DNA from: Seison nebaliae
Lineage: Eukaryota
DNA length: 64,000 bases
Assembly (NCBI GenBank): GCA_023231475.1
Contig: JALJEE010002316.1
Span: forward strand, 124,001 to 188,000
Direction of reading: 5' to 3'
The notes under the pieces were generated by a model. It had not been told where the DNA came from and did not search any database. It saw only the letters and a program-made list of their open reading frames with translations. Position numbers and translations under genes: made by a program. Positions 1 through 64,000 of this stretch are shown here, in pieces (position 1 is the first letter of the stretch; each line of letters starts with the position of its first letter).

Positions 1-175
1 CGTTCTCGGTGGAGATGTTCTTCAAATTCTTTACATTCTCGTTGATGATCTTCTGATTCTCTTCATCCGACAATTTGACGCTCGTCTTACAACTATTCTT
101 CTTTCCACTCCTCTTTTTCTTATTCTCTAATTTCTCCTCGTGATGATCGGTGGCTTTGCTAGATGTACAACCCAT
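1..175 (-). CDS. 5' part of an unknown gene running off the window; N-terminus MGCTSSK (predicted N-myristoylation plus S-palmitoylation signal)
   Basis: Open frame from ATG at 175 to the window edge: MGCTSSKATDHHEEKLENKKKSGKKNSC...; G2/C3/S6/K7 fit the dual-acylation consensus. A CAG acceptor lies 2 nt upstream (178). Not in the ORF track. Confidence 0.65.
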   Translation of the reverse strand, partial: MGCTSSKATDHHEEKLENKKKRSGKKNSCKTSVKLSDEENQKIINENVKNLKNISTEN

Positions 176-1911
176 AACTGAGGATGTTGAATGGAATTTG
201 TTTAAAGTTTCTCTTTGAAAATTTTGTTGAATTCGAATTAAAATTCGAATTGAAATATTTACGTGTCTTTTGAAATGGGTGAAAAATGTCGTTTCAATAA
301 TTTAAAATTCAATTTGTAAAATAAAACATATCTACAGATGAGAAGAAGAAATAGAAAAAATTAGAATGATTCCACTTAATCATCAAAACTTCATTTCCCT
401 AATAATTACATAATAATCATTTTCAAATGTAGACAAGACAAATGAATGTACTTAAAGGAGGGAGAGAGGGAAAGAAAGAAAAAAAGAAAGAAATAATAAT
501 ATAATTAATTAAGAAGGTTAAAATAACAAAAACTAATTTTCAACACCAAGAAACTCGTAACAACATTAACCAAACCATTGGAAGTTAATGTAAACAGAGT
601 GTATATGGGGAAATGTTATTTCATTCTCTGGACATTTGTTAGACATCTGACTGTAAACAAATGATGGGAGAGAATCCATCCCATTTACTTCGGCCATTCC
701 CAATTGCAGGTTCGTCCAACTCATATACGTCCACAATAGAATAAATTTCTTTTGTTTATCATCTCATCAAATTGAAATTTATTCAATTCATCAAACTTCT
801 ATTCAGTTGGTCAATTCATATCTTCTACTCGTCGTATTCGAAGAAGGAAGATTTCGGTCAAATGATTTCATTCTCTTTCTATCTATCCTATCTTATTCTA
901 CATCTTTATTCATCTATTCGTTTCAATTCAGTTGGTTCGTAAATGGTTCATATAAATATATGCGTATGCACCATCCACCCTTCCACCATCAAAATTCGAT
1001 GGAACGGAATATGATGGACACAAATCATACTTCCTCATCTCCAAAGCTTCCATCCTCATTCATGTTGTTGTTGAATTTTTGAAAAGATGGAATTCTTTTC
1101 CGGTTGAAGATAAGAATGAGAAACGAATTAAAATTTGGTGACAATCTGTCTGGTTAGTTTGATCGTGAATGAGATCCCATATCGTCTAACGGAAAGATGA
1201 TAATTGAAAGTGAAGAAGGAATTTCTGATAAGAAACAATTCTGACATATATTCTCTCTTATATACACTTTACATGAAACTAGTTGGGAATACGCTATCAC
1301 AATTAGTCCCACTGACTTCCACTCCAACAGAGAAAAGGTGAAGTGAAGAAAAAAAGGACAGAAAGAGAAAGAGAAAAATTTACATAAATAACAATTGGAG
1401 AAATCTTATTTCCATTATCGCTATAAATTTCAGGAAATGTAAGATCATCATTGGGAGGAAGAAATTCGTTCAATAATTATGGGAGAAGCAGCTGACAATA
1501 CGGAACAATTATCTCTTCTTCCCATCGCTCACATCGTTAGAGAAATAAAAGTAAATGAATTAACCAAATGAGATTAAGGAACAACCTCTCCACTAATTGC
1601 TTATTATGATTGGAGAATAATATAAAATCACACGTACACCACATTTCCCTTATGTAAGAAGTGAAGTGTACTTAACTATACGTTGTACAACGGAATTCTA
1701 TTCAATTAAGCTTAACTTTTAAATTAAATTAATTAATTAAAATTAAAACTTTTACTTTTTTCCCAAATCAACTACTGGTCGAACCAATTCGATATGGAGG
1801 CATAAGTAATTGGGCAATAATTTAAATTTCACTTACCAAAACAGATATACGAATAACCAACATCAATTGTTGCCGAAAGCATTGTGACTTGAGTTCTTTT
1901 TATTGGAAAAA

Positions 1912-3706
1912 ATGGGTATCGCCAAAGGAAAGAAATCGAAAAGTTCGAAAACGATGAAAAAGAAAGTTTACGAGACTTTGTCAATGAAAGACGAAAAATT
2001 TCGGAGATTAATGAATAATTTAGTAGATGATGTATTTGACAAAAAGAAGTTTCATGTTTATGCTGAAGACGATGATGAGGATGGTCGTTTGATTTATTCA
2101 ACAATTCTTAATAAAGTTGTAATTTCTACGAATTAATTCATTCTAATTTGACAAATAGACAAATATAAGTCAAAACAATAATAAATTCTATACAATCCAA
2201 TTATTGGTCGACGACAGACCTCACTATTACGTTTGTCTACATTGGGGTCGTGTACAATACAAAGGACAAAAATCCCTCCAATCTTTCAACGGCAAATTGG
2301 ATAAAGCGAAACAATTCTTTTATGATAAGTTTAAATTTTGCAATTCTTTTCATTGTATTCCTTTTTCTTTAAAGATTATTTGCTAAGTCGGGGAATGATT
2401 CGTTGACAAATATAGAAAATATCGCGAATAAATATCAGATAGTTGAAATGGATATCGATTCGATGATGGAGGCGGAAGAGAAACGGAATGAGAAACAAAT
2501 TGAAATTCCTCAAAGTAAATTGGCAACGAAAATTCAGGAGTTGATTGAATGGATATGTGACATAACAAATTTGACATCGTTCATTAATTTGAAACATTTC
2601 GATGAAGATCGAATGCCATTAGGGAAATTGAGTGAGAAACAAATCTTGAAAGGATATGAAATATTAAAAGATATTGACAAATATTTAAGAAAACATCAAG
2701 CTATTGAAGAAGTTGAAAATCGTGTGTTATTACGAAGTGATCGAAGAAAAAAATTAGAAGTAACCACTTCGTGTTCTCGGAAATCTTTAGACGATTTAAC
2801 TTCCAAATATTATACGATTATTCCACATAAGTTTGGGAGAAGTCGTCCAATAATAATTAACAATAAAGAACTGCTACAATCAGAAATGGACCTACTTAAA
2901 GTTCTATCCGATATTGAAATGGTGAACGAAATGTTTGAAAATAAATTCACAAATGTTTTGAATCCGATCGACAGAAAATATGCTCAAATTGGATGTAAGA
3001 TTACTTTTATCGATAAGTCTTCAAAAATTTATAAAGTTTATTTTTTATTATTTATTCAACTTCGAAAATTTCAATATTTCAACTGTTTATTATTCAGATA
3101 TTGAATGATTATTTAGAACTGAATCATTCTACTGCCCATTCTACTTATAAGTTGGTATTAGAAGAGGCGTTTGAAATAGAAAGAGAAGATGAAATTAGAA
3201 ATTTTGTGTCGATGGAGAATCAAAAATTATTATGGCACGGATCTCAACTCAGTAATTGGGCGGGTATTTTAGGTAAAGGCTTGTTGATTGCCCCAAAAGA
3301 AGCTCCGAAAACCGGATCAATGTTCGACAAAGGAATTTATTTTGCCGACTCATCTAGCAAGAGTGCAAATTACAGTTTTAACAAGTCCAATGTTGGTTGT
3401 CTAATTTTATGTCAAGTGTCTCTGGGAAAGATATACGAAACGTTCTCGGCTGATTATAATGCCAGTCAAACCGTAATAAAAAAAAAATGTGATTCATTAA
3501 AGGGTGTGGGAAAGACAGCACCCGAGCTTTCTACCCACGTCAAAATCGAATTAGACGATGAACTGGTAACTGTTCCTATTGGTCGTTGTGCTAATGTGGA
3601 CAAAATTGGAAAATATTCATTAATACATAATGAATATGTCGTCTACAGTACAAATCAAGTAAGAATTCGTTATCTGTTGAAAATTAGATATGATGATATT
3701 ACTTAA
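1912..3706 (+). CDS. Poly(ADP-ribose) polymerase, PARP2/3-like (WGR, regulatory and catalytic domains), about 547 aa, 4 exons
   Basis: Exons 1912-2115, 2159-2328, 2375-3035, 3098-3706 join in frame. WGR domain (LNKTNISQNNNKFYTIQLL...WGRV), MPLGKLS, YYTIIPH, catalytic LLWHGS, GIYFAD, KSANY, NEYVVY. Start codon uncertain. Confidence 0.93.
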
Positions 3707-3884
3707 AAATTAATATGAATTAAAATATATTTTAATTAAATATTTTAAAATTTTATATTGAATGAATCGTTCTTCAAACGGATAGTTTTTTCTTGGTAAA
3801 TAAAAATGCAAATTTTCAATAGAATGTTACAAAATGTTTCATTTAGATTTCTGAAATTGATTAAGAACAAAAATGGATATCGAA

Positions 3885-5010
3885 TTAACACAGACAACAA
3901 TACTCTGCTTTAGTCTCAGTGTAAGGGGGTTATTGATAACGTCTGTGCCATGGCCCATATTGTCAACAAGATATTTTCATAATCATATTAACGAAATGTC
4001 AGTTTCAACGTTACGAAATATTTCATTTTGGTGTTTGAAATTAATTCAGAACAACAATGGATGTCGAATTCGGACAGTTCTACAATTTTTTGAAGAGTTA
4101 GGGACACTTTGACTCTCTTTTTTCGGTATTATAGGACACCTCTAAGCCTTGGTTACAAATTAAGACAGTTCTATGCCTTTTAATAATGTAATTAATACTT
4201 CTAGTCCTCGTTAAATTATTTTCCGACATTTCTACCCCTTCTCGTAACAAGACTTCTTGGAGGTTTCTGCAAAGTTATTTTTTAACTTTATCTAAAGAAA
4301 GATTGTTCTCAAAGGAAATGTTTATTTATTGAAGATGAAAGATGAAAAGATAAGAAGTTTACAAAAACAAAGATATTATTTGTGATTAAAGTAAAAAATT
4401 ATTTTAATCGTTGAAATCATGTAAAAATAGTCATAAATGGATTTAGTCTAAATTTCTTAACGTTTCATATTTTTAATTTTCCGAGTTTTTCTTCTCTTTT
4501 TTCGCCTTTTAGGAATAAATTTTATTGAAGTTGTTCATAATTGATAAGAGAAATTTCAAAAATAGAAAACAAAGGTCTGTTTAACGGAATTGTATACTTC
4601 CCCGCGTTATTTTTTCCTTCAACCAAAGGTGGAAAGAAAGTTAGGTGGAAAATTTGGATTATCATGCATATAACGACCTTCTTCAATATAACCGTAAATT
4701 ATTTTCGCTTCCTTAACTATGTCGGATATTTCATTCAGAAAAAAGAGTAAAAGTATTAATTACGTTATTAAAAGTTTAAATGAACTATCCTAATTTGTAA
4801 AAGAACGCGTAACAGTGTCTAATTATACGGAAAAAGGAGAAGAACTGTCCGAATGAAAAGCGTAGAACTGTTACTTTTTGAAAAAATAATCAAAGGGAAT
4901 ATAACTGTCAGTTAACGGAATTAACACAGACAAGAATATTCTTCATTACTCTGACAGCCTTTATACAGACAAGTATTCTCTGCTTTATCCTGTGTGTGTA
5001 AGAGAGTTAA
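3885..5010. mobile_element. Degenerate non-autonomous DNA-transposon / foldback-like relic
   Basis: Inverted subrepeats TTCGGACAGTTCT (~4069) / AGAACTGTCCGAA (~4841), plus similar imperfect pairs at ~4120-4180 vs ~4815-4870. Direct repeat ACAGACAA..CTCTGCTTTA..GTGTAAG.G.GTTA at ~3890-3932 and ~4964-5010. No transposase ORF. Confidence 0.4.
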
Positions 5011-5255
5011 TATGGAACAATTAAAATAATCTATAATTTTAAGTGTCAGTGTGAGATCGTGAATTTATTCAAGATAATTACGTACTTCGTTATTAAGAGA
5101 GATAAATTTTCGTTTTATGACCATAAAGCTTTTAATCTGAAAATTAGTTATTCCAGATAATTCACGTATTATCTGAATAAGCTTTTTATCCATTTTTCCT
5201 AATTATTAGCATGTTGAACAACAAAATGTGATTATTAAAGAACTACATAACAAAA

Positions 5256-5623
5256 ATGAATTCGAATGAAAAGATTTGTCGTAAAGATCTCATGGAGGAC
5301 ATAATAGCAGTTATTTGAAGCTTTTCTTCTATCTTTAAAAAAAATTTTTTAAAGCTCGGTCGATTTGATAAAGATTCGATTGATCTAAAAATATCGTCAT
5401 TGGAGGAGTTGACCAATCATTCTACTTTGAATCCAAAAAGGGAATTAGATAAAAGTAAACCATATCAACGATTGATGAGAAAGATAGATAAAAAGTTTCG
5501 CTTATTCCATTTCATTTCAACACCATTCTTTGTAGGAGGCGTCGAGAAGAAAGAAAGAGGAAGGTAGATGAATCCTTATCTCCTTCCCAACCGATAACGA
5601 AAGTGACGAAGATCGTTTCTTAG
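5256..5623 (+). CDS. Small basic protein (93 aa, 3 exons), tentatively Ashwin (C2orf49)-like
   Basis: Exons 5256-5309, 5355-5494, 5536-5623 joined by 45- and 41-nt GTT..AG introns give MNSNEKICRKDLMEDIIALGRFDKDSIDLKISSLEELTNHSTLNPKRELDKSKPYQRLMRKIDKKRRREERKRK...; LNPKREL followed by a basic run resembles Ashwin PLPQRDL. Missed by the ORF track. Confidence 0.6.
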
Positions 5624-5765
5624 ACGATTTCCTATTTTCATTTAACGATTATTCAAATTTTTTAAAAATACATCTTGAACGCTGCAAATTATTAATTGAA
5701 TTGATAAGAAAAATAAGAATTTATTTTGTACAGTTTTTTTTCATAAATAAAAATCCTTTCGATTA

Positions 5766-6746
5766 TTAATGATGACCATAAGCTTTTGGATGATCACGAT
5801 TATAATTCGGACTGGGATGTGTCGTATATTGATTATATTGATTGTCATTCGGTTTTCGATATTCTGATTTTGGTGGATCTAATAATCCACCCGATTTACC
5901 CATATTATTTGGCATGATGTTGTTGTTCTTGGTTGGGAGATCGCGATTATCTAATAATGGTTTGTTGATATTTTCTTGTTTGATTGGTGGATTGAAACGA
6001 TTTTCTGGATGGAATAAAGCGGAATAAATTTTTTTATCAATCATATTTAATCGATGCATAATTTGAACGACGGCATAAGCCAATTGTGGATTGTTGAGTA
6101 ATAAGGACTTTGTTTCCGGTTCATAATCATCTTGCATTCTTTTCAAATGTCTTATCACATTTGTTAATTGTTCGGGTGAGGTTTGATTGAGAACGGTAAA
6201 AACTAATTTCTCTGCGTCTTCTTCTCCCACAATTCTACCGTGTTGTCGATATTCATTGATCAATTCTTGATTATCATTCATTTGTTGATTATTTCCGTTC
6301 GTCTTATTATCCATTGACATACTATCCATATCTTCATTATTTCCATGATGATATGAATGATGGTATGGTGACGAATTGTACAACATTCCAGAACCATCAA
6401 CATTATTTCCAGTGGAATTGCTCGTCGAATTATTCATCGGTTGGAGATTGGACGTATTTGAATTATTTGCCCCAGTAGCTCGATCTACTCGCAGATTTTT
6501 CCCGCGGAAATCTTTATTATTCAAAATTCTAATAGCTGCAGTTGCGCTACTCGAATCCATAAATTCACAAAAACCATATCCCTTCGAATTACTTGTCTCC
6601 TTATCCACCATAATGCGGAAACTGACAACCGGTCCGATCGAACTAAAGAATGTCTTCAATTCACTTTCCGTTGCCGACGGTGCAATGTTACCGACGAATA
6701 CTGATCTCGATTTATCATTATCATTTTTATCCTCATTCCTTTTCAT
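5766..6746 (-). CDS. CSTF2: Cleavage stimulation factor 64 kDa subunit (CstF-64/Rna15 family), intronless
   Basis: N-terminal RRM (RSVFVGNI, GPVVSFR, KGYGFCEF, LRVD) plus hinge domain (SLLLNNPQLAYAVVQ). Confidence 0.9.
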   Translation of the reverse strand: MKRNEDKNDNDKSRSVFVGNIAPSATESELKTFFSSIGPVVSFRIMVDKETSNSKGYGFCEFMDSSSATAAIRILNNKDFRGKNLRVDRATGANNSNTSNLQPMNNSTSNSTGNNVDGSGMLYNSSPYHHSYHHGNNEDMDSMSMDNKTNGNNQQMNDNQELINEYRQHGRIVGEEDAEKLVFTVLNQTSPEQLTNVIRHLKRMQDDYEPETKSLLLNNPQLAYAVVQIMHRLNMIDKKIYSALFHPENRFNPPIKQENINKPLLDNRDLPTKNNNIMPNNMGKSGGLLDPPKSEYRKPNDNQYNQYTTHPSPNYNRDHPKAYGHH

Positions 6747-8239
6747 TATTTCGTAAATGGATTTTTCGAAATATTAATCTAAGCCAAACATTGGAAAAAA
6801 CTCCAATTCCTTTCATTTCTCCAAATTTCTCAATTCGTCTCTAATTAACTAAATTGAATGACCTGAATGGAAAAGTCGATGGATAAGACGACGGAATTAT
6901 ATCGGTAGACAACCAGAGAGTTGGATCGTGAATAACGGAAACGATGGCAACGATCGACAATAATTTGCAAACAAATTGAATTTATTGAATTTCTGTAATA
7001 ATCGGCTGACCTTCAACTCTAATGGAATTCAGCATAACATAATTTTCTCGAATTAGTAACCATCTACTACTTCCAACCGAATAATAACAAAATAATTTTT
7101 GATTCGACCAAAATGTTTCCAATTCTTAATAAGTTGCAATTGCAATTGTTGATGCAATTTTTTCGCCAAACACTCAAATTTTCCGTCTTCATTAAAGAAA
7201 TAATCATGTTGTTTCATTCAGTTCGTTAAATTAATCTCACCTTAAACCGTTCAGAAACGATTGTAAATTACATGTTAATTGGTTATCAGTGACATTTCTA
7301 TGTTTCGTTTATTTATTATTTAAAAAAAAACGTCATTCGATTATGATTTATATCACATCATTATTGTCATAAGTTTCAATGATTATCAATTATAATTTCC
7401 AAATTGTTATATCCTACCACTTCACCCTCTTGCTAATTTAAAGAATTCTTACAATGATGCAATGTCCACCAGCACTACGACTGAAAGAGATTGTATCTAA
7501 ACTACACGACAAATATGGACACATTGGGCTTGAAATGTTATCATTAATACACTACGAAAAGAAAAGTCACTCAATCTCTTCCCTTTCGTCGCTATATTTA
7601 AGTAAGGATACTACATATCGTCTTTTTGTTTTGCTCACAGCATTCTAGCAGAAATGATATTTTTGTTGCATCAGTTGAATATGTATCATCTTCCATTCTT
7701 ACTTGAAAGAAATGTTGATTGATCCATTTGTAAGTTGTATGTTCGTTCGTTCGTTCACTAATACGTGTACGTACAGTTGATACGCATAGTATATGCAAAC
7801 ATTTTATCCAGAAATTAGATATAAACAAAATATACGTATACATGCACACTATGCATACAATTAACGCAAAGAAAATATTATTTTATCAAATATTCTACTT
7901 TCGCTCTCATTCATTATTCATCGATAGAATAATTCACAAAAATTTCACTTAATTCACCATTATCCTTTTCCAATTCAACAATCTCAACCTAATAATAGGT
8001 AAATCATTTGTTGATGAATATTCCACTAATGATAATTCGAATAATTATGCTTTTCCAAAAAAAATTCAGTTTTTCCCTCTCAAATTCACCTCCCACTGAA
8101 ATTTCCCAATTTTCTATGACGTCATAATTTCTGATAAAAAGCCGATGACTAATAAAGTCTCAAAGAAATATTTAGAGAGATTTCAATCATTCGACACAGA
8201 ATTCTTCATTAAATTTACCTCTCACAGTTTTCATGTGGT

Positions 8240-9650
8240 ATGCAGATGTCGGTGGTTGATGTTCTCCGAAGGAGAGGCAATATTCATGCAAGTAACTTCT
8301 CCGATTGTTTCACCATTTGTGATGATTGTACATCCAACAAACCTAACTATTCATCGACAAGACTTCCTTCTCATGAGAGTGTCACAACGAAACTATCTCA
8401 TCGAAAATGTGTTGTTGACAAGAAACATACAATAAGTGATGATCCATTACCATCATTATCGATAATTAAAGTTTGGCAATCATCTACATCTCACATTTAT
8501 TTCCATACATATCATTCTTGATCTCTATCCAATAATGATGTTCCAATGTCATTCACTTTTCATTTATAAAATTTGAAAAAATTTCCGAGAATTACCATAT
8601 ATTTCCTTATAAATTATTTCTTAACAATTATGGAATTTATTCAATTTAATTTTTTCTTTCATTTAGAATGAAGTCACATCAACATCGGTGAATGAAATGA
8701 AGAAATTAAAAAACGAAACAAATACATCAGATAACATTCTCTTAATCGATCAATTGATTACCATCAAATTCCATACGTTGATGACATTCAGTCTCATATT
8801 GCCATTCTTCTCCATATTCTTCTGTTTATTCTCTTCCCTGATATTCAAATGGAATGATGTCAACTTTGTCAAATGCAACGTTTATTTTTCTAATTTATCT
8901 ATCGATTATTTTTTTTTTAATTTAATGATCATTTTTATTGAAGGTGGGAAATTTCGTTCCAAGTATCAGTGCCGTTACCGGTATATTTCCACAGGCCTTC
9001 GTCTGGAGAATAGGCATCGGATTCCATTTGGCTCCACGATTTCTCGTCATTTATTTATATTTCAAATTCTACGAAAGATCGTGTAAACATATCGAGAATC
9101 GATTTCCACATTTCCTTCGTTACATCAATTCGTTACTCGTTCTAACTGAGAATATTTGTTTAATACTTGTTACATATGTCTCCAACAAAGACAATTATAG
9201 TTTCATTTATATATTTCAAATTTTTTCAATAATTTAAATTTTTTTAGTTGTACATGAACGATCGTTTATTATGTTTCTGGCCTGCTCACTCCTCCATAAC
9301 ATTACCACAATCATTCTTCACCGATTTTATTGTCCATCGGTAAGTATAGTTTTCATATGATTTGTTTCTTCAATTCAATTTTAGAATGATGAATCGTTAA
9401 GAAGGAAAATATTTATGGCATCCGGTTGCTGGATAAGCACAGCATTTCTCGTCTTTTTCCATCATTTACATATTATAAGCTGTGTTCCCTATGGTTCGAT
9501 TTGATTATTGAAGGAAATTTTAAATTTTTTTCAGCATTCTCCTTGTTCGCTTTCTTCGAGTATATCCTGGTCATATTCAATATGGGCTTCCATTATTCTG
9601 CGTTAGAAGACTTCCCTCATTATCAATTGATGATCGCTCATCCAAATTGA
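8240..9650 (+). CDS. PGAP2: PGAP2 / Frag1-DRAM-Sfk1 family multi-pass membrane protein
   Basis: Exons 8240-8470 (least certain), 8667-8879, 8944-9199, 9248-9339, 9385-9493, 9535-9650. Motifs CNVGNFVPSISAV, WRIGIGFHLAPRF, NYIVHERSFIMF, FAFFEY...NMGFH. Confidence 0.82.
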
Positions 9651-9885
9651 GAAATTGAATAAATTAATATTTTTTTCATAGTTTTATTTTTTCCACTTTG
9701 GGAACGAATGATAATTCTTTTACGCTTGTTCAAATCAAACTCTCATTATATAAGTTATATGGAATATAATCATAATTTTGGAGGCAAAGGAAAATAAATA
9801 ATAGTTTTTCTTTTCATTTGACATAAAAGAAAAGTTTAAGCAAATTAAAAAAAAACTTTATCCGAACGAAATAAATAGCGAAAAT

Positions 9886-10296
9886 TTATTCAATATTCAT
9901 AATAAATTCCACACACTTCTCACGATCACAATATTCATCATTCTGATATCTCTTCTCCTTCTCTTCTTCCAACTTCTTCTGGTTGAGCATCTGCTCTAAC
10001 AAATATTGTAGACGTTTAAATCCAGAACCATTTAATATGTCGTGGATAGAAAATAAATCTTTTTCAGCCAAACATAACAACCGGAAGCGACAATTGGGAC
10101 AAACGTAAAAATTCTTTCGTAATTTCAATAGATAAACTAATTTCTCATAAGTCGTTCGATCTAACAAGTTCTTGCAGAAAGCTCTCGATAAAATTTGACG
10201 GAAATGTGTATAATTGATTTGAGGCACAGGAAAATCATCGGCTTCGGGTCCAGGATAATTTTTGTATAATTCAGGCCACAATAAATGTTTTGGCAT
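9886..10296 (-). CDS. Unknown protein (136-aa ORF, YVCPNC motif), possibly the C-terminal part of the 10333-11244 product
   Basis: Protein-like composition; same frame as the upstream ORF and separated from it by a single TGA. Confidence 0.55.
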   Translation of the reverse strand: MPKHLLWPELYKNYPGPEADDFPVPQINYTHFRQILSRAFCKNLLDRTTYEKLVYLLKLRKNFYVCPNCRFRLLCLAEKDLFSIHDILNGSGFKRLQYLLEQMLNQKKLEEEKEKRYQNDEYCDREKCVEFIMNIE

Positions 10297-10332
10297 TTGC
10301 TCAATTTTTCGATTGTTTAGAATATTTTGAAA

Positions 10333-11244
10333 TCAATTCAATTTTTCCGAATTCAACTTCTTCTTTTCGTTCGTCATATTGATGAGCGGCAATCGATCTT
10401 CTCTCTCGTTATTTCCATTCATCCAACGATTATTATTCAGTTTGAAATTGAATCGATTTTTCAAATGAGGAGAGAAAGGGAATTTCCTTCTGATTTTCTC
10501 CGATCGAGTTTTCTCCGAGAAAAACGATTGGAAGAAAGATGGTCGATTTTGTGTGATGTTCGTTTGACAACGAACATCCGATTTCTTTTCCGGATCACGA
10601 TGAGGTAAAATTGTCGAATTCGTTTTCTTTGTGGTTAAGAGCAATAAAATATCGAATAATAAATCATTATTCTTCTTCATATTCGATCCATTGACAGATG
10701 AATTATTTGTACCGCAACGTATCAATTTTTTAGATAGAGATTTGTTGAATTCTCTCTCGTATAAACATTCGATACAATTCGGATAGAGAATGTTACAACC
10801 ACGATGACGATATGAAGTATGTGAAGTTTTCGTTCGATATTCAATTTCATTCGATACCATAGATTCATCAGAACCATCAGTCGATACGGATGACTCGGAA
10901 ATGGATGAAGAAGATGATGGAAAGTGAATGGAGTTTTTGGGATCTCTCTGCATTGAATGTCGATGTTCCATCGTCCAATTTTTCGTGTATCTCTCAAGTT
11001 GTCTCAATCGATATGCTCGTTGCATCGAATCGCCATTGACGTGAGAGAGATATAGATATTTCTTATAATTCGTATTCAGTTGTTGCATACTTCTCTGTAG
11101 ATCGAGAACATCGTGAAGAACTCTCGAATAAAGAACCGTATCGATGTCGGTTAAGATGTCCGATGTTTTACCCACGTTCTTCCGACGAAGTGTCGCTGAT
11201 TGTATATGTCGCTGACGACATGAACAATGATCGTTCATTTGCAT
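10333..11244 (-). CDS. Unknown protein (303-aa ORF), in frame with the downstream ORF 9886-10296
   Basis: Long ORF in AT-rich DNA; Ser-rich tract and CxxC motif; no recognisable family. Confidence 0.6.
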   Translation of the reverse strand: MQMNDHCSCRQRHIQSATLRRKNVGKTSDILTDIDTVLYSRVLHDVLDLQRSMQQLNTNYKKYLYLSHVNGDSMQRAYRLRQLERYTKNWTMEHRHSMQRDPKNSIHFPSSSSSISESSVSTDGSDESMVSNEIEYRTKTSHTSYRHRGCNILYPNCIECLYEREFNKSLSKKLIRCGTNNSSVNGSNMKKNNDLLFDILLLLTTKKTNSTILPHRDPEKKSDVRCQTNITQNRPSFFQSFFSEKTRSEKIRRKFPFSPHLKNRFNFKLNNNRWMNGNNEREDRLPLINMTNEKKKLNSEKLN

Positions 11245-13834
11245 TAAACGGAATGAGAATGATGTTGTGTGGAAAGGATTGTGTGTGTTGAAGGCAGATA
11301 TGGTTTTGATTGATTATCATTCATAGAATTGCAGACGTGAATTACTAACCATTCTTATTGTAAGATGTATTTGTCGTAATTGTTTTATTTGTTAATTTAC
11401 TGATTATGTTTGAGAATTTGGGGTAGTTTCGAAGGAGAAGAACATCTTGAGGAAGGAGAATGTATATGAGATTATTGTTGAAGAAGATGATGATAATGAT
11501 GGAGAAGCATTTTGAAAGACAAGAGATAAGCAAACAAAAAAATTTTATTAATTATTTTAAATTCAATTCGGAAATTATGCAGAAATATTATACATACTTA
11601 ACAAATCAATAAAGAAGCGGATGGAGAATATTGGAGCGCTAATATGAACATCATTGGAGAAGTGGAGGAAGCACTTTCGATTATATCATATGCAGCCATG
11701 TCCACGACTACTTAGCTGGAGTGTAAAGATAATAAACCATCATCAACAAATGTCCTCGTCGTTAATGATGGGAATATGTTCAGTTATGGAAATTAGACTT
11801 CTTTCTTTCATCCTCTCCCGTCACTTCGTCGAGTAGTGTCGGAGAACTACAGACATTGTTGATGACAAGGACTATGATGTAGATTATCATGATTATCATG
11901 TTCTTCATAATCATAAGACTTATTGTTGCCAACAATCATGAAGATTAGCATAAGCTCAATAAAATAAATCTGCCAGTTCAAATTTTGTAGTGAGCGAATC
12001 GGTTGCAGTAGACTAATTATCGTGCATTTGTAGTGCACATCCATCATTGTGACATAGGCACAACTTATTGGAATGTTAATCATATCTCAAATTAATATGT
12101 TATTATTTGATTGAGCATTAACTCATCTCTTTGAAAGTTGTTTAAGGTAAATGAAATTTACTAATGAAAATAAAGAAATGAATATATAACTGGACGATTT
12201 TTGGTTCAAGTACGTGAACTCAACTCTTCTACCAAACATCAATCAATCTCATCATTTATTATCGACTTAATAGTGCTCTATTCTTCAATAAGTCGATGCA
12301 TGTGCACAATCTGTGCACAACCATACTCAGTCAGTTTATTGGAATTAATTGGATTGTAAGTGAATAGACATTAAGTCCAATCTTTAGTTTTCTTTTCGGA
12401 AATGATTCATAGAAAGATTAGAGTAATATGTTTAGATGTCGAATGCACAATTGGAACGATGCACCTTTCAATAAATATTTCATTGTGATAATCTCTTTTT
12501 AATAAAGAATCGTTCCTAATTTTATCTCAAAGGAAACTCCCATATCTCCTCGTATACTACTCGCTTTTTCATGAATATTAATTACACATCAACTATCGTT
12601 CAACCAATAATGGTAAATCGATGGGAGAAACAATAATACCATACATACCGATATGCCAAGTTAAAATAAAGGAAGAATAATTTGTTTCCTGAATGATTGG
12701 GGGAAGAAAACTGTCGATTATGTCATTTGCATATCAACATTCTTATAAAGTTATTCTTGTGCCCATGTTAATTTGGAGTCGACTCCATTGAAGATTTCGT
12801 TAAGGTAAGTGTTCGATTTGATTTGAAACTCGAGAACGAAGCAAGATAATAGAGTCGAACATATCTCTACTTGTCAATATTGAAGTAGTCTATTCGGACG
12901 ACTGATTGAATTATCATATTATTTCAAAATTAATCATTCCTTCATTCCTATATGTCTAATAGTCATTTTTTTAGATTACTTACTTCTCCCATTAAATTTG
13001 ACGACGTACCTCGATAATGTTATTTACAACACATGTCCATTCCTACCAACTTTAGTGCACTCTCATTTATAGATAGGACATATCCGCGAATTATCTTTTC
13101 GGACAACCGATGACATTCTCCTAAAACATCGCGTTCCATTTAACGGAACTAATTAAATTAATTAAGAAATTAGAAAGAGGTGTAGATGTGTGAATATATT
13201 AACATTTACTTAAAATAACTATTATTTTTAGGACTTAAAAGTTGGAAGTTTTTTTATTTCAAAAAAAAAGAAGAAAACACATTTCCCATCCTTCTCCTTC
13301 AATTTCCTCATGTAAAGAAGATCATTCTTCTTAATTGCTCTTCCGCTTAACCTGGCTACTTCTTCTTCTTCTTCGTCTACTTCTTCTTGTTATTAATGTT
13401 GAGGAGATTCAAATGAATAAACGAAATTAATGAAATATGAAAATCTTCTTCCGAATGAAACAATGTCATTAATTATTTAAAGGAGGAAATTTGTCGGTAG
13501 TAGAGACGTTTATCGAGATAACCATGAGTTACAGTTATGAGGAAAACAAACAAAACCTCATGAGAAATTGTCCAGTTTTCTATTTTATTTTTGAATAATT
13601 ATCTGTTATTCACATCTAATCTTCATCTATTCATTTGTTGATTATTTGAATTAAACCTCATAATTGTAACCTTGAAACGAGAATGATTCATCATTTTCCC
13701 ACCGTTTAATTGAGTTGTAATTCGCATGAGAATACTAATTTAAAATGCTTCACTTCAATTATAAAGACATTCATTTTTGAATTTCACTTGATTTTCGTTA
13801 CGGAAAATTATTTTTATTTTTTCCACCTTCCACC

Positions 13835-14347
13835 ATGCATTGTATGTCGGCCATCTATCTCACAAATGCTGACCCTCACGAATGTCAAAGATGGTTCCGA
13901 AAAATCTCCCAAATTTTACTGCTCTGTCCCACATTCAAGAATCGTCAACCGAAAGACGGAGGAAATTATTCCGATTATTTATCGATAGATCAATATCGAT
14001 ATATTAGTCGTTTGTGTATGGCAGAGAAACAGATAAAGGAATTGCCATCGCAATTAAAACACACAATCGTTCCATTCTACGAACAAATGCCACCTCTCAA
14101 CAATGTGAGTAGTAAACCTCAAGAGACCAAACGAAAGACGACCCGTTCAACAACGACGAATAAGAGAAAGCAGAAAAGGAAGACGAAGAAGAAGAAAATT
14201 CCGAAAAGAAGAAATTTTAATTTGATCCGAAGAAAAAGACCGAAACTGTTGAAAAAGAAGCAGAAGAAAGAGAAAGAGAACGAGAACTTTGACGAGGGCG
14301 ATAAAATCGATTTGATACAAGACATTGACAATTTGAGAAACGTGTAA
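13835..14347 (+). CDS. Unknown 170-aa protein with Lys/Arg-rich (NLS/nucleolar-like) C-terminal half
   Basis: ATG-initiated ORF with a globular-looking N half and a KRKQKRKTKKKK tract. Confidence 0.6.
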   Translation: MHCMSAIYLTNADPHECQRWFRKISQILLLCPTFKNRQPKDGGNYSDYLSIDQYRYISRLCMAEKQIKELPSQLKHTIVPFYEQMPPLNNVSSKPQETKRKTTRSTTTNKRKQKRKTKKKKIPKRRNFNLIRRKRPKLLKKKQKKEKENENFDEGDKIDLIQDIDNLRNV

Positions 14348-14468
14348 AATAAATTTTTTCTCCATATTTCTAATGACTATTTTCTTTTTAAAAAGTAAAT
14401 TAAATTATAAATATTTGAATCTAGGACAAAACGGCAATCTTTTATATTTTTTTCTAAAAAATGAGAAA

Positions 14469-14612
14469 TTGGACAAAACGGCACTCTTTTTTAAACATAA
14501 CTTTTTGAGTCTGAGATTTTGAGAAAAGAAAATTCCTTATCTACTTCTCTCTCTTTCAATCAATAGAATAGACTAAAAAAGTATGTATAAAAAAGGGTGC
14601 CGTTTTGTCTAA
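14469..14612. mobile_element. MITE-like element with ~43-bp imperfect terminal inverted repeats
   Basis: Left arm TGGACAAAACGGCACTCTTTTTTAAACATAACTTTTTGAGTCT; the right arm (14570-14611) reverse-complements to TAGACAAAACGGCACCCTTTTTTATACATACTTTTTTAGTCT. Extra partial copy of the arm at ~14422-14443. Confidence 0.6.
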
Positions 14613-14947
14613 CGATAGGAACTAACGATTAAATGAAACATAATTTTAAGGTGCTAAATAAATTTTGTGAAGAAATTTCAGATAAGTAAATTATAATGTC
14701 CATCTTTAATGAATTTGAAGGGAGTTAATCATGCGATTCATGATACATGATCCCATTTGGACGGTCGCCATCATAATTAATTCATTAACGATAATTATAT
14801 CATCGACAATAGTATATCATTTGACATTTGAAGCAGAATATTATTATAGTTTCTTTCCTTCTTTTCCTGCAAAATATAAAAACGATTTTCGTAAAAGATT
14901 TTTCAAAAAAATTCTTGAAATTTTTTCTCGTAATTTTCGTGAGCAGG

Positions 14948-15267
14948 ATGAATTATTTCCGTAAAATCTTCATTATCTTTCTATTGTTATTCGTTTCGTT
15001 AACGAATTCGATGCATTTGGAAAATAAACGATATTTCGGTTTACTAATGAGCAGGAACAATAATGACGCGGACAAATCAAACGATTATTTTCCAATGATG
15101 TATATCGGACAGGACAAACATGTGTCGACATTGCAGAGAATATTAAAGTTTTAATTTATCTCACACATTTTCTTCTCATCTACCTCAATAATTGTAGTCA
15201 ATTGAAAACGGAGACGAAATGGAGAAAACCGAAGAATTATTTCGAGAATCCATATTTGAAATTTTAG
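14948..15267 (+). CDS. Small secreted protein, neuropeptide-precursor-like (2 exons)
   Basis: Signal peptide MNYFRKIFIIFLLLFVSLTNS, then MHLEN-KR-YFGLLMSR. Intron 15148-15197 (GTT..TAG, 50 nt) extends the frame to TAG at 15267. Confidence 0.6.
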
Positions 15268-15330
15268 AAAAATTCTTCTTAAAATCTTTATTCGTAATTA
15301 ATTAGAAAATGAATTAATTTAAATAAATTC

Positions 15331-15738
15331 TTATTGTCCCGTTGGCATCGTATCGGTAAGTTTTTGAAATGTTCGATTTTTTATATGAGTTTTCTTCAAG
15401 TCGCTTAATGTCATACTGTTGATATCTTCGTTTTCTGAATTTATCGAATTCTTCTCGCTAATTACTTTTTTAATTTTTTTTATTGATCGTTTAATATCAC
15501 TATCGTATAGTAGTTCGGCTTGGATATGCTTATATCGATAAATGAAGTAACTGAATATGATGACGGAAAGAAATAATTGAGTGAGAGAGATACCTAAAAT
15601 AGTTTTCGTTATCACTTCACAGTAACTGGACTCGCAACTAATGCGGAGGAGAAATGGCTGAACTTTCTCTTTCGACATCTCCACATCGTTCCCATTTAAT
15701 TTGGCGAAGAAAGTTACGAAAATGAAAGAGGAGAACAT
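15331..15738 (-). CDS. Small type I membrane protein (signal peptide, Cys pair, one TM, basic tail)
   Basis: MFSSFIFVTFFAKLNG..., CESSYC, hydrophobic ILGISLTQLFLSVIIFSYFIY followed by RYK. Confidence 0.6.
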   Translation of the reverse strand: MFSSFIFVTFFAKLNGNDVEMSKEKVQPFLLRISCESSYCEVITKTILGISLTQLFLSVIIFSYFIYRYKHIQAELLYDSDIKRSIKKIKKVISEKNSINSENEDINSMTLSDLKKTHIKNRTFQKLTDTMPTGQ

Positions 15739-15831
15739 ATTCTTATTTGGAGTTTTCAATAAAGAATGGGAATAAATGAAATGAAAGTAATTTGAAAAAT
15801 CAAATTTTTTCAGATTTTCCTTCTGAAATAG

Positions 15832-18435
15832 TTAGAGAATGAGTTCGAGTAAATTCGTCTTTAACTTTTCCACTTCTTTCTTATGTAATTCACCGATTCC
15901 CACGGCAGGTGCAGAAATCGGTGGACGTCCATGATAATGAATTTTCGTTCTTAATAAATGACGAAATCGAGCGTCAATAAATGACCAACATCCACCATTT
16001 TCCGGTTCTTCTTGTGACCAGATAATTTTTTCACAATTTTCAAATTTTGAGAGAATATCATGCAATTCCATCGCTGGAAATGGTACCAATTGTTCCAGAC
16101 GAATCAGTTCGACATTATTGTAATCTGCTAAAAGTTCTTTGACTAAATAATAATGACGTCCGGAAACCAGAATTATAGTTTTAATTTGAATTTTCGAATT
16201 TTTCTTTTCGGGAATGACAGGAAGAAATTTCGTTCCCATCGACATTTCCTCATAAGTGGAAATACATTGGGGATGTCGTAACATTCCTTTTGGTGTTGGT
16301 ATGATTAGCGGTGTTCTAAAATTTCTTTCAATTTGTCGTCGTAATAAATGGAAATATTGAGATGGTGTTGATGGATTTGATATTTGAATATTGATGGTAT
16401 CGTCATCGATTTTCGTTTGTTGACTATTGGTCAATTGGAGGAATCGTTCGATTCGACATGACGTATGTTCCGGTCCCATACCTTCATATCCGTGTGGTAA
16501 TAATAGAACGAGTGCTGATTGTAATAACCATTTTGAATAAGCAGAAGCGATGAATGTGTCAATAACTGCTTGAGCGCCATTGAAAAAGTCGCCAAATTGT
16601 GCTTCCCAAATAGTCAATTGTTTGGGCGTTTCTAACGAATGACCAAATTCAAAAGCTAAAACTGCTTCTTCCGATAATAAAGAATTACAAACTTCCAATC
16701 TTCCTTCACACAACAAATCATTTAATGGTATATGACACTCTTCAGTTTGCTGATCGATTAATGTGAAATGTCGTTGTGCGAATGTGCCTCTTCCACAATC
16801 TTGGCCACTTAATCGCACATTGTGCCCATCCATCATTAACGACCCAATAGCACATGCTTCGGCCGTTGCCCAATCGATCGGTAATTTTTCATTCGATCTC
16901 TCTAACCGTTTCTCGATATGATGTTTCATGATGGTGGAATGAGGAACAATTCGTTCGATTTCTCGATCTCCCAATGAAACTGACATCGACGTGATCATTT
17001 TCAATTCTTCTTTTCGACAACCAGTTGACCATTTGGTGATTTCCCCTTTTTTCGGATGAACAATATTTTCTGACCATTTCTTCTTCAAACTATAATCCGT
17101 CGGATTAACATTTTCACATTCATCTAATGACTCATTTAAAAAATTTCGAAATTTCAAAATTTCATTTTTCAAATTATTTTCATTTAAAATTTTTCTTTTT
17201 TTCAAATTCTCACAAATAGTTTGTGGAATTGAGAGGATTCTTGAACGGATTTCTTCATAAGTTTTCGGTTGAGTAAATGACGGTTCATCCAATTCATTAT
17301 GTCCCCATTTCCGCATACAAACCATATCGATAATGATATCGTTTTTAAATTTCTTCCGATATTCTACTGCCAATTGAGCTGCTTTCAAAATCATTTCTAA
17401 ATTCTCACCATCTACTCGAATAACGGGAATATTCTTTCCTGATAATTTAGCTGTATCTGAAGTAAAAATTGATGATCTTCCATCTTTCACATTAGTAGCG
17501 AAACCCAATTCATTATTCACTATCACATGAATTGATCCATTCACATTAAATCCTTTCAAATCACTCATTTGAATCATTTCGGCGATAACTCCTTGTCCAG
17601 CAAATGCTGCATCGCCATGAATCTGAAGATTGAAAATATCATCATGAGAAGCATCTCCCATTTTACTTCTCGTTTTCCCCATTGATACTGGACTCACCAA
17701 TTCCAAATGTGATGGATTCGGAATTAAACTACATTCCACCCCACAAATATCGTTCGTCAGAAATAAATGAGATAAAACATCACCAGTTATCATGGGATTA
17801 TTTTCAGTGATATGTGCAGGAAATTCAGACATTCCACGAATCTTTCGGAACATTAGACATGGATCATATTTCAATAAATTTACAAGAATATTACAACGAC
17901 CTCGATGTACCGCTCCAATGACACATTTCTTCAATCCATTATCATGAGCTGATTTGAAGAGTTGATGTAAAAGAGCGATGCTTCCTTCTGCTCCTTCACC
18001 CGAATATCGTTTTAATGACGGAAATTTTTTTCCCATAAAAATATCTAATTCTTCCGATTTAGCCATTAAAATCGCCGAATTTCTCAACGTCTCTTCATTA
18101 ATATTTTCGTCGAATAATTCTTCATATCTATCCCACAACCAATTCCGTCTCTCTTCATCGAACATATGATCAGCTTCTATTGTTAATGATTTGGAATAAC
18201 GTTGGAGAAATTCATTTAAAATTTTCTCATTCATCATCGATTCTTTTACATTCAAACATTTCAATGTTAAACTTTTACAATAACTCTTATTCAATTTTGA
18301 TGAATACCAGTGACCGGAAGAACGACATTTATCTCGAATTATTCCATATTCTAACGGATCGATTTCTTCTTTCACGATCGTTCTCGTCGAAAGACGACGG
18401 ACGATGTTCTTATTCAAATAACGAATTCTCAACAT
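15832..18435 (-). CDS. DHTKD1: 2-oxoadipate dehydrogenase E1 component, mitochondrial, intronless
   Basis: KRYSGEGAE, HRGR, NPSHLE, TPP motif GDAAFAGQG, WGHNELDEP, RLSGQD, WEAQFGDF, LPHGYEGMGPEH; Arg-rich mitochondrial presequence. Confidence 0.95.
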   Translation of the reverse strand: MLRIRYLNKNIVRRLSTRTIVKEEIDPLEYGIIRDKCRSSGHWYSSKLNKSYCKSLTLKCLNVKESMMNEKILNEFLQRYSKSLTIEADHMFDEERRNWLWDRYEELFDENINEETLRNSAILMAKSEELDIFMGKKFPSLKRYSGEGAEGSIALLHQLFKSAHDNGLKKCVIGAVHRGRCNILVNLLKYDPCLMFRKIRGMSEFPAHITENNPMITGDVLSHLFLTNDICGVECSLIPNPSHLELVSPVSMGKTRSKMGDASHDDIFNLQIHGDAAFAGQGVIAEMIQMSDLKGFNVNGSIHVIVNNELGFATNVKDGRSSIFTSDTAKLSGKNIPVIRVDGENLEMILKAAQLAVEYRKKFKNDIIIDMVCMRKWGHNELDEPSFTQPKTYEEIRSRILSIPQTICENLKKRKILNENNLKNEILKFRNFLNESLDECENVNPTDYSLKKKWSENIVHPKKGEITKWSTGCRKEELKMITSMSVSLGDREIERIVPHSTIMKHHIEKRLERSNEKLPIDWATAEACAIGSLMMDGHNVRLSGQDCGRGTFAQRHFTLIDQQTEECHIPLNDLLCEGRLEVCNSLLSEEAVLAFEFGHSLETPKQLTIWEAQFGDFFNGAQAVIDTFIASAYSKWLLQSALVLLLPHGYEGMGPEHTSCRIERFLQLTNSQQTKIDDDTINIQISNPSTPSQYFHLLRRQIERNFRTPLIIPTPKGMLRHPQCISTYEEMSMGTKFLPVIPEKKNSKIQIKTIILVSGRHYYLVKELLADYNNVELIRLEQLVPFPAMELHDILSKFENCEKIIWSQEEPENGGCWSFIDARFRHLLRTKIHYHGRPPISAPAVGIGELHKKEVEKLKTNLLELIL

Positions 18436-18620
18436 TTCCCTTCCGAAATGAATCCAACTGGTCCAATCTCATCATTTGGGAAAGAGAATGAGCTTTCAAT
18501 AATTTAAGGTGAAATTTTATTAAATAATAAAAATAAAGAGAACTATTTCAATTTTTGAGCGTCTCCATCTTCTTTTCGGTCATCTTCGTTCACAAAAACT
18601 TTTTTCAAAATATTTTACAA

Positions 18621-18750
18621 AAATTTTTTGGGAAAAATTCAAAAAAAAATTTGAAAAATTCTCAAGAAATTTTTTAGAAAAATTCAAAAAAAAATTTGAA
18701 AAATTCTCTAGAAATTTTTTAGGAAAATTCAAAAAAAATTTAAGAAAATT
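18621..18750. repeat. Tandem repeat, ~45-bp A/T-tract unit, about 3 copies
   Basis: GAAAA(A)TTCAAAAAAAA(A)TTT recurs at ~18632, ~18677 and ~18723. Confidence 0.8.
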
Positions 18751-18802
18751 AAGAATGGAATTTGGAAAACATTTTCTATGTACAATTCAGACGAGAGAGA
18801 AA

Positions 18803-19516
18803 TTATTTGACGATTTTTTCTTCATCAGAATCGGAATCTGAATTTTCATTATCTGAAAAACCGAAATCATCCATTCCTATCCAATTATCGTTTTTCATTC
18901 GTTTCCGTTTGAATTGATGATCATCATCTTTCCCGTCATTATCATCCACGTCATTATTCTTATTCTTCAATGCTTCGTCGATTCCTGTGGCGATGGATTC
19001 ATTTTTCTCTTTGATCGTGTCCAATAAATCGTTAACAACATCGACGTCAGTTCTTTCATTTTCCTCGTTAAATTTTTGTCGTTCTAATTCCTCTCTCTCT
19101 TTCTCTTGACCAATACGTCGTTTTCGATCGATTCGTTTCCTTTTTCGCTTTTTATTTCCATTCTCTTCTTCCTCCTCTTCTTTCGGGTCGTTGGAGAACC
19201 ATTTCTTTATATCCTTCTCATTTTGAACATCTCGAAATCGACGTCCAGTCAAATCTCGACAAGCTAATCGATTCTTTGAAATGACGATGCCTTTTCCAAA
19301 TGCACGTAACAATGAACCAAATCCACCTTTCCCTCCTAATAATCTCGGAGTAACCGTCACTAATCCATTGGGATATAATTCATTTATGTCTCTTATCAAT
19401 TTACTCTCATGATCTCTTACATGGTAATTGGTGAATAAACTTTCATCAATTTCACTTTTATCGATCACTTCATATTTGTTAGTGAATGAGAAGGGACAAT
19501 AAAAAATAATTGACAT
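18803..19516 (-). CDS. SDE2: SDE2 splicing/replication-stress factor (ubiquitin-like N-terminus), intronless
   Basis: Cleavage motif [14 protein letters not shown] followed by ACRDLTGRR. Confidence 0.92.
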
Positions 19517-19823
19517 AATTTTAAAAACAATTTTTTGTTCTAAGCTTAAAATTTAAATTTAAGAGGAAAAATTTTTCAAATTAAAATTAATTTCTCTATT
19601 CATAAAATTATTCTTTCTCCCGACCATTCAAATTGTCCTCTTTCTCTTTCCATTCCGTCTATCTATCATTGCCGACTTTTCTTATAAATCAATTTATCTC
19701 ATTAGAAAATTGGTCAATTACAAATTGCCGAATAATCTTTTGATTTTAAGTCGAGGAATTTTGAGTTTGAGAAAATTTTTCAAATTTTTTTTCCAGTTAT
19801 TCCAAATTAGAAAAAACGACATA
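19517..19823. promoter_or_regulatory. Probable bidirectional promoter SDE2/SMC4
   Basis: Head-to-head start codons 307 bp apart (inferred from arrangement only). Confidence 0.45.
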
Positions 19824-22800
19824 ATGGAGACAAATCTCGAGGCGTTCGATATCGAACAAATTTCCCAACAAGATTTACAACAATTTGATTTTAGACATAT
19901 CGCTACTGATTGTATGAGAACTAGAGCGATGATAGCGAAAAATATTTCGGCAGCTCAACGTCTCATTATCACGAATATTTTCATGGAGAATTTCAAATCG
20001 TATTTTGGTCGTCATCGATTGGGAACGTTTAATCCAAATCTTTCCTGCATTATCGGACCGAACGGTAATGGGAAGAGTAATATAATTGACGCGTTGTTGT
20101 TCGTGTTTGGATTTAGTGCGAAGAAAATTCGTTCGCAGAAATTGAGTGTGTTAATACATCGTCCACAGATGGAGAGACATGTGAATATAAATTCTTGTCG
20201 AGTCGATATCGAAATGGGTATGTGGAATGGATTGACGAATTCGGTTAATAGTGCGAAATTTATTATTAGTCGAGTGGTAAATAAGAATGGAAATAATCAT
20301 TACGAATTGAATGGTGTGGCAGTTGGGAGGAATAAAATATTGGATTTATTATCATCATATGGAATTGATTTGGAACATCATCGATTTCTCATTCTACAAG
20401 GTGAAGTGGAGAAGATTTCAGGAATGCAGTCGATGGATTTGATTGATTATGTTGAGGACGCCATTGGAACTATTCGATTTAAAAAACCGGTAAATATTAT
20501 GGAGAAATTATTAAGTGAATTTATCGAAGAAAGTTCAAAAAGAAGTTTAGAAGAAACTCAATCAGCGATCGCTCTTAAGAAACTGATAGAAAATTGTCAG
20601 AAAGTAAAAATGGAGATCGATGAACGAAACGAGAAGAATCGGAAAGGATTCTCTTATTATCGATTGATGAATTTCATTTGTACTTTACAATTGAAAATTT
20701 TAAAAAATCGAAAACAAATCGAAGAAAAGAAAAAAAATGAGAGCGAGAAATTGATGAATGAGAAACAGATTGAATTGATTCGAATAGAGAATGAATTGAA
20801 GAAATTGAGAATGAAGAAAGATTGGAAGACGAAGGAATTGGATGAATGGAAAAAGAAGAAAATGAGTTTGGAGAAAGAGATGAAGAAAATTGAAAGAAAA
20901 TTGGAAGAAATTCATTTGACAATTGTCGATTGTGAGAAAGATATTTTAGAATATCAAGAGAAATTAGAAGAATTAAAGAAAAATGAAAAAGATAAAGAAT
21001 GGAAAGAATATTTAAATAATAAGAATGAGTTGAAATTGAATTTGGATGAAGAGATCAATGAAGAAAGACAGAAATGTCAAATTGAACAAATGAATGAAGA
21101 TAAACGATTAGGAAGTATTGGAAAAGAGAAATTGAAAATGGAAGAGGAATACCTTTCTCCACTAACCAATCGATTGACTCAATTTAATGGGAATCTTCAA
21201 AAATTGTGTTTGGAAAAAAAACGAATTTCCTCCGATATCGATGTGAAGGAATTGAATGAGAAAATTGAAAGTTTATCATTTGAAATTGATAAAGAAGAAA
21301 ATAAAATTGAAATATATCGAGAAGAAATGAATGAATTAATGTTATCGATTGGGAAGAATGACAAGAATATGGAACAAATGGAAAAAGAGTTTGAAAGGAT
21401 CGGTAAAAAGAAGGAAAATCTCCAAATTGAACTTGAGAAATTGAGTAACGAATTGGGAAATGCGAAAGAAGTTCAATTGACTACAAGATCGTCAACGGGA
21501 ACTGATCGGGTATTAAAAGATGCACAATTATCAGGACGTATCAATGGATTTCATGGACGATTAGGTGAATTGGGATCGATCGATGCGCCGTATGATATCG
21601 CCGTTTCAACGGCATTTGGAAATTTGATGAATTTCGTGGTAAATGATATGAATTGTGGACGAGAATGTGTGAAGATTTTGAGAGAGAATGAATGTGGTGT
21701 CAGTTCATTCATTTCATTGAAAGACATCGAATATATGAGACGACGAATGGAGAATCAATTCCAATGTCCTAACAAAGCGAAACGATTATTCGATTTAGTT
21801 AAATTTTCTGATAATCGATATCGTTTACCATTTTATTTCGTCATGGGAGATACTCTCGTTACTGACACGTTAGACGATGCGAAATCCATCGCTTATCAAT
21901 CGAAACAACAGAATTATCGAACTCGAATTGTAACGATGGCGGGACAATTAATCGAACCATCAGGATCGATGAGTGGTGGTGGTAGACAAAAACGGGGTTT
22001 GATGAATTTGAATCGAGTAAGTCGAGTGAGTTCGAATAAATGTCGAACGAAAAGTATCACACAGAAATCGAATAAAGAATTAGAAGTTGAATGTGAAAAT
22101 AAGAAATTAGAAATTGGAAAATTGAGGGGGGAATTTGAATTTTTAGAAGATAAAATTGGTCCGTTGAAAATTGAATTGGAATCTCAAAGAAAATTATTGA
22201 AAGAACATCGACAAATGATTGAACGGATCAATATGACGAATGAAATGAAAATGAAAAGTTTGAAAGAAATGGAAAGAATGAAAGTGAAAGTGGATGAGAA
22301 TCAACCGAAAATCGACAAATTCGAAAAAGAAATCGAATTTAATGAGAAAGAATTGGAATTTGTCAAAGAAGAAATTTCGAAAGAAAAGAAAAAAATTAAC
22401 GACCTGTTCAAAACGAGATTAAAACCATCGGAAGCTATTGAAGAGTTTAATAAACGAATCGAAACTTTAATAAAAGATCGATTAGAAATCGTGAACGATA
22501 TGGTGAAAATGACGAATATGATGGAAAAGAGAGAGAAGGAAATGAAGGAATTAGAACGAGCATTAAAGAAAAGTCGGAAACGATTAAGTAATTCAAATTA
22601 TCAAAGTGAAGATTTAAAGAATCAACTCGTTTATTTCGAGAGAGAATGGAATTCAGATGTCCAACAGAACTTGGAAGAAGAACAATTTGAATTGAATGAA
22701 AATTTAAATAAGTTGACAAATGAACATAATTATAAATCAAAAGAACATAAAGAGGAAATAGAGAAAATGAAAAATGTGAACGTGAAAATGGAAGATGTGT

Positions 22801-24410
22801 TGAAGGAGATGAAAATACAGAAACAGTTTCAACAAAATTTATTTTTTAATTTCGACAAGAATTTTATGGAAATTAATCATAATTTATCTGATGATAATGA
22901 TGTGAATGGTTATCGAATATTTGAAGAGATCTTCCATTTGGAAGCGATCAATGAACAATTTATGGAGGCATATATATTACTTGAGAATCATCAATTAAAT
23001 GAAACACATAAGAATTTCATTCAAAATGATCCATTTTCTGCTCGTGAACGATTCGTCATATTTACGGAAATAATGGAAAAATTGAAAATAAAAAATAATT
23101 CGAATGGAAGTAATGTCATTTCGGATTATATGAAATTCTCTCCACAACAAGATCGAGAGAATTGTATGAAATTGGTTGAAGATGAACGAGATAATTCGAT
23201 CGATATCGATTATTTGTTGGATATTGATGAGAAGGAGGAAATAGATGAAGAAGAATATTTGAAATTATACGATATTGAAACATTAGAGAATTGTTTATGG
23301 ATGAAGAAATTGGGGAAGATATCGAAAGAATTGAAAGGAAATAAAACAATTAATTATTCTCTCTTACATTCATTATTTCAAAAAAAAGTTCAATATGTTC
23401 GATTTTGGTTGACGAACAGTTTTTATTTATTAAGAAAATTACAAGTCGAATATCAATTGGATATGTTGATGACTGGTCGATTGAAAGAATTCAATAAAGC
23501 TATATCAGGAATTCGTGTACAATTGAAAAGAATTTATTCGTTCCTCACAGAAGGTGGAGACGCTGAATTGGAATGTATTAATTCCATTAGTCCCTTCAGT
23601 GACGGTCTCCGATATTCGGTAAGACCAAATCGAAAAGTCTGGAGAAATATGTTAATGTTGAGTGGTGGTGAGAAGACATTGGCATCATTATCCTTAGTTT
23701 TTGCACTTCACGCTTTCCGTCCTTCTCCCCTTTATGTCATGGACGAGATTGATGCAGCATTAGATTTCAAAAATGTGACCATAATTGGTCAATTCGTACG
23801 GAAGATCGCTTCGATTAATTGTCAGTTTATTATCATCAGTCTTCGCAGTGAAATGATGGAACAGAGTTCAGTAATTATCGGCATTTATAAATTGGGCGAT
23901 CAATCGAATAATGTGGCAATTCTGTCACCTGCTTACAATTGTGTGACATCGGCGGCCGTTCAGAGACTGAAGATGAGCAAAGAAACTCAACTACAATTGA
24001 CGGAGAGTAATGGAGTGAATATGGATCGAAACATTGTTGCATTCATCAACAAGTCAAGTCACATTATGACGGAGTTAATGGAGAATATACGACGACTTCG
24101 AGAATTACCGGGAGTGGAGAAGGATTTGGATGAGAATAACGATTTCCAAATCGATTGGGATAATTTATCCACTTTACATTCGTCGTCTGAATCGATGTCT
24201 AGAGATAAATTGAAAATTGAAATAGCTCGAAATTTCGATTCTTTATTCATCGATATGTCTAGGAATGAACTTCAAGACATTTACATTCAACATATTCTCA
24301 TAGAGAATTCTATCGAGAATGAAACGACATTTGATTATTGTCAAATATTCAAATCATTCGTCCTTTACAAGTTTTCGAGAGATACTAATCAACATAATAT
24401 CTTACAATAA
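19824..24410 (+). CDS. SMC4: Structural maintenance of chromosomes protein 4 (condensin), intronless
   Basis: ENFKSY, Walker A GPNGNGKS, KKIRSQKLSVLIH, RFLILQGEVE, hinge (GRLGELG, SGSMSGGG), LSGGEKTL, Walker B YVMDEIDAALDFKNV. First in-frame ATG at 19824. Confidence 0.95.
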   Translation: METNLEAFDIEQISQQDLQQFDFRHIATDCMRTRAMIAKNISAAQRLIITNIFMENFKSYFGRHRLGTFNPNLSCIIGPNGNGKSNIIDALLFVFGFSAKKIRSQKLSVLIHRPQMERHVNINSCRVDIEMGMWNGLTNSVNSAKFIISRVVNKNGNNHYELNGVAVGRNKILDLLSSYGIDLEHHRFLILQGEVEKISGMQSMDLIDYVEDAIGTIRFKKPVNIMEKLLSEFIEESSKRSLEETQSAIALKKLIENCQKVKMEIDERNEKNRKGFSYYRLMNFICTLQLKILKNRKQIEEKKKNESEKLMNEKQIELIRIENELKKLRMKKDWKTKELDEWKKKKMSLEKEMKKIERKLEEIHLTIVDCEKDILEYQEKLEELKKNEKDKEWKEYLNNKNELKLNLDEEINEERQKCQIEQMNEDKRLGSIGKEKLKMEEEYLSPLTNRLTQFNGNLQKLCLEKKRISSDIDVKELNEKIESLSFEIDKEENKIEIYREEMNELMLSIGKNDKNMEQMEKEFERIGKKKENLQIELEKLSNELGNAKEVQLTTRSSTGTDRVLKDAQLSGRINGFHGRLGELGSIDAPYDIAVSTAFGNLMNFVVNDMNCGRECVKILRENECGVSSFISLKDIEYMRRRMENQFQCPNKAKRLFDLVKFSDNRYRLPFYFVMGDTLVTDTLDDAKSIAYQSKQQNYRTRIVTMAGQLIEPSGSMSGGGRQKRGLMNLNRVSRVSSNKCRTKSITQKSNKELEVECENKKLEIGKLRGEFEFLEDKIGPLKIELESQRKLLKEHRQMIERINMTNEMKMKSLKEMERMKVKVDENQPKIDKFEKEIEFNEKELEFVKEEISKEKKKINDLFKTRLKPSEAIEEFNKRIETLIKDRLEIVNDMVKMTNMMEKREKEMKELERALKKSRKRLSNSNYQSEDLKNQLVYFEREWNSDVQQNLEEEQFELNENLNKLTNEHNYKSKEHKEEIEKMKNVNVKMEDVLKEMKIQKQFQQNLFFNFDKNFMEINHNLSDDNDVNGYRIFEEIFHLEAINEQFMEAYILLENHQLNETHKNFIQNDPFSARERFVIFTEIMEKLKIKNNSNGSNVISDYMKFSPQQDRENCMKLVEDERDNSIDIDYLLDIDEKEEIDEEEYLKLYDIETLENCLWMKKLGKISKELKGNKTINYSLLHSLFQKKVQYVRFWLTNSFYLLRKLQVEYQLDMLMTGRLKEFNKAISGIRVQLKRIYSFLTEGGDAELECINSISPFSDGLRYSVRPNRKVWRNMLMLSGGEKTLASLSLVFALHAFRPSPLYVMDEIDAALDFKNVTIIGQFVRKIASINCQFIIISLRSEMMEQSSVIIGIYKLGDQSNNVAILSPAYNCVTSAAVQRLKMSKETQLQLTESNGVNMDRNIVAFINKSSHIMTELMENIRRLRELPGVEKDLDENNDFQIDWDNLSTLHSSSESMSRDKLKIEIARNFDSLFIDMSRNELQDIYIQHILIENSIENETTFDYCQIFKSFVLYKFSRDTNQHNILQ

Positions 24411-24702
24411 TTTATGTTTCCCTCCTCATAATTTTCATTCATGTGTTGTCCTTTCTTCTTTATCATTTTTTTTTTTTTTTTTTAAATTTGAAATTTTATG
24501 AAAAAAAAAATATTAATTTTATGATTAATTTTATGATTCTTTTCTTTCTTCCATTGTCAAATTGGAAAGAGAGAATGAAAGAGAATAAATTTTATGAGAT
24601 ATAAGAAAGATTCTGTACAAAATAAAAATTGAGTTATTTCTTTAATTGTCTATACTATTCATATGAGTTACTGGAAGTGATTTGTTTTTTGGAGAGAATG
24701 AG

Positions 24703-27700
24703 TCAAATATATTCCGTCGTATAATATTTGCTCGTATCTTTCATGATGACATGGAGTGGATTGAATGGTGGAATATTGTTCGATGATGATGTTTCCTTCT
24801 CCTCGCCCTTCAAAAGTTTCGTCTTCTCTGACATTTCCTCTTTCAAATTCTCTTCATTTGTTGGTCTGAGCAGATGATGTCCGTTAGCGGACGAAAATGT
24901 CGATGAAGATGAATAATCAGCGACCAAATGTTTCAACGTTGCACTATCATCCTTGTACTCTTTGGGCGGCTTTTTATAATCCACATCATCAATATCGATA
25001 CCGGCAGAGAATTGTGGATCGCAATATTGTGACAATGACGCCACCGTACTACACACATTATCATCAATCTTCTTTTTATTCTTTTGTTTACATGCGAGAT
25101 AGTTGGCTTGATGTAGAAGTGATTTACATTTATATTCATCATCGATACTACTACTACTAAGACTTGGAGGTAAATTTTTTAAAACTTCTTCCGCATTTTG
25201 AATTGGTGCTAGAAAATGAGATTTTTCAGCTTCGTTAAATGAATTTCCGTCTTCACTGGTCGCCTGTCCTATCGACTGAATTTCATCGAGTAGTTGTGGC
25301 TGACCGAAGGCCGAAGTATTTGAGGAGAATGTCGGCCGTGTAATCATCTGACTTAATGACTGACTATTCGATAACGTATCAGCAGCTGATGGTGCTACCG
25401 CTGTAATTGATGGTTTTAAAGTTTCCGTTGTTGGTTGTGAACGGTCGAAAACGACGATACTTATCGGTCCGATATTATTGTTGCTAGTTATGTTGCCCGT
25501 GTGTGTTGTTCCTGTGTTTGTTGTGGTAATTTTTTTTAGAGTAGAATTATCAATTTCCGATTGTCGAACGGTTATTGTGTGATCAGATATCGGTTGTTCG
25601 TTGTCTTCAGGAATACATGATGATGAATCGAATGTTGGAGGATATTGATTGGAAGTGAGTGGCGTTCTCTTATTTACATTTTTGTTACTTCGATGAATCG
25701 CTTCCACATAACTTCGACGATATTCCTTCGAATTCTTCAATGTATCATTCGTTCCCGTTTCTTTATCTGTTCCCGATCCCTGACTATTTCTTGTTCGCAT
25801 CGAATAATTGGTTGAACCAGATTGTGCGAATTTATTAAATTTTCCCGTTCGATCACTCTCATAATCTGTGGAAGTCAATTCAAAACTCGAATATTCGTCC
25901 GACGCCTCATTCATCGAACTCGATAACGGTGACGGATATGATGACGACACATAATCCAAATGGACCAAATCTCGATTCACCATATCATACATGTCCATCT
26001 CATCGAAAATGAATTCGTTCTCGTACATGGTGGGCGAGGTATTGGTTGCTGCGATGGCAGTTTGAGGTTTCTCTTTTTGGGAGAATTTTGGAAGACTTTG
26101 TTTCCCCAAAAGATTTTCTCTTTCATCATCGATTAATGTTCCATTCGAATCAGCTAATTCGGTGAAATTATTCGTCAAATTATTATTGATGATGTTATTG
26201 ATGTGATTGGAACGATTAAGGAGATGTGTCTTCTCTTCTAAATCGATTGAACGGAATGAATACGATTTATTCTCATCAGACGTTCGATGTTTCGATGTGG
26301 AAATTAATGATTGTCGTTTACTGGAAGATGGATTGATTATATTTACATTCTCCACATTCTCCAACAAACATCTTGATGGATTCTCATCAATCACATAACT
26401 GCCACTACTCGAACTTCGACTTGACGAACTGGTTTTCTGGTCTCGGTCACTCGGATCTTTTCCATTCGTTCGAGGTTGTTGAGAAGCCAAAGAATTTTTT
26501 TTGAAATTTTTCATATAATTTTGATTATTCTTTATCGAATTCTTCGCTAAACTACTTCTTCGACTACCGATGAGTGTGATGGATGAAGAAGAACGTGAAA
26601 CGGAATTCTCAACAATTGTCTGTTTTCCTTCTTTCGTTTTCCCATCAGATTTTGTGGAATAATTCGGTATAATCGGTTTCGTTGTCATATTCGTCTTCAT
26701 CAATTGTTCTTTTTTCATCTCTTGTTGATGATGTAATTGATCGTCATCTTTCTCTAATTGCATATCATTATGCTCGTCTTCACCACGATAAGCTCGAAGG
26801 AATCGTGATTTGGAGACATCAGCGATAAATCGATCAGGTATCATCGATTTATGATCGTCCTTTGCACTAATCGATTGGATTTCTGGTTTTTGTATGGTTG
26901 TCGGAATCGTATCAGGAATATCAATGATTTTCGTTTTACCCGATGATTCCGTTACCTTTACTGGAACTTGTTTATCCGTTGTTGGTTCCACTTTTACCGT
27001 TTCTTGTGCTTTTCCATCTTTTTTTGCTATTAACGTTTTTGCCGCTGCACTTGTCGTACCGGATTTGATACCTTTCGTTGGTTTCTGCATTTGAGCAGCA
27101 CGATTAGTTGCATTACCAATAATTCCTTGTCTAAAATGACGAGGAAGAACAAGAACAAGGAGACGAATGATAAAAAAATTTTTGAAAAAATTTGAAAATT
27201 TTTTAAAAATAAATTAATTAACCTTTTCAAGATGAAAACGATAATAATAATAAAGATGATGATCAATAATGCCACACTGCAAATACATGTAACAATGAGA
27301 AGTTCTAATTAATTGGAATGAGATTTGATGGGGGAGAAAAAGGAAAATTAACCGTAATAACTATGGCTTCTATCATCGACGTAAATCACTTTACCAGTAG
27401 AATTCTTCAATTGATGACTGTCATATCTACTGTGATTCCGATAATAGTTACCCAACATGTCGGCATTGGCAGCGAGACTATCAGCGAAAACTGTGGAGGA
27501 AGGAGAAAATGTTAAATTGGCAATTTAATGATGGAAATGGATGAGATTATTATTTATGTTTATACAAATTATGCTTTCATTCTTCTCTATGATTGATGCA
27601 TTGGACTTGCAACCTCATATCATGCATGATATAAATCGTCATAGATGAAATTGTTGAGGATGATAAATTATGTCATAGACAAAAGAGGATGGAAAAGATA

Positions 27701-30639
27701 ATGGGCCTGAGAATTTGGTATTGGTATCTATTAATATGAATAATGTCATGATATATCGTTTGAAGGTGGATGGTGAGGTAGTTCTATTTCTGCATATTCA
27801 TACGAATGAAATGTTCCTCCATACTACCATCGTGAATGTAGATGATGGAATAATCTTTGGAAAATCATGTTTTCAATCAATCATTATCAGAGATGAATAT
27901 ACTGAAGATAATTCATTTCATCCTTATGGTTTGTTATGTGAGTTAATTGGAATTTGAAAAATGGATACTGTAAACGACAAATAAGGAGGGCTGTATCTGC
28001 AATTTCGTTCGACGAGAATAATTGTCGAAATCGCTATTTATTCAACTTCCACTCATTATTAGAAGATTTATGCTCGTGTTGTCATATCAGAAGATTGTGT
28101 CGAGATTATATTTCCCAGTCAGTACACGAGATATGAGCGAGCACACGTCTTCTCATTGTGAATACATTAGGAATATGAACTTGGAATAAAATCATCTTCT
28201 GACGGTGATGAAGTATAAATGAATATTGAGATGAATAAACATCATTTCTCTTTTACAACACATTCACTATCATAAATCCAGTTTATGAGAAGAATAATTC
28301 GAAGTAGTAGTTGAAATACATAATCATATGCAATTGGTAAGAAATTATCTTATCGCCATAATTAAAATTAATTCAATTATTCGTTAGTCTGTTTATTCAA
28401 CGTCTTTTCTCGAGAAGGAATAATGTTAACTATTTCTAAACAATTACCTGTTGATTGTAGTTTGAAGAAATTGTCTTCCTCCTTCCAAGTTGGCAAGTTA
28501 TCTATCCCATTCTTCTATATCTTCCTCTTCCACCTAATCTCTTATTCATATTCCTTCTCTTCCCACTCCCAATCTTTACAAAAAGAAATTCAATCTTTGT
28601 CATATTCTTTCCTGTTCCAATTGCCTACTTCTTTCTTCGCCTCCACCACTACATATGTGATGGAGAAAAAATTATAGAAAAGTTGTGCATTCTATGTGCA
28701 CTATACATGCACTACTCCTCAACCTTCAGCGCCCAATATTTCCTTTCAATAATTTCCATATAATCATTCCGATATAACATTTTATTAAAAAAATAATTTA
28801 ATCAATTAATGGACAACTACATCAATGAATATTAATTGAATATTCCTATAATCATTCCAACCATCCATCTGCTATTACGTATGGTTCCAATAAGATCCTC
28901 TATGGTTTCCCTCCATCCAATTTTCCTTACTTAACTCTTATGTCATGTAGAGAAGAGTGAAAAGATATGATTTGAACGAATTTAACGACTTATTTTAAGA
29001 TGAGATAATTATTGTGACTAACTCTCATAATAGAGTGTGAATGATTCGTTTCCAATTAGACTGACGAAATATTGGATTTCAATCGACGATATCGATCCAT
29101 TATAGACAATTGGTGCCGATTTATAATTCAATAGATTCTCCGAATATGTCTTTATCTGTTTCTCCCATTGACATGCATCGAATGGGACACGAGTCCAATT
29201 TTTCCCATAAATGTAGACGTAAAAGACCAAAAGTTGTCGACAATAAACTGACGATTTGCTTTGAAAGAAACTTGAAGCTCCATGAATTAGTCGAACTTCG
29301 ATCCATTTGGTATTCAATGAATTGGGTTGATCTCGTTTCTTCCTAAAATTAATGGTGGAATTCGATTTCATCGTCACCAGACCAGATGAATGATCTTCAT
29401 CTTGTAAGTTGAAATATTGTTGATCATCCGGATAATAATGAGATATGGATGAATGTTTCTTCCTGTTATTTTTGCCCAACTCGTGCTCATCCAATTGTTC
29501 ATAATTATAATTTCCATAATAATCATCAGGCGAAGAATAAATTCGACGGTTACGTCTACGAATACTTGATTTAAGTTTTGATTGTTTTGATGGTTCGTCG
29601 TTGTTTGTTGAGACTAAAATCCGAGTGAAACATAACGAATTGTAATGGTTCTTGTATTGTTGGAGTTGTTGCGAGTATCCATCAACGTCAATCTGTGCAG
29701 TTTTGAGTAGTTGAATTGAAGTTGTTATCAGTGCAGCACGATCTTCTATCAATGTTATACCGGATGCTTCACTACTATATTGGTTATCGATGACTGATTT
29801 GCATAAATTATGAACTAGAAATTTAAATTTTATAAACATTTTAAACAAATTATAAAATCACCTTTAACACATTCATAATCGAATTGTGCATAATAAGTAA
29901 ATGATTCGATATCAGACATCGTTCCACCACCAGATCCACTACTATAATCCACATCATCCGCTAACAACGGATCGATATTTCTCTTATCCATTGCTTTTCT
30001 TATTCGTTCACGACATCCTTTCATCACATAATATCCAACATTGATCTTACACGATTTACTACCAATACAATCCTTCCGATGTTTCATGATAGTGCACGAA
30101 TTGGGATGTGTCTGTTGTCGGTCATAATAACAGAGAGTCGACTCTTCATTCGTTATTCTTGAAATGATTTTCACAGCTGACGCCAAATTACCGTATCGAA
30201 CTCGAGCTGTCTGAAGAACATGTTGTTGGGGACAAGTAACGGTGAAATTACCATCAGACCAACAACGATGCTCCGTCAAAATTTCACAATTAATCAAAAT
30301 TGTTGCTGAAAAGGAAAATTGAAAATATTAATTATCGTCATATTCAACTTCACCATAAACTAAAGAGTACTAATTCAAAATAGGGAAAAAATTCTGCTAG
30401 AAATATTTAATAATTTTTTTTCCTCAAAATTTAACTAAACTAAAACTAAAAGTTCGACATGTCAGTTTAACGAAGTTGTGGAATTGAAAAATAATTATTC
30501 TTAATTTTCCACTTTAGGAAGAAAACGAATGAATTTTTAAGTGAATGTTTTAGATATGGGAAAATTGTCTGAACGAACTTTTCAACAGAAGAATAATTGT
30601 GATGTATAATCGCTTTGATATTGGGAGTTGTTGGAACAT
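24703..30639 (-). CDS. Single-pass receptor-like protein, ~1314 aa: signal peptide, SUEL/galactose-lectin-like Cys domain, CUB-like region, TM, ~810-aa disordered tail ending KYYTTEYI
   Basis: Exons 30639-30579, 30305-29862, 29814-29023, 27490-27353, 27304-27223, 27130-24703 sum to 3945 nt in one frame and link four separate ORF-track entries. TM LLIVTCICSVALLIIIFIIIIVFIL-KR. Confidence 0.7.
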
Positions 30640-33600
30640 AGAGGTAGTTTTAAGAGAGTAGTAAGAAGAAATACATCGCTGCTTCTTCAACAAACGAAAG
30701 AGTTGTGTACTTCGACCATGGTAGGAATGGTTCATAACAGATCGATTTCATTCATATGATATATTCAGCGAATTGAGCGTTAGTTCTCGACAGGAACTAA
30801 TCTTTGATTAATCGACTTGGGCAGACTCACTGTGGGTGAGATGGAAGAATGGGAAAATCGGAGAAATGGTATTCGCTGAAGAAGAAAATACTCATTCTTT
30901 CTCACATCTCACATTGATGTCCATCTGTTCATTCCACGTAATTCTAGCAGAATAGAACTCTATTAGAGAATTGGATGTAGAATTTAGTAGAGAATTGATG
31001 TCATATAGTTGAAATTTGGACCGATTGAAAGTTATTGGGAAGAGAGGCAAATATTAATAAGAAAGATATGAGAACTACGACTACACTATTGAGTATCCTT
31101 GAAGGAATTATGTTGGATAAACTATTAATAAAATTAAGAAATCTTCCATAAAAGAACATGAATGAGAATACAATAATAAAGAGATTATTTTATCGATCAG
31201 CTTCTCCGTCAGTTATCTGCTATGTCTCTCTCGAAACGAATGTCTTCCTCTCGACAATATCTACTACATCTTCACCAATTGCACTTGTTATTGTTAGTGG
31301 TGGTGATGGTGATGGTAGTGGAGTTGGGAGAATGGATTGGTATGTTCTCGACATAATTGGCATGAAGTGAATATTAATAAGAGGAAAATTAATGAATACG
31401 AAGTAGATTGAGGCGGTTGGATGAGAATGAGAAAAGAAAAGTATTAAAATTTCTTATCACCTTTTCATTAATTGAAGCACCGTTCAATTAGACCAATTCT
31501 ACCAGGAAGTCTGAATACAATCGAAATTGTTCATGATTAACGGGAAATGTTGATGAACATTCTCTTTCTTTTCTTCTTTCCGAGAATGACACAGTTAATC
31601 ATCATGATAGTGATAGGGAATGGGAAGAATTGTAATGAAAAAATAATCAACATTACTATAATTCTTTCCTCATTATTTTCCTCGATAAAAATGAGAATAC
31701 CAAGGGAAATAGTCTATGCAATTTTTTAATCATGAGAACTGCTCATTCGTCCTACTTAAAATCCTTTTTTATCTTCATCCATTTACTGACGATCATATTT
31801 TCCGTCAATTGGCATTGTGTGTGCACTCGATTCAATAGATGTCTTTCTCAGCTCAATTCAATTTTTTCACTTGTTTTTCTCATTCATTCCTGCTTGACAT
31901 CCACGATCATGATAACGAACCATTAACCCAAAATTATTGGGATAATACTCATAACCGTCAACAGAAGAACGATTAATCATGACGAGAGAAAAGTTATATC
32001 GATAATTTAATAAACTTTATCAATCTGGTGGAGAGGGGAAAACGAATTAATTTTTCTTTCTAATCCATCAAAAATTTTGTGAAGTTTTCTTTTCCTCATT
32101 CCAATGGATTGATTCCATGTCGACGACGGTTATGACGAAATGAATATTGGAGAGAATAAAAGTGAGAAGAATTGAGAGAGGAGAATAATGCAGTAGAATA
32201 TATAATGTAAGTTCAATTGCTCATTCTCATTTACCAATTTATGCAGTCGCCGAATTTATTCTGATGCTTTCTAGCTACTTTCCACAATTCTTTCTATGAT
32301 CGATTCATTCATCTATTTAATTTCTTTTCTATTAATTTATTCATTCATTTCCTCCCACAACTCATCATTAGCACATAAATTCTTCCATTATGCCATTACA
32401 CTTCTCCAACTCTCCATTTATTAGATATAATTTACTCAGTTCCGATTCTGTGCACATTCCATACAGAATGTTATGTAATTAATTCTGATTCATCAGATGA
32501 TTCTGATTCGTCTCCTCACCATATTCTTCATGTTCATCCGTAAAACATTTACATCGAAGGAATTAAAATAATAGTTCAATTGATAAATGGAATATGATAT
32601 CATAAAAGATGAAAAAAAACATGAGGACTTTAATGAGAGTAACATTCATTCTCGATTACCGGTATCATCCGCTTCCTAAAGTGCTGAAGTTTCCACATCA
32701 AAAACTAATTTATACTTTTCTCAATCCTCTAATAATTTCTCCTCATTTTCCGTGAATTGAATTAGTTATTTAGAGAAGATTCATTTATTTCCATTTATCA
32801 AAGCAAATCATCACAGTACAATCTTACCAATACAACTACAATATATACATCGAATTATATACTTACAAATTAAATGTTACAATTGTGAATTGTGCATTAA
32901 TATTCCATAATAAATTGACATAACCACCAAAAAAAATAATATGGTGAAAATTGAGTAATGTTGTTCCTTTCCGTCTTCTAGTATCTCCACGCCGCTCAGA
33001 TGATTGAGAAATAAGTCGTTCATGGTTTAATCTACATATGAAATGGCAAGGAAACTTTTCTTTGCCTACCTTAATTCTCAAAGAGTTTCCTTATGGAACT
33101 TTCCAAATCAATAAACGATAAGAATGAAAAGTCAAATTATCCTTTTATTCACAATTCCGCTCTTCTTTATTTGCTTAGTTCATTATGTTCATTGAAATCA
33201 TCAAACAATGACCAGCTTCCTCTCTCAGATAGGTGGGAATTCCATAGAACAGGATATGTGTCTCTCTCATTTGAAATTCTCTCCAATTATCGCACAAGGA
33301 AACGAGTATTTGTATTAGAAAGATTGTTTTCGCTTCAAAAATTTTTTAATACAATTGTTCTCATTATTATTACCTTTCTTATTTGTTTTCCCCTTCTCCA
33401 TTATGCTCAACTATTGGTGTATGCAAATAAATATTTCGTTATGTCATGAGTAATATGCAGAAGTTCTGTTTGGCAAATATGTGAGTTCAGTTTAATTAAG
33501 CGATTATTGACAATTCATTATAACGGGTTTAAATGAAGAATAAAATTCTAGGGAAAAAACAAAATTTTGTGCATTTTCATCTTCAAACTAGAATCGAACT

Positions 33601-36600
33601 TCATCATCATTATCAGAGAAAAGATGATAAGATCAAAATAAAATAATTTCTTAAATTAATTTAATAATAAATATAAGTTTCCAACATTAATTACCTGTAC
33701 TTCATGCACATATCATTAAATAATTGATGAATAATTCATACTGTTTCATAATTGATATAAAGATATCAGATTTCCATTATATATTTTCACATAATTGGTA
33801 AATATATCCAGATGATATTACATTTATTTCGAAACGACGGATAATACATTATGTGATATTAGTGCATACATAGTGCACGGATCAAGGATATGCATAGGAA
33901 TAATGTTCGTGGAGAAAAAGAGAAACATATCGTCAATTTATTTTCTGTTTTAACGACAACATTTCTACAAACGTATATTTACGTTGAATTATTCCTGTTT
34001 GTAGGGAAGAATTCATCTAGATTCTCTTATTTATTTCTCTTCGACCTTCCCATACGAATGTAATCAGATGAGAGAAGAGAAGTTATCAGAAATAAATAGT
34101 GCACTAGAAATTAATTCGAATTAAACATTTGAGAATCATAATCTTTAACAAACAACCAATAATAATTAGTAAAGGATTTTCGATAGGAAATTGGGAGACT
34201 TGTTTTCTCTTTCGATTTTTCTTCATCAAAAAATTTACCTTTTTATTATCCGTCATTTCTGATGTCAATAATGATTTCCATCAGATAATTCTTAAATAAT
34301 GACAATATGGAACTCAGTTATGAAGCGGCCGCCGGCCAATGAAAACTTTCACTATTCCCACTACTTAACAATGTTGACCTAAATGGTGAGAATGTCGTAA
34401 TTCGACCGGTAAATAATCATACTTGAACGATATGTACAAACATACAAATTGGGTTTAATCGATTATCATTTCCATTGCGATTAGGTTGGGCAAAGAAATT
34501 AGAAAAGAAGAAACAATGTAAGATATCGATTAATATGAAAGAAATTGTTGATTATAGATGATTGTGGAAGATGGAGGAAGAATTCCTCACAAAACATGAA
34601 AAAGGAAATTGAATTTTTATATGGAAAGGCAATTTCAGTCGATTCTTACAATATACATCATCAATCTAAAAAAAACAATTTTACAGGAATTTTTTTGTCA
34701 TTTGCTCTTTTTCCATTTCAAAATTGATGCTCAATTCATGAAGCCAAAAAACGAGAAGGAACTACATTACGATCGAATCACAGAAGAAGAAAAAGGAAAA
34801 ACTCTTTCTTTCCTCTGTCCGCTCGTCCCCTGCCCCCGAACAATATTCCACTACAATCGTTTTAATGATTACTTTTCTTATTCTCTTCATGTATCATATC
34901 TGAAATTACATATATATAGACATTCCGATAAAGACTATACATAAGTCTATGATGTATCTATGTTTTACCTTATTTGTATTGTTCAGGGATATATATAAGC
35001 ATTCGCTTACCACTAATATTACTCCACTATCAAATTATCCACTACGACACAGCTCTTGAGAGTGAGGAGTGCATTAATATGAAAATAATTTAAATATACG
35101 TAACATTGGCACATCAATGTGGAATGGAATGAGGACGAGAGAACAATGAATGTTAATAAAAGAAAAGTAAGGTGGAGAACGTGTCTTTAGATTTTATTGC
35201 ATAAAACATATTAATCATTCATTCATTTACATTTCGTGAGAAGAAGATAATTCACCGATCAAATATTCATGCTGATTTTTATCTTCATCATTCATTTGTT
35301 CCATTATCATAAAATAAAACTTCTTATGGAACGACATGTAAGCGGTTAGTTTGACGTTAGGAAATGATTTGATGAATTTACATTAAATTTGAAATTAAAT
35401 TGGAAGTAAGTCAAATTTGAAATATTTTCCTCATTTCCTAATTTTTCCTTCATCAATCTTTTAATCGTTTTCAATTAAATCGAATAGCGAGAGAATGCTG
35501 GTGGTGTGATTACATAATAGTTATATTGGTTTCTATTCGAATAAAAGATGATAATTGTATGATAATGGGACGAAGAAGGAGTGAAGCAGAGATCGTGAAA
35601 GCGGGAAAGAAAACAAGTGAGCCATTTCTGGTGGAATGCAATTAATTTCTTTCTCATTTCCTCCTTTGCATGTGGAAGGAGTACGAAGAGGCAATGAATG
35701 TCCCGATGATTTGATGAGATGTAAAAGAAAGGAATTAATTTCGATTTATTACGAATTTGCACAGTCAATGGAATGTTCGGTTAGTTTTTTCTTTCGATGT
35801 TAACCAATAATGATAAGTTACTTTTCCTTGGTTATAATCCGATAATTCGACTGAGAATAATTTCGAGAGGAATTGAGCAGAGAAGAATGTATGATTGGTA
35901 AATAAGTTTTCATCTTTATGATTGTTGTGCAGCAATTGACGATTATGGAGAAGATGGGATAAGAGTTATGCTATGATTTAATAGAATGTTTGTTAAATCA
36001 TGAAATCCAACAATTTCATTAATATGATATTTTCTTTATTAATTCAGTTCACATAGAAACCAAATAGAATTGTTATAGGAAATTGAATGGGAGGAAATTT
36101 TCATTCCTTTCTTCTAATATATGCACAACATGAGCACAACATAATAATATTTTGTATGCATAAGAAGATGCCACATAATATGCACATCGTTCACACCATA
36201 GAAGGGGAAAGAATGATGTATAAATATTTATTAGAATCATATGGTCGAATGAACAGGAACTAGATTTCTCTTCAGATGTTCTTCCTTATGACTGTTACAT
36301 TAGAGATGGATCATGGTTATAATGAATGTTTCCATCAATCATCAACAAATGAAAGGAATGGAGGAGGAGTTCGTCCATCTGATATGAAATATTATCAATT
36401 AACATCGAAAGAAAACAATGTCCAATATGCATCTACAACTACAATGTCTCGAGACCAACACAATCTCGATCAATTTCGACTTGAATCGATAGTAACCATC
36501 TGTGTGTGTAATGGAAATTGTCGATTGAATAATAGTGAAGATGGAGGAAGAGGAGGAGGAGGAATGTTCTCTTGAAGAAATTCGCTTAAAATTAATTTCA

Positions 36601-39266
36601 TTTCATTTTGTCAAACGAACAAAACGAATCACTCTTCTTGTTCTTGGAAGGAAATATTCATTGAGAAATCGAAGGGAAATGTTTAATATTGGTGAAACTT
36701 TGATCTTTATTAGACATGCAAAGATCGAGTTCTAACAGAAATGGCAAATAGGGAAGGCGAAACATAACATTTTCTAACATTTCTCCTAATAAACATAAAA
36801 GAAATAAGTTTGGTTCATGGTCGTTTTGTCTGAGAATGGAATGTTTCTTACGAATACACATTCAACTCGAAAGTAATATGATCAATTGACAGCGGCAAAC
36901 GATAAGAGATGGAAAGTGTTGAAATAATACTCAAAATAATTTCAATTAATTATCGTGAATGATTCAACCTTTACGGACAGGTGATGAGGAATTGGTTTGA
37001 TAACGAACTGAATTATCTTAGAATTGAGAGCGATTAGGTAACAACATTCGAAAGTTGCTTCAAGTTCGATGTTGAATATAAAGGTTTTAATAAAATTCAG
37101 GAGACATATACAAGTTGTAGTTGAGGGGAAGCGGGAGGACGGAATTAGGAAGATTAGAAGAACATGAATCAATAAAGATTTGAGAGCTGCTTGAATCATT
37201 ATACATATTGAATAGTCATTAACTCCTGTTAATTTTCCGTCGTAGAATAGGAGGAAAAAAGATAAGCTTTTACCATGTTCCCTGATTAAAAATAATCAGA
37301 TTTCTTAAAAGAAAACCTTTCTTCAAAGCGGAGAACGACAAGGAAATAATTCATCTAATCTATTCCGTGTATGTAAAGCGTAAGGGGGGTGATGATACAT
37401 AAGAAAAGAATGTAGTTGTAAGTAGTTGATGGAACAGGATACTGAATGATAAATTGGATTGTCTGCTGTTCTAGCGAACGGTAAGAACTTTCTCTTCTGA
37501 GAACATGAAGGGAAGTTGAGAACTATTATTGGGTGAAGGTGAAGAAGCCGTTAACAGTCCACTTTAGTGATTGAGAACTATTTGTTGAAATATTGATTTC
37601 AACAAACAGACAAGGCACGCACACTGCACATGTGCAACGAGGGAATGTTTGGAAATATCATTATTTGGGAACTATACTACAGTTCTGTGTCTGTAGCATA
37701 TCTTTAGGATATAAGTAGCACTCTATCTAGATTTGGGAATGATTATGGAACAATTTTATTGGAAGAGAAAATAAACATTATCTTTCACTTATAACAGAAG
37801 TAGAAGATGATGGAAGGAGAAAAGTAGAACAAATGATACTCGACATATTTTCGTCATTCTTTCTTCCATTACACAAAGCAATCAACATGCATCAATGTTC
37901 ACATCGTATACTTCTTCATCTTTCTTATTAATTCTATGTGGAATGGGATAAAGATAAGGATAAAAATAAATATTTAAAATATTCCATAAATCTCCCCATT
38001 ATCAATTTTATATATTTCACCCTACCAAATATTTCGGATAAAACTAATAATAATAATAAAATGTGGCAGATGATTCCTTTCTCTACCAAAAATACACATT
38101 CATCGAATTTATACAATAACACTCTACATATCCTCCTCCTCGACTAACAATGCAAAACCGACGAACGAAGACATATTGTGTAAGAAGACCAATATTTATA
38201 CCATATAATATTGCTTCCAGTCTACCAACTCTCATCCAATACCTCCGTATTAAAGGAACAATATTCTAATAATTACAATAATGTAATTTCTCAATTAATT
38301 CAATTATACTGTTGAAAGAATAATAATCGAATAATAGCCATTCGATTAGCATTCCTTCCTATTCTCCTCTACTTCATGTCTACACCTATTTCTCTACCAT
38401 CCCACAAATAACTTCTTCCAAAAACTTATTATTCGATTATATTCCTTCATAATCTTATTCCCCTTCCTACTATTCCGGATGATATAACAATTTTACGTTG
38501 TCAAAAAACCAACAAGACAAATATTGTCTTATCCAACCATCACATTACTCAACTAACTTTATCATTTCATACTGTGCTAGGAAAGAAGAGGAAATAGAAC
38601 TTTTTTCAAATGAATAAAACATATTGGAAAAATGGGATTCTTTTGAGGGAAAAACCGATTAAAAACGAACTGTTGAACAAATGAATAATTCTTAAGGAAT
38701 ATTTGAAAGGAAATAGAAAAGTAATGGGCAAATTTGAGTTTAGAAAAAGAAAATGAAGGAACATCTTTCAGATGAAGCAATGCCTTAAACATAAAATAAG
38801 TTCTCCTAAATTTGTTTTTAATGTCAAAATAATATTTGTAATTTGCAAAAGACTTCAGGTGTGCACTTATCAAATCGAACCTTTCATCGCAGAGAGAATC
38901 TTACGATAATGTTCCTCCAAAATATCATCCTCCCAAAAAAATCCATTTCAATAATTATGTGTTTAACATTATAATAACAGATAATACTTGAAACGTATCT
39001 CGAGAGATTTATGTGAATACGAAAAAAAATTCAAGTTTCCTAACTTTATAAAGCGAAATCTTTCCAAATATTTCCATCTGCTAAATATCATTTCCAATAT
39101 GAAAATGAACCGTCTGGAAATTGATGTTGCAAATTACACGTCCTCCCATTTAATGCAACATGTTTCTGGTAAATGCTCAACTTTAGAGATGAAAAGAATT
39201 CATAATAAATTATTCGACTTAAATATGATAAAATTGAGAATAAAGTAAATTATAAAAATTTGGCTG

Positions 39267-39814
39267 ATGAAATTGATGAAAATGACTGAATCTTCGACGT
39301 CTACATTCAAAACGAATTTCGAGAAAACTCGTCAAATTTGGAAAGGCATCTTAACCAAACAATATGATTGGAAAGATAAAGTTAAGATTTTCGTAAAATC
39401 GACGAATGTTGAGTTAATTGTTGATTTAGGACGATTTTCTCGATTCCGTCTATTGGGGTCGACAATTGATGGCATTGATAACTGGAATCATTTGGGGTTT
39501 CCTTCCACTCGTCGGCTACATTGGAATATTATTGTTATTTTATTTTCTTATTTCCAATTAAATTCAAATTTCATTCGTTTTCAGATTCATTGCCGTCAAC
39601 ATCGTCACCATAACAATTTACACTAAATTTTTTCAACGAGTCAACGACGAAGATTATGGAGGAATGCTCGAAATTTTCAAGGAAGGAATGGGCGCTTGTA
39701 TCGCCATTTTTATGGTTAATTTTAAATTCTCTCAAAAATTTCTTTCATTTATTTATTTATTTATAGCTCAGTTGGATTAGTTCATTTACATATCACAATG
39801 AAATTGTCATGTAA
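39267..39814 (+). CDS. RAB5IF: RAB5IF/C20orf24 (OPTI, Rab5ip/EMC6 family) membrane protein, 4 exons
   Basis: Exons 39267-39380, 39430-39533, 39585-39714, 39767-39814 give WKDKDDFLDSVYWGRQ...GIIWGFLPLVG...EDYGGMLEIFKEG...WI. Confidence 0.9.
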
Positions 39815-39823
39815 TTCAGGAAA

Positions 39824-40988
39824 TCATCTTCTTTTCCGTTTTAACTTTTTCGATTTATTCGTTTTACTCCTCGTCTAAATTTCGGGAGAATTAAAATTGT
39901 AAAAATTAATTAATAAATAAACTTTCTTCTTCTGCTCCGTTATGAATCCGTCCATCAGATCATTCTGAGTGAATCTCTCATTCATTAATTTCTAAGAGAA
40001 AATTTTAAATTTCTCATTAAAAATTATTTAAAAAAAACTTTCTCAAATTTGGTCGTTGGCAATCGGGAAAAATGTTCTTCTTCATATCTGTCAATCGAAG
40101 TGAAGTGACAATTGAATTAAATGAAAAAATTTGAAACTTCGTTTTCTCTTCCATTATCTTTTTCATTTTATTCGATTGTTGATTATGCTAAAATAAATTG
40201 AAAATTACTAACAATAAAATTGAAATAAATAAAATAAACCGATATCTCTTCTGGTGCATCAGTGAGATATTGATGAATTTCTTTCATAATCGATTTCTTT
40301 TTCAAAATCTGATTATTCTTTTCCGATTCCTCATTCGCTTTTGCTGTTTTCGATAAATTTTCATCTAATTCATAATATAATCATAATACCGTTAATTAAT
40401 GACTAACTCATTTTTACCATGACGTTTTTGGGAGGTACATAAACTGCTTTTTTCATTTCTTCATCATTCTTCTTCGTTTCACTATCATCATATGGAATGT
40501 AGAAATCATCAATATCAATCGCTGTCGATTGTTCTTTCTCTATCTCTTCTAATAAATTGAAAGTAGATATAATTTAAAATAATTGATAAATCGAATTTGA
40601 ATAACTTCGACGATTTTCTTCCAATTTTTTCATGAGATTTTTTAAGTGTAATTCGTATTTTTGTTGAATGGTCGAACATTTATCGAGAGTATATCTGATT
40701 TGTATTAATTCTTCGATTCGTTGAGTGTCTATCGGTTCGTTTCCAATTCGACTACTAACGAAACTTGTCATATTCTTCAAGTAATTGACGAACGAATAAT
40801 TCTTCAAATGAAACAAAGAAGTTTCCTGTTTGGAAAATGGAATAGGGAGAAAAAATGAAATTTGAACGAACGTTCGTTTTCTTCAGATTGTCAAGCGATT
40901 TCTCATTCTTCAATTCCTCAACCAATTTCTTTAAATGTCTTATATTCTTTTCTATCATACATTCCTTATCAGTTTGTTGAATGTCCAT
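39824..40988 (-). CDS. NGDN: Neuroguidin (Lcp5/Sas10 family SSU processome factor), 273 aa, 8 exons
   Basis: Exons 40988-40872, 40825-40606, 40548-40408, 40364-40240, 40187-40138, 40087-40039, 39991-39923, 39874-39824. Motifs LIQIRYTLDK, YVPPK, TDAPEEI, YEEEHFSRL, basic C-terminus. Confidence 0.85.
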
Positions 40989-41394
40989 CGAAAAATGTTG
41001 AGAAGATTTTGAAAGTGGAATAAAAATGTGTTTTCTTAATAAGTTTTCACGAGGCTTTTTCTTTCAATTTCCTTTCTCAACATTTCATATTTGAAATGTG
41101 CGATTTATTTTATTGGATAATTAGAAAACGCATGACATAGTTCGCCAATTGTAAAAGGAGAATTATCAAAATTGTATTTACTTACACTACATATGGAGAA
41201 TAAACAGATGGATTCTTCACGTTAATTTCATTTCTAATGACATATTTTTCTTCTAATCAAACCAATAATCTTTTGAACAATTTTGAACAATTTTCAACAA
41301 ATTCACAATTAAATGTGAATAAAAAAATTGTTCGATACACATTTAATATTCATTCAATAATTCCATAATAAATTCAAACTTTTTTTTTGTGGAA
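40989..41394. promoter_or_regulatory. Probable bidirectional promoter NGDN/PDXK
   Basis: Head-to-head start codons ~406 bp apart (arrangement only). Confidence 0.45.
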
Positions 41395-42315
41395 ATGAAT
41401 GAAACGACTCCCAAAGTGCTCAGTATTCAAAGTCATGTCGTTCATGGTTATGTTGGTAATCGATGTGCCGTTTTTCCTCTCCAGTTGAACGGTTTCGAAG
41501 TAGACGTCATTCACACTGTCCAATTGTCTACACACACACAATATCCGGAAGTGAAAGGACGACGAATGACGAAAGATGATCTGAACGATTTAGTTTCAGG
41601 ATTAACGTTGAATAAATTAATCGATAAATATTCTTATTTAATTACCGGCTACATTTCCAATATCGATTTCATTCCGATTATCATTCAAATTGTCGAACAC
41701 AATCGAAAAGTGAACAAAGATTTCTTTTATTTATTCGATCCCGTTCTCGGCGATAACGATCGATTATACGCACCAAAAGAATTGATACCGTTATATCGAA
41801 ATAAACTTTTAAAATATTCTACTATCATCACACCAAATCAATATGAATGTCAATGGTTAAGTGGAATGAAATTGAATGAGAAAAAAGATATCAGACCAAT
41901 TTGTCAAATGTTACATTCACTCGGACCACGAATTATCATCATTTCTAGTGTCAAATATGAAACAGACGAACAATCTCTTTATCTTTATGTGAGTGAAAAT
42001 GGGAAAATTGAAGAGATTAAATTCCCTCGACTCAATTCCTCCTTCACTGGAACTGGCGATTTATTTACCTCATTATTCCTTGTCAATTTCCATCAATTAC
42101 GTCACGATGTTGGTGAAGTGTGCATCCGTACGTTGAGTTCGATACATCGAATTTTGAAATATACAAACGAATGTGTTGAAAGAAAACGGAAAGAAAAAGA
42201 AGTGTTGACGGCAGACGATTTAGAATTGAAGTTGATCGAATGTCGGAAAGAATTGGAATATTCAAATAATAAAAATCTGCGAAATTTATTTTCTGTCAAT
42301 AAATTAGAAATTTAA
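41395..42315 (+). CDS. PDXK: Pyridoxal kinase, intronless
   Basis: VLSIQSHVVHGYVGN, FPLQ, DPVLGD, TPNQYE, FTGTGDLF, ELKLI. Confidence 0.96.
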   Translation: MNETTPKVLSIQSHVVHGYVGNRCAVFPLQLNGFEVDVIHTVQLSTHTQYPEVKGRRMTKDDLNDLVSGLTLNKLIDKYSYLITGYISNIDFIPIIIQIVEHNRKVNKDFFYLFDPVLGDNDRLYAPKELIPLYRNKLLKYSTIITPNQYECQWLSGMKLNEKKDIRPICQMLHSLGPRIIIISSVKYETDEQSLYLYVSENGKIEEIKFPRLNSSFTGTGDLFTSLFLVNFHQLRHDVGEVCIRTLSSIHRILKYTNECVERKRKEKEVLTADDLELKLIECRKELEYSNNKNLRNLFSVNKLEI

Positions 42316-42543
42316 TGAATTATTATGAAAGAGGAGAGATTATATAAAATTAAACGAGATTTGTTAGACAACATAAGAAAGATATTTGTTTTTTTTAGAG
42401 ATGGGCAGGAAGTGAAAAAGAATGTGTGAATTGTGCACGGATTTGAAAGATTTCCTTTCAAATTCGTATTCGACTGATTTTATTTACAATTGGAATGGAT
42501 AACGAGAGTAGAACAATGCTGATGGTGAGAAGTTCCATGATAT

Positions 42544-45183
42544 TCATATTGGACAAATTCCACATAATTGGGGACATGTCGCCCTCACCAATGGATGGAG
42601 CACACAATTCACTTTAGTAAACGCTTCATCATCTTTTCCACATATTTCTGGATCTGTATACTTTTGTGGACCTAACGTACTTCGAATGTAGTTTCTTTGA
42701 CTAATTTGAAATTTGTCATTTGCCTTCTCTTTTCCCGATAAGCCGATTAGTCCGCAATCGACTGAAATATGAATTAAATTTGAATCTTAAAATTGAAAAA
42801 ATTAAAAAACTTCTGTCACATAATCGCCCACCGAACAACTTGTACGGACATTGACATTCACATGTGTTCAGATCTAATTTTCCTCCGTTCTTGCAGAAGA
42901 TATTTGGTGGACATGCTGAAATGAATAAAATAAATTTTCGCTTTTCAAAAATTTCAATGGTAACTGCACATGTCGTTTTGACAATTGTTCGGACACATCG
43001 AACAACTTTTACCAGTGAGATATGGTTTGAAACGATTATGGAACGCTTGCCTACAAATATCGAAATGATTTCAATTCTATTTGAAAAACTAACATTTCCG
43101 AATAGAGACAGACATATAAATATTTATAATTCTTATTCTGACATTCAGCCACACTACAACCGATGCGAGAAGTGTCCGCATAAATTATCTAAATAAATAA
43201 TTATAAAATGGAAAAATTTTTTGAAAATTTGAAAATTTCAATTTAACTTGAGAATAATGTCCTACTTTGTGTAATGGAACATTCTCATCATTGTACTTGA
43301 AATATTCGATTTCAGTCGCCCAGGCATTTAACGCTTCTTGCCAATTGTCGAAACCGGCCGCCACATTCTCACCAATCACCACACCATATTCTAAGAGAAT
43401 AAATATCAGATTTTTTTTCTAAATAAATTACTCACTCAATGATTGACGACTTCTTAAAGAATCGGCCAAATCCACTTCACATGTTAACGCTCGGTTTCGG
43501 GCACCTTCTGCTAAAGTATCATCCCAAATCTACAGGAATTTATTCATAATAATAAAACCGAAAGAAATTCAAACAAGTTTTCTCATATTGGCCGCGGTTG
43601 GTCGAACGTCTTGTCGGAGAATGTTGTGATAGTTCAAAATGAAATTTTGTTGGGAAGTTAATAATGTGTCGGCAGATGATCGACTCCTTTGATCCATCAA
43701 ACTGAGAGCCATCGGACTGAACATGATGGTGGGCTTAATAGTGATTTTATTGGGGGAATGATGAGCCGTAATCATTTTCTTCTCTTGCACTTGTATCACG
43801 TTGGAAATTGATGAATCATTCAAAGGAGGTGTCTCGTCTATCGTGTAACCTTTTCTTGGATTCATCATTAATTTATTCGTCGACGGTTTTCCAATTTCTT
43901 GTTTCGATGTTTGATTTGAATGACTCGTATAATTCGAATGTAATCGATACGATTCTTTCGTTTTATTTTGTCCCTTATTATCATTTAATGATAATGAAGA
44001 TTTCTTTGAGATAGTTTTGGTGGGAAATGTCGGTTTTAAAGTCAATGATGATAAGTCCTGATGGTTTTGGTTGACATTATTATTGGCATCATATAATTGA
44101 TCAATTTTCGTCATATTCATTACGAGAAGGTCGTTAATATTTGTGAGATTCAATTGCTTCATGATTTCCGATAATGTCTGTCGGAATTCTGGTGTAGTAT
44201 GTTGGAGAAATTCATTATTATCAGCTGCTGCCGAATTTTCAGATTCATCTAAACCTAATTTTTCTTGGCCTAACGTATCATATAAATAGTCATTGCGAGA
44301 ATTTGGATGGTGTAAATTTGGCGGTTGTTTAAATCCGATCGAGTGCCGATCATTAATTTGGTTGGAGAAAAATTCTTTCTTCATATTCTCCTTATTGAGT
44401 AATTGAGAGAGTGTGGAAGTGGAAGGCGTCAGGTACGTATGATCAGGAGGCAATGCAAAATATGCTGCGATTTGGGGACGCAATCTTAAGTCGCCACTTC
44501 CTAACGGAATATTTATCATCGATTTTTGCATTAACGTCGAATTGACTAAGGACGGTGTTGGAATCAATTTACCAGTTGTGTTAGATATCGTTAGATAACC
44601 TTTATTCAGTAAGTGACTGGTTAAAGAGGCGGCAGTAATATTGGGTAACAACCATTTACTGTTATCGGTATTGGGTTGATGACCATTTTGATTATTGATC
44701 GAATTCAAGTTGAATTGATTTCTATCATACATCGAATCGTCATATGAGAATAGAGAATTAATTCTTGAATGTTGATGTTCTGTATTTGTTGGCTCGTTAA
44801 CATGATACGCCGAATCATAAGCTATAGGGAGATAATCACTTCCGTAATAATTCGACGGGTACAAATTATTTTGAGACAACTTCTCCACATTTTTGTCTGT
44901 GACAAAAAGCGGCTCCAATTGAATTGGCTCTTTAACCGATTGCTTAGACGAATGATGATTATTTTGGATTTGAATATTCTTTCGTTCCAAATCATATTTT
45001 TGTTGTTGTTGTAGTTGTTGTTGTTTCTTTTGCTGATTTATAAGTTGTTGTTGATGTTGCCTTTGTCGTGGATTTAAATTAGGTTGATTTTGTAATTTAA
45101 TTTGTTGTTGTTGTCGTTGTTGTTTTTTCTCTTGTCGATTTACTTGTTGTATTTGATAAGATTTTTGCTGTTGTTTTTGCTGC

Positions 45184-45237
<54 letters not shown>

Positions 45238-47426
45238 AGGAACCATAAAATATTTGGTTCATCGTAATTATCGGTGGATAACGGAGTATCGATTCTATCT
45301 GAATATTCGTCGATTCTCGTGTCTTTTATTATTGTGGTGGTTGGCGGAGGTGTTGTAATGGATAATGGTTTTGGTGTAACATTCTTTTCCTCTTCTACTG
45401 GTTTATATCTACCAAATTGTCTTAACATTTGCCACGAATGATTAATTTCTTCTTTCTTTTCGGGTTTCTTCATTTCTGTGAAATTATTGGTGGGTCGAAT
45501 GAATTCTTGATAGAAGGGAATATCTTTTAGATTCAAATTTATTGTCGGATAATTGATAAGTGAAAGATTGTGATTCAGATGATTATCGGGATGGAGATTC
45601 TTGTTTATAATTTTATCAGTCGACATTTTAACATTCTCTTTTATTTGATCATTTGCGGATGCAAATCTTGCGGCAGCCGAATTCTTTTCTAATTGAATAA
45701 ATGATTCTAATCTGTTCTGTTGTTTTTGTTTCATCATCTTTCGTTTCCGTTTACGTAATTTCTTCCTCCTACGTCGATTCTTTCGATCGCTTTTCTTCCA
45801 ATTCCAATAGCGGATTGGACTTGTCATTATTTGGGGGGAAGTTGTCACTTGAGGTGTTGGTGTGAGATGTGTATCAACTTGGACGAATTGATTGGGATAA
45901 TTGGAGATATTAAAATTCTGATAATTATAATTATAAGACGGCGACATATCGTTATTATTTGAATCGAATTGATTCGTGTCATATTGTTCGGTAAAGGCAT
46001 ATTGATTATATTTGGGAGGAGATGTGACATGCCAATAATCTTTATTTCTTTCCTTTTGGAAATTGGGAGAATTTGAAATTTTCAACGGTGTCGGTATGGT
46101 AAATGGTCTGATTGTGGTGGTAATCGGCGCAGCTTTAGTAACGAAATGTACTATTGGAGTTCTCGTGGTCGTTCTTCTGACATAGTTTTGTTCCTGATTA
46201 TTGAAATGATTATTCCTCATAAATTGATTAGGAAATTGTTGATAAGTATCTTGCCAAGTTGGTGCCGGTTCCATTGCCGGTCTGACGCCAACAGACAATT
46301 GAAGACAACCTGAAACGACAGCAAATGTACAACGTTGAGTGATTGGACTAAAATTAAGATTTCGCGGACAACGTCGTCGGAATTGTCGAGCGAAAATTGT
46401 TCCAGACCAAACACATTCATAATATTCGTTACAATTATAAGTGTTCTGATATAATCCGTCTTTGATACATTTATGTTCGAAATGACTCACAGATTGGCGA
46501 TTACCATTTGGAACTTTGATATTTTTCTTAACTGTCAGTTTAATATCCACTGGTCGATTGGCCGGCAAAGGAATAGAGAAATTACGATACTTTTGGAAGA
46601 ATTCTTCGATATTACGTGCGGTAGGCATCGTTGGAGTCTGTTGGAGTAGGACATGTTTCCCATACAAATACGGCGCTAAGGAAGAAGATTTTTTAATGAA
46701 TCTAATTCTTTGTTCATTAGCTCGATCTTTTGTCAACGAATAATCATCATAATTCTTTGACGGTTCTAAATAGAAGTCTTGGGATTCCGCAGTTTGCTGA
46801 TTATCATATTTGTTATTAGATTTGAATGATTTCAAATTTGCTAGAAATCGTCGATTATTATCTGTTAACGGTTTTGTATTTGCCGGATCGATGGTTTGTG
46901 TTATTGTGCTTGAGACGGATGAAATTGTATGAAGCCTAAGTTTCTTATTCCGCGACTGATTCGTAGAGAGAGTTGTTGTGGGAAATGCTTTTTTTGATAT
47001 AGTAAACGGAGTGGTGGCGATAGATGTTTTGTGTAGAATCGATTCGGAGGTGGAGTTCTCTCGTTTAACGTATAAGGTGAAAGGAAGATATGAGAAGTAT
47101 TTGGTACCATTGAAATTTCTTTTTTTAATTAATCCGATACGTTTAGTGGCTGAACTCTCTTTCTTCTTCGAATAGATGAAAGCTTTCTGTAATCGTCGAG
47201 TATTTTCGTATTGTTTATATCGATTGTATTGTGTAATTGGAGGTTTGGTCGATACCTGATATTTGGTCAATGGGGAATTTGCTTTGGAGTTCTGGGGTTT
47301 CAATTGACTCAATTTCGAATTGATAATTTCCCATAACTGATGTTGGGCGGATGATGAATGAATACTTTGATTATTAACGACCAGTTGAAGTAGTATGAAT
47401 AAGAAGAAGTATTTCAAATAGGACAT
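42544..47426 (-). CDS. Large secreted protein: signal peptide, chitin-binding type 2 (CBM14) domain, polyQ/low-complexity spacer, CAP (SCP) domain, EGF-like and ShKT-like domains
   Basis: Exon 1 47426-43575, then 43529-43436, 43390-43248, 43188-43094, 43050-42965, 42915-42811, 42761-42544. CBM14 six-Cys pattern at 46305-46469; CAP motifs YHNILR, ANMRKLIWD, GENVA, GHYSQII..T.RIGC, YVCLY; CKNGG..CECQC; CPQLCGIC at the C-terminus. Confidence 0.85.
45175..45237 (-). repeat. (CAA)n microsatellite encoding a ~21-residue polyglutamine tract
   Basis: Pure (GTT)n on the + strand within the CAP-gene exon. Confidence 0.95.
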
Positions 47427-49916
47427 CACATAAGAGTTTGGAGAAGGAAGAAAATAGATCTATTAAAAGAATGAGAAAGAAAAGATGGAGGATAGAAAAC
47501 AGTCTCGTTAGGAAAGGTCACAACGAAGACATATTAGTCGAGTTCATCGGAGAAAATTAATATTGTCAGATTCGCTTTTGGAGATGCAATATAGAGTGTT
47601 GATCCGTTGAATCAACAAACCCAGTTTATCGGTCAACAATGGTATGTTTTATGATTGGAGAAGGATATGGAGAAATATGATGAATGAACTTCAAACCTGG
47701 TAAATAATTAAACACATCTCACAATTCTATTAGGAAGTTCAACGGAAGAAGGACAAAGGAGACATATCGATTCGTTATTATCCGCTCTCTCGACACAGAG
47801 TGAAGAATTCGATTAAAGAAAAAATTGATTCGACACTTCTTTTCAAATTAAATATCATAAAGATTGGGTTGAAGATAATAGGTTTATACCTTCAAATCAT
47901 TATTGTCAAGATGACACTACTCCAACAGAAACGGGCGAATCTTCACGTTTTTACAATTTACATATATTCACACTGATCCGATACAAATTCATTCGAATCA
48001 TTGATTTATCCATCAATCCATCCATCGACGTCTTAATGAGGAAGAAGTGTAGTTTTGCTCGAATGGATTAATAATTTGTCGATATGTAATTCCATCAGTT
48101 TCACTTCCTTAAAAACTTCGAAGAACAAGAGGTAAAAGACAAAAATTTCATTACAATAAACAAATACAACTGTTCAATGATAAATATGTAAGAAAGTGGG
48201 AAATGATTAGTGTGATGAAGACACACTATCTATCACAATCATTCATCTTCCGTCTGCTCGTTAATTGAATTGATCGAATTCTAACTAATCACTCAATGGA
48301 GACGCCGACGACAATGAACTTGATAAACGAATTTTTCTTCCTTTATCTCGTTCTATCTGTGAATGTTTCTGTCTTTCTTGTGTGAATATTTGAAATAAAG
48401 AAACTTTCTAATAGATTTCCTTGAACAGAATGTTCTTTAATTAACAGTGCCACAAACCTTCCATGTTCAATTTAGATGGTGGGGAAGGAGAAGCGGGAAA
48501 GAGTTGGATGAAAGCGACTTACGGAACCGATCGAAGACCGATAAAATATTGTAATTAGTTGTTTTTTGAAGATGAACTTATTTCCTATCAATATCCCAAA
48601 TGAATAGTGATGTGGAAGAATAAATAAATTTCTATTGGATTTAGAAGTTCCATGTCGATGTGGTTATCCCCATTGTGTAGTCATTCCAGAAGAAATAAAA
48701 ATGACAGAGGATCATTACGATTTCCTGTTTCTACTTTTGTTCCGACTCCTTTTCATTTCATTTTATTTGTGGAACAATAGCAATTGAACAGGAATTCCAT
48801 CCCTCACTCACTATCCCCTCCCATCGACGTTCCAATACATCATCATTAGTCTACAATTCGAGCCGAGTAAAATGGATGAGGAATGCGGATCTGAAATTTA
48901 TAGATTACAATAATATCGTACGAATAAGAATCAGATAACGGAATCGAACGTTAACATTTCCATTCTCTCAAATAAAACACAGAATTACATTGGAAGAATT
49001 ATGATGTCAATTCCTCACTACTTCTCCCACATCGCTCCTACTATTGGACTATTATCATCTAAATTGATACCATGTCGTTCTGGTATACCTTCAATATTCT
49101 CATGTTTGTTAATGATTTGACTTTGTGTACGAGAAAACAAAAGGATGACCAACTGACTAATTTTGTTTACCTTAAAAATCACCAAACAATGTTAATAATT
49201 TTCCATAGACAAAAAACGAAGAAAATTAATTTATCATAGAAATTTGGTTACTTTCAATGATTGATTCGAACAAACTGATGATTATTTCTTCAACCTGTTC
49301 TAAATTCGACTACAAAAAGAATCGACTATAAAATCGAAATTTTTTTCAGTAACACAAATTTGAGTATTGGTCAAATAATACTGGGAAGGAAACCGATTGA
49401 CTTGTTGTGAAATGGTTTAACATTCCTCATTCGACTGTCTGTTGGAAATAAAACATAGTAGAACAATAAAAGTGATGACTTTCTTACCGGAAGTCGATTG
49501 CTATTAGTTCCGTGAGCAAGATGTTGACAATATTGTGAGCATGCGTATTGAATAGGAGGAAGGGACGAGGATAAATTGGTCTTCCTTTATTCTAGCTACT
49601 TCTTGGAAGCAAAGAAGCATGATGGAAACTATAGATAGGTCTCGATGCAACACAACTTTCAATTTGATGAGATGCAACAAATGAAAATTGTAATTATTAT
49701 AAAGGAAGAAAAGATGTATGGAGTTCATTCAGATACAAGATGAAAATAGGTAGAGGCAAGTCGATAACTAGAAATATTCTAATCAATAAACAAATCTCTA
49801 AATATACGGAACGACGTGTCTATTCGAAGATGACCGAATATGGTGGTACTATTATTCTGTGGTGGCCATAAAGAATGGTTTGCTCTTATCAGACGATGAA
49901 TAAGAATGAATAAAAA

Positions 49917-49947
<31 letters not shown>
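49917..49947. repeat. (ATT)10 microsatellite
   Basis: Directly visible. Confidence 0.9.
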
Positions 49948-52900
49948 GTGTAAGGGGAAAAATGTCATTTATGGAAAGTATTGTCGTCTAAACATTCATA
50001 GGATTAGATTTATCATAAGAAAATTTTAGTTGAATAATATCTATTACATCATCAACCGATTAACAAGTATTAGGAATGGAAAATATTAAGACATAATCAT
50101 AATGGAGAGAATTGGAATTTGAGAATATATTTTTTCAATAACAAACAAATCAGAATAACATGAGAATATTGGGAGAATATTATTAGAAAATAAGTCATTC
50201 TTATAAATATTCTCCCTTTTGTCCATTCTTACTTAACCACAAGATCGACGCGGTTTGGCAGGAATGGAACGTGAATAGAAAGAAGAACGATTGAATTACT
50301 CACAAAAGACGTTCCACAATTTCACTCTCGCCAACCATCCCCAACTTACTAACGATTCTTTCTGAAATTATTAATATTATCAGAATCGATGTTGATCGAT
50401 TCGACATTTGGAAATTGAAAGAATAATTATGATCGATTACAATGAACTTCGAGAGACAGAGGCATTATTATGTCAAGATATCGGGTCTCATTTTCAACGA
50501 CCGTGTAACTTCTCTTGTCATCACACGAAGTTCCTTCAAACCCGATTATTATCCCTCAAAATTTTGCACGAACAAAAATTTCGAAATACAATTTCACTTT
50601 TAGGTTTTGAAATTATTTCGGTAGGAATGATAAAATTGAGAATTATTCTTATGAATATGTTTCAGGTGAGTTAAAGCCAAAGAAGGAAATTGAGTTTTAT
50701 TAGGAATGTCTCATGATTCTTCTCCAGATGAGAATATGGAATTTTGGAGGAGTATGTCTTATGAAAAGTTGACTAATCGTTGGAATTGAAGTGAAGTGAA
50801 TAGAACGTTCAGAAAAATGGCACTATTCGACCAATAACTAGGCTAACGACACACTTCATCTAATCCGAACAAGTGAATCATTGAAACTGAAATCTGATTG
50901 AAATCGGTTATTTTACAATAAGAACCATTCTTTCTTTCATTTCACATATCAAAAAAAAGAAGTATTGGAAAGGTCTTCTCCACTTACGGAGCAAAATAAC
51001 TTTCAGATTAACCTTAACTTTCTGACTTGACATCTACTCTCTCACTCCCACCATTTCGCGATTGTCAAGTTCGGTGGGAAAGATGGTGAAGGTGCGGGAG
51101 AAGAAGTGATGGAAATCGAATATACTTCAATAGAATTGAATGATAGAAATTTAATACGAAATAAAGAAAATGGAAATCAATTGAACACGGTTACTCCAGT
51201 CAACAACTGTAGCTACTGACTGATGAGAGGAGAGATACAAAAGAAGAAAAAACTCAATCACATGGAATATGTTGTTCCCTTCAAAAGAGAAAATGAGGAG
51301 AGACTAGATCCGTCTCTCCACAATAATGAATATTCCACAAATTCGATCGGCATTTATCAAGCTGATGAGAGAATTCGCAGGTTCCACAATTCCATCAGTT
51401 ATGTTCCCATAAGAAGTTATCGTAAACAGTTCTTTTCACGAAGATGGATGACAAAATATTTAAACAAAATTTATTAGAGTTGTCTTTCTTCAGTGTTTCC
51501 AATGAACAAATAATGAATAGATTCGGGAGATACATGATTGATCATTTATACGCTAGCTTGTCTTGACTCCACTCAACTATGTTAATCGGTTTGTTGTACG
51601 ACGAAAAGAATCGTCAGTTTTCTATTTATTATTACGTCGTTGCCACTTTCGATTATGTGATTTGTTCATTGTTTATTGTTTTCAGTTATTATCGAATAAT
51701 TGTCCGAATGTTTGTTGGTTGATTCTCATTTAAGTATTGTAAGGAATGTTTGTTCATTTTAAACAATATAGTATTTAAACGATAACATGATGTTTATCCA
51801 CAATTCTCTTCTCATACACTCTCTCCTCTAAACAATATTCAGTCTGCCATTTTCAGTCATATTCAATTCATCAGCCACTTCTTCTCATTGATGGACGCTA
51901 AACTGGACATTTAAATTTTTTTCAAGTATCACAATTAGTTTCTTTTAAAATTCACATGCATTTTATACTTATCCGGTTAATCAGACTTGTCATCTATCGG
52001 ACAAAGAATTAAACGACAAATGGTCATAAGAGTTAATGGACATAACATCATGAGATTCAGTACAAATGCGATTATAATTGAAAGTGCCTTGAAGGTGTTT
52101 GATGATAAACAAACAAATTTTATGAAATACAAATAAGCAATAAAATAAAAAAAATTATTAAGCATAAGTTCAGAAATTTGAAGGATTTCTTTATCACTTC
52201 ATGAGGAATAAGTGATGGAATTTTTTCAGATGCAATTTTCAGAATGTCTTCGATATTCGAAAAAAATGTTTTTTCTGAAATTTCGATTGTCGAACGATTA
52301 AGATGAAATTTAATACTTTTATAATCGAAATTGAATTTTTATGATTTCGTATATATTCTTAAAGTAATAATAATAATTATTATATATGAGAGAATTTAAT
52401 ATTTAAAAATTTTAATATCAATTTATAGGGAATTAGGTTTGTGACTGATGATGAAATGAAGGAGAATCACGGAAAAACATTTAGGATGATTTGTTGTGTA
52501 TGTGGGAAAGTAATGTGCTGAGAGGCATTTTCCGATGACTCGTTCCACTTAGGGATTGTTGAGAATTTCGAAGAAATAAAATTGTGAGAAGATTTTTAGA
52601 AAATTAATCGAATAATTCATGTGATTGACCGGTTCGTCATGATATCGGTATTATAGAAAAGATGAGAAATTGAAGGTGAACAATTTAATTATAAGTGTAT
52701 CTCGACTCGACTAAGTGTAGATGAATGAGTGACATAAGATGATGATTTAATTATCCTGCCGTAGTACTTTATTGAAGGAAGTTAACCAAATCTGATTGCT
52801 GCAAATTCATGAGAGAATATCGAGTTTCTGTTTCCAATACTTTCAAACGCGAGAGGAAAGACGAGCGAGAATTTAATGCTATTTTCCTTTCGTTGACCTA

Positions 52901-54617
52901 ATCCACTTGACATGCATCTAATCGTTAAGAATCCTTTATACTTTCTTCATTTTCCTTCATAGATTACATTGGAACAACTACATATTCCACATCAACATTC
53001 CACTAGTTCCAGAATCTGTTACATTAATATTGGGAGAGATATAGTCGCCAAATCGATCAACTAGAAAAGGCAGACACGAAAGGATCAGATTGGACAACAA
53101 ACGAATATCGTCAATATCAATAATCAATTGAATAAGCAATTTATATTAAATAAAGTTACAAATTTATTATTTCTCATTTAGAGATAAATTGAGTCGTCGC
53201 CATTCCGGCGATGAGCAATGTAGGAAATTGTGTATGTTCTCAATTGTTTATTTGAATAGAGAGCGAACGAGGAGAATTTGGATAGGTGAGATATTGATAA
53301 AATTAAGGGAGGGAAGCGACTAAATGAGTAATTGGAGTCCGTAGTAAATGAAGAGAATAATTAAAATTGAGAATGTTAATGAGAAGAATAAATTGGAAGA
53401 TGGGAATTAATGCCATGATCCATGGCGATGTTGGGAGAACAATATTGAAGAGAAAAATGTTTTTAACTTCCCTCATTGTCAGTGTTTGTTTTCAGTGTTC
53501 GACTCGGGTGCATGTGGTAATTTTATGGAAATTAACGTGGGGAAACACACTCAGTGTTTCTTTGAGTTAGTGAGAAGGGGTTGTGAAATGAGATACAATA
53601 TGAGAGTGGAGATATTGAATGGAAATTGCACAACAATAGTTGTTCTTGTTGCTCTTAAAAGAATAATTATTGTGCCCATGAATATTGCATCGTTTTGCCG
53701 AAAGGAAAATGTTAATCTATTGATTGTTTGCTCGATCATATTTCGTTATCCGCTTCTATCTATCCATCCATCCTCTTATTCTCCGTCTCTTAGACTTATC
53801 TATAATTGGTAGTCGATGTGGGAGAATAGAATTTTATTGATTATTATTCGCTTGTATTAATTTGTTAATTCTATTTGAATGTCGAAATCATCGTACACTG
53901 GTTGCTTTAAGAAGAAATGCAGAATTAATTCCCCGTCATCTCTTCCAGGAAATTATAGTTAATTTTACTTGGCGCAGGATAGAATAAATTTCGACAATTC
54001 ACTTCACATGCTTCGAGCCTTGAACGAATAGAGAGTTGATTTCTTGTGTAATTCGTCCTTTCTCATATACCAGTCCATTTCACTGCCCTTTAACTCGTTA
54101 CAACTTCATGCACTTCATCTTGTCCTTTCCATATTCGCGAATAAATGTCGATTCCATTCCTTCTCAATTCCCATTTTTCAAAATTTTAATAGATTTACAT
54201 TATTAATTGAATATGAATAAAATATAATAGGTTTTCATTAATTTCCTATTAAGTCAAAATTTTTCTTGTTTATCACTCTCGTGTTTTTATCGGGGAAAAT
54301 TTTAAAAATTCCGACGCTAAGGAATATCATTCCAGTATTGTCCAATTCCAATAAAGGAAAGTTCTAATTTGTTAAAGAAAGAAAATTATCGTCCGTATCT
54401 CGCAATAGTTCGCTCAGTTGATTGGTGTTGAAATGTGCAGAGTAGTGAAAGAACGTCAAATAAGTCGTTTATCGTACTGGATAAAAGGAAAACATGTATC
54501 GAACAGTTTTAACATGAATTAGTCAGTGTAATGGAGCAGATCTAATAAGGAGATTACGTATCGAGCCCGAAAAAAGGAGACGAAATAAATTGATGTTATG
54601 TTTTTCAAGTTTAGCGA

Positions 54618-57600
54618 ATGAAGAGTATCCGGAGACATACAGTTTCTACCGGTTTCTATGGTAAATTTGTGATGAACAATCTATTCTACGACGATTCTCA
54701 TTCATCTCGTATCCGTTTGCTTATTAATAATCGCAAGCTGAAAAAAAATATCTGTCGAAGTAATCTACCTATATGTGAGAAGCGAATGGATAAGTTTCAT
54801 AATATGAACTGCATCTTTAATCATAATAATGACGATGAAGATGATGTATCGGAATCACGGATGATAGAAACGTCGAACAACCATCTGAATGTTGAAGAGG
54901 AGAATCATTGTCGAACCAAAATGTCTTCTTCTCCATTAGTTTCACGTAAACGTAAAACAACCGCGAAATATGACGAACGAAAATCGGAAGAGATTCATCG
55001 AAACAAACCGAAGGAAACGTCGATGGAAATAAAGTTTGATGCGAAGGATCAATTGACGAGAAAAGAATTATCGGGGAAATACCTTGAATTATATTTCACA
55101 ACTCTTTTCTTTCCCTCAGATAATAAGTTAACAATGAAATTATTCGGTAATAGGAATGCACTTTTGAAGGAGAAGATGCGGCAAGAGAATGTTGGTCATT
55201 GGATCATCCATCCTTGTAGTAATTTCCGGTTTTACAATCTCTTCCACCATTCAACTCTAATCAACTTTTCAGTTTCTATTGGGATTTGTTAATGCTAGGA
55301 TTATTAATGGCAAATCTAATTATATTACCGGTGGCAATCTCATTTTTTAATGACCGACATTATCCTACCAAATGGTTAACATTCAACATATTCTCCGATT
55401 CCTTCTTCATTCTCGATGTGGTCGTTAATTTTCGTACAGGTTCTCATTCATATATTAAATTATTTCTTTTAAATAATTTATCATATATTCATATTGATTT
55501 ATTTATTTATTAAATTTCCCATTCATTCACTCCCATTCATTCACTCCCAACATTAACGAAGGTATTTTAACTAATGATTATGCCGAAGAAATAATATTGG
55601 AACCGAAAGCAATCGCCAATCATTATTTACGAACTTGGTTCGTTATCGACATGTTGAGTTCGTTACCGTTGGACTACATCTTCATCATATTCGAAGATAC
55701 TGATACCAATTCGAGTTATGTGAAAACGGGTCGTGCATTCAAAGTTCTCCGATTGACCAAATTGATCAGTTTATTGAAGTTGTTGAGAGTGTCACGTCTC
55801 ATTCGATATGTTCGTCAATGGGAAGAGGTATTGTATTTATCATTATTAAGAGATTTATATGGTTTTTAATTTTCTTAAGTTTTTAAGTGTCGCTGGAATG
55901 GTTATGAGAATATTAAATTTAGTTTGTTTAATTTTACTATTGGGTCATTGGAATGGTTGTCTACAATTTCTCGTTCCAATGTTACAAGATTATCCAGAAG
56001 ACTCTTGGGTAATTCTCGATAATATAAAAGTAGAATTGAATTAAAAGATTATGTTAATAATAATGTTTTTAGGATGAGACTTGGTTCATCCAATATACTC
56101 ATTCGTTGTTCAAAGCATTGTCACATATGTTATCGATTGGTTATGGGAAGAATGCTCCTCGTACCAATTCCGATATGTGGATGACAGTGTTAAGTATGAT
56201 GCTCGGTGCGACATGTTATGCGATAATGATTGGTCATGTTTCCGCTCTAATTCATAGTTTCGATGCTTCGAAAAGAATGTATAACGAGAAAGTTTATTTC
56301 TTTCTATTCCATCAAACCGTTTAACCATTTCTAGTATAAACAAGTGGAGGAATATATGGCTTGGAGGAAATTACCGAGAGCGATGCGGAAACGTATTCGT
56401 GATTATTATGAACATCGATATCAAGGGAAAATGTTCGACGAGGAGAATATTCTCAACGAGATATCGGAAAGATTAAGAGAAGTTAAAATTTAAATTTAAA
56501 TTTCTCCATTTTCCATTGTTAGGATGTCTTGAATTATAATTGTCGCTCTTTGGTGGCGAATGTTCCGTTTTTCGCTAACGCCGATCCGAATTTCGTATCT
56601 GATGTTGTCAACAAACTCAGATATGAAGTTTATCAGCCATGTGACATTATCGTGAAAGAAGGAACGATAGGAACGAAAATGTATTTCATACAAGAAGGAG
56701 TGGTCGACGTTTTAAAATCGGATGGAGAAGTGTTCACTTCCTTAAGTGATGGTTCTTATTTCGGAGGTTATTCTTTTATTTTTTAAATTTATTTAATTTA
56801 GATTTTTTTTAGAAATTTGTTTATTAACAAGAGCTAGAAGGACGGCTAGTGTTCAAGCGGTGACATATTGTCATTTGTTTTCTTTGTCCATCGAAAATTT
56901 CAATATCGTTCTCGATCAATATCCATTAATGCGACGTACGATTGAATGTGTTGCGGCGGAGAGATTGACGAAATTAGGGAAGAATCCGAACGTGATTAAT
57001 TCCAGTGAAGATTTGAGGAAAGATCAAGAATTGATGAATGAAATAATTGAGCAGAATAGTGATGAAGCGAGAAATCTCATTTCGAACTATTTGGATGTAA
57101 TGCCAATGAAAAGTTTAAATTTTTTTCATCTTTCAAAATAATTTTAATTAATTTTAATTTAATTAAATTTAAATATATTTTTTAGGAATGTTTGTTGATG
57201 AGAATTTAGAGGATTATTTAAATGGCGCCGTCAATGCCGATTCGACCAGTACTCAATTTAGTCGTCATCCACCCAAAATGCAGACATCATTTGCGCTAAC
57301 ATCTCCTGACAGTTCATCCATTCGCGCCTTTAAACGACCGACAGTCGACTCGAAGATTATAAATAGAACGGGATCATTTCTTCGATCGAAGAAGTTGTTC
57401 ATTCCGAAACAAACACACGCATTCAGTGAAGATGATCTCTCCATACCTTATATCGACAGTGATGCCTCATCATTTGAAGGATCGTGTCGCAATTCGTTAG
57501 CACCAAACCGTCTGTCCAGTTCGCTGTCAGTCGATTTTCTACATCGATTATCGGAGAAGAAACGTCAAAATAATTCAAAAAAAAATAAATCATTGAAAAC

Positions 57601-59440
57601 TTGTCGATATCATGAACAGACGAAGATTCAAGAATTGAGAAATAGTTTGAAAATTAGTCGTCAAAGTCTCTTCAATCATTTCCGTACCATCAGCGAATCG
57701 TACAAAATCCGGAAAACTCTGGTGCAAACTAATTCGGAAAAGAATTTATTAAAACCGGCCGTTCAAGATGAAATTACTTCTCATTTATCACCATTCCAAA
57801 ATAGTGGAATTGCCAATGTTTTCCGCTCGTCAGTTTTCCATAAAATTGGTGATGTCATTACTGCACCGAGATATGCGCTAAAAAAAAGTAAACCATATTC
57901 GAAACCGGTTTTGCTTAGAAATGAAACGAAACAATTAACATCGATGGACAAGATTTCTGTGTATAAGAATTGTCTGAATCCGTATGATAAATTTGTTTCC
58001 GATTCACATAAATCCAATTTGAGGCGTGATGATAATTCGATGATATCGATGGCGAAAGATGACGTTCTATCAATCAGGAATTGTTATCGACGTTCAACCG
58101 AATATACGATGCCTAGTCAACGATCAAGTGGATTGTCGAATACATCTGATTTGATTGATAATCAATCAATCTTCCAAACTAAATCATCACTTTCCGATCA
58201 AACACTCAATGATGATGATATCGAAATGAATCCGAAAGATTCAGTTGGTAGTAAACATTCGGAGAAGAAGAATTTATTTCGAAAAACCATGAGTAAAATT
58301 CTCCCGATGATTAAACATAAGAAATTATTGAAAGAAAATGATTCATCGTCAAAAAAATCATCAATCGCCTCACTCACTAGACAAAATTCGATCATCATCA
58401 AACAATCAAGTCAAAGTACGATATCGTCACATCATCGAAATGAGAAATGTCCAAATCCAATTATTACGATTGAGAATGAAGAAGTCGATTTGAATAAAGA
58501 CGATCATCAACTAAATGGTAAATGTCGACAATCGATGATTGGTCCATTGAATAAATTTAGAAATATCGTTCGATCTGTTGGAAGTAACAGTGCAATTTTG
58601 GAGGAGCATAAAACGGATGTTGTGGAATTGGATTTAGAGAATAATCAATCCTTATTTTCCGGTGATGTTGGACGTCGTTTAACGATTAGTGAGAAATTGA
58701 AAAGTCGAAAAATTGGATCGACACTTTTTAAAACTCCGAAAAATCAACCACTTCAAGCCACCGTCGATGCTCAAGGTGTCTATCAGAGAAAGTTACGTTC
58801 CACCGAAGATCCCGCCATGTTATTCCATATGTTATTGACACCGGATGAAATATCAGCAGAAAGTGAAATGCAACAAAGACAACAATTATTACAATGTAAT
58901 CTTCCTTTTTTACAATTGGCGAGAAATACTTCATTCAATTCTTCGAATAATCTCAATGAATTGAATGAGAATTCCTCCGTCAAATTGGAGGATGGTACGT
59001 TGTCTCCAAAATTCCAAAGTTTTCGACAATCAAAATTCAATGTGAATGATGAGAACGAATCTATGATACAACAACCACTCATTCATACGTCGAATAATGA
59101 ACTGTCCAATTTTCAAAATTTTACAGATAAATTTGATGAAAGTGATTCGAATTATAACAAATTAACACAAACTAATTTAAATCGATGTTTCCGAGTACCA
59201 TCCGTTCGCATTCAAACCAACTCCACTACTCAACATTACGACAACTTATTTCAAAATCCTTCATCCAAACGACCAGCTGCGGAGAATATTCTAACAACCG
59301 CATTACAAAACCGTCTCAAAGACGCCATTGATATAGTGGAACCGAAAAGTTTAGGCGAAAAGAAACAATTTGCAACTATTGCTAGAAATATTTTGAGGAA
59401 ACAGAAAACTAATTATTTGGGAGTGCAAGAAACCGAGTAA
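54618..59440 (+). CDS. HCN: Hyperpolarization-activated cyclic-nucleotide-gated (HCN/Ih) channel, 9 exons, ~750-aa C-terminal tail
   Basis: Introns 55229-55272, 55440-55561, 55828-55879, 56030-56072, 56292-56334, 56482-56522, 56767-56812, 57113-57185. HCN domain [24 protein letters not shown]4 [20 protein letters not shown], pore [29 protein letters not shown]. Confidence 0.95.
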
Positions 59441-59929
59441 GAATGAACTTAAATTATTTATATCATTTTTAAATAAATCTACAATAAAGTTTATTGAATA
59501 AACTGAATAAATTACAAATGATTTTATCCAACCTAATTTCCTTTCTAATCTTCTTAACATCAATTATTAACAATTATTCTACACATTTTATGTTCCTACT
59601 AGAAAGAGTAAATCAATTTTCTACGATTCAAAAAATTTTTTTTTAAATTTGCATAACTTTATTATCGGTGAAATATAATTTGGTGAAAATAGTTATCTTC
59701 ACCATTTTCATCTTTAGTTTATTTTCATAATTTTGTGACATTATTTAAGAATTCTTGTTGTTTGTTAATGTTTTGCTTGATGTGATTTAGTGAGAGATGT
59801 TATCATTGTTGATAATATTAGCTTATAATAGAATTGTTGAATTAGAAATAATTTAGACAGATTCTTATTCGAAATTGTTATTTTTGAATTCGAATTGAAT
59901 AATTAGCGTCTAAATAAATTATATGGGAA

Positions 59930-60103
59930 ATGGCAAAGCGGTTATTGAAAGCGAATTCTGCCAAGAAAATTTGGGCATCATATGCAATCATCATAACCTT
60001 GGGAATTTACGGATTTACATGGGTGCGAAAAGACGTCGAACATCAACGATTTCTATCGATGAAGGAAAGACAAAAGCAAAAAGAATTGATGAAAGAATCT
60101 TAA
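59930..60103 (+). CDS. 57-aa single-TM microprotein (DUF4748-like, possibly mitochondrial)
   Basis: MAKRLLKANSAKKIWASYAIIITLGIYGFTWVRKDVEHQRFLSMKERQKQKELMKES; lies in a different frame from the 59923 ORF listed in the track. Confidence 0.6.
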   Translation: MAKRLLKANSAKKIWASYAIIITLGIYGFTWVRKDVEHQRFLSMKERQKQKELMKES

Positions 60104-60262
60104 ATTATGGGAATATTTAGAAGTAATTTCTTTCCAACATTTTTCTTTGAGATTTCATTTTAATAATATTCAAAAAGAAACAAATTTTATTTATTTTACA
60201 TTATTTCTCAATATATTTCGTTCCACAAAAGATTTAAAATTTTATCGCTTCATTCCACCAAA

Positions 60263-61092
60263 ATGAAGTCGATGTGGACACAATCGATTCGGAATTATGC
60301 GAAACGAATGAGAAGTCCAAAATTTGTCGATTATAAATCGGGAGACAAAGTTGGACTGCCGATTGTGGAGAGTGAAACGATTATGAAAATTTCTCAAAAT
60401 TCTCAGCCGAACATGTTCCATCATTTTGTTTTTCTCAATAATTTTATTTTAAATGAAAGATTTGAAGAGAAATTAAAGAAATTATTTTCCTTAGAATATC
60501 ATCGGAAAGTTCTCCTTTTTTCTCTTTTCATTGAATTCAAACGAATCTTTTCTTAAGAATGAATTGTATAATTGGCAAGAAAATATGCTCGTCTCTTTAG
60601 TCTCGCCCAATTTGAACGACGAAAACGACGTTGGTGTACAAATAGCGAAATTAACAGGACGAATTCGTAAAGAGATTGTCCATCATCAGGAATTGAATGA
60701 AGTTCATAAAGGTCTTAATGAAATTATCTTTTAAATGAATTTAGGATGGTTGGGCGTCAGCTGTTTGTCGAAATAATGTAATGAGACGGAATGATTTATT
60801 GTCAGAATTACGACGCCTGGATAAGGACCGTTATGAATACATTAAATCGATATTAAAAATTGATCATTATATTCCTGGGGAATACTCACGATTCAAGATG
60901 ACAGTACATGGACGTCGACGATGGGAATTGAAGCAATTAGCTCATAATTATCGGATGTACAAATTAGAGAGATTGAAAGAGGAATCGAAAGGGAAACAAG
61001 AAGAATTTGAAAAATATAAAAAGAAGAAATTGAAAGAGATTAATAATCGACTGAAATTAATTGGATTGGAATGTTTGCCTGAAAATAAATAA
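60263..61092 (+). CDS. MRPS15: Mitochondrial small ribosomal subunit protein uS15m
   Basis: Introns 60415-60459, 60509-60557, 60702-60744. Presequence, KKLFSLE, VQIAKLTGRIR, RRNDLLSELRRLDKDRYEYI..LKI. Confidence 0.75.
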
Positions 61093-61386
61093 ATTTCTTT
61101 ATTCTTCTTCTTATCATACTCACACCGATGGATGGATTGTGTGTTTGTACAAACGAAAATTTCTACATCCACACAATCCTCCAGTTAACGATGTGTTGAA
61201 GCGAAATAATTATTCACATTCCATACTTCCATACGAGTAACTATTTCTATCAACTAATTAAAAAAGATGACTGATAATCATCAAAATGATACTTTGGTTT
61301 GAGTAAATCGAAAAAATCTAAAAATCTTCTTTATATTTTTCCAACATTGAAACGAATCGAATAAATTGAATAGTTTTTAAAAAATA

Positions 61387-64000
61387 ATGGACGGGAAAAT
61401 TTGTGTGATGTCGGAAAGTCCTCTTTGGATCATAAAAGTTCATTTGAAATTTAATAATAATTAATTTTAATTAAATAATTTTTAATTTTAATGTTAATTG
61501 TGGAATAAAGTTAGCATCGACTAATGCAAAAAAACGATTTGAGAAAGAAATCAAGAAATGTCCAGAAAAACTTTATGTCCATGATTCCCAATATCGAACA
61601 TGTGCACATGTTGCTGCTAATAAGGGATCGATTGACGTATTGGAAGTCATTACAAAATTGGATGGAAGTTGAAAATTTTAAGATTTTCATAATTATTATT
61701 CACATTATATAATTATAGAGATGTTGAATATGTTGGATAATAACGGAAACACACCATTATTTTCAGCGGTGGAAAACGACGAAGTTGAAATTGTTCAATT
61801 TCTTTTAGGACAACATGTGATAGAATTAAGACATCTGAATAATGATGGTCTGCGCATCGTGACATATGCCGTGGTCAATCATAAGATGAATTCATTAGAA
61901 GTTATTTTGGAATTTAATACCAAATTAGAATTTGAATTTTTCAAGTGTTTATTAAAATCGTCAAGAATTAGAGTTGACGAAGTAGATAAATGGGGAGATT
62001 CGGCTCTACATTATGCTGCTAGAAATAATTGGAGGACATCTGCTAATATTTTGGTTTGAGAATTTGTGGAATATTTCAAAAGAATCAACATCTTTTCCTT
62101 CAGTTAGAATCTGGTGCTGATATGTTTCTGTTAAGTAAACATGGTAAAACTCCGTTTCATTTAGCCGCTATGTATGTGTCGAATGATGTACTAGAAGAGT
62201 TTTTCCGTGTTGCTGAACTTAAAGGATTTTCTCGAGATGAAGTGATGGAATTCACTTGCAACGAATCTAGTCAACCATTACATTCGGCTGTCAATAGTGG
62301 TTCGATTGAAGCGGTCAATCTTTGCTTGTCACACAATAGTCGAATTACCAACACATTAGTTCTACTTTTGGAATAATTTGAATAAATGATTAATTAATTT
62401 GAATTTGAATATGGTTTTGTAGGATGATAAATGTACACCCGTCCATCTGGCCTCCATGTTGGGCTCATATGACATTTTAGATCTTTTATTAAGGAATTCC
62501 ACTGAAGACACTTCGACAGTTATGGAAATGGTGGATCTTCAAGAACAAACGCCACTTCATAAAGCCGCAATGTTCGGTCATTTGAATGTCTGTCAATTAC
62601 TTCTTCTTAATGTTAGATCAGAATTATGATGAAAGGATTATTATTATTACTACTCTAGAACGCAGCGATAGATGCGAAAGATATTAAAGGTAGGACGCCG
62701 TTGTTATTAGCTGCGAGGAAAGGCGCTTATTCCGTTGTCCAACATTTGCTCGACCATCCCGACGGAAAATTGAATGGCTTCGACTACTTAGGCCGAAATA
62801 TTCTTCATTTACTTATTCAAAATAATGCCCAAGATTTCGAAAGAATTCAATCATTAATTAATTCTGTTGCTTTCTCACTCATTCAACAAATTTATTATTC
62901 TTTTCGTTCTAGAGACCATCATTATTGAAATTATTAAAACTAACAGATAATAACGGAAATACACCGTTACATTATGCTTGTGAAATCGGCTGTGTTGGTA
63001 TGGTCGATGTTCTCATTAAATTGGACGACGATATTTCCCCAAAGAATAAAGTTCTGCTTTTTTTTTCATTTCTCATCGATATTCATTTCTGATTTTACGA
63101 AAGAATTTGAAAAGTCCGTTACATTTGGCGGCGGAATTCGGCAAATATAATGTCTGCGAATTATTGTTAAAGAATAGTGGTGGGAAGAGAAATATGGTGA
63201 ATGAGATCGATAAGAATGGATTTACACCGTTGCTCTACGCTTGCAAGAATGGAAAGAATAAGTTAATCGATCTCCTCTTAGAAATGGGAGGAATTCTATT
63301 AAAGTTTTTTTTTCTTGTTTGAATTTTCCATAATTTTTTTGAAGAGATTTCGAAGGTAATACTGCCATACATCATGCTGCGAGTGGTGGCCATTATACGA
63401 CAATCACAAAATTATTAAAAACACACATTCATCTGATCAATTCGGAAAATGTGGTGAAAGTTTTGTTACATTTTTTCATTCATAAATTGTTTTCAATTGT
63501 TTTCAAATACAATTTGTCCATTTTATTCTCAAATATAATTAGTCCATTTTATTCTAAAATACAATTTGTCCGTTATGTTTCCAAATACATTTTATCCGTT
63601 TTATATTATATTATTGTCAAATATAATTTGTTCATCCTTTCCATTTCTTTTTAGAATACGGCCTTACATTTAGCAACGCTCAACAATAAACCGAATATTA
63701 TTATTTGTTTAATGAGTTATAAAGAGATTCGATATAGCAGGAATGCGAATAATCAATTATTTATCGATCTCGCTATCGAATTGTCATTGGAAGATTGTTG
63801 TAATGTGGTAATTAAACATAATTCGTGGAAAACGATTCTTACAATGGATTCCTTGAAATATCGAACGCCCTTTATTGGCATGATCGAACGATTACCCAAA
63901 TGTGCTCTAGTTATTATTTTGCCTTAATTTGAAAAGAACAAATTTTCATTCATAGAATGCTTTGGATCGATGTTATCAATCATCAAATCAATTACCTTAT
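61387..64000 (+). CDS. TRPA1: TRPA1-like channel, N-terminal ankyrin-repeat region (runs off the window)
   Basis: More than 12 ankyrin repeats (GNTPL, SALHYAA, TPFHLA, PLHSAV, TPVHLA, TPLHKAA, SPLHLAA) joined by 11 modelled introns, followed by the TRPA-type linker W...TPFIGMIERLPKCALNALDRC. TM region lies outside the window. Confidence 0.8.
63505..63603. repeat. 26-bp tandem repeat (~4 degenerate copies) inside TRPA1 intron 10
   Basis: Unit AAATACAATTTGTCCATTTTATTCTC. Confidence 0.75.

Follow-up and report, generated by a model that had tools for sequence, protein, structure and literature searches.

Animal introns typically start with GTA or GTG, and few features of animal genes are as stable as the purine at donor position +3 and the G at the last exon base (-1). 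To our knowledge, wholesale changes of the donor occur in intron-poor protists, or in tunicates with U1 unchanged. The 64,000-nt stretch of Seison nebaliae DNA analysed here (the window; contig JALJEE010002316.1, positions 124,001 to 188,000) raises the question of whether an intron-rich animal reads its intron starts differently. The original prediction counted GTT at 49 of 54 donors in this window; in our frame-checked set from 11 genes, GTT opens 46 of 51 introns (90%, Wilson 79-96%; Table 1), with T 46, A 3, G 2 and C 0 at +3. Since T makes up 50.9% of intron interiors, the excess of T at +3 is large (p = 2.4e-9), while A falls below its background (3/51 versus 30.6%, p = 2e-5). A +3 purine is found in 5/51 donors, out of line with the AG/GTRAG consensus, and perfect canonical donors are still present (GTAAGT at 9340, GTGAGT at 43435). 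The 51 introns use 30 distinct donor hexamers, with GTTTGT at 0/51. GTT also occurs less often among unused GTs at competing distance from the same AG (5/25) than elsewhere (53/125; one-sided p = 0.03). Our findings confirm that about nine in ten modelled Seison introns start with GTT instead of the animal-typical GTA or GTG, and it is likely that the Seison splicing machinery reads intron starts under a changed rule.

Table 1. Genes of the window with their donors (position of the first intron base; intron length in nt and donor hexamer in brackets where given)
Feature	Coordinates	Strand	Donors	GTT/introns	Basis
PARP gene (WGR, PARP_reg, PARP)	1912..3706	+	2116 (43, GTTGTA), 2329 (46, GTTTAA), 3036 (62, GTTTAT)	3/3	Pfam, blind model, frame
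93-aa gene (Ashwin-like in the original prediction)	5256..5623	+	5310 (45, GTTATT), 5495 (41, GTTTCG)	2/2	blind model, frame; middle exon without Pfam match
PGAP2/Frag1 gene	8694..9650	+	8880 (64, GTTTAT), 9200 (48, GTTTCA), 9340 (45, GTAAGT), 9494 (41, GTTCGA)	3/4	Pfam Frag1 on two exons; frame
89-aa protein, hydrophobic N-terminus (secreted peptide)	14948..15267	+	15148 (50, GTTTTA)	1/1	blind model, frame
Single-pass membrane protein (predicted as a lectin receptor; 5' end provisional)	24703..30303	-	29861 (47, GTGATT), 29022 (1532, GTTAGT), 27352 (48, GTTAAT), 27222 (92, GTTAAT)	3/4	frame only
RAB5IF/EMC6-family gene	39267..39816	+	39381 (49, GTTAAG), 39534 (51, GTTATT), 39715 (52, GTTAAT)	3/3	weak EMC6 match (E=0.019); blind model, frame
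NGDN (SNEBB_008731)	39824..40988	-	40871, 40605, 40407, 40239, 40137, 40038, 39922 (all GTT)	7/7	translation identical to deposited P0217; Sas10_Utp3
NGDN intron 3	40365..40407	-	40407 (GA/GTTAGT)		blind-model posterior 1.0; deposited protein
CBM_14 and CAP-domain secreted protein	42544..47426	-	43574 (GTTTGA), 43435 (GTGAGT), 43247 (GTTAAA), 43093 (GTTAGT), 42964 (GTTACC), 42810 (GTTTTT)	5/6	Pfam, blind model, frame
HCN channel (SNEBB_008734)	54804..59440	+	55229 (GTTTTA), 55440 (GTTCTC), 55828 (GTATTG), 56030 (GTAGAA), 56292 (GTTTAT), 56482 (GTTAAA), 56767 (GTTATT), 57113 (GTTTAA)	6/8	deposited P0001 maps exactly; non-Seison HMM
MRPS15	60263..61092	+	60415 (GTTCCA), 60509 (GTTCTC), 60702 (GTTCAT)	3/3	deposited P0121, Ribosomal_S15
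TRPA1-like ankyrin channel, continues past window end	61517..64000	+	ten, from 61668 to 63910 (all GTT)	10/10	deposited P0121; Pfam

The counts predicted for PARP, the Ashwin-like gene, the secreted peptide, RAB5IF, NGDN, CAP, HCN and MRPS15 were reproduced exactly, and the three further introns of the earlier total fall outside our set. The fifth of the five PGAP2 introns (four with GTT) was not found; the first of five in the lectin receptor (4/5 predicted; GTTGAA near 30348) was left out with a trial model containing stops; and the first of eleven in TRPA1 (11/11 predicted; GTTCAT near 61437) is ambiguous, our own model choosing GTCCTC at 61418 and the deposited model differing. The single-pass membrane protein had no lectin match in Pfam. 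All 51 introns have GT...AG ends and restore the frame on removal, leaving genes without internal stops; acceptors are TAG 31, AAG 10 and CAG 10, and 46/51 introns measure 41-64 nt. The branch-point motif YTRAY was found in 22/51 introns versus 20.9 in shuffles, in a set one intron off the final one and with a degenerate motif possible. None of the 51 hexamers matches the U12-type donor RTATCCT, and ZMAT5 is scored missing in Seison. An Rfam search of the window returned no RNA at gathering score or E<=1, and no snRNA.

A gene model blind to positions +3 to +6, with length prior and intron composition taken from 21 deposited introns, placed GTT at 30/33 donors and recovered the same 30/30 after +3 was rewritten to A or G. 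Its score was <0.5 for four deposited introns; its donor posterior was near 0 at 8880, 9494, 27352 and 27222, and the 1532-nt intron at 29022 exceeds its length limit, all five being placed by frame or Pfam continuity only. Three deposited Seison nebaliae proteins map to the window at 100%, and deposited models agree at 28/28 introns compared; one of them joins two genes. At NGDN, GTTAGT at 40407 had been predicted over a GTAAAA 10 nt upstream, and the seven-intron translation, identical to P0217, bears this out. Homology scoring of alternative donors was limited to HCN, since protein searches with TRPA1 and NGDN returned the Seison protein alone. An HMM from 40 non-Seison HCNs chose the same donor at 7/7 core introns, 5 of them GTT; at intron 3, a 25-nt alternative with a GAG acceptor beat the deposited acceptor by 2.7 bits, leaving the donor unchanged.

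The seven core HCN introns of Seison, which follow residues ~144, 198, 286, 336, 409, 458 and 539, recur in metagenome HCN loci, of which 72/79 were spliced-aligned and 7 with long spans left out. Donors at other animals' HCN loci are GTT in 8/69 cases. At loci whose assignment to bdelloids rests on 92-98% identity, the proportion is 22/43 over 7 positions, with an intron T of 56%. Bdelloid HCN introns are intermediate in GTT use, and their GTT donors come after an exon-final G, not A. The HCN tree is a quick tree in which Seison forms a long branch.

Outside +3, positions +4, +6, +7 and +8 are the same as intron background (chi2 p = 0.28, 0.35, 0.49 and 0.07; 51 introns), while +5 departs from it (G 10/51, p = 7e-4). 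The claim that GTT carries no U1-complementary extension thus goes too far: G is enriched at +5, and GTTAG persists at weak exon ends (4/23 donors versus 0.4 expected). As predicted, exons usually end in A (at -1, A 31, G 12, T 6 and C 2; at -2, A 33; n = 51). G at -1 is no longer preferred in Seison donors, at 12/51 versus the 9.5 that coding composition predicts, and tilts to non-GTT donors (p = 0.08). The -1A excess at phase-0 Lys/Glu/Gln codons is not significant versus codon usage (16/18, p = 0.17). Exons ending in AA or AG account for 28/51 donors; +5G occurs in 0/28 of these and in 10/23 of the rest (p = 9e-5), and the relation holds at p<=0.0011 with any single gene dropped. This exclusion is the see-saw usually seen between U5 and U6, and its register is the usual one.

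Canonical U1 pairs weakly with Seison donors, whose H-bond score of 12.2 lies close to that of decoys (10.8) and below that of other animals' HCN donors (16.7). Since +3 T is high, A is depleted and this pairing is weak, passive length-based definition alone is insufficient. Relaxation around a canonical U1 is also disfavoured because A pairs with U1 position 6, yet +3A is depleted. Among the 46 GTT donors the enriched G sits at +5 (8 donors) and not at +6 (4, with 2.7 expected), which argues for the normal register. Against 112 decoys, real donors were separated with an AUC of 0.80 by a U1 with A at position 6, 0.63 by canonical U1 and 0.73 by canonical U1 in a shifted register, a post hoc and circular comparison in which any rule rewarding +3U does well. 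An added C9U change reached 0.86 but is not claimed: -1A lies within codon usage, which leaves a further substitution at U1 position 9 unsupported.

We tentatively favour a reading in which the major spliceosome is likely to read the +3 U of short GT-AG introns positively, in the normal register, and most probably does so by way of a co-evolved U1 snRNA. This U1 is predicted to have A in place of U at position 6, giving the pairing core ACUAAC. GTTAG is the exact complement of this predicted core, and its excess at weak exon ends favours the proposal. GUU donors after AA or AG, in which +4 to +6 are free, would be anchored by GUU together with the A-rich exon end (U5 loop 1, U1 positions 9-11); after other exon ends, +4A/+5G pairing with U1 and U6 would be added, and the narrow length range would supply the remaining information as intron definition. 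Position +3 may have relaxed already in the rotifer lineage, where about half of bdelloid HCN donors are GTT, and later been fixed on U in Seison. A precedent is described for Entamoeba, with GUUUGU donors and U1 ACAAAC, and for Mastigamoeba (10.1101/2022.06.08.495308, Roy and Bowser). Against a changed U1, most lineages with altered donors retain the canonical one, as reported for Saccharomycotina (PMC10581693), Giardia and Trichomonas (10.1101/2022.06.08.495308) and an animal, Fritillaria (PMC13326754).

The most serious alternative, which we regard as unlikely, is that canonical U1 is loosely bound and donor choice has shifted to the U5/U6 hand-off, with U6 without m6A because METTL16 is lost; A-rich exon ends would base-pair with the run of U in U5 loop 1, and U+3 would lie opposite U6 G44, forming a wobble, or opposite an altered U6 base. 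The BUSCO table of the PMC12256650 supplement lists METTL16 as Missing for Seison but as present for the other 24 syndermatans, in 1 of them fragmented. Such a call may reflect divergence: 76/954 BUSCOs are scored missing for Seison but for none of the other pararotatorians in the comparison. The same reading is consistent with the AA/AG class of donors, with +3 being faced by U6 G44 (PMC9803359), with the combination of canonical U1 and low U6 m6A described in Fritillaria (PMC13326754), and with C. elegans mett-10 mutants, which move to U5-class donors such as AA//GUUGU and UG//GUUG (PMC11347140). However, METTL16 loss goes with +4U, and Seison donors show no such preference: with A 20 and T 19, position +4 leans towards A if it leans at all (p = 0.10), and 6/10 +5G donors have +4A. 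The accounts in PMC10581693 and PMC11347140, as far as they treat this point, link METTL16 to +4 rather than to any preference for +3U. Both SNRNP27 and PRP8 are scored complete in the published BUSCO table.

We judge it improbable that U+3 is read by a protein alongside canonical snRNAs, be it a diverged U1C/Luc7, a U-binder of the TIA-1/Nam8 type or an altered PRP8/SF3B2 contact. U1C is reported as highly diverged in Entamoeba (10.1101/2022.06.08.495308), and SNRNP40 and SPF45 are scored missing in Seison, so the spliceosome may be remodelled; a one-base signal, however, would fit base pairing more readily than a protein that binds U-rich RNA. The BUSCO table yielded no row for U1C, U1-70K or Luc7.

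Less probable still is a canonical U1 shifted by one base, with A-1 opposite U10, G+1 opposite C9 and U+3 opposite A7. Roca and Krainer are said to have described such pairing in 2009 at rare human GUUAAGU sites. It would account jointly for -1A and +3U without a U1 change, and is in keeping with its higher AUC than the normal register, the tilt of -1G and +6G in 4/22 GTT donors after AA (p = 0.04, post hoc). Across all GTT donors, however, neither +6G nor +5A (15, with 14.1 expected) stands out, and bdelloid GTT follows G.

That there is no active +3 preference, only GT before a T-rich, length-defined intron, fits the background-like outer positions, the uniform lengths and the bdelloid sample, but is rejected on the window by the T excess, the A depletion and the +5G see-saw, and is very improbable. 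We give equally little credence to a modelling artefact, in which reader, annotators and analyst chose GTT at introns that the cell splices from other donors or does not remove: the joined deposited model and the blind model's priors would allow it, but the recovery of rewritten donors, the non-Seison HCN HMM and the intron positions common to other animals' HCN loci argue against it.

Compared with known systems, Seison resembles Entamoeba in that almost every intron has U at +3, but Entamoeba is described as intron-poor with a strict GUUUGU(U) donor (GUUUGU 88-90%) and a co-evolved U1 (10.1101/2022.06.08.495308), whereas Seison is intron-rich (<=10 introns per gene here), with diverse hexamers and no -1G preference. 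The exon-end A-purine/+5G exclusion recalls the AG//GUNNN (U5) and NN//GURAG (U6) classes of Parker et al. (PMC9803359, PMC11732430); the Seison classes, AA//GUUNNN and NN//GUUNG, differ in having +3 U in both. Loss of METTL16/SNRNP27K with +4U donors (Saccharomycotina, PMC10581693; C. elegans mett-10, PMC11347140) is matched by a missing METTL16 score and many U5-class donors, but Seison retains SNRNP27 and its change lies at +3, not +4. Fritillaria borealis, with non-canonical splicing (PMC13326754), likewise has donors that pair poorly with canonical U1; in Seison, by contrast, all 51 introns stay GT-AG and one inner position has changed.

In the open-access literature searched, we found no animal with GTT donors and no donor consensus for Seison or any rotifer; where search terms led in the Seison genome paper (PMC8351084) and both supplements, introns are mentioned only as gene compactness. 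It is possible, though doubtful, that Seison is an intron-rich animal in which the U1 5' pairing sequence (A6, perhaps U9) and the donors changed genome-wide, with U6 m6A lost. Software for gene prediction or splice strength that was trained on other animals should score the Seison genome wrongly. An intron-rich animal with +3 switched to U and the U5/U6 see-saw kept asks whether U1 and many introns can co-evolve, and through what intermediate; monogononts, bdelloids and acanthocephalans, all with public genomes, offer a graded series of relatives. If the genome-wide change of U1 and donors with loss of U6 m6A is true, an animal splice code would have been rewritten stepwise during rotifer evolution, and bdelloids would represent the relaxed intermediate.

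The window is animal DNA with a GC content of 32%; an HCN exon was a 100% match to SNEBB_008734 of Seison nebaliae, and TRPA1 and NGDN exons matched SNEBB_008735 and SNEBB_008731, respectively. Seison (Seisonidea) is a marine epizoic rotifer and kin of the acanthocephalans (PMC8351084, PMC12256650). Our evidence base consisted of this one window, the three deposited proteins, and homologues. Two gene labels in the original prediction, "Ashwin-like" and "lectin receptor", found no Pfam support.

When the deposited proteins were mapped onto the window, 26 of 28 introns began with GTT (HCN, 6/8; MRPS15, 3/3; TRPA1, 10/10; NGDN, 7/7), and all were GT..AG. We left out the deposited intron at 61073 (442 nt, GTTTGC), which fuses MRPS15 to TRPA1; since MRPS15 ends at a stop codon of its own (61092) within the span of SNEBB_008735 (60263-64000), this fusion is probably an annotation error. 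A gene model built from the codon statistics of nine long ORFs and a length prior, with +3 to +6 left unmodeled, returned 30 GTT, 2 GTA, and 1 GTG donors at a posterior of at least 0.9, and 39 GTT donors out of 52 at a posterior of at least 0.5; GTT accounts for 39% of the window's GTN trinucleotides. Since 30/30 GTT donors were recovered after +3 was changed to A or G, the blind model carries no bias for T. An HMM from 40 non-Seison HCNs was used to score all stop-free GT/GC..AG options lying no more than 60 nt away, and its choice matched the deposited donor at 7/7 core introns (5 GTT and 2 GTA). In our curated set of 51 frame-checked introns, from which three of the 54 originally modeled are absent, 46 were GTT. 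Together, these four lines of evidence agree, and the predicted dominance of GTT donors holds.

At +3, the curated introns carried T in 46, A in 3, G in 2, and C in none. Compared to intron interiors (50.9% T and 30.6% A), T was in excess (p=2.4e-9) and A was depleted (p=2e-5). The introns were short, with a median of 48 nt and 46/51 falling within 41-64 nt. Positions +4, +6, +7, and +8 did not differ from intron background, and +5G was enriched (10/51 vs 3 expected, p=7e-4). This +5G was found after 0/28 exons ending in AA or AG and after 10/23 with other ends (p=9e-5), a pattern that held whichever gene was dropped and in the deposited introns alone (0/18 vs 4/10, p=0.01). The latter, weak-exon class also showed +4A in 12/23 and GTTAG in 4/23 (0.4 expected). 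This exclusion is the U5/U6 see-saw between exon end and donor of Parker et al. (PMC9803359, PMC11732430), in its usual positions; therefore, the claim that donors have no U1-complementary extension is true of the AA/AG class only and fails for the weak-exon class. The registers of U5 loop 1 are disputed (PMC8283771). In a near-final set of 51, -2 was A more often than expected (33 vs 19), and -1G was at chance (12 vs 9.5 expected). A occupied -1 in 31/51 introns, not above codon usage at Lys/Glu/Gln codons (p=0.17).

Acceptors in the 51 introns were TAG (31), AAG (10), and CAG (10), so that AAG was frequent and TAG three times as common as CAG; no clear branch-point motif rose above shuffles among Seison introns. 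Among unused GTs that could combine with the acceptor in use to form an intron of 41-64 nt, 5/25 were GTT compared to 53/125 elsewhere (p=0.03), a hint that spare GTTs are avoided.

Since +3A lies below intron background, something must favor U at +3; relaxation alone is not enough because A would then stay at or above 30%. Position +3 first faces position 6 of U1 and then G44 of U6 (PMC9803359). We tentatively favor a Seison U1 with A at position 6 (A6), which would account for the scarce +3A, would make GTTAGT (3 copies here) the perfect site, and would leave the pairing register normal. Entamoeba, the one +3U lineage for which we found a U1 description, provides a precedent for a changed U1 (10.1101/2022.06.08.495308). 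Counting against A6, U1 is described as unchanged in Saccharomycotina (PMC10581693), Giardia and Trichomonas (10.1101/2022.06.08.495308), and Fritillaria (PMC13326754), and two canonical GTRAGT donors persist in Seison. The main rival, which we consider rather doubtful, is a canonical U1 with donors selected at the U5/U6 step. In a BUSCO table of 25 syndermatans, METTL16 is scored missing only in Seison (PMC12256650), and worm mett-10 mutants shift to sites such as AA//GUUGU (PMC11347140). However, +4U, the known mark of METTL16 loss, is absent in Seison (+4 A 20, T 19), and frequent BUSCO misses in Seison weaken the "missing" call (PMC12256650). The same source lists SNRNP40 and SPF45 as missing and PRP8, SNRNP27, PRP3, PRP6, PRP31, Dim1, SNU23, MFAP1, and SF3B1 as complete. 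A protein reading +3U directly is unlikely, and U1 pairing in a register shifted by +1 slightly more so. Passive composition and artefact are both very improbable.

We also scanned metagenomes with an HCN alignment, which gave 79 loci, 72 with a spliced alignment. Eighteen were bdelloid (92-98% to Adineta/Rotaria proteins), and a quick tree grouped them with Seison (SH-aLRT 98). Their 43 distinct donors carried +3 T in 22, A in 19, and G in 2 (intron T, 56%) and retained -1G in 35/43; the Fisher test against Seison (p=5e-5) overstates the evidence because these donors span only 7 intron positions, several of them without variation (always T at 458, always A at 409 and 378). Non-rotifer loci had +3 T in 8/69 and -1G in 59/69, and a single Brachionus-like locus (L029) had GTT in 1/4. 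Introns after HCN residues 198, 458, and 539 began with GTT in Seison and in almost every bdelloid, compared to 3/18 at 458 and 0/8 at 539 in other animals. The likely order is that +3 was relaxed in rotifers before U was fixed and -1G lost in Seison. Eight bdelloid-like HCNs (L002, L004-L007, L009-L011) have one intron only in the aligned core, after residue 286, whereas as many as seven occur at other bdelloid loci, indicating that some lineages or copies have lost nearly all their introns. A GC donor, AG/GCAAGA, recurs at or near position 497 in copepod-like loci (L017-L019, L030, L038).

Elsewhere in the window, long intron-free housekeeping ORFs lie amid genes with 3-10 short introns, and intron loss per gene looks all-or-none. 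In one secreted protein, the first exon (3.85 kb) encodes a chitin-binding CBM_14 domain and a poly-Gln tract, and the C-terminus carries a CAP domain and a Cys-rich tail; this protein may function in attachment to the host crustacean. RAB5IF (+) and NGDN (-) converge at 39715-39922; since their stops (39816 and 39824) are 7 bases apart, the 3' UTR of each must run into the other gene. The blind gene model made no confident call in two long stretches, ~30500-38800 and ~47500-54600, of an otherwise compact region.

Intron-free ORFs and the secreted CBM_14/CAP protein in the window
Feature	Coordinates	Strand
CSTF2-like, intron-free	5766-6746	
2-oxoacid dehydrogenase E1/DHTKD1-like, intron-free	15832-18435	
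SDE2, intron-free	18803-19516	
SMC4-like, 1528 aa, intron-free	19824-24410	
Pyridoxal-kinase-like, intron-free	41395-42315	
Secreted protein, 1530 aa	42544-47426	-

Donor transformation as such is already known from Entamoeba. In the open-access literature searched, we found no description of the donor consensus of Seison or rotifers. What appears new in Seison is an intron-rich animal in which a single inner donor position has been switched and the see-saw retained.
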